Shown: piece after piece, positions 1 to 37,330 of the stretch
Layout of the letters: the number at the start of each line of letters is the position of its first letter
How positions within the stretch are numbered: the stretch's first letter is position 1
Translations under genes and position numbers: made by a program
NCBI GenBank assembly: GCA_021740225.1
Contig: JAIPAF010000003.1
Coordinates: 1-37,330 of the forward strand
Reading direction: 5' to 3'
Origin: Bacteroidales bacterium
GTDB lineage: Bacteria; Bacteroidota; Bacteroidia; Bacteroidales; UBA12077
DNA: 37,330 bases
Notes under the pieces: model-generated
What the model saw: the letters and a program-made list of their open reading frames with translations, nothing else
What the model was told of the DNA's origin: nothing
Databases searched by the model: none

Positions 1-136
1 ATTCTAAAAGGTGATTTATAACAGGTTGATAATTCTAAAAAGAATTTGATAAATTTACCCTCCCGGTAAGAATAAGGGAAAATCCAAATAAAAATAAATT
101 AATAAATGTTGTAAAAATATAATAATAAACTAATTA

Positions 137-144
137 AAGGAGGT
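137..144 (+). promoter_or_regulatory. Shine-Dalgarno sequence AAGGAGGT of the first CDS
   Basis: taattaAAGGAGGTaatATG; full anti-SD complement ending 3 nt before ATG 148. Confidence 0.6.
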
Positions 145-147
145 AAT

Positions 148-1371
148 ATGGCACTCAATAAATTAAACGGCATTCTCTATAACAATGTTAAACAGCTTGA
201 AGAAGAGGGAAGGGCAAAAGGAAAAGAGAAAGTCATCACCGGGATCATCAGGCCGAAAGACGGGAGAGGAACCCGGTATATTCTGGAAGGTTATGGCAAT
301 AAGGAATTTGTCAGGATGAACTCAAACGCCTACCTGGGATTGTCGCTTCGAAGCGACATGATTGAAACCGAAGAGCAGGGAGCGAGAGAATTCGGCGTAG
401 GTCCCGGGGCAGTACGATTCATCAACGGAACCTACAAATCTCACATAGAATTGGAAAAGCGACTTGCAGAATTTCATTCACGAGAGGAAGGGATGATTTT
501 CAGTTCGGCTTACGCCACCAGCCTGGGCGTGATCTATCCACTAACAACAAAAGAAACCATTCTGATCAGCGATGAGCTCAATCACAACTGCATCATCAAT
601 GCCATCCGGCTTAGCAAACCGGCAGGCAAAGAAATCTACTCACACAACAACATGGATGAGCTGGAAAATGCTCTTGAGCAAAGTGTCGGAAAAGGCAAAC
701 GGGTCCTGGTTGTTACCGACGGTATCTTCAGTATGCGCGGTGACCATGCGCCCCTGGATAAACTGGTGGAATTGTGCGAAAAATACAATGACCGGTTCGA
801 GGAAGGGGTCATCTCTGTTGTTGACGATTCCCACGGCGTTGGAGCATTCGGAGCATCCGGCAGAGGCGTGGAAGAATATACCGGAACAAAGGTAGATATA
901 TTGATCGGTACACTTGGAAAAGCATTTGGTGTTAACGGCGGATATGTGGTTTCCTCATCCGATGTAATCACCTACCTGAGGGAAACAGCTCCCACCTATG
1001 TTTACTCCAATCCCATTACAGTTTCAGAAACAGAAGCAGCCAAAAAAGCCCTCGATATAGTTGACTCGGAAGAGGGAAAGAAAATATTGGAACACCTCAG
1101 GGCAATGACCAAGCGTTTCGAAAACGGCTTGAAAGATGCCGGTTTTGAGACGATTGAAGGCGAACATCCGGTAGTTCCATTAATGGTAAGGGATACCCAA
1201 AAAACCAAAAAGATGGTAGCCTACCTGAATGAAAACGGGATTCTGGCCACCGGCTTAAGCTATCCGGTAGTGCCCATAGGCGATGAAGAAATCCGGTTCC
1301 AGATTGCAGCCGACCATACGGAAAAAGATATCGATTATGTGTTGAATGTTTTGAAGAATTATATGGGATAA
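148..1371 (+). CDS. kbl: PLP-dependent alpha-oxoamine synthase family enzyme (2-amino-3-ketobutyrate CoA ligase / 8-amino-7-oxononanoate synthase-like)
   Basis: 407 aa; NSNAYLGL, GVGPGAVRFINGT, SDELNH, TDGIFSMRGD, VDDSHGVG, PLP-lysine motif GTLGKAFG, IRFQ..A.HT. Family is secure; kbl versus bioF is less certain. Confidence 0.75.
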   Translation: MALNKLNGILYNNVKQLEEEGRAKGKEKVITGIIRPKDGRGTRYILEGYGNKEFVRMNSNAYLGLSLRSDMIETEEQGAREFGVGPGAVRFINGTYKSHIELEKRLAEFHSREEGMIFSSAYATSLGVIYPLTTKETILISDELNHNCIINAIRLSKPAGKEIYSHNNMDELENALEQSVGKGKRVLVVTDGIFSMRGDHAPLDKLVELCEKYNDRFEEGVISVVDDSHGVGAFGASGRGVEEYTGTKVDILIGTLGKAFGVNGGYVVSSSDVITYLRETAPTYVYSNPITVSETEAAKKALDIVDSEEGKKILEHLRAMTKRFENGLKDAGFETIEGEHPVVPLMVRDTQKTKKMVAYLNENGILATGLSYPVVPIGDEEIRFQIAADHTEKDIDYVLNVLKNYMG

Positions 1372-1532
1372 TTCTGAACCATGTTAACAGTAAAAATGAT
1401 GTTGATGAATGGAATAATCTCACATCTACCCAGCAAAAAGGATTAAAGGAAAGTCATAAACAATTGGATAATAATGAAGGGATATCGCATAATCAGGTGA
1501 TGGAAAATAGTAGAAAAAAGTATAATGGCTGA
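1353..1532 (+). pseudogene. 5'-truncated type II antitoxin (addiction-module component) remnant
   Basis: Manual translation: EELYGIILNHVNSKNDVDEWNNLTSTQQKGLKESHKQLDNNEGISHNQVMENSRKKYNG*, resembling small Bacteroidota antitoxins upstream of ParE. No start codon back to the in-frame TGA at 1284; the stop overlaps the toxin ATG at 1525. Confidence 0.65.
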
Positions 1533-1819
1533 AATAATATGGGGCCCCTCTTGCTAAAGAAGATCTGGAAAACATCCCCTACCTTAATGATAAATGGAGT
1601 GCTCGAACAGTCATTCAATTTCTTGATAAGATAGATCATATTACCCATCAAATCAAAACTAATCCATATCAATATCCGCACATCAATAAAGATTTGGGAA
1701 TTCGTAAATGTGTTATTACAAAACACAATATCCTCTTTTACCGGATCTATAATAACAATATTGAAGTTTTACGGGTATATGATGTCAGGCAAAATCCAAA
1801 TGATTTAAAGTTCAAATAA
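1525..1819 (+). pseudogene. parE: RelE/ParE-family toxin, frameshifted
   Basis: ATG1525 MAEIIW, then one extra G in GGGG 1541-1544, then APLAKEDLENIPYLNDKWSARTVIQFLDKIDHITHQIKTNPYQYPHINKDLGIRKCVITKHNILFYRIYNNNIEVLRVYDVRQNPNDLKFK*, a typical ParE pattern (W..LA..DL..I, NP..YP, RKCVI.KHN.L.YR, D.RQNP). As written it stops at TAA 1555-1557. Confidence 0.8.
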
Positions 1820-1859
1820 ACTCATTATAAAACCTTTTCTTTAGTTTTATGCAAATGTC

Positions 1860-1867
1860 TATATTTG
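1860..1867 (+). promoter_or_regulatory. Bacteroidota -7 promoter element (TATATTTG) for gltX
   Basis: Exact TAnnTTTG match ending 24 nt before ATG 1892. Confidence 0.6.
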
Positions 1868-1891
1868 CGCATAAAACAAAAAACAAATGAT

Positions 1892-3436
1892 ATGGCTCAA
1901 TCAGATATAAGGGTACGTTTTGCACCGAGTCCCACGGGACCACTTCATATGGGCGGAGTAAGAACTGCACTGTATAATTACTTGTTTGCGCGAAAACATA
2001 AAGGAACATTTGTTCTCAGAGTCGAGGATACCGATAGAACCCGTTATGTAGAGGGTGCAGAACAATACATCATAGATGCACTGAACTGGTGTGGACTCAG
2101 TTATGACGAGGGTGTGGATAAAGGCGGCGACTACGGCCCTTACAGGCAATCAGAACGCAGCATGCTTTACCGGCAATATGCGGAAAAGATGGTGCAGGAA
2201 GGAACCGCCTACTATGCCTTTGATACAAGTGAAGAACTGGAAGCCATGCGGGAAAGACTTAAACAGCAGAAAAGCGACATCCAGCAATACAACGCAGTAA
2301 CCCGTGGCGACATGAGAAATTCACTCACGCTTTCCCGGGAAGAAGTCAATGAATTGATCAATAAAAATGAGCCATATGTGATCCGATTCAAAATGCCGGA
2401 AGATCAGCACATTGCGGTCAATGACCTGATCCGTGGCGAAGTGGAGGTAAACACCAATCAGCTTGACGATAAAATACTGTTCAAATCCGACGGCATGCCT
2501 ACTTATCATCTGGCCAATGTGGTAGACGATCGTGAGATGAAGATCAGCCATGTGATCCGTGGCGAAGAATGGCTGCCCTCCCTCCCGCTCCATTTTTTAC
2601 TTTACGAAGCGCTCGGATGGAAAGAGGAGATGCCCGTTTTTGCTCATTTGCCGTTAATATTAAACCCCAGTGGTAAAGGGAAGCTCAGCAAACGCGACGG
2701 GAAAAAACAGGGATTCCCTGTTTTTCCCATGCAATGGACAGATCCTGAAACCGGCGAAACATTCAAAGGATATAAGGAATGGGGATACCTGCCTGAGGCA
2801 TTTATCAACATCCTGGCCTTTCTGGGATGGAATCCCGGCACCGATCGCGAGCTCTATACACTTGACGAGCTGATAGAAGCCTTCGAACTGGAAAAGGTTG
2901 GCAAAGCAGGGTCTAAGTTCGATCCGGACAAAGCCAAATGGTTCAACCATCAATACCTGATGAAAAAGTCGGACAATGAGCTGGCCATGCTTTTCATGCC
3001 CGTATTAAAAAAGAAAGGATATGAACCTCCCTTTGAATTTGTCAGGGAAGTCTGCAGTCTTGTGAAGGAAAGGGTTTACCTCATTAATGAAATATGGGAT
3101 CACTCGTTCTTCTTCTTTCAACCTCCCGAGAAATACGATCAAAAGATGGTTAAAAAGAAATGGAAGGAACACACCCCGGAATTGCTGAATGAACTCAAGG
3201 AAAGACTAAAAGCCCTGGATGAATTTCAAGCAGATATCATCAAGGATACAGTAAAGAAGCTCACCCAGGAAAAAGAAGTGGGTATGGGACAGGTCATGCT
3301 GCCCCTGCGCATTTCCCTTGTAGGAACAGGAATGGGACCGGACGTAGCCAAGATCATAGAAATGATCGGCAAAGAAGAAACGATCAGGAGGATAGAGAAG
3401 GCGGTGGAAAATATTAACACAGGGAATGCTTCTTAA
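1892..3436 (+). CDS. gltX: Glutamate--tRNA ligase
   Basis: RVRFAPSPTGPLHMGG (HIGH-type), RVEDTD, HVIRGEEW, KLSKR (KMSKS-type). Start moved from TTG 1865 to ATG 1892 because 1865 lies inside the promoter box. Confidence 0.97.
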   Translation: MAQSDIRVRFAPSPTGPLHMGGVRTALYNYLFARKHKGTFVLRVEDTDRTRYVEGAEQYIIDALNWCGLSYDEGVDKGGDYGPYRQSERSMLYRQYAEKMVQEGTAYYAFDTSEELEAMRERLKQQKSDIQQYNAVTRGDMRNSLTLSREEVNELINKNEPYVIRFKMPEDQHIAVNDLIRGEVEVNTNQLDDKILFKSDGMPTYHLANVVDDREMKISHVIRGEEWLPSLPLHFLLYEALGWKEEMPVFAHLPLILNPSGKGKLSKRDGKKQGFPVFPMQWTDPETGETFKGYKEWGYLPEAFINILAFLGWNPGTDRELYTLDELIEAFELEKVGKAGSKFDPDKAKWFNHQYLMKKSDNELAMLFMPVLKKKGYEPPFEFVREVCSLVKERVYLINEIWDHSFFFFQPPEKYDQKMVKKKWKEHTPELLNELKERLKALDEFQADIIKDTVKKLTQEKEVGMGQVMLPLRISLVGTGMGPDVAKIIEMIGKEETIRRIEKAVENINTGNAS

Positions 3437-3628
3437 GGAGGATTTTGCTGGAAAAGCATACAATCAAGGAGGTAAACATTCATTAGCTTAACAGTTTATT
3501 AAAGGCTTGAATTTCAAATATATTTATATGCCAATTCAAAAACGCTGCCTGTATCATGCAAAATATAAATGATGCAAAAGTAGGGATTGAATGCATAAAA
3601 CCTTGTTAAATCTTTTCCAAAAATAAAT

Positions 3629-3682
3629 CATATTTAAAAATTTTGGCTTAATTTTTGAACCATATTTAAAAATTTTGGCTTA
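3629..3682 (+). repeat. Perfect 22-bp direct repeat x2 (CATATTTAAAAATTTTGGCTTA), 32-bp period
   Basis: Copies at 3629-3650 and 3661-3682, ending 25 nt upstream of the AAA+ ATPase start. Confidence 0.9.
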
Positions 3683-3707
3683 GCCTTTCAACAAATAAAA
3701 TATTATC

Positions 3708-4841
3708 ATGTATTCTAGAGATATAGAACTTCTAATCAAGAAATATTTAAACAGTAAGGAAATCATCATCATCTATGGTGCTCGCCAAACGGGTAAAACT
3801 ACCCTGTTAAACAAAATGTTCTCTGGTGATCAAGATGCATTGATCCTCAATTGCGAAAGGCCCGATATAAAAGATGTATTGGAAAATATGGATCTCAGCC
3901 AATATCGCTTATTATTCCGGAACAAAAAAGTGATTGCCCTTGATGAGGCCCAAACAATACAAAATATAGGCAAAATCCTGAAAATAATATATGATTCTCC
4001 TGAATTTAATCATAAGATCATTGCAACAGGTTCAAGTAGTTTTGATCTTGCCGGTAAGATTTCTGAACCCCTAACCGGAAGGAACATCAAATTCAGGATA
4101 TTTCAGTTATCATATAATGAAATTGCTGAAAACAAATCATGGTTGTGGTGCATGGAAAATATGGAAGAACTCCTAATATACGGATCTTATCCTGGTATAA
4201 TAGACAAACCAATAACAGAAAAAGAATTAATGCTTAGCAACTTAGCCTCCGATTATTTGTATAAGGACATATTTGAACTGGAACAGATCAGAAATCATAG
4301 TATTTTGAGAAAGCTGGTCAAAGCCCTTTCCTGGCAAATCGGTTCGCAGGTGTCATACAATGAAATTGCCAATATGATTGGTACTTCAATGAAAACGGTT
4401 GAAAAATATATTGACCTTCTTGAAAAATCATTTGTGGTATTCGGACTATCATCATTTAACAAAAACCTGCGGAATGAAATAAAAAAAAGCAGGAAGTACT
4501 ATTTTTACGACAATGGTATAAGAAATGCCGCGATAAGCAACTTTTCATCTCTTACAAACAGACAGGACAAAGGTGCTTTATGGGAAAATTTTTGCATGAG
4601 CGAAAGAATAAAATACAATTCAATCCATAATCCTTTGGTAAATGTATTCTTTTGGAGAACTTACGACGGTGGGGAGATTGATTTGGTTGAAGAAAAAAAT
4701 GAAAGGATATATGCATTCGAATTCAAATATAACCCGAAATCAAAAGTTAAAATTCCGAAAAGTTTTGTCAATGCATACCATCCTCAATTGTCCCAAGTGG
4801 TTGCTTTGGAAAATGTTCATGAATTTCTGTTGAAGAGCTAA
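3708..4841 (+). CDS. AAA+ ATPase, COG1373 type (AAA_14 + DUF4143)
   Basis: Walker A GARQTGKT, Walker B ALDEAQ, ATGSSS, LTGR, YGSYP, KYYFYDNGIRN, GALWENF, C-terminal FWRT...EIDLV...AFEFK (PD-(D/E)xK-like); visibly AT-rich. Confidence 0.9.
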   Translation: MYSRDIELLIKKYLNSKEIIIIYGARQTGKTTLLNKMFSGDQDALILNCERPDIKDVLENMDLSQYRLLFRNKKVIALDEAQTIQNIGKILKIIYDSPEFNHKIIATGSSSFDLAGKISEPLTGRNIKFRIFQLSYNEIAENKSWLWCMENMEELLIYGSYPGIIDKPITEKELMLSNLASDYLYKDIFELEQIRNHSILRKLVKALSWQIGSQVSYNEIANMIGTSMKTVEKYIDLLEKSFVVFGLSSFNKNLRNEIKKSRKYYFYDNGIRNAAISNFSSLTNRQDKGALWENFCMSERIKYNSIHNPLVNVFFWRTYDGGEIDLVEEKNERIYAFEFKYNPKSKVKIPKSFVNAYHPQLSQVVALENVHEFLLKS

Positions 4842-4866
4842 ATGAATGAATCCATTTTCCTCCAGG

Positions 4867-4986
4867 CTTTATTACCGACGATTTAAATCCCGGGACCAAT
4901 GATAATATGGACCTCGGTGGATAAATCGTATCACTGGCTTGCGATATTTCCCCGTAATTGTAGAGAAGTAGGCCGTACGTCCCTAC
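4867..4986 (-). pseudogene. Degraded internal fragment of a REP-associated tyrosine (Y1/RAYT) transposase
   Basis: Minus-strand translation VGTYGLLLYNYGEISQASDTIYPPRSILSLVPGFKSSVIK resembles the RAYT segment P.S.SS.v.GFKS.vTK, which in such genes follows an in-gene REP palindrome. Confidence 0.45.
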
Positions 4987-4988
4987 AA
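4958..4988. repeat. GTAG-family REP-like palindrome
   Basis: TTGTAGAGAAGTA-GGCCG-TACGTCCCTACAA; 11/13 arm complementarity; lies between the convergent AAA+ gene and glnS. Confidence 0.65.
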
Positions 4989-4997
4989 GACTATATT

Positions 4998-6752
4998 TTA
5001 TTTATTCTTCTGTTTGTTTTTCTGCTTTTTGGGTTGCTGTTTCTGTTGTTTTGCAATCTTGGCCCAGGTATCCTTCAGGGTAACGGTGCGGTTGAAAACA
5101 AGCTTTTTGTGGGGATCACAGTATCGGTCCACACAGAAGTAACCTTTGCGTTCAAACTGGAACTTATCCTCCGGTTTGGCATCTTTAATAAAAGGCTCCA
5201 GCATGCAATTTTCCAATATGTGAAGGGAATCGGGATTAAGATTTGCCCTGAAATCCTTTCTTTCTTCGTCTACTTTATCCGGATCTTCGGTCATGAAAAG
5301 CCGGTCGTACTGGCGTACCTCAACCGGTATGGCATGCTTTGCCGAAACCCAGTGCAGTGTTCCTTTAACTTTTCGGCCGTCAGGTGATTGACCTCCCCGG
5401 GATGACGGATCATAAGTACACCGAATTTCTGTAATTTCCCCGGATGCATCTTTTACAACATCTTCGCAGGTGATGAAATAAGCATAACGTAATCTTACTT
5501 CCCGGCCTGGTGCCAGACGGAAGAACTTTTTAGGCGGCTCTTCCATAAAATCATTGCGTTCGATGAAAATTTCACGGGAGAAAGGCACCTCTCTTTTTCC
5601 CATGCTTTCATCTTCGGGATTGTTCACAGCATCAAGCTCTTCTTCCTCATTCTCGGGGTAGTTGGTGATGACTACCTTTACCGGATCAAGAACACCCATC
5701 ACCCGCTGGGCTTTTTTATTAAGGTCTTCCCTAAGGCTGTTTTCAAGAAGCGCCATGTCAATGATATTATCTCGCTTGGCAATCCCCACTCTTTCAGAAA
5801 AATCCCGGATAGAAGCCGGAGTATATCCTCTTCTCCGTAAACCTGAAATGGTAGGCATTCTGGGATCGTCCCAGCCATCCACTGTACCATCTTCAACCAG
5901 TTGCAGCAGTTTCCTCTTGCTCATTACGGTATAACCCAGGTTCAGCCGGGCAAATTCTATTTGCCTCGGCCGGTAATCCCCTTCGGCAATATGATCAAGC
6001 AACCAGTCGTAAAGCGGCCGATGTACTTCAAATTCCATAGTGCACAAACTGTGAGTAATGCCTTCAATATAATCACACTGACCATGCGCCATATCATACA
6101 TGGGATAAATACACCACTCATCCCCGGTCCGGGGATGAGCCATGTGCCTGATCCTGTATAAAACCGGATCGCGCAGATGCATATTGGGCGAGCTCATATC
6201 AATTTTGGCCCTCAGCTGATAACGCCCCTCCGGAAATTCTCCTTCTTTCATTCGCCGGAAAAGATCCAGGTTCTCCTCAACCGGACGATCCCTATAAGGA
6301 CTTTCTTTGCCCGGCTCAGTAGGTGTGCCCCGGGAATTTTTGATCTCATCGGGAGTCATCTCACAAACAAAAGCCTTCCCCTGCTTGATCAGTTTTTCGG
6401 CAAATTCATACAGCCTCTCAAAATAATCGGAAGCATAATACTCTCTCCCCTCCCAGTCGAATCCAAGCCAATGAATGTCTTCCTTAATTGAATCAATATA
6501 TACCTGTTCCTCTTTCAAAGGATTGGTATCGTCAAAACGAAGATTGGTCTTCCCGTTATATTTCCCGGCCAGGCCAAAATTCAGACAAATGGATTTGGCA
6601 TGTCCTATATGTAAAAATCCGTTCGGTTCGGGGGGGAAACGGGTGTGGATCCGCCCTCCGTTTTTGTTTTTACTCAAATCTTCCTCAATGATCTGTTCTA
6701 TAAAATTCAAGGATTTCTTTTTTCCTTCCTCGTTTTTTTCATTATTTGCCAT
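4998..6752 (-). CDS. glnS: Glutamine--tRNA ligase
   Basis: [66 protein letters not shown]. Start likely ATG 6752 (the track gives 6773). Confidence 0.97.
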
Positions 6753-6830
6753 GAGCTCAAAAGGTTTATTCATTCACCCGATAAGTAACTGTAGAAACAA
6801 AATGGTACTTAACGACCAAAAAAAGAATGT

Positions 6831-6858
6831 TAATTTTGTATCCAGTCGTACAAAAATA
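6831..6858. promoter_or_regulatory. Overlapping divergent -7 promoter boxes for folB (+) and glnS (-)
   Basis: TAATTTTG at 6831-6838 on +; CAAAAATA at 6851-6858 (= TATTTTTG on -). Confidence 0.55.
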
Positions 6859-6914
6859 TTTGATTTTATTGAATAAATCATTTACAGCATTATAAATCTT
6901 AATAATTTTTAGTT

Positions 6915-7265
6915 ATGGGAATGATTCAGCTCGAAGACATGGAATTTTACGCATTTCACGGTCATTTTAAAGAAGAACAGATCGTGGGAAACCGCTTTCT
7001 GGTGAACCTGACCATTCATACGGCCATGAAAAAACCGGCACAAAGTGATAACCTGAAAGACGCACTCAACTATCAAACCGCCTATGAAATCGTTAAAAAG
7101 GAGATGGAAGAAAAGTCGCACTTGCTGGAGCACATCGCAGGCCGGATCCTGGATATGCTCTACCATCATTTTGATACCATTGAAAAAGCTACGATCAAAG
7201 TATCAAAAATGAATCCTCCAACGGGAGGAAAAATGAAATGCGTGAGCGTAACCCTGGAGAAATAG
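6915..7265 (+). CDS. folB: Dihydroneopterin aldolase
   Basis: EFYAFHG...EEQIVGNRF, SDNLKDALNY, SHLLEHIA, KVSKMNPP. Confidence 0.95.
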   Translation: MGMIQLEDMEFYAFHGHFKEEQIVGNRFLVNLTIHTAMKKPAQSDNLKDALNYQTAYEIVKKEMEEKSHLLEHIAGRILDMLYHHFDTIEKATIKVSKMNPPTGGKMKCVSVTLEK

Positions 7266-7455
7266 TCTGATCAAAAAAGCTTCACGGGAATTGTGGTTTT
7301 TGTTAACATGGCATCTTAGCATATGAGTAGGAAAGGAAAGCCCTGAATAAATACAATGAACTAAAAGCAGGATTAGATAAAGCATAACTGTGTAGCTTGA
7401 CAGTTCGATATATTTTTCGTATCTTGTCTCCCTTTAATTAAATCGGTAGTTTATT

Positions 7456-7800
7456 ATGATTCAAGAATATGGTTTTGGGAAGATGGTTATTAACGGGGAA
7501 ACTTATGAACAGGACCTTATCATCACTAAAGATAAAGTCATACCGGACTGGTGGCGCAAAAAAGGCCACCAACTCCAGCTTGATGACCTCGAAGAAGTTC
7601 TGGAAAATTATAAGCCAGAAGTATTGGTTGTAGGGAAAGGCCAATTCGGCATGATGAGTATTGACAATAACATAACAAATTATTTACATGAGCACAATAT
7701 CTCCTTACAACACAAAAAAACCGGGAAAGCAGTTCAGATTTTCAACAAATTGTATCATGAAGGGAAAAACGTAGTCGGAGCCTTTCACCTCACCTGTTGA
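7456..7800 (+). CDS. Mth938-like domain protein (DUF498/DUF598)
   Basis: I..YGFG...I.G..Y..D.II, WWRKKGH, PEVLVVG.G..G.M, T..AV..FN, GAFHLTC. Confidence 0.88.
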   Translation: MIQEYGFGKMVINGETYEQDLIITKDKVIPDWWRKKGHQLQLDDLEEVLENYKPEVLVVGKGQFGMMSIDNNITNYLHEHNISLQHKKTGKAVQIFNKLYHEGKNVVGAFHLTC

Positions 7801-7855
7801 TGAGAAAAAAATCCCATAGCAATTTGTCTTTTTTTTATCACTTTCAAACGGGGTT

Positions 7856-8458
7856 ATGAAAAAAACAATCCTTATTATAGTGCTCACAGGTTTTATGCTT
7901 CCAGTACTAGCACAGCGTTTTCACGGAGGTGCTATGCTGGGTCTGGCAGCAACACAAATAGACGGTGATAACCTCGGGGGATATAACAAACCGGGCATTC
8001 GGGGAGGAGGATGGGTCAATACCCCCGTTTCCGAAAGCCTCGTCATGCAATTGGAACTGGAATTCATACAAAAAGGCAGCAAAGTTTCCCAGAACGAACT
8101 TAAAAATAAAGAGTATTATCATGCCCGGCTGAATTACCTCCAGGCTCCCGTATTGGTTCAAACATCATTAATGACCAGACTAACCGGTGAGGCAGGAATC
8201 GCAGGAGCTTACCTGGTTGCTTCATTGGAAGATGATGATGGGGGTGGTTTTATTGAAGCTGATCCTCCCTTTGACCAATTTGAATTATCAGGATTACTGG
8301 GACTGAACTACGAGTTAAGCGAACACTTCATTGCCAATGTCCGGTTCAACTATTCCCTGCTTCCCGTGAGGCCACACCCGGGCAATCAATCTTATTGGCT
8401 CGACAGGGGGCAATTCAACAATGCCATGCTGTTTTCGCTGTATTACCGAATTGACTGA
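7856..8458 (+). CDS. Outer membrane beta-barrel (porin/PorT-like) protein
   Basis: Signal peptide MKKTILIIVLTGFMLPVLAQ; QIDGD..GGYNK.G, ELEFIQKGS, LNYLQAP; aromatic amphipathic C-terminal strand. Confidence 0.75.
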   Translation: MKKTILIIVLTGFMLPVLAQRFHGGAMLGLAATQIDGDNLGGYNKPGIRGGGWVNTPVSESLVMQLELEFIQKGSKVSQNELKNKEYYHARLNYLQAPVLVQTSLMTRLTGEAGIAGAYLVASLEDDDGGGFIEADPPFDQFELSGLLGLNYELSEHFIANVRFNYSLLPVRPHPGNQSYWLDRGQFNNAMLFSLYYRID

Positions 8459-8466
8459 GGGAACAT

Positions 8467-10611
8467 CTATTTTTTTTCCAGCATCAGAAAATCGATTTGT
8501 TTCTTTTCCAGATCGGCACGTATCAACTTTACTCTCACCGGATCGCCAAGCTGGTATTTTTTGCCTGTGGTTTGACCGATAATACAATAATTTCTCTCAT
8601 CAAAAATGTAAAAATCATCGTCAAGATCTCTTATATGTACAAGACCCTCGCATTTAGAGTCGTTCAACTCAACAAAAACTCCCCACTCCATCACGCCGGA
8701 GATAATGCCTTCAAAATCCTCGCCAATTCTATCCTTTAAAAATTCTACCTGTTTATATTTGATTGAAGCCCGCTCGGCATTCTCGGCCAGCTTTTCCATA
8801 TCCGACGCATGTTCGCACATATCCTCAAATTTTTTCCTATTGGCGGATTTCCCATCATCTAAATAACGGGCCAGGAGACGATGAACCATCATATCTGGAT
8901 ATCTTCGGATGGGTGAAGTAAAATGGGTATAATAATCAAAAGCCAGACCGTAATGTCCGATGTTTTTAGTTGAATACTCGGCCTTGGCCATACTTCGAAT
9001 GGCAAGGGTTTCGATTACATTCTGTTCTCCTTTTCCTTCTACCTGCTCCAGCAATTCATTAATAGAGCGGGTAATGGTTTTATTGTCTTTCATATTGATC
9101 GAATAACCGAATTTTTGAACGAACTCTGCAAATGTTTCGAGTTTATCTTTATCCGGGCTGGCGTGTATTCGGTATACAAAGGTTTTGGGCTTTTTGTCCT
9201 GAGGTACATTGCCAATATATTCAGCCACCTTTCTGTTTGCCAAAAGCATAAATTCTTCGATCAGTTCATTGGACTCGCTGTGTTCCTTGAAATATACACC
9301 GGTAGGCGATCCTATTTCATCAAGCAGAAATTTCACCTCCACCCTTTCAAATGCGATGGATCCATGCTTAAAGCGCTCTTTTCTCATCTTTTGGGCAAGC
9401 TCATTCAGTTTGAGCATCTCTTCCTTATACTCCTCTCTTTGATGATCGATAATTTCCTGGGCTTCCTGATAATTAAACCGCCGGTTGGATTTGATGATGG
9501 TTTTACCGAACCACCGATCATGCACCCTGGCTTTATCATCCATTTTGAATACCGCAGAAAAACAAAGCTTTTCCTCGTTCGGACGTAAAGAACACACATT
9601 ATTGGACAACTTTTCCGGCAACATGGGCACCACCCGATCGACCAGATATACCGAAGTTCCCCTCTCATAAGCTTCCTGATCGATAATGGTATTCGGCGTT
9701 ATATAGTGAGTGACATCGGCAATGTGGACACCTACTTCCCACATTCCGTTATTTAATTTCCTCACAGATAAGGCATCATCGAAATCTTTGGCATCTTCCG
9801 GATCAATGGTGAAAGTACACACATTCCGAAAATCCCTTCTCGAATTATATTCCTCATCCGGAATATGATCCGGGATATTTTCAGCAGCATTTTTTACTTT
9901 TCCCGAAAAATCATAAGGAAGATCAAACTCGGCAAGAATGGCATGCATCTCCACCTCATTATTCCCCGGATCTCCCAATACTTCCACTATCTCGCCAAAA
10001 GGATTATTAACTTTCTCCGGCCAATCGGTAATCCGGGCTATGGCTTTCTGGCCATTCCTTGCATCTTTTGACTTTTTCAGGGGAATAAAAATGTCATAAG
10101 GCACTTTTCTGCTGGCGGTAACAAGAAAAGCAAAATTTTTGGAACGCGATACGGTGCCGACAAACTGGGTTCTGGCCCTCTCAAGAATTTTGACTACTTC
10201 ACCTTCCAAAGCTTTATTCTTGTGGTAGGCAAACAAACGCACCCGAACCCGGTCACCAGGCAAAGCATGATGCAGATTCCTTCCAAAAATATATACCTCC
10301 TGATCAATGCCTTCCGAAACCAGATAGCCCACTCCTTCAGAAGTAAATTCAATTCTTCCTTCAAGAATGCTCGTTTTTAACTTGATCTGATATTTGCCTT
10401 TTTTTACTTCCTCCAGATAATCCGTACGCTCCAGCTCAGCCAGGGTATCCATTACCAGCCTCCTTTTATGCTTATTTTTTATATTCAACTGGCTGGAGAT
10501 CTGCTTATAGTTATATGATTTCGTAGGATGGCGATTGAAAAAATCAAGTATATCCTCTTCCAATCTTTTCTTCAATTTGGCTTTCGACCGGTTCTTTTTC
10601 TTTTTTCCCAT
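8467..10611 (-). CDS. rnr: Ribonuclease R
   Basis: RNB motifs TIDPEDAKDFDDALS, RGTSVYL..RVVPMLP, LIEEFMLLAN, HFTSPIRRYPD; C-terminal S1 domain. Confidence 0.96.
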   Translation of the reverse strand: MGKKKKNRSKAKLKKRLEEDILDFFNRHPTKSYNYKQISSQLNIKNKHKRRLVMDTLAELERTDYLEEVKKGKYQIKLKTSILEGRIEFTSEGVGYLVSEGIDQEVYIFGRNLHHALPGDRVRVRLFAYHKNKALEGEVVKILERARTQFVGTVSRSKNFAFLVTASRKVPYDIFIPLKKSKDARNGQKAIARITDWPEKVNNPFGEIVEVLGDPGNNEVEMHAILAEFDLPYDFSGKVKNAAENIPDHIPDEEYNSRRDFRNVCTFTIDPEDAKDFDDALSVRKLNNGMWEVGVHIADVTHYITPNTIIDQEAYERGTSVYLVDRVVPMLPEKLSNNVCSLRPNEEKLCFSAVFKMDDKARVHDRWFGKTIIKSNRRFNYQEAQEIIDHQREEYKEEMLKLNELAQKMRKERFKHGSIAFERVEVKFLLDEIGSPTGVYFKEHSESNELIEEFMLLANRKVAEYIGNVPQDKKPKTFVYRIHASPDKDKLETFAEFVQKFGYSINMKDNKTITRSINELLEQVEGKGEQNVIETLAIRSMAKAEYSTKNIGHYGLAFDYYTHFTSPIRRYPDMMVHRLLARYLDDGKSANRKKFEDMCEHASDMEKLAENAERASIKYKQVEFLKDRIGEDFEGIISGVMEWGVFVELNDSKCEGLVHIRDLDDDFYIFDERNYCIIGQTTGKKYQLGDPVRVKLIRADLEKKQIDFLMLEKK

Positions 10612-10722
10612 TAAGATTACTATTGATTTTGAATGTTAAAATTACTCTAATTTTATTTGATCCCCCCTGATGCAATCAGTTATTTATAAATAAAAAACGA
10701 ATCAGAGATCAGGGTATTTTGA

Positions 10723-11724
10723 TTATATATCCAGAGAATTCACAGTATCTGCTATGGTTTGATGTAAAGGAATGAATTGATGGTTTAATCTATTCTTTAC
10801 CTTATCATTGGAAAATCTTACCCTTCTGTGCGCAGATTGGTGCAGCTCCTTTGTGATCCTGGGTTTTTGCAGTAAAAGCTTGCTTCGGAAGCGTTCAAGT
10901 TTCCATGCGATATCGGTGACAAACGGTTTGAGCTCCCGGCGTGGCATTTTGCTCTGAAATGCTTCTGCGATCAGTTGAAAAAGCTCTTTATAGGTATGAT
11001 TTCCTTCGGAGACAATAAAACGCTCATTCATGATGTCTCTTTGCATCAGGTTTATCAGAATACCGCATACATCCCTTACATCGACAAAACCAGTCATACC
11101 GCCCGGATAAAAACCAATGCCCTTTTTAATCACTTTAAAAAAATTGCCGGGTCCTTTCAAAGGAATGCAAGGACCCAGCACAATAGAGGGGTTCACCACC
11201 ACAGCATTCAATCCTTCTTCAACCCCGCGCCACACCTCCAGCTCCGAATGAAACTTGCTTTCAGCATAATTGGAATACCGCTGGGGAAAGTTGCCGAAAA
11301 ATTCTTCCGTGACCACCTGATCTTCTCTAGCCGGATCAAGGGCTGCGACAGAACTTATGCAGGCCAGTTTCCCTACCCCGTTTTGAAGGGCGGCGTTCAC
11401 CACATTCGCGGTTCCTACTATGTTAATGTCGAACATCTTATACTTATCTGCCGGGTCAAAAGATACCATGGCCGCACCATGATAGACCTCATCCGCCCGG
11501 CGCATCACCTCCAGGAGCGTATCATATTCCGTGATGTCTCCGTCAACCCAGTCAATCTTCCTGAAATGGGTTTCATAATCCCGCGTATAGAATCTAAATA
11601 CACATTTTACATATTGCAGATCGCTCGAAGAACGCTTCAAAGCCACCACCTTATTGCCCCCGTTAATTAAATGATAAAGTAAATGGCTTCCTATAAACCC
11701 CGTTGCACCGGTTACAAACACCAT
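10723..11724 (-). CDS. NAD-dependent epimerase/dehydratase (extended SDR, dihydroflavonol reductase-like)
   Basis: VTGATGFIGSHL, GDI, H.AA.VSF, YAESK (YxxxK), VNPSIVLG, VDVRDV. Confidence 0.9.
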   Translation of the reverse strand: MVFVTGATGFIGSHLLYHLINGGNKVVALKRSSSDLQYVKCVFRFYTRDYETHFRKIDWVDGDITEYDTLLEVMRRADEVYHGAAMVSFDPADKYKMFDINIVGTANVVNAALQNGVGKLACISSVAALDPAREDQVVTEEFFGNFPQRYSNYAESKFHSELEVWRGVEEGLNAVVVNPSIVLGPCIPLKGPGNFFKVIKKGIGFYPGGMTGFVDVRDVCGILINLMQRDIMNERFIVSEGNHTYKELFQLIAEAFQSKMPRRELKPFVTDIAWKLERFRSKLLLQKPRITKELHQSAHRRVRFSNDKVKNRLNHQFIPLHQTIADTVNSLDI

Positions 11725-11779
11725 ATCTACTGCTTTATAAATTTCTATCCGCTTTTGATAAACTTATATACAAAAGAGT

Positions 11780-11787
11780 CAAAATTA
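11780..11787 (-). promoter_or_regulatory. Candidate -7 promoter element for the epimerase gene
   Basis: CAAAATTA = TAATTTTG on the minus strand, about 55 nt upstream of ATG 11724. Confidence 0.4.
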
Positions 11788-11977
11788 AATTCACTGAAAA
11801 ACAAAGAGGATTTTATTGACTGATTACTATAAGGTTCTTGCCAAATATGCAATTTAATTTCACAATAAACAACAAATAATTTCTAAATTCGCAAGAGAAA
11901 TCCACGGGTAAATTTTTATTAAAACAAGTGACTTTACGACATACAAAACCTTTTTAGTAACCCATAAATAAAGATCT

Positions 11978-12586
11978 ATGTTTTCAGGAATCGTTGAAGA
12001 AGCTGCCCCGGTAGTAAATATGGAAAAGGAAGGCGGAAACCTTCACATCACCATGGAATGTTCATTTGCCGATGCCCTTAGTATAGACCAAAGTGTTTCC
12101 CACAATGGCGTATGCCTTACGGTGGTAGAAGTTAACCCCGGGAAAAAAAATTTCACAGTAACAGCTGTAAAGGAAACCCTGGATAAATCGAACCTGGGCC
12201 TCCTGAAAATCGGTGATAAAGTAAACCTCGAAAGAAGTATGAAAGCCGACAGTTTTCTCGACGGCCATATTGTTCAGGGTCATGTAGATCAAACCGCCAG
12301 ATGCACTGAAGTAAGAGAGACAGAGGGAAGCTGGTATTTCAGATTCGAGTATGATCCCACCCAGGAAGATTATATAACCGTTGAGAAAGGATCGATTTCC
12401 ATAAACGGGGTGAGTATGACCGTTGTAAATTCAAAGGACACCTCTTTTGAAGTTGCTGTCATCCCCTACACTTATAATATAACGAATTTTCACCAAATCA
12501 AAGCGGGAACCATTGTCAACCTCGAATTTGATGTAATCGGAAAATATGTAGCCAGGATTGTCAGGCAACAATTGGGTAAGGAATGA
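11978..12586 (+). CDS. ribE: Riboflavin synthase (alpha chain)
   Basis: MFSGIVE, NGVCLTV, VNLER, GHIVQGHVD, KGSISINGVSMTV, VNLEFD..GKYV. Confidence 0.95.
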   Translation: MFSGIVEEAAPVVNMEKEGGNLHITMECSFADALSIDQSVSHNGVCLTVVEVNPGKKNFTVTAVKETLDKSNLGLLKIGDKVNLERSMKADSFLDGHIVQGHVDQTARCTEVRETEGSWYFRFEYDPTQEDYITVEKGSISINGVSMTVVNSKDTSFEVAVIPYTYNITNFHQIKAGTIVNLEFDVIGKYVARIVRQQLGKE

Positions 12587-12673
12587 TATCAAAACATGAA
12601 AAAACAGGTGAATATCATAAAATTATTGCCAATCCGTTTTACCGGTTAATATAATAACATTCAATCGTCAATT

Positions 12674-13723
12674 ATGATGACCTCTTCACCCAAACAAATG
12701 GCTGTGAATATCTCCCTGATATCTGCCTTTATTTCAGCGGTAGTATTGCTGTTGCTGTTTTTCTCCGACCAGGCCACCGAGTTGCTCCCTGTGATCTTTG
12801 GGATACTTTTCATTTTTATTGCGGTATACATAGTGGTTTACTACATGCTAAACAGTTTTATATTTGAAAAGATCAATCCCATATACAAGACCATCCATCA
12901 AAAGAACATCCCGGAAAAAGATTTGAGGCGGGATCTTGAAGAGAAAGACATCATCCGCGAAGTAAATGATGAAGTAATCAACTGGGCAAGAAACAAGACA
13001 CGAGAAATTGCTCAGCTTAAGCAAATGGCCAGGTACAGGAAAGAATTTCTCGGCAATGTATCGCATGAGCTTAAAACTCCCATCTTTACCATACAGGGCT
13101 ACGTGCTTACCCTTCTGGACGGCGCTATCGATGATCCGGAGATCAATAAAAAATACCTGAAAAAGGCTGAAAAAAACATCAACCGGATGATCTCCATAGT
13201 AGAAGATCTGGAAGCGATCACCAAGTTAGAATCCGGGGAGCTTACCCTCAATTACGAAACTTTTGACATTGTATCCTTAATGAAAGATGTGTTTGAAACC
13301 CAGGAATTAAAAGCAAAAGAAAAAGATACCAGGCTGACCTTTGACTCCAAATACGACAAGCCGATAAAAGTTTATGCCGACAAGGAAAGGATCTTTCAAT
13401 TGGCATCCAATCTGATCGTCAATTCCATCAACTATGGAAAAAACAATGGAAAAACTACGGTATCGTTCATGGATATGGGGGACAACATCCTCATTGAAGT
13501 GACTGACAATGGTTTGGGTATCGAACAGAAAGACATCCCAAGGATCTTTGAGAGGTTTTACCGGGTGGATAAGAGTCGATCCCGTGAACAAGGCGGAACG
13601 GGCCTTGGCTTGGCTATTGTAAAACACGTGATCGAAGCCCACAACCAAACCATTAATGTCAGAAGTACCCCGGGTAAAGGAAGCTCTTTTGCCTTCACCC
13701 TGAGCAAGGCAAAAAAGAAATAA
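12674..13723 (+). CDS. Two-component sensor histidine kinase, PhoR-like
   Basis: Two N-terminal TM helices; H-box FLGNVSHELKTP; N-box NLIVNSINYG; DNGLGI; FERFYRVDKSRSREQGGTGLGLAIVKH. Confidence 0.9.
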   Translation: MMTSSPKQMAVNISLISAFISAVVLLLLFFSDQATELLPVIFGILFIFIAVYIVVYYMLNSFIFEKINPIYKTIHQKNIPEKDLRRDLEEKDIIREVNDEVINWARNKTREIAQLKQMARYRKEFLGNVSHELKTPIFTIQGYVLTLLDGAIDDPEINKKYLKKAEKNINRMISIVEDLEAITKLESGELTLNYETFDIVSLMKDVFETQELKAKEKDTRLTFDSKYDKPIKVYADKERIFQLASNLIVNSINYGKNNGKTTVSFMDMGDNILIEVTDNGLGIEQKDIPRIFERFYRVDKSRSREQGGTGLGLAIVKHVIEAHNQTINVRSTPGKGSSFAFTLSKAKKK

Positions 13724-13807
13724 CCGGCAATTTCTTTTAGAAAACAAGATATTGCTTTAAGGTATAGAGCACAAGTCTTTTTGATCCATTCATGACATCA
13801 TCTGAAT

Positions 13808-14968
13808 ATGAACATACTGATCGCATCGGATTCCTTTAAGCACAGCCTCTCTTCATACGAAGCAGGCAAAAACTTAGCCGGAGGAATAAAAAAAATATTA
13901 CAGGAAGCTGAAATGATCGTATCACCGATAGCTGACGGAGGAGAAGGAACCGTTCAGGCTCTGACGGATGCCATCGGAGGGAAACAGATTGAAACGCAGG
14001 TACATGATCCATTGATGCGAAAGATCACAGCTTCTTTCGGTATTCTAGGGGACGGCGTAACGGCGGTAATCGAAATGGCGAGCGCATCAGGCATCGAGCT
14101 ACTGACTCCGGAAGAGCGGAATCCCCTTCACACCACTACCTATGGTACGGGTGAACTGATCAAAGCTGCACTGGATCACAATTGTTCAAGGATCATACTG
14201 GGGATTGGCGGCAGTGCAACCATCGACGCGGGAGCAGGCTTACTGGCAGCACTGGGAGCAAAATTCCCCGGTTCAGGTAAAGAAACCATTCTCCCTACGG
14301 GGGGAAACCTGAATCAAATACATACTATAGACATCAACGAGCTGGATCACCGGCTGCAGAGCACACACCTCCGGATCGGGACAGATGTAGACAATCCACT
14401 TACAGGTGAAAGGGGTGCTGCTGCCGTATACGGCCCCCAAAAAGGGGCCGGTCCGCAAGATGTCAAAAAGCTGGAACAAAACTTAAACAAGTATGCTGAT
14501 CTGCTGAATGGTTTCACCGGAAAACAATTTCATACGCTGCCCGGAGCCGGCTCAGCCGGAGGACTGGCCATCAGCCTAATGGCCTTTGCTAATGCAGGTA
14601 TGGAAAGCGGATTTGACCTTATAGCAGAAGAAACCGGTCTGGAAGCACGCGTTAAACACGCAGACCTGGTCATCACCGGAGAAGGCAAGATCGACAGGCA
14701 GACCGCTTACGGCAAAACCGCCTGCGGAGTCGCCCGACTGGCTATAAAATATAACAAACCTCTGATAGCTGTGGCAGGTACGGTGGGCAACGGAACCGAT
14801 GAGTTATACAACATGGGATTTGATCTGATTCTTCCCATTATTGAAAGCCCTGTTAATCTGGAGACCTCACTCCGCGAAGCTCCAAATCTCTTGGAAAATA
14901 CAGGTATGAGAATTGGCAGGATCCTGAAGCTAAATGACAGGTTTATGAAGAAGGACTCCTCAAGTTGA
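13808..14968 (+). CDS. glxK: Glycerate kinase (GlxK/GarK family)
   Basis: DSFKHSLS, PIADGGEGT, IEMASASG, GIGGSAT.DAG, NPLTG..GAA.VYGPQKGA, TGEGKID.QT..GK. Confidence 0.93.
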   Translation: MNILIASDSFKHSLSSYEAGKNLAGGIKKILQEAEMIVSPIADGGEGTVQALTDAIGGKQIETQVHDPLMRKITASFGILGDGVTAVIEMASASGIELLTPEERNPLHTTTYGTGELIKAALDHNCSRIILGIGGSATIDAGAGLLAALGAKFPGSGKETILPTGGNLNQIHTIDINELDHRLQSTHLRIGTDVDNPLTGERGAAAVYGPQKGAGPQDVKKLEQNLNKYADLLNGFTGKQFHTLPGAGSAGGLAISLMAFANAGMESGFDLIAEETGLEARVKHADLVITGEGKIDRQTAYGKTACGVARLAIKYNKPLIAVAGTVGNGTDELYNMGFDLILPIIESPVNLETSLREAPNLLENTGMRIGRILKLNDRFMKKDSSS

Positions 14969-15181
14969 ACAATGGATGGGTCGACTGAACAGTGAAGAGC
15001 CAAAACTGGATAATAATTGGGCAATTTAAATCAAATGATTTTCAGGTCTAGCGTTTTTTGTTTTTTTTGGGTAATGAAAAAAAGTAAAATATAATTTACC
15101 CTTAATTATAATTTTGTTTGCAGCTAAAGCTGCGGTAAGAATAAACCGGGTTAAGCAGTTGCAAAAAAAATTTCTTCTCTT

Positions 15182-15210
15182 TGTAATAAATCAAAAATTT
15201 TTGTGTCTAA
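15182..15210 (+). promoter_or_regulatory. Candidate ECF-sigma promoter of the export operon
   Basis: TGTAAT-N17-GTCTAA, resembling the ECF -35 (tGtAAc) / -10 (GTCtaa) pattern; a housekeeping-type TAATTTTG also lies at 15109-15116. Confidence 0.4.
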
Positions 15211-15313
15211 CCTTTAATAGATGATACAATATTAGCCGGGCTTTAAATCTAAAAAAGTTAGAGTAAATCTCCCAAAAGTTTTTTATTTATTATTACATTT
15301 TAAAATTAATTCG

Positions 15314-16213
15314 GTGGAAATTCACATTGATCAGTTAAACAAGGTTTATAACAAGGATTTTTATGCCCTGAAAGACGTTTCGTTGTCTATTGGCAACGGG
15401 ATGTTTGGCCTTCTTGGTCCCAACGGGGCCGGCAAATCCACTTTGATGCGAATCCTGGTAACTCTCATGAAGCCCACTAGCGGCAAGATTACTGTTGACG
15501 GAAAAAATATCCACAAACACCGAAAAGAAATTCGTAAGATGATCGGATACCTTCCCCAGGATTTTCGATTTTTCTCAAAACTGAAAACATGGGAATTTTT
15601 GGATTATTCTGCTGCCTTATCGGGGATGACCAACAATAAGCAGCGCAAAGAAGCGGTTGATCAAATGCTTGAAGATGTTGGGCTTTTTGATGCCCGCGAC
15701 CGACAGGCAGGAAAGCTTTCGGGCGGAATGAAACGCAGGCTTGGAATTGCCCAGGCCCTCATCAACGATCCCAAACTGATCGTGGTCGATGAGCCTACAA
15801 CCGGTCTTGATCCGGACGAACGGATTCGCTTCCGTAATCTGTTGTCGAAAATATCCGGAGAAGAACGAGTAATCATTCTTTCCACCCATATCGTTGCAGA
15901 CATTTCCAGTACCTGCAACCAAATGGCACTACTCAGTCAGGGAGAAGTTGCCTTTCAAGGAACTCCCGAAGATATTACGGAAAAGGCCCGTGGCAGTGTA
16001 TGGAAGGTAATCCTTACCACCAGGGAGCTGGAAAAGGTAAAAGAGGAATACCCGGTTATCTCTACGGTCATGATGGAAAAAGGATGGGAAGTGATTCTGG
16101 TGGCCGATGACCTCCAAGGCTATCCAGGTGAAAAGATAGAGCCCGACCTGGAACATGCCTACGTATACTTTATGGATAAAGAATTAAACGAATTCATGGT
16201 TAGTGAATATTAA
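15314..16213 (+). CDS. ABC transporter ATP-binding protein (DrrA/CcmA-like exporter type)
   Basis: GTG start; Walker A GPNGAGKST, Q-loop GYLPQ, signature LSGGM, Walker B VVDEPT, H-loop LSTH. Confidence 0.93.
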   Translation: MEIHIDQLNKVYNKDFYALKDVSLSIGNGMFGLLGPNGAGKSTLMRILVTLMKPTSGKITVDGKNIHKHRKEIRKMIGYLPQDFRFFSKLKTWEFLDYSAALSGMTNNKQRKEAVDQMLEDVGLFDARDRQAGKLSGGMKRRLGIAQALINDPKLIVVDEPTTGLDPDERIRFRNLLSKISGEERVIILSTHIVADISSTCNQMALLSQGEVAFQGTPEDITEKARGSVWKVILTTRELEKVKEEYPVISTVMMEKGWEVILVADDLQGYPGEKIEPDLEHAYVYFMDKELNEFMVSEY

Positions 16214-16224
16214 TCAATAAAACA

Positions 16225-19200
16225 ATGTTTTCTTTCAAAAATTTTAATACGGTTGCCCGGTTTGAGTCCAAAACACTCATGCGGAGCTGGTTCTTGCGTA
16301 TTTTTGCAATCATTGCCTTTATCGTACTGATCTTTTTTAATATCCTCGTTTCGCAGCAGGATTTTTCCCCCAGAGTGCTCAGAGGATTACCCACCAATAT
16401 TCCCTACGCATCCCTGTTGATATTTAATGTTATTCAGGCTGTTATAGCTGTTTTCCTTGCAACTGATTTTATGAAAAGGGATAAAAAACAGGATACAACA
16501 GAAGTAATTTACGTACGCTCACTTTCCAATGCAGAATATATTTGGGGCAAAGTATTTGGAAATTTAAAGGTTTTTCTCGGCCTGAATGTGCTTATCCTGC
16601 TTATTCCACTCATATTCACTCTGGTTACCCAGGATATGACACTAAACCTGTTGGGTTACGGCTTATATTTTCTTTTAATTTCACTGCCCACATTATTATT
16701 CATTTTTGGATTATCATTCTTTCTGATGGCATGGCTGAGGAACCAGGCTATCGTATTGCTTGTGCTGTTGGGCTACATTGCCTTAACCCTGTTTTATCTG
16801 GACGATAAGCTCTACTACATCTTTGATTACATGTCATTCAACATTCCCATGATATGGTCGGAATTTATTGGTCTGGCGGATTCTTCCCGTATTATAATGC
16901 ACAGGGCATTATACGTTTCACTGGGAATTGCAATGGTTTTCCTTACGGTTCTTTTAATGAAACGCCTTCGTCAGTCCAATTCGGCTTACTGGATTTCATG
17001 GACCGGCGGGATTCTATTCCTGGGAATTGCTGTATTCCTTGCTGCAAATCATATCGAAAAGGAGACTTCTATGCGCCAATTCCGGAACAAGTTGATCGCC
17101 CTGAATGATCAGTATCTTCAGAATAATTTGCCGAGGGTTCGGGAATATGATCTTGATCTTGTCCACAAAGGAGATAAGGTTCAGATGGTGGCTGAAATGG
17201 AAGTGCTCAATCCCACCGGCGAAAAGCTCGACTCTCTTATTTTCAGCTTAAACCCAGGATTTAAACTGAACAGATGTACCATTGATGGTCAAGAAAACGG
17301 ATACAGAAAAGACCATCATTTGGTTATTATCGATAAAACTTTGAAGCCCGGGGATTCAACTAATATCACTCTACATTATGCCGGCCGGCCAGATGAAAGG
17401 GTATGCTATCTGGATGTTCCAAACCGGCTTCTGTTCAGAGGCGAACATATGATCTTGTTCAGAATGCCTAAAAAATTCAGCTTCACTACTCCCGGTTATC
17501 TGATGTTTACACCGGAACTTTTATGGTATCCTGTAGCGGGAACTGGGTTCTCAACCAAAAATGTAGCGGGTTTCCGAAAGAATTTTGCAGAATATCAATT
17601 GACAGTAGAACCTGCCAAAAATATGACGGTACTCAGTCAGGGGAAAGCCGAAAGGGAAAACGAAAAATGGGTCTTTGAACCCGGAAAACCTATGACATGC
17701 ATGTCGGTTATTGCCGGAAAATACCAGCGGGATTCCCTTACGGTAGATAACATAACCTACAACATCTATCATAAAGCCGGTCATGACATATACAATCCCT
17801 TCTTTAACGATATCCGGGATACCATCCCATCGATCATTAAAACTGTAATGGGGAATTATGAGTCGGATCTGCATCTGGAATATCCCTTTGAAAATTTTTC
17901 CATTATTGAAGTACCGGCTCAATTTCATGCCTATAAGAAGAATTTCACCCTTGCCAATGAAGCTACTTTACCCCAAATGGTATTGATGAAGGAACGTGCA
18001 TTCTCTTTAGACGGTGCTGATTTTCCCCGGTCTTTAAGAAGAAGGCTAACACGGAGTGATAGGGATCGTTCGGCTGAGGATATAAAAGCCGAATTGTTCA
18101 GGCAATTCATTCAGTCCAACTTTATCGAAGGTGAGGATTTTCGCAGGGGGTGGTTCAGAGCCGAGGACATCAGTGGCAACACAAAAATATTCCCCAATTT
18201 TATTTCCTATACCAATGATTTTGGAGTTAAGGAACTTCCCGTGATGAATCCGGTCCTTGAGCGATACATAGAAAGTCGCAGCACAGAAGAGGACAGGAGC
18301 AGATTCTTAGGTAACGACGGAGTGGGAGAAGAAGAGAGAGCAAATCTTCTGTTGAAGAATAATTCATTCGCCGAGTTGATGAGCGATACAGCCCATTTTG
18401 TCCGTCTCAGTGATGTAATCGATATCAAAGGGAGTTACTTTATTGATCTGATGAAGCATTTCTCAGGAAATTTCGACTTCGATCCGGTGCTTGACAGCTT
18501 TATTGTAGCTTCGCGCTATCAAAACAACACCGGTGAGATATTCCTGGATTACATGAAAAACAGATATAATGTAAACACAGAAAAGTATATGAACGACTGG
18601 CTATATTCCAAACAGTTGCCTGCATTTGAATTCACCGATATGGATGCTTACTCTTATTATGAAAAGGAGCGGCCCAGGTATCAGGCAGAAATTACCATCA
18701 CAAATACAGGCAAAGGTTTGGGTATCGTAAATTTGAACATGCGTATAGGACGACGGAGAAACAGCAGTTTGTCGGAAGAAAAGACGGTCATCCTGGATCC
18801 GGGGCAAAGCAAAAGAATCGGATTGTCTGTGGGTGAAGAACCCTCCATGTTAATTGTCAATACGCTTGTCTCTTCCAATTTGCCTTCCACCCTGAATTTT
18901 CCTTTGCAGGATATTAAAGAAGACAAGGATGCCAATGGCGGTGAATTTATCCGGGAGGTGGAACCGCCTTCCTCCGGGGATGAAGCCATTATAGTAGACA
19001 ATGAGGATCCTTCGTTCCGTGTCTTAGTCCCTGAAAAAGCTATAAAGCTGAGGGACCTTATTCAAAACAACCAAAGCCGGGAAGAATATACAGGGGTAAA
19101 TCCCTGGCGTCCACCGGAAGAATGGCAAAAAGCCATCCACAGCAAGTTTTACGGAGAGGTCAAATTATCGGCCAATTATGTCAGAGCCGGTAATGGAGAA

Positions 19201-19509
19201 CAAAAAGCTCTTTGGATGGTGCCCATAAAGGATGGGGGATACTACGAAGTACAGGCCTATGTCTCCGATGCAGGACTACAGCCACAATGGGGCCGCGGCG
19301 GAGAGAATAACGAAGAAAAACTTTATCATTATAAGATATTCCATGACAGCGGTGAAGAGGTTATTCCGGTTAATGCCAGAAACTATGAGGGCGACTGGGT
19401 CTCGCTGGGAGAATATTATTTTTCCCCGGATTCAGCAAAAATTCAAATATCCAATCAATCCAAAGCCAGAACGGTGGTCGCTGACGCCGTTAAACTAATC
19501 CAAAAATAA
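16225..19509 (+). CDS. ABC-2-type permease fused to an M1-aminopeptidase-like ectodomain (no HEXXH) and a C-terminal golvesin/xanthan-lyase-CBM-like domain
   Basis: About 275 aa polytopic N-terminus (ARFESKTLMRS, EYIWGK); YDLDL..LNPG..GDSTNITLHYAG..WYP pattern of M1-like N-domains; C-terminal IVDNED...WVSLGEYYF...VVADAVK. Confidence 0.65.
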   Translation: MFSFKNFNTVARFESKTLMRSWFLRIFAIIAFIVLIFFNILVSQQDFSPRVLRGLPTNIPYASLLIFNVIQAVIAVFLATDFMKRDKKQDTTEVIYVRSLSNAEYIWGKVFGNLKVFLGLNVLILLIPLIFTLVTQDMTLNLLGYGLYFLLISLPTLLFIFGLSFFLMAWLRNQAIVLLVLLGYIALTLFYLDDKLYYIFDYMSFNIPMIWSEFIGLADSSRIIMHRALYVSLGIAMVFLTVLLMKRLRQSNSAYWISWTGGILFLGIAVFLAANHIEKETSMRQFRNKLIALNDQYLQNNLPRVREYDLDLVHKGDKVQMVAEMEVLNPTGEKLDSLIFSLNPGFKLNRCTIDGQENGYRKDHHLVIIDKTLKPGDSTNITLHYAGRPDERVCYLDVPNRLLFRGEHMILFRMPKKFSFTTPGYLMFTPELLWYPVAGTGFSTKNVAGFRKNFAEYQLTVEPAKNMTVLSQGKAERENEKWVFEPGKPMTCMSVIAGKYQRDSLTVDNITYNIYHKAGHDIYNPFFNDIRDTIPSIIKTVMGNYESDLHLEYPFENFSIIEVPAQFHAYKKNFTLANEATLPQMVLMKERAFSLDGADFPRSLRRRLTRSDRDRSAEDIKAELFRQFIQSNFIEGEDFRRGWFRAEDISGNTKIFPNFISYTNDFGVKELPVMNPVLERYIESRSTEEDRSRFLGNDGVGEEERANLLLKNNSFAELMSDTAHFVRLSDVIDIKGSYFIDLMKHFSGNFDFDPVLDSFIVASRYQNNTGEIFLDYMKNRYNVNTEKYMNDWLYSKQLPAFEFTDMDAYSYYEKERPRYQAEITITNTGKGLGIVNLNMRIGRRRNSSLSEEKTVILDPGQSKRIGLSVGEEPSMLIVNTLVSSNLPSTLNFPLQDIKEDKDANGGEFIREVEPPSSGDEAIIVDNEDPSFRVLVPEKAIKLRDLIQNNQSREEYTGVNPWRPPEEWQKAIHSKFYGEVKLSANYVRAGNGEQKALWMVPIKDGGYYEVQAYVSDAGLQPQWGRGGENNEEKLYHYKIFHDSGEEVIPVNARNYEGDWVSLGEYYFSPDSAKIQISNQSKARTVVADAVKLIQK

Positions 19510-19515
19510 ATCATT

Positions 19516-20997
19516 ATGATTCTAAAACGCTTTATTGCTATCTTTTTTTTATCTTTTTTGGTTGTATCAGCCGGCGCACAACAGTTGCTGACACTTGAAG
19601 AAGCGTTGGAAATTGCCAACGACAACAGCCCGGAAGTAAGAAAAAGCCGATTGAACAGGCAACGCAGCAAAAATTTTCTGGATGCGCAAAGGGCTTCGCT
19701 AAAAACCAATTTCAACCTTTCTCTTGAGCCTTTCAACTACTCAAGAGAAGAACGATTTTATGAAATGGAATCCAGGTGGCAAACCACCGAAATGTATTCC
19801 AGCATGGCCAATTTTAGCATTTCTCAGCCAATCACGCTTACAGACGGGGAACTATCCCTGAACAACCGGCTTGCCTGGCAACATTCCACCACGGAAGTAG
19901 GCACACAACTAAACGAAGATATTGCTTTCAGTAACAATTTGTTTCTGCAGTACGAACAGCCCCTGTTCTCCTATAATGAAACCAAACAGAATCTGGAAGA
20001 ACTGGAGCTGGATTACGAAAGGTCAGACATACAATACAGGCTTCAAAAGCTAAACACAGAGGTACAGGTAACCAGAAGCTATTATAATTTGTATGCCTCT
20101 CAAATGGCATTGGAAATATCCAGAGAAGAACTGAAAAATCAGAAGGAGAATTACCAGGTTGTGCAAAACAAAGTAGATGCCGATTTACTGGCCTTAGAGG
20201 AACTTTATCAGGCGGAAGTTAACCTGACCTCGGCACGTTCACAGGTTTATACCCGTGAAGTTCAGCTCCAAAATGCGAAGGATGATTTCAAACAACTCAT
20301 TGGAATGGATCTGGACAGAAATTTCAGGGTTGAACTCGATATAGAGATCGATTCGGTAGATATAAACATGGATAAAGCCATACAGAATGCCCTTGGATCT
20401 CGCCTGGAGATCCGCAACCGGGAGATCGAACTTCAAAACGCCAAGTTCAACCTCATTGAAACCAGTGACCGGAATAAATTTAAAGGAAATGTATCGGTTT
20501 CTGTTGGTGTTCAAGGAGTAGACAAACAATTTGCTGATATGTACGATGTACCTACAACCAGCCCTTCCATTTCGCTAAGCTTTAACGTTCCCATCTGGGA
20601 CTGGGGGGCTCGCGAAGCCCGTATAAAAGCTGCTAAATTGAATGTACAATCCAATCGGATTGATTTGAATGAGGAGTCCAAATCGATTAACCTGGGCATT
20701 CGCCAAACTATACGGAACCTAAGGAATTATAAGAATCAGATAGAGATAGCCAGAAAGAATCAAAAGAATGCCCAACTGACTTATGATATCAACCTGGAAC
20801 GGTACAACAGGGGTGATCTTACCGGAATGGATATTCAGCAATACCAGAACCAACTAAGTCAGGCGAAAATGGATCTGACCACAGCCCTCATCGATTATAA
20901 AATGGAACTGCTTAATCTTAAAATGCAGACGCTGTACGATTTTATAGAAAATGAACCGTTGCTCCCCAAAAATGTAGTTAACAGTATTTTAGAATAA
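19516..20997 (+). CDS. TolC family outer membrane efflux protein
   Basis: Signal peptide; LTLEEALEIA..NSP, YEQPLF, V.RSYYNL, ERYNRG, VPIWDWG; two-repeat OEP architecture. Confidence 0.9.
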   Translation: MILKRFIAIFFLSFLVVSAGAQQLLTLEEALEIANDNSPEVRKSRLNRQRSKNFLDAQRASLKTNFNLSLEPFNYSREERFYEMESRWQTTEMYSSMANFSISQPITLTDGELSLNNRLAWQHSTTEVGTQLNEDIAFSNNLFLQYEQPLFSYNETKQNLEELELDYERSDIQYRLQKLNTEVQVTRSYYNLYASQMALEISREELKNQKENYQVVQNKVDADLLALEELYQAEVNLTSARSQVYTREVQLQNAKDDFKQLIGMDLDRNFRVELDIEIDSVDINMDKAIQNALGSRLEIRNREIELQNAKFNLIETSDRNKFKGNVSVSVGVQGVDKQFADMYDVPTTSPSISLSFNVPIWDWGAREARIKAAKLNVQSNRIDLNEESKSINLGIRQTIRNLRNYKNQIEIARKNQKNAQLTYDINLERYNRGDLTGMDIQQYQNQLSQAKMDLTTALIDYKMELLNLKMQTLYDFIENEPLLPKNVVNSILE

Positions 20998-21002
20998 TAA
21001 AC

Positions 21003-22088
21003 ATGAATTGTATGCATACAAAAACTTTTTTCTTTTTACGAATCCTTTCCGCTATCACCCTCTTTGCGATGATGATTTCCGGGTGTAACCAGGGAGAGAT
21101 CAGCAGAGACAGTGATGTTGCCGTACCTGTGTCGGTTACGGAAGCCAATTATGAAGCCATTAGTGAATTCCTGCAAACCACCGGCACAGTGAATGCTGTT
21201 CATTCAGCAGAGCTGGTGACCAAAGTGGAAGGAGATTATTTTCTTCAAACCAATCCGAGAACCAACCAAAAGTTTGCCCTGGGTGATCAGATAAAAGAAG
21301 GGGAAACACTAATAAAGCTAAAAAACAGGGAATATGAGCTGGGTATTCAGATTGAATCAGTAAAACTGGAGCAGAAAATAGCCAAACAGGAATATGAAAA
21401 GCAACAAGCTCTATACGAAAAGGGGGGGGTGACCCTTCGGGAACTGACCAATGCCGAAAAAACTTATATCAATGCCCAGAATGCTTTAGAAGAAGCCAAA
21501 CTGAACCTGAACAAGCTTTCCGTAACCGCTCCCATCACCGGATTTATCACTCAACTACCCTACTATACCCCGGGAACCCATATGAATGCCAATACCAACG
21601 TTGCCAAAATAATGGATTACCGTGAATTGATGCTGGAAGTGAGTTTTCCGGAGAAAACCCTGCCGATAATTCAGACCGGCCAACAAGTAAGAATAAATCA
21701 TTATTCCCTGGATACAGCGCAAGCCCTTGAGGGTAGAGTAACGGAGATTTCTCCTGCTGTGGATCCGGACACCCGTATGTTTGATGCCAAAATCCGGGTA
21801 CAGAATCAACAAAAACGGCTTCGGCCGGGAATGTTCGTAAAAGCCAATGTTATGGTAGAACATAAAGACAGTGTGATCACTCTGCCGCGGGAAATCGTGC
21901 TCGAGAGAAACGACCGGCAGATCGTATATGTGGTCCAGCAAGACCGGGCCCATGAAAGAAATGTAGTAACGGGAATTGAATCCGGCGACAGGGTTGAGAT
22001 CATTGACGGGATTGAAGAGGATGAACGGGTGGTCACCGACGGCTACGAAACACTGAGGGACCGGAGTAGGGTGAAGGTGCTGCAATGA
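21003..22088 (+). CDS. RND efflux periplasmic adaptor (MFP), lipoprotein
   Basis: Lipobox-like ISGC; VTAPITGFI, ISPAVDPDTRMF, LRPGMFV, V.TGIE....VEI..G, VVTDG; start 21003 or 21012. Confidence 0.92.
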   Translation: MNCMHTKTFFFLRILSAITLFAMMISGCNQGEISRDSDVAVPVSVTEANYEAISEFLQTTGTVNAVHSAELVTKVEGDYFLQTNPRTNQKFALGDQIKEGETLIKLKNREYELGIQIESVKLEQKIAKQEYEKQQALYEKGGVTLRELTNAEKTYINAQNALEEAKLNLNKLSVTAPITGFITQLPYYTPGTHMNANTNVAKIMDYRELMLEVSFPEKTLPIIQTGQQVRINHYSLDTAQALEGRVTEISPAVDPDTRMFDAKIRVQNQQKRLRPGMFVKANVMVEHKDSVITLPREIVLERNDRQIVYVVQQDRAHERNVVTGIESGDRVEIIDGIEEDERVVTDGYETLRDRSRVKVLQ

Positions 22089-22089
22089 A

Positions 22090-22141
22090 GAATGTGAGAA
22101 TGCGTGAATGCGAGAATGTGAGAATGCATGAATGCGAGAAT
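22090..22141 (+). repeat. 8-bp tandem array (GAATGYRW) x6.5 with 24-bp higher-order period
   Basis: GAATGTGA GAATGCGT GAATGCGA GAATGTGA GAATGCAT GAATGCGA GAAT, starting immediately after the MFP stop. Confidence 0.92.
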
Positions 22142-22167
22142 AAAATAATAAAATTTAAGTAAGAAAG

Positions 22168-22539
22168 ATGACCGAAAAAGAAATTTTTATTGAAAAGTTG
22201 AAGAAAATTACAAAAGAATTCGCTGTAGATATAATTTTCTTTTGTAATGCATTGAAGACCTGCAAAGCATCATCGGTTGTTGAATATCAGCTTGTAAAAT
22301 GTGCAACCTCAACGGGGGCAAATTACAGATCCGCTTGCAGAGCGAGATCCAAAGCTGAATTTTTTAGTAAAATTTGCATTGTTTTAGAAGAAGCCGATGA
22401 GTCGGACTACTGGCTTGAGATAATAGATACTGCCGGATTATCTGATAACAAAAAAGAATTGACAAGACTCAGAAAAGAAGCCAATGAAATAATAAGAATC
22501 ATAGGAAAAGCAAAAAATTCATCTTTTCCTAACAAATAG
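22168..22539 (+). CDS. Four helix bundle protein (23S rRNA intervening-sequence protein family, TIGR02436-like)
   Basis: 123 aa; QL.K.ATS.GANYRSACRARSKAEFFSKI.IVLEEADES.YWLEI, EANEI..I; visibly AT-richer than its neighbours. Confidence 0.92.
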   Translation: MTEKEIFIEKLKKITKEFAVDIIFFCNALKTCKASSVVEYQLVKCATSTGANYRSACRARSKAEFFSKICIVLEEADESDYWLEIIDTAGLSDNKKELTRLRKEANEIIRIIGKAKNSSFPNK

Positions 22540-22583
22540 TTAAAATTCAACTATTCATGCGTACAATCATTAAAATCTCCATA

Positions 22584-22655
22584 CTTTCACTCATTCATAC
22601 ATTGAAGCATTCAAACATTCATGCATTCACGCATTTTAGCATCCAAGCATTTCAT
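22584..22655 (-). repeat. Degenerate 8-bp tandem array (CATTCAnG) x9, inverted relative to 22090-22141
   Basis: CTTTCACT CATTCATA CATTGAAG CATTCAAA CATTCATG CATTCACG CATTTTAG CATCCAAG CATTTCAT; its reverse complement contains AATGCGTGAATGC and GAATGCATGAATG, both found in the upstream array. Confidence 0.85.
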
Positions 22656-22705
22656 AACTAATATATCATAACATAAAGAACCACATTACAGATAAAAAGG
22701 ATTCC

Positions 22706-25700
22706 ATGATAAAACTAACCCGCTTCTCAGTAAAATACCCGGTAACCATTACAATGCTTGTTTTTGCAGTCCTGCTTCTCGGTTACATCTCATTTAACCG
22801 CCTGGGGACGGACTTGTTTCCCGATTTAAGAAATCCGCGGTTGTTTGTAGAACTTCATTCCGGAGAAAAACCCCCTTCGGAAATTGAATCGAGGTTTGCA
22901 GAAAACATAGAAAGTCTGGGTATACGCCAAAACGGAGTGACCGATGTTTCCACGGAGATTGGTACAGGAAGGATGTTAACCACCATTCATTATGAATGGG
23001 GACAGGACATGAATGCTGCCTTTCTTGATCTACAAAAAGCACTTTCTTCTGTGGCCACCAATCAGGAAGTGGACGAGCTTAACATCTACCAGAACGATCC
23101 CAACGCCGCACCCATCATGAGGGTAATCGTCAGTAATGCGGACATCAATGATATGAATCTGCTGCGACAGACGGCGGAGAATTATATTTATAACCAGTTG
23201 GTGCGGCTGAATGGAGTGGCCGATGTTGAACTCTCCGGTGAAGAAGAGGCGCAACTGCTCATTCAAACGGAAAGCTATCTTATGGACGCTCACGGTCTAT
23301 CCATGGACGAGATATCTTCCCGTATTCAGGCTTTCAACCGTGATATCAGCGGGGGTACGCTTGAGGAAAAAGGAACGGAATATCTCATCACGGGAGAAAG
23401 TTTATTGGGAAAGGTGGAGGATTTTCGCAACCTGATTGTGGGATACCAGCAGAAAACTTCCAGAAACAATGAGCGCACTCAAATTCCTGTCACCCTTGAA
23501 CAAGTGGCTGATGTGCAAATGAAAAACAAAGACCCTGATAACATGGTTTACTTCAACGGGGAGCGGTGTATCGGACTTGCCATTTACAAGGAGCAGGGCA
23601 AAAACACCGTGGATATAGTAAAATTGGTAGACCAGGCCCTGACTGATTTAAACAAGGCTTTGCCGGGCTACCGGTTCACCGTTGTAGAAAACCAGGGAGA
23701 ATACATTGACCAGGCCATTGGTGAAGTAGAAAACACTGCCCTTATCGGTATTTTATTGGCGGTTTTCGTGCTTTTCCTATTTTTACGGCGATTGCGTGTA
23801 ACGCTCATTGTTTCGGTGGCCATCCCCATATCAATCATTGCCACTTTTAATCTAATGTATTTTAACGGTTTAAGCCTAAATGTAATGACATTGGGTGGTC
23901 TTGCCCTCGGGGCCGGTATGCTGGTGGATAATGCCATTGTAGTAATCGAAAATATATTCCGCCACATCGAAGAGGGTTCCTCTGTGAAAGATGCTGCCAT
24001 ACAAGGCACGGCAGAGATGGGAGGAGCCATTACAGCCTCTACACTCACCACCATCGTAGTATTTTTACCTATTGTATACCTGCATGGTGAATCGGGCGAA
24101 TTATTCAAGGAAGAAGCCTGGACCGTGGCATTTTCTCTCTTGTCCTCTCTTTTTGTTGCTCTGCTTGTTATTCCGGTAATGACGGATAAGTGGATCAAAG
24201 CGGAGCGGAAAAAAACATTGAAATCAGTAAATATAGGGTGGTATGGCCGGTGGCTGAGCGGGATTCTCAACAAGCGATGGCTCGTTATTGGACTCAGTGC
24301 AGGTTTGATCGGCTTTGCCGCTTTATTGCTGCCGCGCGTGGGAAGTGAATTCATGCCCAAATCCCAGGGTGGCGCATTTGCTGTTTCAATAGAACTTCCC
24401 GGCGGTACCCGTTTGGAGAAAACAGCCAGGGTGGGCCGGCAGGTGCAGGCTATGATGGACGATGCCTTTGGTGATAAAGTGTCCTATTATTACCTGCATG
24501 TGGGACCCGGAACTGAAGAAGATGCTGCTACTACAGAACTAATGCAGGGAAGCAACTTCGCCAGCATTCAGGTACAACCCAAAGAGGGGGCGGTCATCCG
24601 CCCCGAAGAGGTGATTGCATTGACCAACTCCTCACTAGGTGATGTATCGGGCCTGAAAATAGAATACAAACAAAAACAAACAAGCCTGGATGAGATTCTG
24701 GGAACCGATGCATCTCCCCTTGTCGTCCAAACTTCCGGAGAAGAGCTGGAACAGATCGAATCGATCACCGAGAATATTCGTAAAGAACTTACAGGCATTG
24801 AAGGATTGTATGACGTAAAAACCAATTTTGATAAGGGCGCACCTGAAATTGAAGTCCGCGTAGACCGGTACCAGGCGGGAATGTACAATATCAGCCTGGA
24901 TCAGATAGTCAATCAGATTGAAAGGCAATTGACCGGAATGGAAATAGGGGAGTTCGACAGGGAAGGAGAGATGACCGATATTACCCTGAAATTACCTGAT
25001 TTGAGCAGAAAAGACCTTGAAGAGCTGGAGTTGAGATCGGGGAATCAGGTTATACGGCTGGACCAGATTGCCACCTTCCATACCGGTCAGTCACCGGGAA
25101 AGATATACCGGGAAAACCAAAAACGGGTGGGTAAAGTAATGGCCCGTATTGAAGAGGATATAACCCTGGATCGTGTGGTCAAAAAAGTAAATGCCAAACT
25201 GGCCGGGATAGAATTCCCAGCCCGTTATCAAACAGAAATCACAGGAGAAGAACAAAAGAGAGCAGAATCTTTCGCAAGTCTAAAATTTGCACTCATACTC
25301 TCCATCATTCTGGTATATATGGTGATGGCCTCGCAATTCGAAAGTCTGCTACATCCCATGACTATTCTGCTTTCACTGCCTCTTGCTTTCACCGGTCCCG
25401 TATTTTTATTTCTTGGAATAGGTGAATCATTTAACATCATAGCATATATTGGCATTATCATGCTGGCAGGAATAGCGGTGAACAACAGCATCATCCTTGT
25501 TGATGCCATCCGCCGGTATCAGCGACAGGGAATGGTAAAGCGGGATGCCATATTACAAGCCGGGCAAAACCGTATAAGACCCATTGTGATGACCAGCATT
25601 ACCACCATTCTGGCGCTATTACCGTTAACCATTGACTTCGGTCAGAGTGCCGAGCTCCGTTCCCCAATGGCCTGGGCTGTTATAGGAGGTTTGATCACAT

Positions 25701-25789
25701 CAACCATCCTTACGCTAGTGACCATCCCTTGCGTGTATTACATTTTTCAGCGAAAAGAAGTATTGTCAAATCCGGAAGATCAGGAATAA
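22706..25789 (+). CDS. RND efflux transporter permease subunit (AcrB/MdtB family)
   Basis: 1027 aa; AIPISII.TF, LN.MTLGGLALG.GMLVDNAIVVIENI, ASTLTT..VFLP, VYMVMASQFES, RIRPIVMT, PMA.AVIGGL. Confidence 0.95.
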   Translation: MIKLTRFSVKYPVTITMLVFAVLLLGYISFNRLGTDLFPDLRNPRLFVELHSGEKPPSEIESRFAENIESLGIRQNGVTDVSTEIGTGRMLTTIHYEWGQDMNAAFLDLQKALSSVATNQEVDELNIYQNDPNAAPIMRVIVSNADINDMNLLRQTAENYIYNQLVRLNGVADVELSGEEEAQLLIQTESYLMDAHGLSMDEISSRIQAFNRDISGGTLEEKGTEYLITGESLLGKVEDFRNLIVGYQQKTSRNNERTQIPVTLEQVADVQMKNKDPDNMVYFNGERCIGLAIYKEQGKNTVDIVKLVDQALTDLNKALPGYRFTVVENQGEYIDQAIGEVENTALIGILLAVFVLFLFLRRLRVTLIVSVAIPISIIATFNLMYFNGLSLNVMTLGGLALGAGMLVDNAIVVIENIFRHIEEGSSVKDAAIQGTAEMGGAITASTLTTIVVFLPIVYLHGESGELFKEEAWTVAFSLLSSLFVALLVIPVMTDKWIKAERKKTLKSVNIGWYGRWLSGILNKRWLVIGLSAGLIGFAALLLPRVGSEFMPKSQGGAFAVSIELPGGTRLEKTARVGRQVQAMMDDAFGDKVSYYYLHVGPGTEEDAATTELMQGSNFASIQVQPKEGAVIRPEEVIALTNSSLGDVSGLKIEYKQKQTSLDEILGTDASPLVVQTSGEELEQIESITENIRKELTGIEGLYDVKTNFDKGAPEIEVRVDRYQAGMYNISLDQIVNQIERQLTGMEIGEFDREGEMTDITLKLPDLSRKDLEELELRSGNQVIRLDQIATFHTGQSPGKIYRENQKRVGKVMARIEEDITLDRVVKKVNAKLAGIEFPARYQTEITGEEQKRAESFASLKFALILSIILVYMVMASQFESLLHPMTILLSLPLAFTGPVFLFLGIGESFNIIAYIGIIMLAGIAVNNSIILVDAIRRYQRQGMVKRDAILQAGQNRIRPIVMTSITTILALLPLTIDFGQSAELRSPMAWAVIGGLITSTILTLVTIPCVYYIFQRKEVLSNPEDQE

Positions 25790-25798
25790 GCCTTCACT

Positions 25799-28700
25799 AT
25801 GAACAAATTTGTAAAGCGAAAAATACTGGTCTCCATGCTGTTCCTGGCTTTAGTCATGCTGGGAATCTTTTCCTATCGATCGATGCCGGTTGAACTATTT
25901 CCAAGCGCCGAAACACCGGTACTCTATGTCCAGGTAAACTACCGTTCCCAAATAAACCCTCATTTTGTGGAAAAGGATGCCATCATTCCCCTGGAGGGGA
26001 TCATCAGTGAAGAAGAAGGTGTTGATGAGCTGGAATCGAACATTTCACAAAGGCGGGCAACCATTGTGGTTACCTTCAGGCAGGATGTGGACATCAACTA
26101 TGCTTATCTGAAGCTGGAGCAAAAGATACAGGAGTTTCAGCGGGAACACCGGGAAAACTATATGGTAAACCTGGTCAAGGTCAATACCGACATGTCCTCC
26201 AACCAGTTTATGACCATCCAGGCGCGGGGTGAAGGCGATATCGACCGGATTCGGAATGTCGTTGATCAGGAGATCCTTTCCGATCTGGTGGCAGTGAATG
26301 GCGTAGGTGATGCTACGGTTCAGGGAGGACAGGAACGATCCGTTGAAGTAATTTTTGATGAGGAAACCTGTGAGGCCCTTCACATCACACCCGGAAGGAT
26401 CAATAACCGGCTCAATATGTATTCCAATCAGCGGCTATATGGCGGGATGGTCTATGATGTGGGCAAACGCTGGATTGTAAACGTATCCGGTGAATTAACC
26501 AGCATCAATGAACTAGGGGATATCATACTGGATGACAACGGTAACGTTCGTCTGCAGGATGTGGCTACAATCAACATGGGAAAAAAAGAGCGGGAAACCA
26601 TCAGCCGTGTAAACGGCATGGAAGCAGTGACCATAACGATCTATAACGACGCCAATGTAAATGATATCACACTCTACCATAAGCTACAGGATGCCATAGA
26701 AAATATTAACTCGGAGATGGCTTCCAATCGAGTTGAACTGGTTATCCAGAGCTGTGAGGCTGAAACCATGGAAGAGAACATGAATCAGATACTCAGCCTT
26801 GCTTTAATCGGCGGATTACTGGCCATCTTCGTCCTATGGATATTCCTGCGGAACATACGTTTGGTAGTTGTTGTGGCGCTTGCGATACCCATTTCCATCT
26901 TCGCCTCGATTAATTTTCTCTATGCTGCCGGCATTACCATCAACACGCTCACTTTAATGGGTGTGGCCCTGGCCATCGGGATGCTCCTGGATAACAGTGT
27001 GGTGGTGCTGGAAAATATCTATCGGTTAAGGACAGAAGGTGCCACTCCAGTAGGTGCTGCATCCGGAGGAACAAGACAGGTGATCCGTGCCGTGACGGCC
27101 GCTACTCTTACAACAATAGCCGTTTTTCTGCCCTTTGCATTTTCTACAGAGTTCTTCATTAAACTCTTGGGGAACAATGTGGGGTTTTCCATTATTTTTA
27201 CCTTGCTGGTGTCGCTTCTTGTGGCACTAATATTTATACCGATGGTGGTATACCAATTCCTCAAAGCCCGCAGGAAAGCCCTGACCCTCCATTCGATAAA
27301 TTTTCGAAAACCAATAATTCGCGGATACCTGATATTGTTAAGATTTTGTCTGCGCCATCCTGCCCAGGTGCTCTTTACCATGGTCTTGCTATTTTTTGCC
27401 GCAGTAGTGATTAGTCTGTCAGTTAGTGTAAACACCCTACAGGAAGCGGAAACAGACAGTTTTCGGGTTTCAATCACCATGCCGGGGGGTACAACCCTGA
27501 AAACCTCCGATGAAACGGTAAGCAATATGGAGGACGATCTCGGAAATATAGAGGAGATTGATGAAGTAGTCAGCAACATTGAAGCAGAAGAAGCTTCCAT
27601 GATCATCCAATTGAAGGAAGAGTTTAAAAAGATCAACGACCGGAGTGTAGCTCAAATAAAAGATGATGTACTGAATAGGCTGGATGTATATAACAACGTT
27701 CATGTTAGCATTACGGACATGACCTCGTCTGATGACAGCAACTTCAATATTGGAGGCGGTGCTTCAGATTTTTTGAGTTTCATGGGTGTCGGACAACAAA
27801 CGGAAGAGGTGCTCATCAAGGGTTCGAATTATGAAGATATGGTTTTGGTTGGTGAAAATGTAGAGTATATACTTTCTGAAGAATCGGATAATGTAACCTC
27901 GGCGCGCCTGCAAATATCGCGTGAACAGCCGGAGGTGAGGGTACTTTTCGACCAACGCCTAATGGAGGCTTTAAATATAGATTACACCAGTGTGCAACAG
28001 GAGATGAACGCTTTCTCCAGGCAACTCGAGAGTGGTATGACCTTTAAACAGGGTGATGAGGAATACGATATTACCATACGCAGCAAACAGGCTGAAGAAA
28101 ATCAAAAAGAACAAAAAGGCATGGAAGATCTCCGGCATTTGCTCATAGATGCTGACAATGATAGTGTTGTTTCCTCCCATCATCTAATGGATTTCAGTTC
28201 CCTGCGCTATAGTGAAGGAATTGCTTCCATTCACCGGCAAAACAGGGAAAAAAGCATCTCGGTAAATTACCGCTTTTCATCTGAAATCAATGAAGACAAT
28301 GATTTGCTGGAGAGTGCCCGTGCCGAAGTAGACGAACTGATTTCCGGTTTATACGTTCCACCGGGAGTAGCGGTAGAAGTACAGCATGAGCAGGATCAAT
28401 ACGGTGAATTCAAAATGCTTATTCTTGCTGCCTTTATACTGATCTATATGATCCTTGCTTCCGTATTTGAAAGCTTTTCCACCCCATTCGTCCTGTTGTT
28501 TTCCATACCCTTGGCGGCCATCGGATCGCTCATGGGGCTCATTTTAACCGGAAATTCCCTGCTCAATGCCAATACCCTTATTGGGTTTCTCATCCTCCTG
28601 GGAGTGGTGGTCAATAATGGGATCATACTGATTGATTTTGTGCAAAATATGAGGTTCAATGGAGCCAGGATTGCACGAGCCGTTATCAGTGCAGGATTGC

Positions 28701-30514
28701 TTCGTGTGCGCCCGATTCTCATTACCGTGATCACCACAGTTATAGGAATGCTTCCACTGGCCATGGGACAGGGCGAATATGTAGGTAGCATTGGAGCTCC
28801 TTTTGCCATCACAGTGATTGGCGGGTTGCTGTTTTCCACCTTGTTCACACTGGTAATCATTCCCACCGCCTACTACGCAATGGAAACCACCCTTCGTTGG
28901 TTTGCTTCGCTTCCGCTTCACATCAAGATCATCAACTGGATGCTTTTGCCGGCAGGTATAGTGCTGGCCATCATAGAGGCGGATACCCTGCTGTGGCAAA
29001 TGGTTGGCGTGGTTGCCGTATTGACTGTTGTGCCTGCAACGACCTGGTTTTTCACCGAAAGCCTGCGTAAAGCATCAGCGGACGTAATCGACAGAAATAG
29101 TGACATCGTTATCCGTATCCGAAACCTGGTAAAAATCTATGACCGGCCTTCAAGACCCCTGCGTGAATGGCTGGGGAACAAGCATCTGAATGAACTCCTT
29201 GGTATGGGAGAAGAAAAACAAAATTCACGTCAGGAGCTGATATGGCAGATGCCGCTTCTGGGCTTCCTCGGATGGTTTGCCTGGTTTTATCAGTCGGGGG
29301 GATTTTGGACATACATCTTATCTGTGGCGTTATGGTTTTACTTAATTTTCCTGATTAAACGTCTCATTACCCTGTTTCCCTCATCCCGTGTTAAAAGATG
29401 GTTTTCCCGGCTGCATTGGATTGTTCTTCGGTTTTTCCCTCTTGTTATACTCGGAGTCTATCAAATCAAATTCACGAATACGGGAGCCACGGTTGTCTGG
29501 GGATTACTCACTTATTTCCTTCTGGGCATTTATCTTACTTCACAACACCTCAAGGAAAACCGGGTGAACACCGCCCGCATCAAAGGGCGTTTTGCCGGTC
29601 TGAAAAAACTATGGATAAACCTTGTGCGCGCCGTGCCGATGATCGGTCGTGAGCGAAAGCCTTTCAAAGCGCTGAAGAGTGTCTCGATGGATATCGGTCA
29701 TGGAATGTTTGGCCTGCTTGGCCCCAACGGAGCAGGCAAGACAACCCTGATGCGGATTATATGTGGTGTGCTGGAGCAGAGCTATGGGAAGATCACCATC
29801 AACGAGATCGATACCCTTGAAAAACGGGAAGAATTGCAGGGGTTGATCGGATATTTGCCCCAGGAATTCGGCATGTATGAAAATATGACCGCCAGGGATT
29901 ACCTGGATTACCAGGCCATACTCAAAGGTTTGCACAATCCGCAAACCCGTAAGGAAAGGGTGGACAATGTATTGCAGTCGGTTCACATGATTTCCAATGC
30001 CAATAAAAAGATCGGTTCGTTCTCAGGGGGTATGAAACAACGGATAGGAATTGCCCAGGTATTGCTGAACCTACCCCGTATACTGGTGGTGGATGAGCCA
30101 ACAGCCGGACTGGATCCCCGTGAACGCATCCGCTTCCGAAATCTTTTGGTAGAGCTGAGCAGTGAACGGGTAGTGATCTTCTCTACCCATATTATCGAAG
30201 ATATTGCCAGTTCGTGCAACCAACTGGCAGTGCTTGACAAAGGAAACCTGAAATATTACGGAAAACCGGCTGAGATGGCATCACTGGCAAAAAACAGGGT
30301 ATGGCAGTTTGATGTTCCGGCAGAACAATTTGAAGGGATAGCCCAGGATTTGAAAGTGGTTCATCATATAAGAAAAGGAGAAAATATCCGTGTGAGGGTA
30401 GTGAATCCCGACAAGCCGCATGAAAATGCCCAAAATGTTACTGCTGTGCTTGAAGACGCCTATATATGGCTCCTGAACTTCAGCGGAAAAAACAATACAA
30501 TTCAATCATCTTAA
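25799..30514 (+). CDS. RND permease fused to a C-terminal ABC ATP-binding domain
   Basis: aa 1 to about 1030 full RND (GMLLDNSVVVLENI, YMILASVFES, RVRPILIT); extra TM helices; then GPNGAGKTT, GYLPQ, FSGGM, VVDEPT, FSTH in the same uninterrupted 1571-aa ORF. Confidence 0.9.
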   Translation: MNKFVKRKILVSMLFLALVMLGIFSYRSMPVELFPSAETPVLYVQVNYRSQINPHFVEKDAIIPLEGIISEEEGVDELESNISQRRATIVVTFRQDVDINYAYLKLEQKIQEFQREHRENYMVNLVKVNTDMSSNQFMTIQARGEGDIDRIRNVVDQEILSDLVAVNGVGDATVQGGQERSVEVIFDEETCEALHITPGRINNRLNMYSNQRLYGGMVYDVGKRWIVNVSGELTSINELGDIILDDNGNVRLQDVATINMGKKERETISRVNGMEAVTITIYNDANVNDITLYHKLQDAIENINSEMASNRVELVIQSCEAETMEENMNQILSLALIGGLLAIFVLWIFLRNIRLVVVVALAIPISIFASINFLYAAGITINTLTLMGVALAIGMLLDNSVVVLENIYRLRTEGATPVGAASGGTRQVIRAVTAATLTTIAVFLPFAFSTEFFIKLLGNNVGFSIIFTLLVSLLVALIFIPMVVYQFLKARRKALTLHSINFRKPIIRGYLILLRFCLRHPAQVLFTMVLLFFAAVVISLSVSVNTLQEAETDSFRVSITMPGGTTLKTSDETVSNMEDDLGNIEEIDEVVSNIEAEEASMIIQLKEEFKKINDRSVAQIKDDVLNRLDVYNNVHVSITDMTSSDDSNFNIGGGASDFLSFMGVGQQTEEVLIKGSNYEDMVLVGENVEYILSEESDNVTSARLQISREQPEVRVLFDQRLMEALNIDYTSVQQEMNAFSRQLESGMTFKQGDEEYDITIRSKQAEENQKEQKGMEDLRHLLIDADNDSVVSSHHLMDFSSLRYSEGIASIHRQNREKSISVNYRFSSEINEDNDLLESARAEVDELISGLYVPPGVAVEVQHEQDQYGEFKMLILAAFILIYMILASVFESFSTPFVLLFSIPLAAIGSLMGLILTGNSLLNANTLIGFLILLGVVVNNGIILIDFVQNMRFNGARIARAVISAGLLRVRPILITVITTVIGMLPLAMGQGEYVGSIGAPFAITVIGGLLFSTLFTLVIIPTAYYAMETTLRWFASLPLHIKIINWMLLPAGIVLAIIEADTLLWQMVGVVAVLTVVPATTWFFTESLRKASADVIDRNSDIVIRIRNLVKIYDRPSRPLREWLGNKHLNELLGMGEEKQNSRQELIWQMPLLGFLGWFAWFYQSGGFWTYILSVALWFYLIFLIKRLITLFPSSRVKRWFSRLHWIVLRFFPLVILGVYQIKFTNTGATVVWGLLTYFLLGIYLTSQHLKENRVNTARIKGRFAGLKKLWINLVRAVPMIGRERKPFKALKSVSMDIGHGMFGLLGPNGAGKTTLMRIICGVLEQSYGKITINEIDTLEKREELQGLIGYLPQEFGMYENMTARDYLDYQAILKGLHNPQTRKERVDNVLQSVHMISNANKKIGSFSGGMKQRIGIAQVLLNLPRILVVDEPTAGLDPRERIRFRNLLVELSSERVVIFSTHIIEDIASSCNQLAVLDKGNLKYYGKPAEMASLAKNRVWQFDVPAEQFEGIAQDLKVVHHIRKGENIRVRVVNPDKPHENAQNVTAVLEDAYIWLLNFSGKNNTIQSS

Positions 30515-30540
30515 AACAAGGAGGAAATTTTCAAACCAGT

Positions 30541-31254
30541 ATGGTAAAACTGATAAAACATTGGCTTATCAACTCCGTGCAAATCACCCGGCACAACCTG
30601 AAAATCATATTCGGGGATAAATTTCCCTTCTTCCTGTTGGGGGCATTTGCCATATTCATCTTCATCGTGTTAATCAATTTGTTCGGGGGTGATCCGTTCA
30701 CCAGTGAATCGGTTTATTCACTGCTGGTCTTTGAAGGGATCATCATCGTATTTTTCCCCACCATCTATGCGGTACAGACGGATATTGACAAACGGACCAT
30801 AGAGATTCTTTTCGGCATTCCCGATTACCGTTATAAAGTATGGCTAGTACGCCTTCTGATCGCCTTCATCGTATGCTGGGTTCTTCTGGCGGTACTGGCC
30901 CTGATGTGCTATTTCGCACTGGTCAGTTTTCCCGTGGGCACCATGATCTATTATGTCATCTTTCCGGTTTTTGCCCTGGGAAGCCTGGGATTCCTCATTG
31001 CAACCCTGGTAAAAAACGGAAACAGCGCTGCGGTTGTAGCTATAATCATTGGTTTGGGCTTATGGGTATTATCCGAGGCATTGGTAGATAGTCAGTGGAA
31101 CGTCTTTCTCAACCCGTTTGATGAGGCCGATATGGCCGGACAAATATGGGAAGCTACCATAAGGAAGAACCGCCTGTTCCTTTTCGTTGCCGGAGTGGTA
31201 TTTCTTGTGGGTGGTTTACTAGGTCTCCAGAACCGGGAAGGGTTTATGCAGTAA
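30541..31254 (+). CDS. ABC-2-type transporter permease
   Basis: About 6 hydrophobic helices; D.D.RTIEILFGIPDYRYKVW..RL loop typical of ABC-2 TMDs. Start ATG 30541 preferred over 30466, which overlaps the upstream gene. Confidence 0.7.
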   Translation: MVKLIKHWLINSVQITRHNLKIIFGDKFPFFLLGAFAIFIFIVLINLFGGDPFTSESVYSLLVFEGIIIVFFPTIYAVQTDIDKRTIEILFGIPDYRYKVWLVRLLIAFIVCWVLLAVLALMCYFALVSFPVGTMIYYVIFPVFALGSLGFLIATLVKNGNSAAVVAIIIGLGLWVLSEALVDSQWNVFLNPFDEADMAGQIWEATIRKNRLFLFVAGVVFLVGGLLGLQNREGFMQ

Positions 31255-31268
31255 AATTGTTTGAAAAG

Positions 31269-31420
31269 AGTTTGAGGGTTTGACAGAAGTTTGAGGGTTG
31301 AGCCATTGATGGTTATTTATTGTCATTGATGGTCATTAAGTACCCATTTGTTGCCATTCAGTGGTTAATTCGATGGTCATTCAGTGGTCATTCGATTGTA
31401 ATTCAGGAACATTGATTACC
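31269..31420 (+). repeat. Intergenic degenerate tandem repeats: AGTTTGAGGGTT x2, then about 10 units of 10-12 bp (GGTCATT-core)
   Basis: 12-mers at 31269-31280 and 31288-31299; then AGCCATTGAT GGTTATTTAT TGTCATTGAT GGTCATTAAG ... TGCCATTCAGT GGTTAATTCGAT GGTCATTCAGT GGTCATTCGAT TGTAATTCAGG. Confidence 0.75.
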
Positions 31421-31443
31421 ATCCGTCAAAAGCCGAACAAGTG

Positions 31444-31468
31444 TATGGTCATATATTTATGAACCATA
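31444..31468. terminator. Hairpin between convergent genes, possible terminator
   Basis: TATGGTCATA-TATT-TATGAACCATA (10-bp stem with 1-nt bulge); AT-rich and no clear U-tract. Confidence 0.3.
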
Positions 31469-31502
31469 TATCTTCAGGTCAAAAATCTGTCCGACCCATA
31501 GC

Positions 31503-33221
31503 CTACCTGGTTCTTATCTTAAAAGCGACATCCGGATGGATTTTTCTCATCTCCGGGACCTGGATTTTCAACTTTCCATTCCGGGAGCTTTCGGTGTAGG
31601 ATTGGATCTTTTTTCCACTCCAGGTATCATACCACACAACTGTATAGCTCTGATCTGTCAGTCCTTCAATAGTAAATTGGAATCCGCTGATGTCTTTACT
31701 TTGATAAGAACGACCCCATCCAAATGCGTTCTTTCCAGTTCCCATAACGTAAAGATCGACGCCATTTGCAGAAACTTTCAGAGGTCGGTAAGGCTTATTT
31801 GCCAAATCAATATCTGAAACAAAACCGGCAAGGATCTTAAGATGATCCCAGTCTTGCTCAGTTAATTCCGGGTAACTCCACCACACCGGAGTAGCCGCGA
31901 GGCCACTGGTCAGGCACGCCCATATCTGGTTGTGATAGGAAATGTGGTACCGCTCATCCTCTGGTTCAAAATAGGCAAGGCTGGCACCGGCTTCACCAAA
32001 AATGGCGGGTTTTTTGAAATTATCCCAGAACCTGCGGCTCGCCCAGGCATAATTATACATGGCACTGCGCAAGCTGTCGCCGGGATATTTTGCTTCCCAT
32101 CCTTGTTCAGGGTAAACATGAAGATTCGGAATATCAATCAAATGGTGCAATGTTTCCCGGTATTGTTTGAATCCTCCGCTAAAAGAGGCGGTAACCGGAT
32201 GGTTATAGGGATCGTGCTCTTCAAAGTATTCCTCACATTTCTTAACCCATTCGTAACATTCCCGGTGCCTTCCATGGGCCCATCCGTCGGTACCGTTCAT
32301 TTCATTGATCAGCTCCCAGATACCCATGCTGCGGCTATAAGCAAACCGGGCTATCATATACCGGTATTTTTGCTTCTGGTATTCCCATACCAGTGAATCA
32401 CTATAAACCTCCTCCACTTTAACAAGCTGGCTGTAGGGGTTATTTTCCCACTGCGATGCCCAAACGGTTTTGGAAAAAAGGTCGTGCGGCCAGATAGCAT
32501 ACATCAACTTGACATCCCTTTCTTCGAGAATCGATAGCAAAGAGTCGATCCGTCCTACCTTCTTCTGGTTGTACTTCCCCAGCACCTCCTCAATCAGGCC
32601 GGTACCGTTGAGAAATCCACCATAGGTAATGTCCCAGATGGCAAACAGGTTGGCATCGTGTTCGGCATACTTTTCAAACCGCTGCATATCATTCTTCCAG
32701 GGAGAATAAACCCCTGTGCCGTAGAAGGTTTTCCCGTCATCATAAGCAAAATAGTGCGGATTGACCTCTGAAGGCTTGATCCATCCATAATGTTTCGATT
32801 CAATGGCTGTGAATTTTGCTGAGGCCGATTCGCCCTTCTCTCCCTCATCTTCAACAAACAACTGATAAGTGTATTCACCCGTTTCGCCGGGTGAGAAACG
32901 GACTTTCCACTGTTCCCTGTCTCTGTAATTGTCGTAAAACCCGTTTATCCTTATCTCTTTCCCGGAAGGAGCCGTAAACAATGCATATGCATCAATGTCT
33001 GCAGGGTCATAGGGATTTTCAATCTCTACATTCCTGAGGTCGAATAAGATCTCGAATTTTTCATACTTTTTTACCCTGGTGGTATTGGTCCCGGCTATTT
33101 TAATTACCGGTGATCCTACTTTCCGTTCTCTACCTGTAATTCCCTTTCTTTCCGAAAAAGCTTGATTCAATGAAAACAAAATAACTACCATGATGAGGTA
33201 AAATGAGGTGAATTTTTTCAT
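31503..33221 (-). CDS. Secreted DUF5060-domain glycoside hydrolase (GH5-like, clan GH-A)
   Basis: Signal peptide; NPYDP.DID..A.F.APSG...I.GFY, W.VRFSP...GEY.Y (DUF5060-like); acid/base WELINE; nucleophile FGEAG; C-terminal WYDTWSG beta-domain. Confidence 0.75.
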   Translation of the reverse strand: MKKFTSFYLIMVVILFSLNQAFSERKGITGRERKVGSPVIKIAGTNTTRVKKYEKFEILFDLRNVEIENPYDPADIDAYALFTAPSGKEIRINGFYDNYRDREQWKVRFSPGETGEYTYQLFVEDEGEKGESASAKFTAIESKHYGWIKPSEVNPHYFAYDDGKTFYGTGVYSPWKNDMQRFEKYAEHDANLFAIWDITYGGFLNGTGLIEEVLGKYNQKKVGRIDSLLSILEERDVKLMYAIWPHDLFSKTVWASQWENNPYSQLVKVEEVYSDSLVWEYQKQKYRYMIARFAYSRSMGIWELINEMNGTDGWAHGRHRECYEWVKKCEEYFEEHDPYNHPVTASFSGGFKQYRETLHHLIDIPNLHVYPEQGWEAKYPGDSLRSAMYNYAWASRRFWDNFKKPAIFGEAGASLAYFEPEDERYHISYHNQIWACLTSGLAATPVWWSYPELTEQDWDHLKILAGFVSDIDLANKPYRPLKVSANGVDLYVMGTGKNAFGWGRSYQSKDISGFQFTIEGLTDQSYTVVWYDTWSGKKIQSYTESSRNGKLKIQVPEMRKIHPDVAFKIRTR

Positions 33222-33325
33222 AGAAAAGCGGTTTGTATGTTAATCCTGTTTTTAAAAGAAGAAAAAATCAGTATTTAGGTATATATTCCTTGTCACTTTT
33301 AATCTCAGCAGCTTAAATCTGCTAC

Positions 33326-34780
33326 TTATTCTTCAGTTCGTGTTGCATCATCCCAGTCGTCGGTTCTGAAAGATGAAGCTGGCAACAGATTGGTATCATA
33401 AAGCGTCCCGACTATCCAGTTGCGCCAGGCATAACGCACCGCCACGGGATCGGGTACCTTATCGCTTTTCACAAGTACCTCACTGCCGCCTACAATTTCG
33501 GCATCGGCCGGATAAAATACCTTATCTTCCCCTGCAATCTCAAATCCCTCCAAATCATCATATGCATAGAGCCCGTTCTCCGCATTGTCAAACTTTAAAA
33601 CAATAGCACTGTCTTTTACCTCATGCGACTTGTAGACCGGCGAGGCGCCGTCAACATTATCGTAACCATAAGTTTGACTCAGCGCATTAAACAGCAACCG
33701 TTCAGCCACCTCTTTCTTCTTCGGTGGGTGAATGCAATCAGGCTCCCCGATATCCATTGTAATGGCAATACCTGAATTGGGTATCAGATCCAGACACTGC
33801 AGTTGCACTTCCCGTATAAAAGCAGAATTTTCTGCGGTCGAAAACGCTTCGTTTCCTCCATACATGTAAGGGGCAATTTGCACATAATAAAACGGAAAAT
33901 CACCAATTCCCCAACGCGTGCGCCAGTCCTTTACCATTGCAGGAAACAGATCTTTATATTTTTGAGGCTCCAGGCGGTTGGATTCACCCTGATACCAGAG
34001 CGCTCCCTTTATCCGGTAAGGGATCAACGGATGAATCATCGAATTAAACAGGGCGGTCGGAATGTGATTGGTGTTTTCTGTAATATCAGTATCTTCAAGG
34101 TCAACCTCCTGGTACTCGCTCATCACTTCCTTGCTAATCCAGGCCTGAACAGAACTGCCGCCCCAGGAAGTATGAATCATTCCCACCGGAACATCTAAAA
34201 TCTGCTGTAACTGCCTGCCAAAGAAGTAAGCTACGGCGCTGAAACCCCAGACATTCTCCGGAGAAGCCTCTTGCCAAGCGGTATATTCTTTTACATCTTT
34301 TAAAGGCGTTTTCGAACCGACCCGGTCTACAGTAAAAAGCCGCAAATCACTATTTTTCGACTTAGCCGTCTCCATAACAGAGCCATAGGTGGGCTGACCG
34401 GTATAGCCCCTAAGGGGCTGCTGCATATTGGATTGGCCCGAGCACAGCCACACTTCCCCGAAAACTACATTCCACAGCTTAATGTTCGAATCCTTGCTCG
34501 TAATTTCAATGTTCTGAGGCTCCTGGCTGTTGGTTGTTTCTACCTGTACACGCCAGTTACCCTCCTCATCTGCTTCCACATCCAACGCCTTACTTATCCA
34601 GGAGGTTTCTATGGTGATTTTCTCATTCGCATCAGCCCACCCCCATAAGACGACGGTGGCATCGCGCTGTAAAACCATATTCGAAGACACGATAGCAGGA
34701 AGTTTTACTTCTGCCTGGATGGATTGCATACATAACAAAAAAAATGCTGCTATTACTGAAATTAAAGTTACTCTTTTCAT
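33326..34780 (-). CDS. Sialate O-acetylesterase family (SASA/SGNH) esterase
   Basis: Signal peptide from ATG 34780; GEVWLCSGQSNM, FSAVAYFFG, WGGS, WYQGESN, DCIHP, PVAVRYAW, LPASSFRTD. Confidence 0.92.
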   Translation of the reverse strand: MKRVTLISVIAAFFLLCMQSIQAEVKLPAIVSSNMVLQRDATVVLWGWADANEKITIETSWISKALDVEADEEGNWRVQVETTNSQEPQNIEITSKDSNIKLWNVVFGEVWLCSGQSNMQQPLRGYTGQPTYGSVMETAKSKNSDLRLFTVDRVGSKTPLKDVKEYTAWQEASPENVWGFSAVAYFFGRQLQQILDVPVGMIHTSWGGSSVQAWISKEVMSEYQEVDLEDTDITENTNHIPTALFNSMIHPLIPYRIKGALWYQGESNRLEPQKYKDLFPAMVKDWRTRWGIGDFPFYYVQIAPYMYGGNEAFSTAENSAFIREVQLQCLDLIPNSGIAITMDIGEPDCIHPPKKKEVAERLLFNALSQTYGYDNVDGASPVYKSHEVKDSAIVLKFDNAENGLYAYDDLEGFEIAGEDKVFYPADAEIVGGSEVLVKSDKVPDPVAVRYAWRNWIVGTLYDTNLLPASSFRTDDWDDATRTEE

Positions 34781-34915
34781 TTGCTGAAATTTAAAAATTA
34801 AAACTTCTGAAATATAAAAAAATTCTAAGAGAGTAAAAATTATTATATCACCCCCTTTCACCAGAATCCTGGGGACATCTTATCACAAGCATCTAACTCA
34901 GGTTTTTCTTTATAA

Positions 34916-36244
34916 CTATACTGCTTCCCTGATCAGATTATATTTCCCGGTTTTCGGATCGTTCGCAATATCGCTCACCACTTCAATCCGGTAGTCGAGA
35001 TTCAACATCTCTTTCTTCTTTAATATTTCCCTCAACCGCCCATCAATCTTTTTTATTACCTCATCTCTGCTAAATTGCTGTGAAATAACGGCTCTAAATA
35101 TAAAAGAGGTATTTCCTGTTCTGATAATCTGATATTTTTCCAGGCCCCTGACATAAAATTCTACAATAACGATCGGATGTATAAAATCAAAATCACCCCT
35201 TTGATTGATAAACCAAAGCAATTCCTCCTGACGCCCGATAATATGTTTGATTTTAGTAAACGGCCAGATCCCTCCTTCTCCCCGGGGAACCAAAATATCA
35301 TTCATCCGGTAGCGAATTAACGGCTGGGTATAATTATACAAATTGGTCAAAAGCATATGATCGTCCCGGAATTCAATATAATTCACATCATCGAACAGGT
35401 AAAATCCTTTTAGATCCTTGCGCTCAACTCCCAATATCAGTGATTCCGAGGCAGCATAATAGTTGATAAGTTCACATTCCCACACTTCATAGATGATTTC
35501 TTCCGTTTCAGGCGTAATGGGTTCTCCGCCACACACTACAGCCTGGGGGCTGACAAATAGCTTACCGTATTTTTGCAGCTCTGCCAGCATCCTGATACCG
35601 GTGGGATATCCCGTAATAACATCCGGATTGAGTCTGTTCAATGCATCGGTATATTGCTCAAGGGGATAATTAATGTCTAAAACAAGATAATCCCGGTAAA
35701 CAAATGCTTCCGGTGAATGAAGCGGACTTAAAAACAGGCAGACACCTGCATAATGGCCGTCAACCGCACCGATAAACACATATGATTTTGGTTTTAGACC
35801 AAAATGCGGAAATATCCGCAAAGCAATCGCTTTTATGAAATCCCATTCACGCCGGTTATAGAGAAAATACCCCACTTCCCCAGTGGTGCCGGAAGTATGT
35901 ATTACCCGGTATTTATTATATAAGGCTGTATCCGGAGCTGGAAAGGATTCCAGAAAATCTTCCACCCGCTCTTTTGTTAATTCGCCGGGAACAACCAAAT
36001 CATCAAAATGATCCATCATTACTTTTTTGTCAATTACAGGCAAATTATTGATATCAATATTTTCCAGAGTCTTGGAGTATATACCATGATCCGAATAATA
36101 TTCCCGGTAAAAATCGGAATGATGAAAGGCATATTTCAGCAGCCTGCGAAACTTGATTTCCCGTTGCCGTAAAATGGCACGGCGATCTCTATGTACATTA
36201 CGGTTAAGTTTGAAATTATAATACAAAATCCGGGATAAAGCCAT
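34916..36244 (-). CDS. Phenylacetate-CoA ligase / coenzyme F390 synthetase-like adenylate-forming enzyme
   Basis: LPVIDK...M..FD, HTSGTTG, GYP, GGEP, YAASE, TNLYNYTQPLIRY..ND, GRQEE, PKTGKY. Confidence 0.85.
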   Translation of the reverse strand: MALSRILYYNFKLNRNVHRDRRAILRQREIKFRRLLKYAFHHSDFYREYYSDHGIYSKTLENIDINNLPVIDKKVMMDHFDDLVVPGELTKERVEDFLESFPAPDTALYNKYRVIHTSGTTGEVGYFLYNRREWDFIKAIALRIFPHFGLKPKSYVFIGAVDGHYAGVCLFLSPLHSPEAFVYRDYLVLDINYPLEQYTDALNRLNPDVITGYPTGIRMLAELQKYGKLFVSPQAVVCGGEPITPETEEIIYEVWECELINYYAASESLILGVERKDLKGFYLFDDVNYIEFRDDHMLLTNLYNYTQPLIRYRMNDILVPRGEGGIWPFTKIKHIIGRQEELLWFINQRGDFDFIHPIVIVEFYVRGLEKYQIIRTGNTSFIFRAVISQQFSRDEVIKKIDGRLREILKKKEMLNLDYRIEVVSDIANDPKTGKYNLIREAV

Positions 36245-36419
36245 ACAAATAACCTTTTTGAATAAAACAATCTCCCCCGTTTTATATTTTAGACTCCGGT
36301 TAAAAAGGCTAACTTTCAGAGCTAACAGAAATTATTCTGCGTTACAAGAAAAAAAGGGCTGGGCTCTTGTCGCCGTAGATAGGATAGATCGGAGGGATCA
36401 CTTCGTACAGAAAATAAAA

Positions 36420-37160
36420 TCAAAAATTCCAAACAATGCCGGTAGAGGCAAAATTTATTAAAGTAAAACTATATACTTCATCAACATCAGCACCACCCTC
36501 CAATATCCTGTAGCCTGCCTTTACCGAAAGATTATCTGTTACAGGCACTTTGCCTCCCAGGAAAAAATCAAATGCTCTGCCCGGACCTCCTGCCAGTCCG
36601 TCACCTTTTAAAAAGGCTGACCATCGCTCAAAATCATAGGCTGCAAAGACATGCAGCAACGGAACAAATCCAAGATCGTCTTTTTTAACGCTTACATCAT
36701 CCGTACTTAATTGAACCCGGGCATCTCTGACTTTAGCAGTAAACCCGACCCCCAACGTCCACCTATCTGTCATCAGCACATCTCTTCTATAGGTAAGGCG
36801 GTAGCTATTAAACTTGTAGTATCCTTCAACAAATTGACCCCTGGAAAAGAGGGTATGCTGAAAATTGATGTCAAAAGGAGCCGAACCTTCATAATTTAAA
36901 CTCAAGGGAGCATACAGAGCAAGCAGATGATTCTTTTCCGCAAAGGTAAAGCCAACTGTAATGCGATAGGGAATTACCGGACCCTGAAGATCGAAATCTT
37001 TATTGAAATCAAACTTTGTGGCGGTTCGGCTATCATTAGGAATCCTAATATCATTATACTCCTGGAAGGCCAGACCGGTTTCAACATCCAGACTCAATTG
37101 ACCGAAAATCTGAATAGAAGAAACAAACAAAATAATAAATAATAAAATCAGCTTTTTCAT
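36420..37160 (-). CDS. Hypothetical outer membrane beta-barrel protein
   Basis: Signal peptide MKKLILLFIILFVSSIQIFGQ from ATG 37160; amphipathic strands (YKFNSYRLTYR, GYRILEGGAD); terminal W-x-F BAM-type signal. Confidence 0.7.
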   Translation of the reverse strand: MKKLILLFIILFVSSIQIFGQLSLDVETGLAFQEYNDIRIPNDSRTATKFDFNKDFDLQGPVIPYRITVGFTFAEKNHLLALYAPLSLNYEGSAPFDINFQHTLFSRGQFVEGYYKFNSYRLTYRRDVLMTDRWTLGVGFTAKVRDARVQLSTDDVSVKKDDLGFVPLLHVFAAYDFERWSAFLKGDGLAGGPGRAFDFFLGGKVPVTDNLSVKAGYRILEGGADVDEVYSFTLINFASTGIVWNF

Positions 37161-37330
37161 TGATCCGTTATTATACCATATGTAATAATCAGCAACCAAT
37201 TCTTTCCGGCCCACAGAAAACTTAAAAGATTTCCGGCCTTTCTCTTTTAAACGATATGCAATAATATTAATATTGCCCCAATAACATAAGAAACCGTTCT
37301 GGCAGTTTGGGTTTCTCCCTCTAAAGTGGA

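What the first reader, a model, noticed from the sequence alone, without database searches (positions are those of the whole stretch)
15314..31254. Hybrid RND-ABC export machine encoded as one operon
Seen: seven co-oriented transport genes with very short spacers (except at the four-helix insert): ABC NBD, ABC permease with large ectodomain, TolC, MFP, RND-1, RND-2::NBD fusion, second ABC permease. Known: RND pumps (ion-motive, AcrAB-TolC, heteromeric MdtBC) and ABC exporters (ATP-driven) are normally separate machines. Inference: the parts add up to one complex, with two NBDs (one free, one RND-tethered) and two different TMDs forming a heterodimeric ABC transporter anchored to a heteromeric RND-MFP-TolC channel. 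This could be a relay in which the ABC moves substrate across the inner membrane and hands it to the RND/TolC. I know of no functional characterisation of this architecture.
Basis: partly seen in the sequence, partly recalled or inferred. Interest (0 to 1): 0.85.

Follow-up and report, generated by a model that had tools for sequence, protein, structure and literature searches.

The report
RND efflux pump fused to ABC ATPase
A conserved seven-gene cluster encodes an outer-membrane-spanning RND efflux pump, one subunit of which is fused to the ATP-burning engine of an ABC transporter; I found no published study of this combination of two normally separate pump types.

Summary
Window 15314-31254 (+) carries seven co-oriented transporter genes and one unrelated four-helix-bundle gene. 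They are NBD-A, PermA, a TolC-like channel, an adaptor (MFP), RND-1, a 1571-aa RND-2::ABC-ATPase fusion, and PermB.

The fusion is real. All 120 listed database relatives carry both domains. The same gene order was seen in 26 of 36 genome loci. Nine more are cut by the DNA available, and one lacks only TolC. The loci come from Bacteroidota, Calditrichota and Latescibacterota.

New details:
- The fusion adds six membrane helices, four of them inserted inside the ATPase between strand β1 and Walker A.
- PermA's periplasmic domain has an M1-aminopeptidase fold without catalytic residues.
- PermB and PermA match the first and second membrane domains of a widespread single-chain "ABC permease-M1 peptidase".

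A complex model places PermB on the tethered ATPase (0.68; best control 0.00). This is a textbook-like pair.

Coupling of ABC to RND, the RND heterotrimer and the substrate remain inferred. Seven literature searches found no description of the architecture. Verdict: a new variant of tripartite efflux systems, interest 0.75.

The parts
15314..16213 (+). NBD-A: free ABC ATPase, 299 aa, GldA/DrrA-like
   Evidence: ABC_tran E 2.2e-35. Closest paralog of NBD-B in the own genome: 43% identity, next best 34%. All catalytic motifs are kept in 18 of 18 orthologs.
16225..17055 (+). PermA membrane part: 6-TM ABC-2-type domain plus a seventh helix that leads out to the periplasm
   Evidence: Model helices and hydropathy. 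hhalign to TMD2 of the single-chain permease-M1 family, 99.8%.
17122..18624 (+). PermA periplasmic M1-aminopeptidase-like domain, non-catalytic
   Evidence: Foldseek hits IRAP, ERAP1, PepN and F3, E down to 1.6e-16 over about 640 columns. Profile hits to M1 chains. 0 of 27 orthologs have HExxH or GxMEN.
19120..19500 (+). PermA C-terminal beta domain (Golvesin_C-like)
   Evidence: Pfam PF25275, E 5.8e-16. The profile matches the C-terminal domain of Paenibacillus xanthan lyase 6f2p, E 5.7e-9.
19516..20997 (+). TolC-like outer membrane factor, 493 aa
   Evidence: OEP E 8.9e-40. TIGR01844 E 3.9e-27, below its cut-off.
21003..22088 (+). Periplasmic adaptor (MFP), 361 aa
   Evidence: TIGR01730 RND_mfp, 204.5 bits, above its cut-off of 94.9.
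22168..22539 (+). Four-helix-bundle gene (23S rRNA IVP family). A lineage-specific insert, not part of the conserved module.
   Evidence: TIGR02436 E 8.3e-21. No homolog at this place in any of the 36 related loci.
22706..25789 (+). RND-1: RND permease without an ATPase, 1027 aa
   Evidence: ACR_tran E 5e-215, model positions 2-1020. 27% identical to RND-2.
25799..28894 (+). RND-2 portion of the fusion (aa 1-1032)
   Evidence: ACR_tran E 1.8e-165, model positions 3-1020. PDB relatives are ordinary RND chains.
28916..29077 (+). Two extra TM helices after RND TM12 (aa 1040-1093)
   Evidence: Model helices H6-26 and H30-59, pLDDT mostly 89-92, lower over the last residues. Hydropathy.
29111..29140 (+). 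Strand beta-1 of NBD-B with the invariant A-loop Tyr (aa 1105-1114), separated from the rest of the ATPase
   Evidence: Strand E71-80 in the model. K78 and Y80 are invariant in 35 sequences.
29213..29560 (+). Four-helix membrane insert inside NBD-B (aa 1139-1254)
   Evidence: Model helices H105-130, H134-158, H162-191 and H194-220. Two are strongly and two moderately hydrophobic. Conserved W, Q, P and F residues.
29654..30514 (+). NBD-B core plus C-terminal regulatory-type domain (aa 1286-1571) and stop
   Evidence: ABC_tran E 1e-28. Walker A, Q-loop, signature, Walker B, D-loop and H-loop are invariant in 35 sequences. Foldseek hits TM_1403, NosF and ABCA NBDs.
30541..31254 (+). PermB: 237-aa, 6-TM ABC-2-type permease, predicted partner of NBD-B
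   Evidence: hhalign to TMD1 of the single-chain permease-M1 family, 72.6%, E 3.2e-5. Complex model 0.68 against a best control of 0.00. Follows the fusion in 35 of 36 loci; the remaining locus is cut.

Best explanation
The locus encodes one composite envelope-spanning exporter. An RND tripartite pump is joined to an ABC-2 (type V-like) ATP-driven transporter. The pump consists of a TolC-like channel, one adaptor and two divergent RND paralogs. The ABC part is a split derivative of the widespread two-gene system 'ATPase + single-chain TMD1-TMD2-M1 aminopeptidase'. PermB corresponds to TMD1. PermA corresponds to TMD2 plus a catalytically dead M1-like periplasmic domain. The ATPase is present as two distinct, each monophyletic, versions. 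NBD-A stays free. NBD-B is welded to the C-terminus of RND-2 through two extra TM helices and carries a four-helix membrane insert in its beta1-beta2 loop. The most likely assembly has NBD-A/PermA and NBD-B/PermB forming one heterodimeric ABC transporter, held against an RND trimer that contains RND-2 together with the ATPase-less RND-1. This mixed trimer would resolve the mismatch between a trimeric RND and a dimeric ATPase. ATP hydrolysis would move a substrate, possibly peptide-like or amphipathic, out of the cytoplasm or inner leaflet. The M1-like domain would receive it in the periplasm, and the RND/MFP/TolC part would expel it across the outer membrane. Shown: the gene content, the fusion, its conservation, intact ATPase motifs, the homologies and a predicted NBD-B/PermB interface. 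Inferred: the heterodimer, the RND heterotrimer, the relay and the substrate.
For: The fusion is conserved: 120 of 120 listed relatives carry PF00873 and PF00005, and about 35-40 clusters at 50% identity are 1550-1600 aa. The seven genes occur in the same order in 26 of 36 genome loci. 9 loci are cut by a contig end or the flank limit, and 1 (L035, Latescibacterota) lacks only TolC. All seven genes also appear in 3 of 3 long fused metagenome loci. No conserved gene lies downstream in 29 related loci plus the window, so the module is self-contained. In L001 adjacent genes overlap by stop/start. Both ATPases keep every catalytic motif: NBD-B in 35 of 35 sequences, NBD-A in 18 of 18. The NBDs are the most conserved parts, at 55-75% identity against 24-37% for the extra helices. 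PermA matches TMD2 plus the M1 domain of single-chain proteins (hhalign 99.8%, E 9.4e-29, 734 columns). PermB matches their TMD1 (72.6%, E 3.2e-5, 224 columns). Those proteins have 13 hydrophobic segments and an intact HExxH site, and each follows a stand-alone NBD in 11 of 11 loci of that NBD clade. In the complex model of tethered NBD-B with PermB, the median score is 0.68 and the best of 3 controls is 0.00. That mark was reached by 58 of 80 solved complexes and 2 of 110 mismatched pairs. The runs agree in at least 76% of contacts, and the partner's pLDDT is at least 77. The interface joins the Q-loop and helical subdomain to the N-terminal helix and coupling helix of PermB.
Against: No tool result shows that NBD-A contacts NBD-B or that PermA contacts PermB. 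Both ATP sites are canonical, so there is none of the asymmetry typical of many heterodimers. The quick tree does not resolve NBD-A and NBD-B as sisters: both sit in a polytomy with stand-alone NBDs, and the careful search was not finished. The PermB-TMD1 match is modest at 72.6%. PermA-TM against PermB gives only 48.8% and no BLAST signal. The complex pass concerns a textbook-like NBD-permease pair. Similar complexes are solved (NosFY and ABCA appear among the Foldseek hits), so the pass may reflect likeness only. The model gave no confident contacts between the six extra helices and PermB. The RND relay variant (the TM10 Lys and the second TM4 Asp are both Asn) also occurs in an ordinary TetR-TolC-MFP-RND operon, so the RNDs may run by themselves. 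There is no expression or co-transcription evidence. In three loci some genes are fragmented (L015, L023, L028).
Confidence: 0.5

Rival explanations
1. Two or three separate machines are merely co-encoded and co-localised. These would be a homodimeric (NBD-A)2(PermA)2 transporter, a homodimeric (NBD-B)2(PermB)2 transporter hanging on RND-2, and RND pumps that share one adaptor and one TolC. All would act on the same substrate class, but without mechanical or obligatory coupling.
For: The gene order gives two canonical 'ATPase then permease' pairs. Both ATPases are fully canonical. The related stand-alone system works with a single ATPase gene. The complex model needs only NBD-B and PermB. An RND of the same relay type works in an ordinary operon without ABC genes.
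Against: All seven genes stay together in every locus where the DNA reaches, across at least three phyla. PermA and PermB map to the two different halves of a single-chain permease. A homotrimer of RND-2 would carry three ATPases, which cannot all dimerise; this last point is inference.
Confidence: 0.27
2. The tethered ATPase is an energiser or gate of the RND pump itself. ATP binding and hydrolysis, transmitted through the six extra helices, would drive or license the conformational cycle of RND-2. The pump would then be partly ATP-powered, with PermB as an accessory.
For: The ATPase is covalently attached by helices that follow RND TM12, and four helices are inserted in the ATPase. Both RNDs lack the TM10 Lys and the second TM4 Asp of AcrB-type pumps. 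A second class of RND::ATPase fusions has no extra TM helices.
Against: The same relay variant is found in an RND with no ABC partner. A normal coupling-helix interface with PermB is predicted, as in ordinary ABC transporters. The extra helices are the least conserved part, at 24-37% identity.
Confidence: 0.12
3. The fusion or the cluster is an artefact of assembly, of a frameshift, or of chance adjacency.
For: The window comes from a 57%-complete metagenome-assembled genome.
Against: Hundreds of independent full-length relatives exist, some from isolate genomes such as Prolixibacter bellariivorans, Draconibacterium mangrovi, Marivirga sericea and Parabacteroides massiliensis. Synteny is conserved. 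A gap-free contig spans the junction.
Confidence: 0.01

Closest known systems
MdtABC-TolC of E. coli, a heteromeric RND pump (recalled; an MdtB chain, 9lyq, is the best PDB match of the C-terminal half of RND-2)
   Same: Two different RND paralogs are encoded side by side with a single adaptor and use a TolC-type channel.
   Different: Here the two paralogs are only 27% identical. One carries six extra helices and an ABC ATPase. Two ABC permeases and a second ATPase are always co-encoded. A heterotrimer is not shown.
MacAB-TolC, an ABC-driven tripartite efflux pump (review PMC8277102, passages seen)
   Same: An ATP-driven inner-membrane component has a large periplasmic domain and is encoded with an adaptor and a TolC-type channel.
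   Different: [quoted passage not shown] Its 4-TM topology, with the periplasmic domain between TM1 and TM2, is recalled. PermA has 6+1 TM helices with a C-terminal M1-like domain. The ATPase here is fused to an RND protein, not to its own permease.
Stand-alone 'ABC ATPase + single-chain TMD1-TMD2-M1 aminopeptidase' pairs (alignment A6; 11 loci in Flavobacteriaceae, Rikenellaceae, Acidobacteriota and others)
   Same: The ATPase belongs to the same subfamily. PermA matches TMD2 plus the M1 domain, and PermB matches TMD1.
   Different: In those pairs there is one polypeptide, one ATPase gene, an intact HExxH/E/Tyr site and no RND, adaptor or TolC genes. Here the permease is split, the peptidase site is lost (0 of 27), the ATPase is present in two versions and one of them is fused to an RND.
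YbhGFSR of E. coli, an ABC-2 exporter with two different permeases and an adaptor (recalled; only the search listings of PMC7190983 and PMC9951867 were seen)
   Same: An ABC-2-type system with two unlike permeases, encoded with an HlyD-family adaptor.
   Different: It has no RND component, no periplasmic M1-like domain, and its two ATPase domains are fused to each other, not to an RND.
NosDFY, an ABC-2 complex with a periplasmic partner (PDB 7osf and 7o0y among the best Foldseek hits)
   Same: The NBD fold with a C-terminal regulatory domain, a 6-TM ABC-2 permease, and work done on the periplasmic side.
   Different: It has a different periplasmic protein and no RND or TolC parts. Its function in copper delivery is recalled and not tested here.

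Membership tests
RND permease superfamily (AcrB/AcrD/AcrF, PF00873) | Full-length match to the family model (12 TM helices, two large periplasmic loops) | tested here: met
   RND-1 matches model positions 2-1020 of 1021, E 5e-215. RND-2 matches 3-1020, E 1.8e-165.
RND permease superfamily, AcrB-type (HAE-1) proton relay | TM4 Asp-Asp, TM10 Lys, TM11 Arg and Thr (AcrB numbering recalled) | tested here: not met
   TM4 is D-N and TM10 is N-N, while the TM11 R and T are kept. This holds in both RNDs and is invariant in 15 fusions. The same variant occurs in an ordinary RND operon, so it is a subfamily trait.
RND permease superfamily | Trimeric assembly; here a heterotrimer of RND-1 and RND-2 | not testable with these tools
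   Size limits of the folding tools. Only co-occurrence is shown.
ABC ATPase (PF00005) | Walker A, Q-loop, signature, Walker B with Glu, D-loop, H-loop | tested here: met
   Invariant in 35 of 35 NBD-B sequences and kept in 18 of 18 NBD-A sequences.
ABC-2 / type V-like exporters | NBD of the NosF/ABCA/TM_1403 type and a 6-TM permease that docks through an N-terminal helix and one coupling helix | tested here: met
   Foldseek. Predicted interface (a prediction, textbook-like pair). The Pfam ABC2_membrane_3 match of PermB is only E 0.0046, below the cut-off.
M1 aminopeptidase (gluzincin) | Overall fold | tested here: met
   Foldseek hits to IRAP, ERAP1, PepN and F3, E down to 1.6e-16. Profile hits. 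hhalign 99.8% to true M1-bearing proteins.
M1 aminopeptidase (gluzincin) | HExxH-E zinc site and GxMEN exopeptidase motif | tested here: not met
   0 of 27 PermA orthologs have either motif. The A6 relatives do have HEMAH, E and YGKG. PermA is therefore not filed as a peptidase.
MacB-type ABC tripartite pump | [quoted passage not shown] | tested here: not met
   PermA has 6+1 helices and then a C-terminal periplasmic domain. The NBDs are either free or fused to an RND.
Outer membrane factor (TolC/OEP) and RND-type adaptor | Family model matches | tested here: met
   OEP E 8.9e-40. TIGR01730 scores above its cut-off.

The most novel reading that the evidence does not exclude
This is a dual-engine efflux machine. 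One heterodimeric ABC transporter (NBD-A/PermA plus NBD-B/PermB) is permanently built into a 2:1 RND-1:RND-2 heterotrimer. ATP hydrolysis and the ion gradient would then be used obligatorily in a single complex that carries a substrate from the cytoplasm to the outside in one pass, with a dead M1 peptidase domain as the periplasmic hand-over chamber. This would be the first transporter to unite a primary and a secondary active engine in one assembly.
Probability: 0.3. Interest if true: 0.92.

Novelty: new variant of a known kind. Interest (0 to 1): 0.75.

Why it matters
RND pumps (ion-driven) and ABC pumps (ATP-driven) are treated as alternative engines of tripartite efflux. The 2021 review that I searched by keyword treats ABC-, RND- and MFS-driven transporters as separate classes, and my four keywords found no fusion in the first 300,000 characters held.

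A covalent RND::ATPase fusion is conserved with a fixed set of six partner genes across several phyla of the FCB group. It occurs in gut genera such as Parabacteroides and Bacteroides, and in culturable marine isolates. This says that the two engines can be wired together.

If they are functionally coupled, two open questions become testable. One is how substrates that start in the cytoplasm reach RND pumps. The other is how a trimeric and a dimeric machine can be matched.

The locus also gives a first context for the uncharacterised 'ABC permease-M1 peptidase' family. It shows an ATPase with a membrane domain inserted in its beta1-beta2 loop; no PDB chain in the Foldseek search covered more than the NBD part of the model.

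Tried and rejected
- **Loss of ion coupling in the RNDs.** I considered reading the missing TM10 Lys as evidence for an ATP-driven RND. I rejected it because an RND with the same variant sits in a plain TetR-TolC-MFP-RND operon.
- **Natural split forms of the fusion.** Among the shorter relatives, nearly all lie on short contigs or are named 'partial'. No clear split form was seen.
- **Promoter and terminator scans.** The sigma-70 scan is uninformative for this lineage. The Bacteroidetes-type TAnnTTTG motif occurs once upstream, at 15109. The window holds 30 matches against 33.5 expected by chance, so this is no evidence.
- **Conserved flanking genes.** None downstream. The few upstream ORFs differ between loci.
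- **Protein atlas.** Only ABC ATPase clusters came up, nothing new.
- **Expression.** No RNA holder is listed, so there is no evidence either way. Contigs of two DNA runs cover the region. Run X3 covers it only in small pieces. A single 'joint' with a side of 21 letters was ignored.
- **Genomic context of the shorter class of RND::ATPase fusions (1389-1458 aa).** One search listed further members of similar length (about 1390-1460 aa), none with an organism name.
- **Sister relation of NBD-A and NBD-B.** The tree is a quick one, the careful search did not finish, and the relation is unresolved.
- **Sampled prevalence.** Among 301 Bacteroidota genomes (G000 included), the listed matches show the fusion only in G000 and G143. 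18 matches were not listed. G159's long open frame is an ATPase followed by a separate 1212-aa gene.
- **Supplementary files.** None were asked for.

Full report
**What is in the sequence**

Between 15314 and 31254 the + strand holds eight ORFs in a row. Pfam and NCBIfam name seven of them as transport parts:
- a 299-aa ABC ATPase (NBD-A);
- a 1094-aa membrane protein whose only hit is a C-terminal Golvesin_C domain (PermA);
- a TolC/OEP protein;
- an RND-type adaptor, TIGR01730, above its cut-off;
- a 1027-aa RND permease (RND-1);
- a 1571-aa protein with a full ACR_tran match at 2-1028 and an ABC_tran match at 1292-1436 (RND-2::NBD-B);
- a small membrane protein with a weak ABC-2 match (PermB).

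The eighth ORF (22168-22539) is a four-helix-bundle protein of the 23S-rRNA-IVP family.

Spacers are 5-26 nt, except around that gene. PermB most likely starts at the ATG at 30541, just after the fusion's stop, which fits the N-termini of its orthologs. The flanks are unrelated: a histidine kinase and glycerate kinase upstream, and minus-strand carbohydrate esterase genes downstream.

**The fusion is real and conserved**

I searched the 537 C-terminal residues among proteins of 864-2750 aa. 5047 proteins gave E <= 0.001 among 8000 candidates. All 120 listed hits, the query among them, carry both PF00873 and PF00005, and 115 are 1483-1597 aa. Sources name them 'efflux RND transporter permease subunit' or 'AcrB/ABC ATPase subunit'.

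The 50%-identity representative library holds roughly 35-40 clusters of this length with the match at about 1035-1570.

Shorter hits are almost all contig fragments.

A phmmer search of PDB sequences listed only ordinary RND chains among its best 60 of 138 matches; none holds both parts.

Named carriers include Bacteroidales, Prolixibacteraceae, Marinilabiliaceae, Marivirga, Parabacteroides massiliensis, Bacteroides sp., Portibacter marinus, Calditrichota, KSB1, Chlorobi, Latescibacterota, Krumholzibacteria and Aminicenantes.

The fusion is not common per species. Among 301 evenly drawn Bacteroidota genomes (G000 included), the listed matches show it only in G000 and G143. 18 matches were not listed.

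**The seven genes travel together**

I annotated 36 loci with a script that compares their ORFs with the window's proteins. These are G143 and L003-L037.
- 26 loci show all seven genes in the window's order.
- 9 are cut by a contig end or by the 10-kb flank. They show every gene that the DNA reaches, in the same order.
- 1 (L035, Latescibacterota) has the flank but no TolC gene in the cluster.
- In L015, L023 and L028 some genes are in pieces. These may be sequencing errors or decay.

Three metagenome loci with enough flank also have all seven.

The four-helix gene is found in none of the 36 loci, so it is a local insertion. No gene family recurs downstream of PermB in 29 related loci plus the window. 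In G143 neighbouring genes overlap at stop/start.

**Anatomy of the fusion**

After RND TM12 come two hydrophobic helices (aa 1040-1093). Next is a short strand, 'IRIRNLVKIY', whose Lys and Tyr are invariant. This is strand beta-1 of the ATPase with the A-loop tyrosine. Then come an amphipathic helix and four long helices (aa 1139-1254). Only after these does the rest of the ATPase begin, at '...KPFKAL...GPNGAGKTT'.

The AlphaFold model, built on 35 sequences, has a mean pLDDT of 84.1 and a pTM of 0.65, and it shows exactly these elements. Hydropathy supports membrane helices: two of the four inserted helices are strongly hydrophobic and two moderately. Six extra helices keep the ATPase in the cytoplasm.

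Foldseek matches only the ATPase part (TMq <= 0.42), best to TM_1403, NosF, ABCA-family NBDs and LptB.

A second class of RND::ATPase fusions (1389-1458 aa) has no extra TM helices, but it has a soluble insert at the same beta1-beta2 place. I could not recover its genomic context.

**The ABC part is a split permease-peptidase system**

The PermA model has a mean pLDDT of 83.1 and a pTM of 0.79. It shows six TM helices, a seventh long helix, and a periplasmic body of about 800 residues.

Foldseek places that body with M1 aminopeptidases (IRAP, ERAP1, PepN, tricorn F3), with E down to 1.6e-16 over about 640 columns. The sequence profile also reaches M1 chains, and it matches the C-terminal domain of a xanthan lyase. 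None of 27 orthologs has HExxH or GxMEN.

The stand-alone ATPases nearest to NBD-A and NBD-B in the tree form a clade of 11. Each is followed by a protein of about 1200 aa. These proteins have 13 hydrophobic segments and an intact HExxH/E/YGKG site.

Profile comparison aligns PermA to their second membrane domain plus the peptidase (99.8%, E 9.4e-29, 734 columns). It aligns PermB to their first membrane domain (72.6%, E 3.2e-5, 224 columns). PermA-TM against PermB is weaker (48.8%).

In the single-chain relatives the two membrane domains necessarily act in one transporter. The split PermA/PermB pair is therefore most simply read as a heterodimer.

**ATPases and interface**

NBD-A is the best paralog of NBD-B in the own genome (43% identity, next best 34%). 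Each forms its own clade: NBD-B with support 100, NBD-A with 87. Their mutual position is unresolved, and the tree is a quick one. All catalytic motifs are kept in both.

The one complex job folded the tethered part (537 aa) with PermB.
- The median score is 0.68 (runs 0.68, 0.71, 0.66), and the best of three controls is 0.00.
- That mark was reached by 58 of 80 solved complexes and 2 of 110 mismatched pairs.
- The runs agree in at least 76% of contacts, and the partner's pLDDT is at least 77.

The contacts join the Q-loop and helical subdomain of NBD-B to the N-terminal helix and the 84-100 coupling helix of PermB. This is a textbook-type pair with solved relatives, so the pass shows likeness, not proof. 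No confident contacts were given for the extra helices.

**The RND part**

RND-1 and RND-2 are 27% identical.

Alignments to solved pumps show D-N in TM4 where MdtF has D-D. They show N-N in TM10 where MdtB has K-N. The TM11 Arg and Thr are kept (AcrB numbering is recalled). This holds for both RNDs and is invariant in 15 fusions.

The same variant is found in an unlinked RND of G143 that sits in a TetR-TolC-MFP-RND operon. It is therefore a subfamily trait and no evidence for ATP drive.

An ATPase-less paralog always accompanies the fused one. This fits a mixed trimer that avoids three ATPases per trimer. That is my inference, with MdtB2C as a recalled precedent.

**Mechanism and rivals**

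Best reading (0.5): one composite machine, a heterodimeric ABC-2 transporter tethered to an RND-1/RND-2 trimer. It would pass a substrate from the cytoplasmic side, through the M1-like domain, to the RND/adaptor/TolC exit.

Rivals:
- separate homodimeric ABC transporters and RND pumps that are only co-localised (0.27);
- the ATPase as an energiser or gate of RND-2 (0.12);
- an artefact (0.01).

The substrate is unknown. The descent from a peptidase-bearing exporter hints at peptides, and the xanthan-lyase-like end domain hints at a glycan contact. Both are leads only.

**Literature**

Seven full-text searches found no paper on such a fusion or on the permease-M1 system (one search failed on syntax). 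For most listed papers I saw only titles and the starts of abstracts. For the 2021 Chem Rev review (PMC8277102) I saw passages for the terms 'fused', 'hybrid', 'chimer' and 'Bacteroides'. Only the first 300,000 characters of that review are held, and none of the passages mentions an RND-ABC fusion. The library lacks most subscription journals, so 'not in print' means 'not found in those searches'.

**Verdict**

This is a new variant of tripartite efflux systems. It is present in public databases only under automatic names, and culturable carriers are available for testing.

Noticed in passing
proteins P0285, P0300, P0308, P0310, P0332, P0352, P0387 (no window coordinates): A second class of RND::ABC-ATPase fusions, 1389-1458 aa. 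For the five members scanned, Pfam shows a full ACR_tran match, about 100-125 residues between the two matches, and ABC_tran. Hydropathy finds no extra TM helices in four of the five. The three sequences read by eye show a soluble stretch after RND TM12 and a roughly 30-60-residue soluble insert between strand beta-1 and Walker A. Their taxa and gene neighbourhood could not be obtained.
   Followed up: partly
L002 10246-14775 (-); L061, L066-L069, L071, L074, L077, L079, L080, L082: A widespread two-gene system: a stand-alone ABC ATPase followed by a protein of about 1200 aa. That protein has 13 hydrophobic segments (two ABC-2-type membrane domains plus one helix) and an apparently active periplasmic M1 aminopeptidase (HEMAH, E, YGKG). 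Pfam gave no hit for the G159 member, and I found no paper on the system.
   Followed up: partly
window 22168-22539 (+): A four-helix-bundle gene of the 23S-rRNA-intervening-sequence family sits between the adaptor and RND-1, with spacers of 79 and 166 nt. It is absent at that place in all 36 related loci. Contigs of runs X2 and X3 have loose ends at 22527 and 22706, so this spot varies between relatives.
   Followed up: partly
window 26990-26995 and 28613-28618 (RND-2); 23921-23926 and 25478-25483 (RND-1): Both RND paralogs have Asp-Asn in TM4 and Asn-Asn in TM10, where AcrB-type pumps have Asp-Asp and Lys-Asn. The same variant occurs in an ordinary RND operon of G143 (L175), so a whole RND subfamily seems to work without the TM10 lysine.
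   Followed up: yes
L015, L023, L028: In three related loci several module genes are split into pieces: PermA and TolC in L015, nearly all genes in L023, and PermA and RND-1 in the complete genome of Marivirga tractuosa strain ac6. I could not tell sequencing errors from decay.
   Followed up: no
L100, L105, L107, L115 (metagenome contigs): Loci with two adjacent RND genes, and in L100 and L105 two adaptor genes, but no ABC genes. Two-RND operons without ATPases therefore exist among distant relatives.
   Followed up: no
window 12674-13723 (+): A histidine kinase (HisKA + HATPase_c) lies 1.6 kb upstream of the module, separated from it by a glycerate kinase gene. No response regulator was seen in the window, and a link to the module was not examined.
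   Followed up: no

Follow-up and report, generated by a model that had tools for sequence, protein, structure and literature searches.

Why should a small gene for a predicted four-helix-bundle protein lie between two efflux-pump genes, framed by mirror-image arrays of an 8-nucleotide repeat? The locus was found in a 37,330-nucleotide stretch of a Bacteroidales genome (assembly GCA_021740225.1, contig JAIPAF010000003.1; hereafter the window), and all of its features lie on the + strand. A preliminary description, based on sequence alone, reported that the two arrays could pair in several registers and loop out the gene, that the cassette separates the MFP and RND genes, which are normally adjacent, and that it resembles an intervening sequence (IVS) of 23S rRNA placed inside an mRNA.

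To test the observation we first examined the locus itself. The upstream gene, an RND periplasmic adaptor (MFP; 21003-22088; TIGR01730, 204.5 bits, with a further HlyD_D23 match), ends with the stop codon TGA at 22086-22088, and the 5' array begins at the next base. TRF assigned 22089-22141 a period of 8 with 6.6 copies of GAATGYRW (core AATG) at 80% matches, and also a period of 24 with 2.2 copies at 96%. A leader rich in A/T (22142-22167) separates this array from the ATG, and the relatives inspected likewise show a short, mostly A/T-rich leader. The ORF at 22168-22539 encodes 123 residues scoring 74.3 bits on TIGR02436 (cut-off 24; residues 13-117 on profile positions 3-106 of 109) and 46.1 bits on PF05635 (cut-off 33.8), the '23S rRNA-intervening sequence protein' family. 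A spacer with degenerate CATT/ATTCA units (22540-22579), representing the inner, decayed part of the 3' arm, is followed by the C-rich 3' array at 22580-22655, which is the reverse complement of the 5' arm. Here TRF gave 22580-22629 and 22592-22651 as period 8 with 6.2 and 7.5 copies at 71% matches (consensus CATTCAAG); the nine CATTCAnG copies previously counted therefore require degenerate units, and TRF supports about 7.5. A final spacer (22656-22705) precedes the RND permease gene (22706-25789; ACR_tran, 716.8 bits). No terminator-like site was found in 21800-22900, and no TAnnTTTG, the -7 motif of Bacteroidetes promoters, was found on the + strand inside 22089-22705.

The two arrays can pair in six alternative registers between 22090-22141 and 22586-22651, each of 35 to 50 nt and 71 to 79% complementary, so that the stems are imperfect. 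Folding of 22080-22710 as RNA gave -139.5 kcal/mol compared with -112.5 ± 5.2 for shuffled sequences (z -5.25; 0 of 20 shuffles as stable), and in both the minimum free energy and centroid folds the outer stem is made by the two arrays and encloses the ORF. As a control for chance, 300 random 372-bp windows of the same genome were scored by comparing the upstream flank with the reverse-complemented downstream flank. One reached z≥5 and one had a TRF array on both sides, although this control is mostly coding DNA and gives only a rough background. MFP and RND are otherwise close neighbours, being separated by 57, 80, 129 and 158 bp in four congeners that lack the gene. Thus, the reported observation is confirmed.

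We next asked whether the arrangement is peculiar to this locus. Using the same comparison of flanks (z≥5), inverted arms were found at 19 of 29 testable loci in relatives; at 52 of 75 in the window's own subfamily, drawn from Bacteroidales, Flavobacteriales, Cytophagales, Saprospirales, Chlorobiota and one Thiohalospira; at 53 of 76 in a second subfamily (L001), spanning Bacteroidota, Chloroflexota, Acidobacteria, Verrucomicrobia and others; and at 17 of 22 in five cyanobacteria. Inverted short-period arrays therefore flank about 70% of the family members examined, while about 30% show no clear inverted arms.

The repeat unit follows the protein subfamily. With groups defined by protein similarity only, the window's subfamily showed period 8/16 in 126 of 155 flanks and AATG in 126, whereas the L001 subfamily showed period 7/14 in 79 of 156, period 8/16 in 5, AGT in 72 (within a 7-nt xAGT-type unit) and AATG in 6. 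Period-6 TAAGGC-type and period-7 GTTTAAA-type units go with two further subfamilies. However, AATG arrays also flank a protein only 33% identical to that of the window, so the core is shared by more than one narrow subfamily. The arms of one locus resemble each other more than they resemble the arms of other loci (0.677 against 0.571 ± 0.014; 0 of 500 permutations reached the observed value).

The arrays also possess a polarity, the 5' arm having G>C in 152 of 171 arrays and the 3' arm C>G in 127 of 159. The gene is co-oriented with both neighbours in 56 of 64 loci in one set and 14 of 17 in another, with 1 of 64 fully opposite. To look for selection on RNA pairing, we examined the mismatches between arms. 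These were mainly transversions (397 and 108), and wobble-compatible mismatches were not biased to the sense strand (76 against 72 and 46 against 33; sign tests p 0.27 and 1.0). A cruder comparison of sense and antisense duplex energies over whole 250-nt flanks was noisy and also not significant (19 against 10, p 0.27). These results give no support for selection on RNA pairing as such.

Arrays without the gene are dispersed in the same genomes. The window's genome has 11 AATG/CATT arrays in 8-nt register, against 0 to 2 for 12 control tetramers, with 9 AATG/CATT array loci besides the cassette. Two Xanthomonas genomes each have one family gene, between accB and accC, flanked by GGGAATC units, the heptamer reported as an abundant intergenic repeat of unknown function (PMC4692102). 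In Dokdonella and Luteimonas GGGATTC units are visible, but the ORF bounds used ran through the arrays and these two loci are not counted. GGTAATT windows number 1000 and 624 in the two cyanobacteria that carry a GGTAATT cassette, against 0, 0 and 15 in the other three. A strict one-to-one match between dispersed units and resident cassettes was not borne out, however. It fits for GGTAATT and for AAGGGGA, although for AAGGGGA the reversed-pattern control is the same repeat and hence no control, but not for TTCAAAA, where the genome with the most TTCAAAA windows (G043, 472 windows) has no TTCAAAA cassette among its 5 family matches. Another genome, G028, has 59 AATG windows and no TIGR02436 match. 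We also considered whether short tandemly repeated repetitive (STRR) arrays, with the unit CCCCAGT, generally sit next to a family gene. This was rejected, since 78 of 80 CCCCAGT loci had no family ORF within 400 bp; the converse, that family genes sit inside such arrays, holds.

The history of the cassette was then addressed. In Nostoc linckia one array-gene-array unit was copied whole to a second replicon: two loci (L344 and L348) encode 99% identical proteins, and their nucleotide similarity starts and ends at the outer edges of the arrays with unrelated flanks. At the window's locus, conversely, the cassette is old, vertically inherited and not a recent insertion, being orthologous at the same position in two congeners (G010 and G009), which keep the arrays, and decaying by deletion in some species, being reduced to relics in four other congeners. 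The protein is under purifying selection (dN/dS 0.03 to 0.12 against five relatives). Its closest solved relative is 2RLD (E 1e-12), and it has a profile match to 2GSC, each with five chains. In an alignment of 32 sequences, the columns of a polar face, QxxRxxxSxxxNxxE plus a later E, are at least 90% conserved; the window protein possesses Q41, S48, N52 and E78, but K44 in place of R and S55 in place of E. The protein has no known catalytic or nucleic-acid-binding motif tested here. A search with PADLOC gave only a 14-bit hit at E 0.006, and an Rfam search of 21500-23200 gave no rRNA or other convincing match, the only hit being a chance-level snoRNA match at E 0.93.

Taken as a whole, the interpretation in the preliminary description is partly supported. 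The cassette has the anatomy of an IVS carrying an S23p-family ORF, although it sits in an operon, and repeat and protein covary. Two findings set beforehand as grounds for rejection, that other family members lack inverted arrays and that relatives carry the gene at this position without repeats, were both contradicted. A compact mobile unit without a transposase finds support in the single recent Nostoc linckia copy, but paralogues within a genome are mostly very divergent, indicating that transposition is rare. The proposed RNA processing, protein binding and tuning of the downstream RND genes remain inferences.

We consider it more likely than not that the locus belongs to a widespread class of repeat-armed cassettes that we did not find described, of which the ORF-bearing IVS of 23S rRNA is the same kind of element. 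What the analysis itself establishes is the family-wide architecture, the tracking of period and core with protein subfamily, the placement between co-oriented genes and near-constant co-orientation with them, copying as one unit, the dispersal of gene-less arrays of the same unit in the same genomes, the purifying selection on the protein and the age of the cassette at this locus. The mechanism, by contrast, is inferred in the absence of RNA data for this organism. In this view the promoterless cassette would be read through from the efflux operon, and the two arms would pair in the transcript in any of several registers into a long imperfect duplex that loops out the ORF. As in rRNA intervening sequences, this duplex would be a substrate for RNase III, for which the genome encodes a gene, making the insertion tolerable to the host transcript. 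The subfamily-specific core, separated by variable spacers at a fixed 6- to 8-nt period, would be recognised by the cassette's own protein; given the five chains of solved relatives, roughly one unit per protomer is plausible. This would link the gene to the dispersed arrays much as a RAYT gene is linked to its REPINs.

Precedents exist for parts of this view. In the IVS of Coxiella burnetii (helix 45; ORF-bearing IVSs occur also in Leptospira), complementary termini form a 28-bp stem that loops out the ORF and is cut by RNase III, and 2 to 3 tandem GACAGAT heptamers, of strain-variable copy number, lie just upstream of an ORF of the same family, without a transposase; the S23p protein, however, seems not to be made in vivo (PMC4990558). 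The present element lies between MFP and RND ORFs rather than in a 23S rRNA helix (9, 25 or 45), and its arms are long arrays of 8-nt units rather than a near-perfect stem. The STRR heptamers of Nostocales and the GGGAATC and GGGGA(C/T)T arrays of Xanthomonas and Anabaena are likewise intergenic arrays of 7-nt units that hug stop codons and often occur as convergent pairs (PMC4692102). Family genes in Nostoc linckia and Tolypothrix are flanked by GGGGACT/GGGGATT arrays, whereas the window has octamers in a Bacteroidota genome. Those repeats were described without any associated protein: passages of PMC4692102 gave no match for 'S23', and we found no paper making this link in searches that did not extend to supplements and in which Ralph & McClelland 1993 and Vioque 1997 appeared only as cited references. 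In REPIN-RAYT systems a low-copy gene is flanked by inverted copies of a repeat that is also dispersed without the gene, repeat type covaries with gene lineage and inheritance is mostly vertical; these features are shared here, the first of them being seen in the window's genome, in Xanthomonas and for GGTAATT in cyanobacteria, with G028 and TTCAAAA in G043 as counter-cases. RAYT, however, is a Y1 transposase and REPINs are palindromic doublets, whereas the window's gene matched only PF05635/TIGR02436, is without a known catalytic site, and its repeats are tandem arrays. Foldback transposons of eukaryotes have long terminal inverted repeats composed of short tandem units, some copies carrying a central ORF and many not, but are associated with a transposase, and no homology is implied. 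As a mechanistic analogy only, the TRAP ring oligomer, of unrelated fold, reads the short core of (G/U)AG repeats in the trp leader at a fixed period with variable spacers, a repeat pattern seen here as AATG plus 4 low-information positions.

A broader reading, which we put forward tentatively, is that TIGR02436 proteins are the missing partners of the short tandem arrays that litter intergenic DNA in many bacteria, including the Nostocales STRR heptamers, the Xanthomonas GGGAATC heptamers, and the AATG octamers and xAGT heptamers seen here in Bacteroidota and other phyla. Each pentamer would read its own 6- to 8-nt unit, about one per protomer, from a gene inside a pair of its own arrays, and the partnership would maintain or spread gene-less arrays in the manner of RAYT and REPINs but without a known enzyme; ORF-bearing IVSs would simply be copies that landed in rRNA helices. 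Such a link gives a testable partner both to a very common small protein family of unknown function and to heptamer arrays of unexplained origin in cyanobacteria and xanthomonads, reportedly first described about 1990 and with a role still to be elucidated (PMC4692102), with many natural specificity pairs to compare. It also explains why these genes turn up inside unrelated operons, including cas operons (PMC3936711), why they often lie at contig ends (assembly breaks within arrays may be the cause), and where ORF-bearing rRNA intervening sequences may come from. If the protein reads 6- to 8-nt units in a programmable way, it would be a new kind of sequence-specific nucleic-acid binder. For the local operon, the cassette is a candidate processing or insulation point between the adaptor and pump genes.

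Of the alternatives, the one that survives best, though we think it unlikely, is a DNA-level foldback-type mobile element in which the arrays are terminal inverted repeats built from multiple binding sites, the protein binds them as DNA and recruits host recombination or repair functions to move or copy the unit, and any RNA stem is a by-product. The exact copying of one unit to a second replicon, the many contexts occupied (101 clusters among 193 neighbour proteins) and the strand-symmetric polarity, with the G-rich arm 5' on either strand, which is the logic of terminal inverted repeats, favour it. Furthermore, the lack of G-U asymmetry and predominance of transversions suggest that the motif is conserved rather than the pairing, gene-less hairpins and single arms look like MITE-type derivatives, and solo arrays at the two junctions examined are present in some congeners and absent in others. 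However, no transposase or other catalytic domain was detected, only 1 near-identical pair occurs among the 35 cassettes of five genomes (median paralogue identity 20 to 27%), and cassettes at the MFP-RND and ABC-HlyD junctions diverge in step with their flanking genes. Additionally, no target-site duplication is visible at L344/L348, and strong co-orientation with host operons is not required of a DNA transposon.

Less likely still, the arrays might be ordinary host simple-sequence repeats made by polymerase slippage, perhaps serving as G-quadruplex, mRNA-end or terminator-like elements independent of the protein, with the gene merely tending to land in, or be tolerated within, pre-existing hairpin loops. 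Solo arrays do far outnumber gene-bearing ones and exist where no cognate gene was detected (G028; TTCAAAA in G043), and published work treats GGGAATC and GGGGA(C/T)T arrays as quadruplex-forming repeats within 0 to 50 bp of stop codons (PMC4692102). Slippage alone, however, does not explain why period and core track the protein subfamily across phyla, why both arms carry the same unit in inverted orientation, or why the single family gene of a Xanthomonas genome carries exactly that genome's dispersed unit; moreover, GAATGYRW has no G-runs, so quadruplex formation is not general.

An accessory (Avd-type) role in a diversity-generating retroelement, with the repeats belonging to that system, is very unlikely. 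PF05635 is the Pfam family most often found with the reverse transcriptases of such elements and resembles Avd, the folds being homologous (4DWL against 2GSC; PMC10053308), but no RVT_1 match was found in the genome, which is 57% complete, the neighbours are OMP, MFP and RND genes, and 21950-22800, the stretch scanned for repeats, holds short-unit arrays and nothing else, with no template/variable repeat pair. Finally, a chance repeat or assembly artefact can be all but dismissed, since the cassette with its arrays is present at the same junction in the assemblies of two other species and in two sequencing runs and only 1 of 300 random windows scored as high, even though short-read contigs of both runs break inside the 5' array. 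One 303-nt contig from these runs joins array-like ends around 149 other nucleotides, and we read it as another locus rather than an excision product.

The window carries an efflux operon on the + strand, comprising an outer-membrane factor (19516-20997), a periplasmic adaptor (MFP, 21003-22088), an RND permease (22706-25789) and a second RND-like ORF (25799-30514). The last of these is a single ORF of 1571 aa that joins a full AcrB-type RND permease (residues 2-1028) to a C-terminal ABC ATPase domain (about residues 1290-1500, GldA/DrrA-like), and represents either an unusual fusion or a merged gene call. Between MFP and RND lies a 617-bp insert. An array of (GAATGYRW) x6.6 at 22089-22141 begins at the base after the MFP stop codon and is followed by a 26-nt A/T-rich leader and a 123-aa ORF at 22168-22539. 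After a 40-nt spacer comes a CATTCAnG array of about 7.5 units, ending near 22655. Profile searches identified the ORF as a clear member of TIGR02436/PF05635, with scores of 74.3 and 46.1 bits respectively. The two arrays are reverse complements of each other in six registers, with 71-79% complementarity, and in an RNA fold of positions 22080-22710 they form the outer stem that encloses the ORF (-139.5 kcal/mol, z -5.25, with 0 of 20 shuffles as stable). No terminator-like site and no Bacteroidetes-type -7 motif was found within the cassette. The observation of a small gene bracketed by mutually inverted tandem arrays, made in a preliminary description of this sequence, is confirmed.

We next asked whether this layout extends to other members of the family. 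The window's genome, which is 57% complete, has two more family genes; one is flanked by (GCAGTAR) x15.6 upstream and (CTGCCTA) x10.4 downstream, while the other has (AGTAGTG) x5.9 upstream only. The family occurs in 35 of 41 related genomes, with up to 16 matches each. Many of these genes lie within a few hundred bases of contig ends (for example at positions 87-398 of contig C239 in related genome G012, 74-397 of C196 in G002 and 204-524 of C9 in G021), and in two sequencing runs Logan contigs break inside the window's 5' array. The arrays probably fragment short-read assemblies, so that MAGs may undercount these genes.

Each locus was scored by aligning the 300-350-nt upstream flank to the reverse complement of the downstream flank, against shuffles. 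Among 32 loci from relatives, an upstream array was present in 29 of 32 and a downstream array in 21 of 32 (two of the misses had under 35 nt of flank), and 19 of 29 testable loci reached z>=5. For the 80 loci closest to the window protein (59-92% identity; six orders, plus one gammaproteobacterium), the corresponding values were 64 of 79 upstream, 66 of 76 downstream and 52 of 75 at z>=5. For 80 loci of a second subfamily, here termed L001 (52-91% identity; many phyla), they were 58 of 77, 50 of 79 and 53 of 76. Of 22 full-length genes in five cyanobacterial genomes, 17 reached z>=5; 7 partial matches were set aside, of which 6 were viewed. By contrast, only 1 of 300 random windows of the window's own genome reached this value, and an array was present on both sides in 1 of 300. 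The loci are not independent events, since some share orthologous contexts, but even so the 193 neighbour proteins fall into 101 clusters. In the related genome G016 (contig C1, 3847000-3856500; locus L135), three family genes of different subfamilies, each with its own arrays, sit at successive junctions about 2.2-2.6 kb apart in one gene cluster (see also loci L137-L141), and pairs 1.5-2.3 kb apart recur in G012, G009, G033 and G004.

Comparison of these loci revealed that the period and core of the repeat follow the protein. In the window's subfamily, 126 of 155 flanks have period 8/16 and 126 contain AATG, whereas in the L001 subfamily 79 of 156 have period 7/14, 5 have period 8/16, 72 contain AGT and 6 contain AATG. 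Two other subfamilies go with period-6 TAAGGC-like and period-7 GTTTAAA-like units. Outside the core, the four spacer positions carry 0.04-0.64 bits. On the gene's strand the 5' arm is G-rich in 152 of 171 arrays and the 3' arm is C-rich in 127 of 159; the layout is strand-symmetric, and thus this polarity belongs to the hairpin and not to the gene. The cassette lies between co-oriented genes and points the same way in 56 of 64 and 14 of 17 cases, with one case fully opposite; recurrent hosts are MFP-RND, FtsX/MacB-ABC and other operons. The arms of one locus are more alike than the arms of different loci (0.677 against 0.571 +/- 0.014). Paralogues within a genome are very divergent, with a median identity of 20-27%, and each has its own unit. 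Variant layouts also occur (loci L069, L085, L070, L073, L063 and L512): in one, the gene lies between two complete AATG/CATT hairpins; in another, an extra AATG array sits between the stop codon and the CATT arm; and in a third, CATT arrays appear on both sides.

To assess mobility, we compared cassettes within genomes. A single near-identical pair, L344 and L348 in Nostoc linckia, was found among the 35 cassettes of five genomes. Their similarity (94% over 511 nt) starts at the outer edge of the 5' array and ends at the outer edge of the 3' array, while the flanks are unrelated and lie on different replicons. Thus, array-gene-array can be copied as one unit. At the window's junction, conversely, the cassette is old. 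The related genomes G010 and G009 hold orthologues (92% and 90% protein identity) with arrays. G015 keeps two 5' units and the leader, fused to the downstream flank in what looks like a deletion across an ATCA microhomology, and G008, G005 and G013 keep array relics without the gene. The protein is under purifying selection, with dN/dS of 0.03-0.12 against five relatives. The homologue in G006 (67% identity; locus L516, contig C35, 25871-26233) carries two in-frame TGA codons while its genome keeps 81 AATG-array windows, and is either a pseudogene with persisting arrays or a recoding case.

At the ABC-HlyD junction that hosts the second cassette of the window's genome, four species carry the cassette, G014 keeps only a 5'-array relic and G006 has a clean 47-nt junction. 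At the same junction G011 (locus L374, 2400-3330, on contig C113) has two tandem identical 463-bp units, each encoding a 130-aa TIGR04256 GxxExxY protein (137.7 bits) preceded by ACACAGATN x2 and followed by its approximate reverse complement. These short inverted repeats are the units' own, raising the possibility of a second small-gene family with the same cassette logic.

Arrays without a gene were also examined. The window's genome has 11 AATG/CATT arrays in 8-nt register, against 0-2 for 12 control tetramers, and these include gene-less hairpins (contigs C28, C25 and C85) and single arms directly after stop codons. Solo arrays at two such sites are present in some congeners and absent in others. 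All 5 genomes that have a close homologue of the window protein have AATG arrays, but of the 36 genomes without one, 7 also have them. Among those, G039 has an AATG-armed gene whose protein is only 33% identical, and G028 has 59 AATG-array windows but no TIGR02436 match. In G028 (loci L513 and L514, contigs C65 and C183) the arrays occur as direct repeats of a composite unit, consisting of an AATGRGAT array plus a conserved spacer of about 170 nt that contains a GCCGTTGGC/GCCAACGGC hairpin.

The cyanobacterial family genes are flanked by near-perfect heptamer arrays. Among them are GGGGACT/GGGGATT, the STRR-type unit. The same unit is the GGGGA(C/T)T of Rehm et al. (PMC4692102). Conversely, only 2 of 80 (CCCCAGT)x4 loci have a family ORF within 400 bp, and most arrays are therefore solo. 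Two Xanthomonas genomes each have one family gene, between accB and accC, flanked by GGGAATC units in inverted orientation. Dokdonella and Luteimonas also have one gene at that junction with GGGATTC units visible, although our ORF bounds failed at these loci. Rehm et al. describe GGGAATC as an abundant intergenic repeat with 70-75 convergent pairs and unknown function, naming no protein in the sections consulted.

Counts of array windows across the five cyanobacterial genomes (G041, G042, G043, G044 and G045, in that order) were then compared with the resident cassettes. GGTAATT gave 0, 1000, 0, 624 and 15 windows, in keeping with the presence of a GGTAATT cassette in G042 and G044. AAGGGGA gave 176, 25, 0, 0 and 0, again fitting the presence of a cassette of that unit in G041. 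TTCAAAA, however, gave 40, 190, 472, 5 and 9, which does not fit, since a cassette of that unit is present in G042 only. The Coxiella IVS is reported to have a 28-bp terminal stem cut by RNase III and 2-3 tandem GACAGAT heptamers before the S23p ORF, their number varying by strain (PMC4990558). The family has been noted inside cas operons, without mention of repeats (PMC3936711), and our literature searches found no paper joining the family to such arrays.

The architecture, its covariation with the protein, the copying of the unit and its age at this junction are shown by these comparisons, whereas how the cassette works, including RNA cleavage, binding by the protein and any effect on the RND genes, is inferred. 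We infer first that the cassette is promoterless and read through from the operon. Second, its arms would pair in the transcript into a long imperfect duplex which, as in rRNA intervening sequences, would be cut or at least insulated by RNase III, whose gene is present. Third, a fixed period with a conserved core and free spacers, specific to each protein subfamily, points to sequence-specific recognition by the only product that the cassette encodes; solved relatives of this protein have five chains. Against an RNA-pairing function as the main constraint, mismatches between the arms are mostly transversions and show no sense-strand G-U excess, which keeps a DNA-level, foldback-like reading alive. 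A strict dependence of arrays on the gene is opposed by arrays that exist without it, as in G028 and for TTCAAAA in G043.

The proposal in the preliminary description that this is an IVS-like cassette is right in anatomy. The larger finding is that this anatomy, with subfamily-specific repeat units, is general for TIGR02436, and that it connects the family to STRR-type arrays. Elements of the intervening-sequence type are already known, and we regard the present cassette as a variant of this kind, with a substantial chance that it represents a new protein-repeat partnership.

Two further array types were observed in the window's genome. Period-8 ACGAAAGN arrays lie directly after stop codons at C6:2592-2671, C45:7432-7490 and C18:13174-13292, with their complement at C118:15096-15166, and no family gene was detected nearby; related GACGA-type octamers flank family genes in G003, G014 and a GSL MAG (loci L022, L028 and L216). 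A second dispersed array family has a period of 10-11 and a GTCATT/AATGAC core, and no associated gene was identified. In the window it lies at 31259-31406, after the ABC-2-like membrane ORF at 30466-31254 and next to (GTTTGARRR) repeats, and elsewhere in the genome it occurs at C22:15452-15628, C24:17303, C36:5275, C40:1780 and 2725, C44:12869, C7:4884, C83:6409 and C84:5992.

What the first reader, a model, noticed from the sequence alone, without database searches (positions are those of the whole stretch)
25799..30514. RND permease covalently fused to an intact ABC ATPase
Seen: a single 1571-aa ORF with a complete RND followed by an NBD retaining Walker A (29720-29743), Q-loop, FSGGM signature, Walker B DE and H-loop. 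The NBD is a close paralogue of the free ATPase at 15314 (GMFGLLGPNGAGK; DEPTxGLDPxERIRFRNLL in both). Inference: the ATPase duplicated within the locus and one copy fused to the RND; intact motifs argue that it is still active.
Basis: partly seen in the sequence, partly recalled or inferred. Interest (0 to 1): 0.8.

Follow-up and report, generated by a model that had tools for sequence, protein, structure and literature searches.

The report
RND pump fused to ABC ATPase
A bacterial drug-pump-type membrane protein that normally runs on the proton gradient is here permanently joined to an intact ATP-burning motor domain, in a gene set conserved in many Bacteroidales, which hints at an unstudied two-engine export machine.

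Summary
Window 25799..30514 (+) is one 1571-aa ORF with a full-length RND permease (ACR_tran 2-1028) and a complete ABC ATPase domain, with every catalytic motif present.

It is not an assembly artefact. In 67 of 67 related loci that hold the whole frame, RND and ATPase are one frame, including cultured Marinifilum and Perlabentimonas.

- The "linker" holds six predicted membrane helices.
- The ATPase domain is split: its first beta-strand (res 1103-1116) lies about 170 residues, with four membrane helices, before the rest.
- The gene sits in a conserved set: free ATPase, large ABC-2-like permease, TolC-like, adaptor, RND1, RND2::ATPase, small ABC-2 permease.

The ATPase is the best-conserved part (median 68% identity against 45% for the RND part). 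It is predicted to dock on the downstream permease through a canonical interface (ipSAE 0.63, best control 0.00). That permease has a NosY/ABCG-type fold (Z 15.4).

Most likely an ATP-driven ABC-2 exporter is tethered to a heteromeric RND tripartite pump. Functional coupling is inferred, not shown.

The duplication idea is only partly supported: the two ATPases are 43% identical and the split is old. Six full-text searches found no paper on this fusion.

The parts
15314..16213 (+). Free ABC ATPase (P0002, 299 aa), paralogue of the fused ATPase domain
   Evidence: ABC_tran E 2.2e-35. 43% identical to the fused domain. Orthologues (60-64% identity) were found in every genome searched that holds the fusion: 5 of 5, 2 of 2 and 3 of 3 in the phylum sample. 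None were found in the 397 sampled genomes without the fusion.
16225..19509 (+). Large membrane protein (P0005, 1094 aa): 6-7 N-terminal membrane helices, big extracytoplasmic part, Golvesin_C end. Probably an ABC-2-type permease with a large outer domain.
   Evidence: Golvesin_C E 5.8e-16. Hydropathy peaks at residues 24-277. ABC2_membrane_2 is only sub-threshold (E 0.14, profile 3-263 of 283). Atlas look-alike clusters are named 'ABC transporter permease' and carry Golvesin_C (score 0.99; a lead only).
19516..20997 (+). Outer membrane factor (TolC-like, 493 aa)
   Evidence: Pfam OEP E 8.9e-40, two stretches. Conserved in synteny in 53 loci at more than 60% coverage.
21003..22088 (+). Periplasmic adaptor / membrane fusion protein (361 aa)
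   Evidence: HlyD_D23 E 4.5e-22 and HlyD_3 E 2.4e-17. Conserved in synteny in 57 loci.
22706..25789 (+). RND1 (P0004, 1027 aa), unfused RND permease directly upstream of the fusion
   Evidence: ACR_tran E 5.3e-215. 27% identical to the RND part of the fusion. Directly upstream in all loci with enough flank (61 distant and 4 near loci at more than 60% coverage).
25799..30514 (+). The fusion ORF (P0001, 1571 aa): RND2, 2 membrane helices, ATPase strand beta1, 4 membrane helices, ATPase core, C-terminal domain
25799..28885 (+). RND permease part (res 1-1029), 12 membrane helices plus periplasmic domains
   Evidence: ACR_tran 2-1028. Best NCBIfam equivalog-type match is MdtC at 275.6 bits, far below its cut-off. 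Solved relatives include MexB, MdtB, MdtF, ZneA, AcrB and CmeB.
28916..29077 (+). Two extra membrane helices (res 1040-1060, 1064-1093) after RND helix 12
   Evidence: AF2 helices H11-31 and H35-64 of the C-terminal model, with block pLDDT of 85-89 over most of them, falling to 73 and 60 at model residues 51-70. Hydropathy peaks at 1041-1086.
29105..29146 (+). Detached first beta-strand of the ATPase domain (IVIRIRNLVKIYDR, res 1103-1116)
   Evidence: Conserved in 68 aligned sequences. It is a strand (E76-85) in the model. ATPase-only solved chains align from their residue 1-2 to model residues 72-75; for example LptB 4p33_A gives Z 28.2, rmsd 2.0, 231 aligned of 235.
29228..29560 (+). Four-helix membrane insertion inside the ATPase domain (res 1144-1254), between beta1 and beta2
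   Evidence: AF2 helices H115-135, H139-163, H167-196 and H199-225, with block pLDDT 78-91. Charged loops fit the positive-inside rule (read from the sequence). The module was found only in this fusion family: 75 clusters in 1.84 billion representatives, and all full-length hits are 1550-1577 aa.
29657..30511 (+). ATPase core and C-terminal domain (res 1287-1571). Walker A 29720-29743, Q-loop 29852-29872, signature 30020-30043, Walker B 30080-30103, H-loop 30179-30196.
   Evidence: ABC_tran E 1e-28. Motif coordinates. Motif residues invariant in 78 sequences. Fold matches TM_1403, NosF, LptB and ABCA ATPase domains.
30466..31254 (+). Small ABC-2 (type V) permease (P0003). The ORF from 30466 overlaps the fusion's end by 49 bases. 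A second ATG at 30541 gives 237 aa.
   Evidence: AF2 pLDDT 84.9, pTM 0.82. Best fold match is NosY 7o0y_D with Z 15.4, rmsd 3.9, 216 aligned, and the top 18 rows are all ABC-2/type V membrane domains. Pfam ABC2_membrane_3 is only sub-threshold. Directly downstream in 79 of 80 loci. Predicted to dock on the fused ATPase.

Best explanation
This is a genuine, conserved single polypeptide of 18 predicted membrane helices. It consists of an MdtC-like RND permease, then two extra membrane helices, then a catalytically competent ABC-2-type ATPase domain. The first strand of that domain is separated from the rest by a four-helix membrane insertion.

Proposed mechanism:
- The ATPase domain works as the motor of an ABC-2 (type V) exporter. 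Its membrane domain is the small permease encoded directly downstream.
- The second half of that exporter is probably supplied by the operon's free paralogous ATPase and its large permease, giving a heterodimer.
- The RND part, together with the upstream RND1, the adaptor and the TolC-like protein, forms a proton-driven tripartite pump. RND1 and RND2 probably form a heterotrimer, as MdtBC does.
- The covalent link holds the ATP-driven exporter against the RND pump. A substrate moved out of the cytoplasm or inner leaflet by the ABC part would then be handed to the RND part and expelled through the outer membrane.

Status of each step:
- Shown: the fusion, its conservation, the intact motifs, the split ATPase domain in the model, the fold of the permease, and the co-occurrence of all parts.
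- Predicted: docking of the ATPase on the permease.
- Inferred: the heterodimer, the heterotrimer and the two-step hand-over.
- Unknown: the substrate.
For: - Architecture.
- One frame in 67 of 67 complete loci. Of the 120 database hits listed, the query itself included, all 120 carry both PF00873 and PF00005; 115 are 1483-1597 aa and 5 are 880-1052 aa, most of them on short contigs. Cultured hosts include four named Marinifilum species and Perlabentimonas gracilis.
- ATPase under the strongest constraint: median identity 68% against 45% (RND part), 33% (linker) and 43% (permease) in the distant loci. All catalytic motif residues are invariant in 78 of 78 sequences.
- Split domain: model pLDDT 81. 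More than 40 ATPase-only chains align from residue 1-2 at model residues 72-75 and then skip the insertion; LptB gives Z 28.2, rmsd 2.0, 231 of 235 aligned.
- Permease: NosY-type fold, Z 15.4, well above unrelated rows at 7.6 or less.
- Docking: ipSAE 0.63, 0.63 and 0.69, best of 3 controls 0.00. The mark was reached by 58 of 80 solved complexes and 2 of 110 mismatched pairs. The runs agree in at least 81% of contacts and the partner's pLDDT is at least 77. The interface joins the Q-loop/helical-subdomain region (res 1319-1381) to the permease's N-terminal helix and the invariant EILFGIPDYRYK loop. Because ABC-2 complexes are solved, this pass may reflect likeness.
- Gene set conserved.
- Co-occurrence: the free ATPase orthologue and the fusion are in the same 4 of 401 sampled genomes of the phylum and in none of the other 397. 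The two are also together where the set is split over two contigs.
- Precedents: heterotrimeric MdtBC (passage in PMC8277102) and an ABC exporter with an adaptor protein in one operon, YbhGFSR (passages in PMC7190983).
Against: - No experiment and no expression data. No RNA run holds the stretch, which says nothing either way.
- The four-helix insertion and the two extra helices are not in the confident predicted interface with the permease, so their role is unexplained.
- An ABC dimer does not fit a threefold RND trimer without an asymmetric (heteromeric) assembly, and that assembly is only inferred.
- The docking pass may come from memory of solved ABC-2 complexes.
- P0003 and the N-terminal part of P0005 show no detectable similarity to each other (hhalign probability 0.5%). 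Neither reaches Pfam's ABC-2 cut-offs.
- The tether could serve assembly or stoichiometry only, without any substrate hand-over.
- Both RNDs lack the AcrB-type Asp408 and Lys940, so proton coupling of the RND part is assumed, not shown.
Confidence: 0.55

Rival explanations
1. ATP-powered or ATP-gated RND pump. Movements of the ATPase domain pass through the six extra membrane helices into the RND membrane domain and drive or license its cycle, replacing or supplementing the proton gradient.
For: - Covalent link, with a membrane insertion inside the ATPase domain that has no known counterpart.
- Both RNDs of the set lack two of AcrB's three key relay residues. The helix 4 pair is Asp-Asn, not Asp-Asp, in 65 of 68 fused and 67 of 67 RND1 sequences. 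Helix 10 has Asn, not Lys, in 67 of 68 and 64 of 67 (mapped through the alignment to a solved pump).
- The insertion is not used in the confident interface with the permease.
Against: - The same Asp-Asn / Asn-Asn pattern occurs in 2 RNDs outside this gene set in two compared genomes (L088, L092). Other patterns (DD/K, DD/R, DG/L, DN/K) are also common there. So the pattern is not tied to the fusion.
- The unfused RND1 has the pattern too.
- The ATPase has a canonical predicted interface with a canonical ABC-2 permease that is always encoded next to it.
- The linker is the least conserved part, at 33%.
Confidence: 0.12
2. Scaffold only. The fusion merely fixes stoichiometry or co-localisation of two independent transporters (an ABC-2 exporter and an RND pump), or is a neutral fusion of neighbouring genes, with no hand-over of substrate.
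For: - Gene fusions of operon neighbours are common (general knowledge).
- The linker is poorly conserved, at 33%.
- There is no predicted confident contact of the extra helices.
Against: - The fused state is kept in 67 of 67 complete loci, down to about 50% identity.
- The linker module with the split strand exists only in this family and was never found unfused at full length.
- All parts co-occur strictly in the sampled genomes, even when the set is split over two loci.
Confidence: 0.2
3. The ATPase domain is a regulatory or sensing module (for example, reporting cellular ATP). It does not energise any transport, and the downstream permease is a passive partner.
For: C-terminal regulatory-type domains occur in this ATPase class. 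The model aligns with TM_1403 and NosF over their C-terminal domains as well.
Against: The catalytic Glu, H-loop His, Q-loop and signature are invariant in 78 of 78 sequences, which is typical of hydrolysing sites. A dedicated permease and a paralogous ATPase always accompany it.
Confidence: 0.05
4. Artefact. A misassembly, a frameshift read-through or a missed stop joins two separate genes.
For: None was found. The window comes from a 57%-complete metagenome-assembled genome.
Against: One frame in 67 of 67 loci from independent assemblies, including isolate genomes and closed chromosomes. Logan contigs cross the junction without indel or joint.
Confidence: 0.01

Closest known systems
MdtBC / MuxBC-type paired RND permeases (HAE-1 RND, heterotrimer)
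   Same: Two different RND genes lie in tandem (27% identical) behind an adaptor and an outer membrane factor. The best NCBIfam equivalog-type matches are MdtB/MuxB and MdtC. Heterotrimers of this kind are described (passage in PMC8277102).
   Different: The scores lie far below the equivalog cut-offs (275-398 bits against 1584-1774). The second RND carries six more membrane helices and an ATPase domain. The AcrB-type Asp408 and Lys940 are replaced. A heterotrimer was not tested here.
ABC-2 / type V ABC exporters (NosFY, Wzm-Wzt, ABCG, ABCA, PmtCD; TM_1403-type ATPases)
   Same: The ATPase fold is nearest to TM_1403, NosF, LptB and ABCA. The downstream permease has the NosY/ABCG membrane fold (Z 15.4). 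The predicted interface uses the N-terminal helix and the loop after membrane helix 2 against the Q-loop region.
   Different: The ATPase is covalently attached to an RND permease and is interrupted by four membrane helices between beta1 and beta2. The Pfam ABC-2 membrane families are matched only below their cut-offs.
E. coli YbhGFSR (ABC exporter with two different permeases, two ATPase domains and an adaptor protein in one operon)
   Same: One operon holds an ABC exporter and an MFP-family adaptor that is thought to connect to TolC (passages in PMC7190983). It has two unlike permeases and two ATPase domains (the ABC-2 class of YbhR/YbhS and the tandem domains of YbhF are recalled, not checked).
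   Different: YbhGFSR has no RND component and no fusion, and its ATPase domains are joined to each other, not to a permease. Homology to this gene set was not tested here.
MacAB-TolC (ABC-driven tripartite pump)
   Same: An ABC ATPase works with an adaptor and TolC (PMC8277102 passage). The MacB ATPase domain aligns with the model as well as other ATPases do (Z 26.7).
   Different: MacB is a type VII transporter whose ATPase precedes four membrane helices and a periplasmic domain. Here the partner permease is a six-helix type V fold and the ATPase follows an RND.
Regulatory insertion of CFTR NBD1 (insertion between the first two strands of an ABC ATPase domain)
   Different: The CFTR insertion is a short soluble, disordered segment. 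Here it is about 170 residues with four predicted membrane helices.

Membership tests
RND superfamily, AcrB/AcrD/AcrF family (Pfam PF00873) | Full-length match above the curated cut-off | tested here: met
   552.8 bits against a cut-off of 28; residues 2-1028 on profile 3-1020 of 1021.
RND superfamily, AcrB-type (HAE-1) proton relay | Asp407, Asp408 (helix 4) and Lys940 (helix 10), numbered as in AcrB (numbering recalled) | tested here: not met
   Asp398-Asn399 and Asn939-Asn940, where the solved pump 9j3d_J has Asp-Asp and Lys-Asn. The Arg of helix 11 is kept in 68 of 68. The same pattern occurs in unfused RNDs.
NCBIfam NF033617 RND_permease_2 / MdtC equivalog NF007905 | Score above the curated cut-off | tested here: not met
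   454.1 bits against 1250, and 275.6 bits against 1774.
MdtBC-type heteromeric RND | Two unlike RND genes in tandem in one operon with an adaptor | tested here: met
   RND1 22706..25789 and RND2 25799.. are 27% identical. The pair is conserved in all loci with enough flank.
MdtBC-type heteromeric RND | Physical heterotrimer | not testable with these tools
   The chains are too long for the complex tool. Needs co-purification or cryo-EM.
ABC ATPase (Pfam PF00005) | Match above the cut-off, and Walker A, Q-loop, signature, Walker B with catalytic Glu, D-loop and H-loop all present | tested here: met
   101.1 bits against 25. Motifs located. All are invariant in 78 sequences.
ABC ATPase | Contiguous domain fold | tested here: not met
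   Strand beta1 (res 1103-1116) is separated from beta2 (res 1287 on) by about 170 residues with four helices. The fold closes in the model. This rests on a predicted model.
ABC-2 / type V exporter | Membrane partner with the six-helix type V fold | tested here: met
   P0003 model: NosY Z 15.4, rmsd 3.9, 216 aligned. The top 18 rows are all type V membrane domains. Foldseek alone gave no row at E of 0.001 or less.
ABC-2 / type V exporter | Pfam ABC2_membrane family above the cut-off in the permease | tested here: not met
   ABC2_membrane_3 scores 16.5-17.7 bits against 31.6.
ABC-2 / type V exporter | ATPase docks on the permease | tested here: inconclusive
   The prediction supports binding (ipSAE 0.63, best control 0.00; mark reached by 58 of 80 solved complexes and 2 of 110 mismatched pairs; contacts agree at 81% or more; partner pLDDT 77 or more). 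It may reflect likeness to solved complexes.
GldA gliding-motility ATPase (TIGR03522) / DrrA (TIGR01188) | Score above the curated cut-off | tested here: not met
   179.4 bits against 402.6, and 161.7 bits against 312.45.
MacB-type (type VII) tripartite ABC pump | ATPase followed by four membrane helices with a large periplasmic domain | tested here: not met
   The ATPase is C-terminal to an RND, and the partner permease has a type V fold.

The most novel reading that the evidence does not exclude
All eight proteins form one asymmetric supercomplex. A heterotrimer of two RND1 and one RND2 carries a single fused ATPase domain. That domain pairs with the free ATPase, and the two sit on the two unlike ABC-2 permeases. 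ATP hydrolysis and proton flow would be mechanically coupled through the six extra membrane helices. This would be a tripartite efflux machine with two energy sources in one assembly, and the first ABC ATPase domain known with a membrane-spanning insertion.
Probability: 0.15. Interest if true: 0.9.

Novelty: new variant of a known kind. Interest (0 to 1): 0.7.

Why it matters
RND pumps and ABC exporters are the two main engines of export across the Gram-negative envelope. They are treated as separate machines with separate energy sources.

A conserved covalent union of the two offers a natural system for testing three questions:
- whether inner-membrane exporters physically hand substrates to RND pumps, an idea supported so far mainly by genetics;
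- whether ATP and proton energy can be combined in one pump;
- how a twofold ABC dimer can be mounted on a threefold RND trimer.

[quoted passage not shown] Cultured hosts (Marinifilum species, Perlabentimonas gracilis) make experiments feasible.

Tried and rejected
1. Loss of the AcrB-type proton relay as a sign of ATP drive. The Asp-Asn / Asn-Asn pattern is real. It also occurs in the unfused RND1 and in 2 RNDs outside the set, among 27 PF00873 matches in two genomes. It does not discriminate.
2. A free-standing form of the linker plus ATPase module. The 'shorter' search listed 120 hits of 346-858 aa, many named 'partial' and mostly on short contigs. The search of 1.84 billion representatives with the linker alone gave 75 clusters; every full-length one is 1550-1577 aa and the rest look like fragments. 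No clear unfused form was found, and none is excluded.
3. Similarity between the two permeases. hhalign of P0003's alignment against P0005 residues 1-300 gave probability 0.5%.
4. Promoter and terminator scan of 14900-31600. Counts were near the shuffled expectation for terminators (19 against 16.4). The consensus used does not suit Bacteroidota, so the result is uninformative.
5. Expression. No RNA holder is listed for 28400-30100.
6. Run X3 holds only short, more divergent pieces and Walker A look-alikes. It gives no evidence of habitat.
7. Foldseek of the P0003 model against PDB gave no row at E of 0.001 or less. The full VIA-align search was needed.
8. Literature. Six full-text searches and a term search inside the Chem Rev review PMC8277102 (first 300,000 characters only) found no description of an RND-ABC fusion. 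Subscription journals, TCDB and InterPro could not be searched, and supplements are closed.
10. The extra helices against the RND membrane domain, and the ATPase heterodimer, could not be modelled.

Full report
**1. The observation.** Window 25799..30514 (+) is a single 1571-aa ORF under table 11. Pfam places a full-length AcrB/AcrD/AcrF domain at residues 2-1028 (E 1.8e-165) and an ABC ATPase domain at 1292-1436 (E 1e-28).
- Walker A, 29720-29743
- Q-loop, 29852-29872
- signature FSGGMKQR, 30020-30043
- Walker B with Asp-Glu, 30080-30103
- H-loop, 30179-30196

The free ATPase at 15314..16213 shares the quoted strings. It is 43% identical over 275 residues. That makes it the best paralogue in this 57%-complete genome, where the next best is 33%.

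**2. Real or artefact.** A search with residues 1030-1571 listed 120 proteins, the query itself included. All 120 carry both PF00873 and PF00005. Of these, 115 are 1483-1597 aa and 5 are 880-1052 aa, most of them on short contigs.

In one-genome-per-species contigs, 250 of 268 candidate stretches encode a relative. The best 80 were fetched. They are mostly Bacteroidales or Bacteroidota metagenome genomes. They also include Marinifilum breve, M. flexuosum, M. fragile, M. caeruleilacunae and Perlabentimonas gracilis, plus closed chromosomes.

In 67 of 67 loci where the stop-to-stop frame lies inside the locus, that frame is 1369-1661 aa, and 66 of them are 1560 aa or more. The other 13 loci run off a contig end. 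A Logan contig of run X1 crosses 27836-30600 with 5 mismatches and no gap or joint, and a second sample covers most of the stretch in pieces without indels. X1 may be the source sample.

**3. What lies between the two domains.** Residues 1030-1286 are not a simple linker. Hydropathy and an AlphaFold2 model of residues 1030-1571, built on 78 sequences (pLDDT 81, pTM 0.61), give this order:
- two membrane helices (res 1040-1093)
- a beta-strand (res 1105-1114)
- a short helix
- four long helices (res 1144-1254)
- an amphipathic helix
- the ATPase core, from residue 1287

The strand lies in the conserved segment IVIRIRNLVKIYDR. When the model is aligned with solved structures, ATPase-only chains align from their residue 1-2 to model residues 72-75 and then run on into the core. 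E. coli LptB 4p33_A, for example, gives Z 28.2, rmsd 2.0 and 231 of 235 residues aligned.

So the first strand of the ATPase domain sits about 170 residues before the second, with four predicted membrane helices in between. The loop charges, read from the sequence, fit the positive-inside rule and keep the ATPase in the cytoplasm. This rests on a predicted model. A search of 1.84 billion representatives with this module alone found only 75 clusters. Every full-length one is 1550-1577 aa with the module at about residues 1025-1300. The module was thus found only in this fusion family.

**4. Surroundings.** The gene order in the window is as follows:
- free ATPase, 15314
- a 1094-aa membrane protein with 6-7 N-terminal helices and a Golvesin_C end, 16225
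- TolC-like protein, 19516
- HlyD-type adaptor, 21003
- a 123-aa 23S_rRNA_IVP ORF
- RND1, 22706
- the fusion, 25799
- a small permease, 30466 or 30541

The order large permease, TolC-like, adaptor, RND1, fusion, small permease recurs in the fetched loci as far as their flanks reach. The small permease is directly downstream in 79 of 80 loci. In 5 of 5 genomes checked, the free ATPase's orthologue (61-63% identity) lies about 14 kb upstream on the same strand. Two loci, L059 and L070, have only RND1, the fusion and the permease together. In the genome holding L070, the other four genes lie together on another contig. In the one holding L059, a short contig holds the ATPase and the start of the large permease.

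Among 401 sampled genomes of the phylum, the linker module and the free ATPase's orthologue (E of 1e-90 or less) occur in the same 4 genomes (3 genera, G000 included). Neither occurs in the other 397. Related genomes are not independent, so this is a pattern and not a statistical test.

**5. Is the ATPase active, and with what does it work?** All catalytic residues are invariant in 78 of 78 sequences. Against the 74 distant loci, median identity by segment is as follows:

| Segment | Median identity |
|---|---|
| ATPase part | 68% |
| RND1 | 52% |
| RND part of the fusion | 45% |
| small permease | 43% |
| linker | 33% |

Its fold is nearest to TM_1403, NosF, LptB and ABCA-type ATPase domains. 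The small permease reaches only sub-threshold Pfam ABC-2 scores. Its model (pLDDT 84.9, pTM 0.82) matches NosY with Z 15.4 (rmsd 3.9, 216 aligned). The top 18 rows of a search over 48,161 chains are all ABC-2/type V membrane domains, and unrelated rows lie at 7.6 or below.

A complex prediction of residues 1030-1571 with the permease supports binding:
- ipSAE was 0.63, 0.63 and 0.69, and the best of 3 controls was 0.00.
- This mark was reached by 58 of 80 solved complexes and 2 of 110 mismatched pairs.
- Contacts agree in at least 81%, and the partner's pLDDT is at least 77.
- The interface joins the Q-loop/helical subdomain (res 1319-1381) to the permease's N-terminal helix and the invariant loop EILFGIPDYRYK.

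Similar complexes are solved, so this pass shows likeness rather than proof. The inserted helices are not part of the confident interface.

**6. The RND part.** It is a complete permease whose nearest NCBIfam equivalog-type model is MdtC, while RND1's are MdtB/MuxB and MdtC. All of these score far below their cut-offs. Tandem unlike RNDs recall the MdtBC heterotrimer (passage in PMC8277102).

Mapped through an alignment to a solved pump, helix 4 carries Asp-Asn and helix 10 carries Asn-Asn, where AcrB-type pumps have Asp-Asp and Lys-Asn. This holds in 65-68 of 68 fused sequences and 64-67 of 67 RND1 sequences. As a control, the same pattern appears in two RNDs outside the gene set in two compared genomes, and several other patterns are common there. 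The pattern therefore neither supports nor excludes ATP drive.

**7. Origin of the ATPase.** A tree of 35 ATPases was built (10 fused, 6 operon-free, 19 others from the same genomes). In it the fused and the free copies are each one clade (SH-aLRT 99). Together with three further free ATPases they form one clade (99). Within that clade the free copy groups weakly (86) with the third group. The copies are thus paralogues of one subfamily and the split is old. A duplication 'within the locus' cannot be shown.

**8. Most likely mechanism.** An ABC-2 exporter is tethered to an RND tripartite pump:
- The fused ATPase docks on the small permease.
- The free ATPase and the large permease probably form the other half. 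E. coli YbhGFSR, which also has an adaptor in its operon, is a partial precedent (passages in PMC7190983).
- RND1 and RND2, with the adaptor and the TolC-like protein, form the outer path.
- A 2:1 RND heterotrimer would carry one fused ATPase. That would explain why a second, free ATPase always accompanies it.

These last steps are inference. The rivals are an ATP-driven or ATP-gated RND, a mere scaffold, a regulatory ATPase and an artefact. They are weighed in their own sections.

**9. Novelty.** Databases already annotate such proteins, for example 'efflux RND transporter permease subunit' or 'AcrB/ABC-type ATPase subunit'. Six full-text searches and one in-paper term search found no description of them. 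The searches cover only open-access papers and preprints.

I rate it a new variant of known kinds: a conserved RND::ABC fusion with a membrane-split ATPase domain, set in an eight-gene system. Interest is 0.7.

Noticed in passing
window 22168-22539 (+): A 123-aa ORF sits between the adaptor gene and RND1. It matches Pfam 23S_rRNA_IVP (E 6.4e-12, above the cut-off). Gaps of similar size occur between these two genes in some related loci (for example L004), but most loci have none.
   Followed up: partly
window 16225-19509 (+): The 1094-aa protein has 6-7 N-terminal membrane helices, a roughly 700-residue middle part that matches no family (Peptidase_M1 only at E 0.15) and a Golvesin_C end. Atlas look-alikes are 'ABC transporter permease' clusters and, farther off, 'ABC permease/M1 aminopeptidase' clusters.
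   Followed up: partly
L059, L070; L130 (G407:C183): In two genomes the system is split in two. RND1, the fusion and the permease stand alone at one locus. In one genome (G407) the ATPase, large permease, TolC-like and adaptor genes lie together on another contig; in the other (G406) only the ATPase and the start of the large permease were seen, on a short contig.
   Followed up: yes
L019, L053, L057 (labelled Krumholzibacteriia/-ota), L079 (KSB1), P0129 (Spirochaetales): Fusions about 50% identical to the window's occur in bins labelled as other phyla. In the ATPase tree, the two of these bins that were included (L019, L079) sit among the Bacteroidales copies on short branches. This suggests gene transfer or mis-binning.
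   Followed up: partly
L081-L107 (RNDs of G001 and G002): RND permeases of two Bacteroidales genomes show at least seven different residue patterns at the AcrB relay positions (DD/K, DD/R, DG/L, DN/NN, DN/K, DN/ND, DD/ND). AcrB's relay is therefore a poor guide in this group.
   Followed up: partly
L129 (G407:C22:13387-14226); L026: One fusion orthologue has a TGA inside the ATPase match. Another (L026) has a shorter frame of 1369 aa. These may be sequencing errors or decaying copies.
   Followed up: no
G001:C165:395205-396017; G003:C2:810974-811786; G003:C4:82914-83756: A third group of free ATPases (43-44% identical to P0002) belongs to the same subfamily clade as the fused and operon-free copies. 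Their gene neighbourhoods were not examined.
   Followed up: no
window 30466-30541: The small permease has two possible starts. The ATG at 30466 overlaps the fusion's end by 49 bases. The ATG at 30541 lies 27 bases after the stop. The orthologue alignment becomes conserved only from about the second start.
   Followed up: partly

Follow-up and report, generated by a model that had tools for sequence, protein, structure and literature searches.

The window analysed in this study, a stretch of 37,330 nucleotides from a Bacteroidales bacterium, encodes a single chain of 1571 aa (P0002; 25799–30514) in which an RND permease, a TM hairpin and a split ABC ATPase follow one another, which raises the question of whether the ATPase is a whole NBD and what its interruption by membrane helices might serve. 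The analyses presented below, in which all features lie on the forward (+) strand, make it probable that the chain is an RND permease continuing into a membrane-embedded ABC ATPase, with beta1 back in the NBD sheet and a permease docked on it, and that it is part of a seven-gene unit.

Layout and distribution of the fusion protein

The N-terminal portion (aa 2–1028; 25802–28882) is an AcrB-type RND domain with 12 TM helices, matched over the full length of the family profile (PF00873, ACR_tran; E 1.8e-165, 552.8 bits, profile positions 3–1020 of 1021), and within the same ORF aa 1292–1436 were matched by ABC_tran (PF00005; E 1e-28, 101.1 bits against a cut-off of 25). The latter match lies in the rest of the NBD from beta2 onward, which together with a C-terminal domain occupies 29663–30511 and also matched solved NBDs in Foldseek and VIA searches. 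This region contains segments that we take, from general knowledge, to be Walker A (GPNGAGKTT, aa 1308–1316; 29720–29746), the Q-loop (YLPQE, 1352–1356; 29852–29866), the signature (FSGGMKQR, 1408–1415; 30020–30043), Walker B with the catalytic Glu (ILVVDEPT, 1428–1435; 30080–30103), the D-loop (AGLD, 1436–1439) and the H-loop (FSTHI, 1461–1465; 30179–30193). As judged by sequence, the NBD is catalytically intact and ABC-2/DrrA-GldA-like; its best NCBIfam models were GldA (1.9e-53) and DrrA (2.3e-48), both scoring below the curated cut-offs (GldA equivalog TIGR03522, 181.9 bits against 402.6; DrrA subfamily TIGR01188, 165.1 bits against 312.45). Between TM12 of the RND domain and beta1, hydropathy and the AF2 model (helices 11–31 and 35–64 of P0003, pLDDT 93–97) revealed an extra hairpin, TM13-14 (aa ~1040–1060 and 1064–1093; 28916–29077), which was absent from the account in the first-pass annotation and which returns the chain to the cytoplasm.

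Since the source is a bin broken into 132 contigs and 57% complete, the long ORF might be suspected to be an assembly or gene-calling artefact that fuses separate genes. The chance of this is, in our estimation, negligible, for the frame of 25799–30514 is stop-free, and an uninterrupted ORF of ~1550–1600 aa recurs in many independent assemblies, including those of cultured Marinifilum and Perlabentimonas and closed chromosomes. Homologues of this length made up the majority of the best 120 matches listed, 115 of which were at least 1400 aa long. In a collection with one genome per species, the hybrid was confirmed at 250 places; of the 80 retained, most belong to Bacteroidota and a few to Krumholzibacteriia and KSB1. 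The hybrid is thus widespread, and its cultured hosts, Marinifilum and Perlabentimonas, make it testable.

The complete AcrB relay D407/D408/K940/R971/T978 is absent from the RND domain of the fusion, the corresponding residues being D, N, N, R and T. The same pattern was observed in the unfused paralogue and in 14 of the 15 fused homologues examined (D, S, N, R and T in the remaining one), and one truncated RND in the source genome keeps D-D. Because Marinifilum breve has the D-N/N pattern in two further RND genes as well (L092 and L096), the replacement of D408 and K940 looks, at the level of sequence, like a subfamily trait rather than evidence of lost function. The relay loss, being shared by L092 and L096 and hence non-specific, was dropped as an argument for ATP replacing the proton drive.

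A displaced first strand and a four-helix insertion in the NBD

The first-pass annotation had claimed that the ABC ATPase is interrupted at the A-loop, between its first two beta-strands, by about 170 aa with roughly four Trp-rich hydrophobic helices. The coordinates given there proved exact, both for the beta1 strand IRIRNLVKIYD with the A-loop Tyr1114 (aa 1105–1115; 29111–29143) and for FKALKSVSMDIGHGMFGLL, which begins at aa 1289 (29663), and the separation between beta1 and beta2 (FKALK, 29663) was measured to be 173 aa (29144–29662). The split and its conservation were demonstrated by several lines of evidence. When the 1571 aa were scanned with a beta1 PSSM of 11 columns built from 37 free, unfused ATPases, the best site was 1105–1115 with 16.7 bits, a score equalled in 4 of 2000 shuffles, and the runner-up reached 6.4. 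The motif was located 191–213 aa upstream of Walker A in all 115 homologues of at least 1400 aa among the best 120 listed, the 5 shorter fragments being excluded from this count. In an alignment of 60 sequences, K1112 (model residue K83) was invariant and L81 and Y1114 (Y85) were kept in at least 90%, and the information per column amounted to 3.07 bits in beta1 as compared with 3.16 in the NBD core and 1.77 in the insert.

The topology and the placement in the fold were established using an AF2 model of aa 1030–1571 (pLDDT 90.5, pTM 0.79), one of the checks that had been proposed for the claim. In this model the segment IRIRNLVKIYD is placed as beta1 of the NBD, residues 76–85 forming a strand with pLDDT 90–95, and all 50 VIA alignments listed against solved NBDs begin at model residue 68–75, opposite the first residues of the solved structure, as exemplified by 1vpl, which aligned to model residues 74–531 with 235 of 238 residues (Z 29.8, rmsd 1.5 Å), and by 4yer_B (Z 29.7). 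When aa 1030–1289 were modelled without the NBD, on the other hand, the beta1 residues became coil (pLDDT 70–77), and the strand therefore exists solely within the NBD sheet, contrary to the possibility, raised in the first-pass annotation, of an NBD complete without it. On the basis of DSSP, the VIA ranges and this control, from which the pairing of beta1 with beta2 was derived, beta1 is in its canonical place in the model and the NBD is whole but topologically split. Although the fusion has its beta1 203 aa ahead of Walker A, and not the contiguous beta1/A-loop ~30 aa before that motif, the fused NBD is, according to the model, a split member of the ABC ATPase fold rather than a non-member, because the fold is complete despite the distant strand.

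It might be argued that the upstream motif is a vestige, for instance a remnant from the duplication or recombination of an ATPase start, and that another segment fills the place of beta1, since the Pfam and BLAST alignments of the NBD start only past the insert. This is highly improbable in light of the near-core conservation of the motif down to ~30% identity with an invariant K1112, its presence in every long homologue, and the canonical place assigned to it by AF2, where solved NBDs align from their first residues.

Unsplit ABC-2-type ATPases (the free paralogue in the window, TM0544/1vpl, TM_1403/4yer and the GldA and DrrA models) share the NBD fold and motifs with the fusion; in contrast to the latter, however, they are soluble and unfused and have a contiguous beta1, mostly 30–37 aa before Walker A. 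The free paralogue (299 aa; 15314–16213), whose beginning (V)EIHIDQLNKVYNKDFYALKDVSLSIGNGMFGLL had been quoted correctly, shows 43% identity with its fused counterpart across 275 aa, the alignment starting only at K1287 of the fusion, past the insert.

Behind beta1, the insertion begins with a cytoplasmic helix bearing a conserved R..REW (aa 1119–1133; 29153–29197; AF2 90–104). There follow four TM helices, namely aa 1141–1164 with a conserved W-Q-x-P-L-L..F..Y-F (29219–29290; AF2 112–135, hydropathy core 119–136), aa 1168–1192 (29300–29374; AF2 139–163, core 140–158), aa 1196–1225 (29384–29473; AF2 167–196, core 177–192) and aa 1228–1254 (29480–29560; AF2 199–225, core 198–217), and then a cytoplasmic return helix before beta2 (aa 1266–1278; 29594–29632; AF2 237–249) with the consensus motifs GRF..LR and IP.IG nearby. 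The four AF2 helices were thus matched by four family-averaged hydropathy cores, the basis of the count adopted here, and a simple per-sequence threshold, which gave overlapping segments and counts of 0–9, was discarded. The predicted Trp-rich character was borne out as well, as 10 of the 18 Trp residues of the protein reside in the insert. Its pLDDT exceeded 90 (94–98 for all six extra helices, i.e., TM13-14 and the insert), and conservation was highest in the flanking cytoplasmic segments (R..REW, GRF..LR and IP.IG), the middle TM helices being variable. Per sequence, the segments predicted to be cytoplasmic carry 7.4, 2.7 and 9.2 K+R, as compared with 0.3 and 1.0 for the two short loops on the outer side. 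From this pattern and the even number of TM helices, which the first-pass annotation had anticipated, both NBD halves are therefore cytoplasmic and not on opposite sides of the membrane.

As to the source of the insert, a search for a stand-alone homologue among proteins of 95–303 aa yielded 36 candidates, none of which matched at E up to 0.01; neither a Pfam family at threshold nor a usable match in the Atlas was obtained. Derivation from TM13-14 was unsupported (hhalign 42%, a weak value that probably reflects TM composition), and so was derivation from the downstream permease.

A conserved seven-gene unit and predicted permease docking

The fusion is part of a conserved unit of seven genes, comprising the free ATPase, a large permease, an outer membrane factor (OMF), a membrane fusion (periplasmic adaptor) protein (MFP), an unfused RND permease, the RND::split-NBD fusion and a small permease. 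Orthologues of the free ATPase (~61% identity) occupy the same place in 2 Marinifilum genomes, as do homologues of the large protein (1094 aa; 16225–19509); in 5 of 5 additional genomes, such a homologue lies immediately upstream of the module. The large protein, which has ~7 TM helices at its N-terminus, an extensive extracytoplasmic part and Golvesin_C, is a candidate second permease. The OMF (19516–20997; Pfam OEP) and the MFP (21003–22088; Pfam HlyD_D23 and HlyD_3) were assigned by family and conserved position. The unfused paralogous RND permease (1027 aa; 22706–25789; Pfam E 5.3e-215) lies directly upstream of the fusion in 59 of 60 loci, being split into two ORFs in the 60th, and the MdtB and MdtC models scored far below their cut-offs on it.

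The downstream gene (P0005, 262 aa; 30466–31254) encodes a protein with six hydrophobic segments and a conserved TM2-TM3 loop, and hydropathy, docking and neighbourhood point to a likely ABC-2-type permease partner. Its true start is probably later than 30466, judging from the lengths of its relatives (233–259 aa). Its match to ABC2_membrane_3 was weak and below the cut-off (PF12698 and PF13346 tested; 16.5 bits against 31.6, E 0.0046); a homologue was nevertheless present downstream in all 76 loci having at least 800 nt of downstream sequence. Prediction of the NBD-P0005 complex gave an ipSAE of 0.75 (runs of 0.74, 0.77 and 0.75; 0.00 for the best of 3 controls), with at least 96% of the contacts common to the runs and a partner pLDDT of at least 81; in calibration, 58 of 80 solved complexes attained this mark, as did 2 of 110 mismatched pairs. 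The predicted interface consists of NBD model residues 85, 290–297, 315–352 and 391 and permease residues 32–50, 109–125 and 257–261, so that the predicted docking brings the Q-loop/helical-subdomain face of the NBD, the usual coupling-helix face, against the elbow helix and the TM2-TM3 loop in P0005. In the model, the confident permease contacts are made by this classical face and Tyr1114, not by the insert helices; none of insert residues 87–258 was among them, and as residues unnamed by the prediction are uncertain, contact of the insert is neither supported nor excluded. The predicted docking supports the role of P0005 as an ABC permease, although the pass may reflect the likeness of the pair to solved NBD-TMD complexes.

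Proposed function, known systems and descent

The best explanation that we can offer, and hold only tentatively, is that TM13-14 and the insert act as a membrane leash on the NBD and that the ABC part hands its substrate to the RND/MFP/OMF duct. After TM12 of the RND domain, the hairpin leads the chain to the cytoplasm, where it forms beta1 with the adenine-stacking Tyr1114; it then leaves the NBD for 173 aa, passes through the cytoplasmic helix, the four TM helices, both ends of which are inside, and the return helix, and re-enters at beta2. Held on two sides at its adenine-binding edge, the NBD and with it an ATP-driven ABC-2 exporter would be kept next to the RND transmembrane domain, what the ABC part transports could pass into the duct, and NBD closure and RND cycling could affect each other via the insert. 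The first-pass annotation had suggested that the insert would fix the site to the membrane and might link it mechanically to a partner, and it is in this sense that we infer an anchoring and transmitting role. RND pumps act as trimers and ABC ATPases as dimers, which counts against the leash explanation. A more far-reaching possibility, which appears unlikely to us, is a dual-energy efflux machine of two RND::split-NBD chains and one unfused RND, an MdtB2C-like heterotrimer in which the two fusion copies would supply exactly two NBDs. Beta1 and the four-helix insert would pass the ATP-driven closure of these NBDs on to the RND transmembrane domain, and ATP hydrolysis would drive or gate the RND cycle, replacing the proton gradient or acting alongside it, with the associated ABC-2 permeases feeding substrate from the inner leaflet.

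The insert might instead serve chiefly in regulation, as a gate that corresponds to the regulatory insertion of CFTR but is embedded in the membrane, rather than as an anchor; its position, governed by lipid, by a substrate in the membrane or by the state in which the RND part is, would control ATP binding or NBD dimerisation. Both the role and this manner of control are possible but somewhat doubtful: the insert begins two residues past the A-loop Tyr, its best-conserved parts are the flanking cytoplasmic segments while the middle TM helices vary, and Tyr1114 is among the confident interface residues of the predicted complex, yet the sister clade of shorter fusions has soluble inserts of 23–50 aa, so that gating, if real, needs no membrane helices. 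Such gating overlaps with the leash explanation and does not exclude it. The six extra helices could also be regarded as the ATPase's own TMD, the C-terminal part being an ABC half-transporter with beta1 in its TM2-TM3 loop and the downstream permease the second TMD of a heterodimer. Six is indeed the usual count of an ABC-2 TMD, beta1 stands at the place of the cytoplasmic TM2-TM3 loop, and the six helices are modelled with high confidence. A wide VIA search with the TM part, however, gave generic bundles of helices as its best matches (Cry5B and HRD1 at Z 8.6 and MrpF at 8.4, below the level counted meaningful for such bundles) and no ABC TMD among the 50 rows listed; these rows span either 109–225 or 8–81, the sole exception, 1dov, being poor (rmsd 22 Å). 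Moreover, hhalign of the insert with the permease family gave 0.1% probability, the operon already has two permease candidates for its two ATPases, and the middle helices are poorly conserved, all of which render a heterodimeric half-transporter quite unlikely.

No earlier description of the split-NBD layout was found in the literature searched: neither an RND-ABC fusion nor a TM insertion in an NBD was met in the main texts of the openly accessible papers searched, or in the first 300,000 characters of the review PMC8277102. That portion of the review classes tripartite systems by their RND (proton-driven) or ABC (ATP-driven) component, describes MacAB-TolC as the combination of an ABC ATPase, a periplasmic adaptor and an outer membrane factor, a composition which the present module resembles, and notes that heterotrimers "such as MdtBC" are rare among HAE-1 pumps. 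In the present module, the NBD shares a covalent chain with an RND permease and is interrupted by TM helices, whereas MacB, an ABC transporter complete in itself, has its NBD fused to its own permease and contains no RND component. Pumps of the MdtBC type have, like the present unit, two tandem paralogous RND genes and one adaptor; here, however, one of the two paralogues carries an ATPase, and a heterotrimer is hypothetical. The regulatory insertion of NBD1 in CFTR, a eukaryotic channel, is a soluble segment of 32 residues reported to be disordered and not needed for gating, whereas the present insert of 173 aa has four TM helices modelled at pLDDT >90 and is conserved across a bacterial family. 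The ABC-type ATPase halves of Rad50/SMC are likewise separated by a long insertion and reunited in the fold, but what intervenes there is a soluble coiled coil, placed between the half with Walker A and the half with the signature and Walker B, whereas the present insertion is a membrane bundle at the A-loop.

It has been usual to regard protons as the sole drive of RND pumps and ATP as the sole drive of ABC pumps, and a covalent RND-ABC hybrid in a fixed seven-gene unit would offer a natural test case for the coupling of inner-membrane and whole-envelope transport, and for whether ATP can gate or drive an RND cycle. As regards ABC ATPases, the fusion shows that the turn between beta1 and beta2 by the adenine-binding Tyr tolerates a whole membrane domain, beyond the short soluble loop of CFTR, and the insert provides a built-in handle for relating movements of the A-loop edge to catalysis.

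Seven shorter RND-ABC fusions of 1389–1458 aa (P0167, P0183, P0191, P0193, P0215, P0235 and P0270) combine an RND part with the same NBD subfamily and have an insertion at the same beta1/beta2 site as the long fusion; in contrast to the latter, they lack TM13-14, and their insert is a non-TM segment of only ~23–50 aa devoid of hydrophobic helices. Their beta1-Walker A distance was 55–81 aa, as compared with 30–37 in most free ATPases (31–32 being the commonest). Most of the still shorter matches (451–1264 aa) start inside RND sequence and look like fragments; they were accordingly rejected as stand-alone split ATPases, except that P0138, P0148 and P0239 could be either. In a quick, midpoint-rooted NBD tree of 64 rows, in which P0184, P0193 and P0270 count among the short-insert rows, all RND-fused NBDs, long and short, fell on one side of a branch with an SH-aLRT of 95, and a single origin of the RND-fused NBDs is thus plausible on phylogenetic grounds.

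The fused ATPase and its detached first strand

The open reading frame at 25799-30514 (+ strand) encodes a protein of 1571 aa. Pfam assigned aa 2-1028 of it to ACR_tran, an AcrB-type RND domain present at full length (E = 1.8e-165), and aa 1292-1436 to ABC_tran, an ABC ATPase domain (NBD; E = 1e-28) whose catalytic motifs are all intact. The nearest families of the fused NBD were GldA- and DrrA-type ABC-2 ATPases, with scores under their curated cut-offs, and relatives were named in the databases either "efflux RND transporter permease subunit" or by a double AcrB/ABC-ATPase name. In P0157, a full-length fusion outside the window, the Walker A was degenerate (GPNAAGKTT), with the first strand (beta1) and the insert present. 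In both RND paralogues of the window (22706-28885), the positions of AcrB D408 and K940 were occupied by Asn, with D407, R971 and T978 retained. Two further RND genes of Marinifilum breve, outside this module, showed the same pattern; the replacement thus looks like a trait of the RND subfamily, and was set aside as a mechanistic argument.

The first-pass annotation had proposed that the peptide IRIRNLVKIYD is the first strand of the NBD, split from the remainder by a stretch of about 170 aa with roughly four Trp-rich hydrophobic helices. The peptide was indeed located at aa 1105-1115 (nt 29111-29143), and FKALKSVSMDIGHGMFGLL, with which the NBD resumes, from aa 1289 (nt 29663); the two are separated by 173 aa containing 10 of the 18 Trp residues of the protein. 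The free ATPase, an unsplit paralogue in the window (ORF 15314-16213), shared 43% identity with the fused one over 275 aa in a BLAST alignment beginning at K14 and K1287, respectively, immediately past the insert.

Four independent lines, namely profile, conservation, structure prediction and control fold, identified the upstream strand as real. An 11-column beta1 profile, derived from 37 unfused ATPases only, ranked aa 1105-1115 as the top site among the 1571 aa (16.7 bits; runner-up, 6.4), a score reached by 4 of 2000 shuffled fusion sequences. The motif lay 191-213 aa N-terminal to Walker A in all 115 homologues of at least 1400 aa, a count that omits 5 shorter fragments. In a second sample, taken from an exhaustive search and limited to single-Walker A representatives of 1300 aa or more (n = 36), pattern matching placed it 190-235 aa upstream of Walker A in 27, and it was recognised by eye in two more (P0166 and P0178); in seven it lay 55-81 aa upstream. 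In a 60-sequence alignment reaching down to ~30% identity, K1112 was invariant and L1110 and Y1114 were kept in at least 90%. The information content of beta1 (3.07 bits per column) was close to that of the NBD core (3.16), unlike that of the insert (1.77).

The AlphaFold2 model of aa 1030-1571 built on this alignment (mean pLDDT 90.5, pTM 0.79) formed a strand at model residues 76-85 (aa 1105-1114; pLDDT 90-95). When the model was compared by VIA-align with the 998 alignable chains among the 1000 top-ranked Foldseek hits, all of the best 50 (Z = 26.8-29.8) aligned from model residue 68-75, and from the very beginning of the solved NBD. TM0544 (1vpl) aligned over 235 of its 238 residues (rmsd 1.5 Å, model 74..531), leaving no room for its beta1 to be unmatched. 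In the control fold of aa 1030-1289 alone, the helices were retained (pLDDT 94-98) and residues 76-85 turned to coil (pLDDT 70-77), indicating that the strand depends on the NBD. From the profile, conservation, model alignments and control fold, we infer that beta1 pairs into the NBD sheet. These predictions strongly suggested that the NBD is complete yet topologically split, and the split arrangement is most likely under selection; the initial observation and its structural interpretation hold.

The membrane insert and the predicted permease partner

In the model, a cytoplasmic helix (aa 1119-1133) is followed by four transmembrane helices (aa 1141-1164, 1168-1192, 1196-1225 and 1228-1254) and by a return helix (aa 1266-1278) leading to beta2. 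Family-averaged hydropathy gave four hydrophobic cores coinciding with these helices, in line with the number first estimated. Mean K+R counts per sequence were 7.4, 2.7 and 9.2 for the three segments predicted to be cytoplasmic, compared with 0.3 and 1.0 for the two short loops on the outer side. Since the number of helices is even, both NBD parts lie on the cytoplasmic side, and a cytoplasmic location of both insert ends was strongly supported. A further hairpin, TM13-14 (aa ~1040-1060 and ~1064-1093), lies between RND TM12 and beta1, and thus membrane segments flank beta1 on both sides. Conservation of the insert was highest at its cytoplasmic ends and first transmembrane helix, the middle helices being variable; sequence and fold searches for its relatives or a specific fold match detected none.

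Directly after the fusion lies a small permease gene (30466-31254), whose product has six hydrophobic segments. The longest ORF of this gene shares 49 nt (30466-30514) with the end of the fusion gene; as relatives have 233-259 aa, translation probably starts at an internal Met ~25 codons in. The ABC2_membrane_3 match was below threshold (E = 0.0046), and the TM2-TM3 loop was strongly conserved. Complex prediction of fusion aa 1099-1571 with this protein gave an ipSAE of 0.75 (runs 0.74, 0.77 and 0.75), passing a mark that 58 of 80 solved complexes attained, as did 2 of 110 mismatched pairs, with 0.00 for the best of 3 controls; at least 96% of the contacts were shared between runs, and the partner pLDDT was at least 81. 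On the NBD, the confident contacts involved the surface formed by the Q-loop and the helical subdomain (model residues 290-297, 315-352 and 391) together with Tyr85 (the A-loop Tyr1114); on the permease, they involved residues 32-50 (N-terminal helix) and 109-125 (TM2-TM3 loop) and the C-terminus. The insert contributed no residue to these confident contacts. Packing of the Q-loop/helical-subdomain face against a permease is the textbook NBD-TMD interface, and the pass may therefore stem from likeness to solved transporters. The prediction thus tells the kind of partner, not actual binding, and strongly supports a canonical permease as the predicted partner of the fused NBD.

Possible roles of the extra helices

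The split-ATPase fusion is a genuine and conserved variant built from known parts, and one so far undescribed. Rad50/SMC ATPases are split as well, with a coiled coil at a different position separating their parts. Searches of openly accessible full-text articles turned up no RND-ABC fusion and no membrane insertion within an NBD, and an extensive review on tripartite pumps (PMC8277102), in the portions consulted, mentioned neither.

Beta1 is connected through ~11-18 residues to TM14 and through ~33 to the insert, so that the adenine-binding edge of the NBD would be leashed to the membrane beside the RND domain. The extra helices might dock an ATP-driven ABC-2 exporter on the RND transmembrane domain, whereby substrate would be relayed into the RND/MFP/OMF duct (MFP, periplasmic adaptor; OMF, outer membrane factor), and the insert may also carry conformational information between NBD and RND. 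We tentatively prefer this combination of docking, relay and possible signalling, while giving it somewhat less than an even chance. That the insert, which emerges next to the A-loop, is purely a gating device there seems rather unlikely. It is still less probable that the six extra helices constitute the ATPase's own TMD. Functional coupling through the insert is a testable hypothesis. The mismatch between trimeric RND pumps and dimeric ABC ATPases could be resolved if the fusion and the unfused RND formed a 2:1 heterotrimer, or if the fused NBD paired with the free ATPase.

Gene neighbourhood, spread and origin

Among 250 confirmed relatives in the genome collection, 80 were retained for analysis, mostly from Bacteroidota (Bacteroidales, Marinifilum, Perlabentimonas, Prolixibacteraceae and Tenuifilaceae); Krumholzibacteriia and KSB1 accounted for a few. 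The small permease was 3' of the fusion in 76/76 loci for which 800 nt or more of downstream sequence was available, and an unfused paralogous RND was 5' in 59 of the 60 loci with sufficient upstream DNA, the upstream RND of the last being broken into two ORFs. OMF and MFP genes lie upstream of the RND pair. In the window the unit comprises seven genes (15314-31254: free ATPase, 1094-aa membrane protein, OMF, MFP, RND, fusion and small permease). A complete tripartite RND set is thus accompanied by two ATPases, the free one and the fused, split one, and by two candidate permeases. The complete order recurred in two Marinifilum genomes, and a single homologue of the 1094-aa protein lay just upstream of the module in 5/5 further genomes.

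Seven RND-ABC fusions outside the window (P0167, P0183, P0191, P0193, P0215, P0235 and P0270; 1389-1458 aa) share the insertion at the beta1/beta2 site; unlike the long forms, they are without TM13-14 and have a soluble insert of ~23-50 aa. They carry a conserved SWRW..FW segment after RND TM12. In a maximum-likelihood tree built from NBD cores by a quick search (SH-aLRT support, midpoint root; three short-insert rows wrongly labelled by the classifier), every RND-fused NBD fell to the same side of a branch supported at 95 (64 rows). This side included a row of 301 aa classed as free, which begins within insert sequence and looks like a fragment. Long-insert forms grouped together (support 93, 55 rows), with the short forms at the base without resolved order. 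Judging from these sequences, it is plausible that the fusion arose once and that the beta1/beta2 turn served as a site of repeated or growing insertion.

The 1094-aa protein (16225-19509), a permease candidate beside the free ATPase, has ~7 hydrophobic segments in its N-terminal portion, a long extracytoplasmic region and, at the C-terminus, a Golvesin_C domain (E = 5.8e-16); NCBIfam searches assigned it no family. A small 23S_rRNA_IVP-family ORF (22168-22539, E = 6.4e-12) lies between the MFP and RND genes, and homologues were present within or close to the module, though not at a fixed position, in 6/80 related loci (L004, L041, L046, L047 and L055 among them). Elsewhere in the window, two class I Glu/Gln-type aminoacyl-tRNA synthetase genes (1865-3436 and 4998-6773) lie close together on opposite strands, one with an Anticodon_2 domain and the other with tRNA-synt_1c_C domains.
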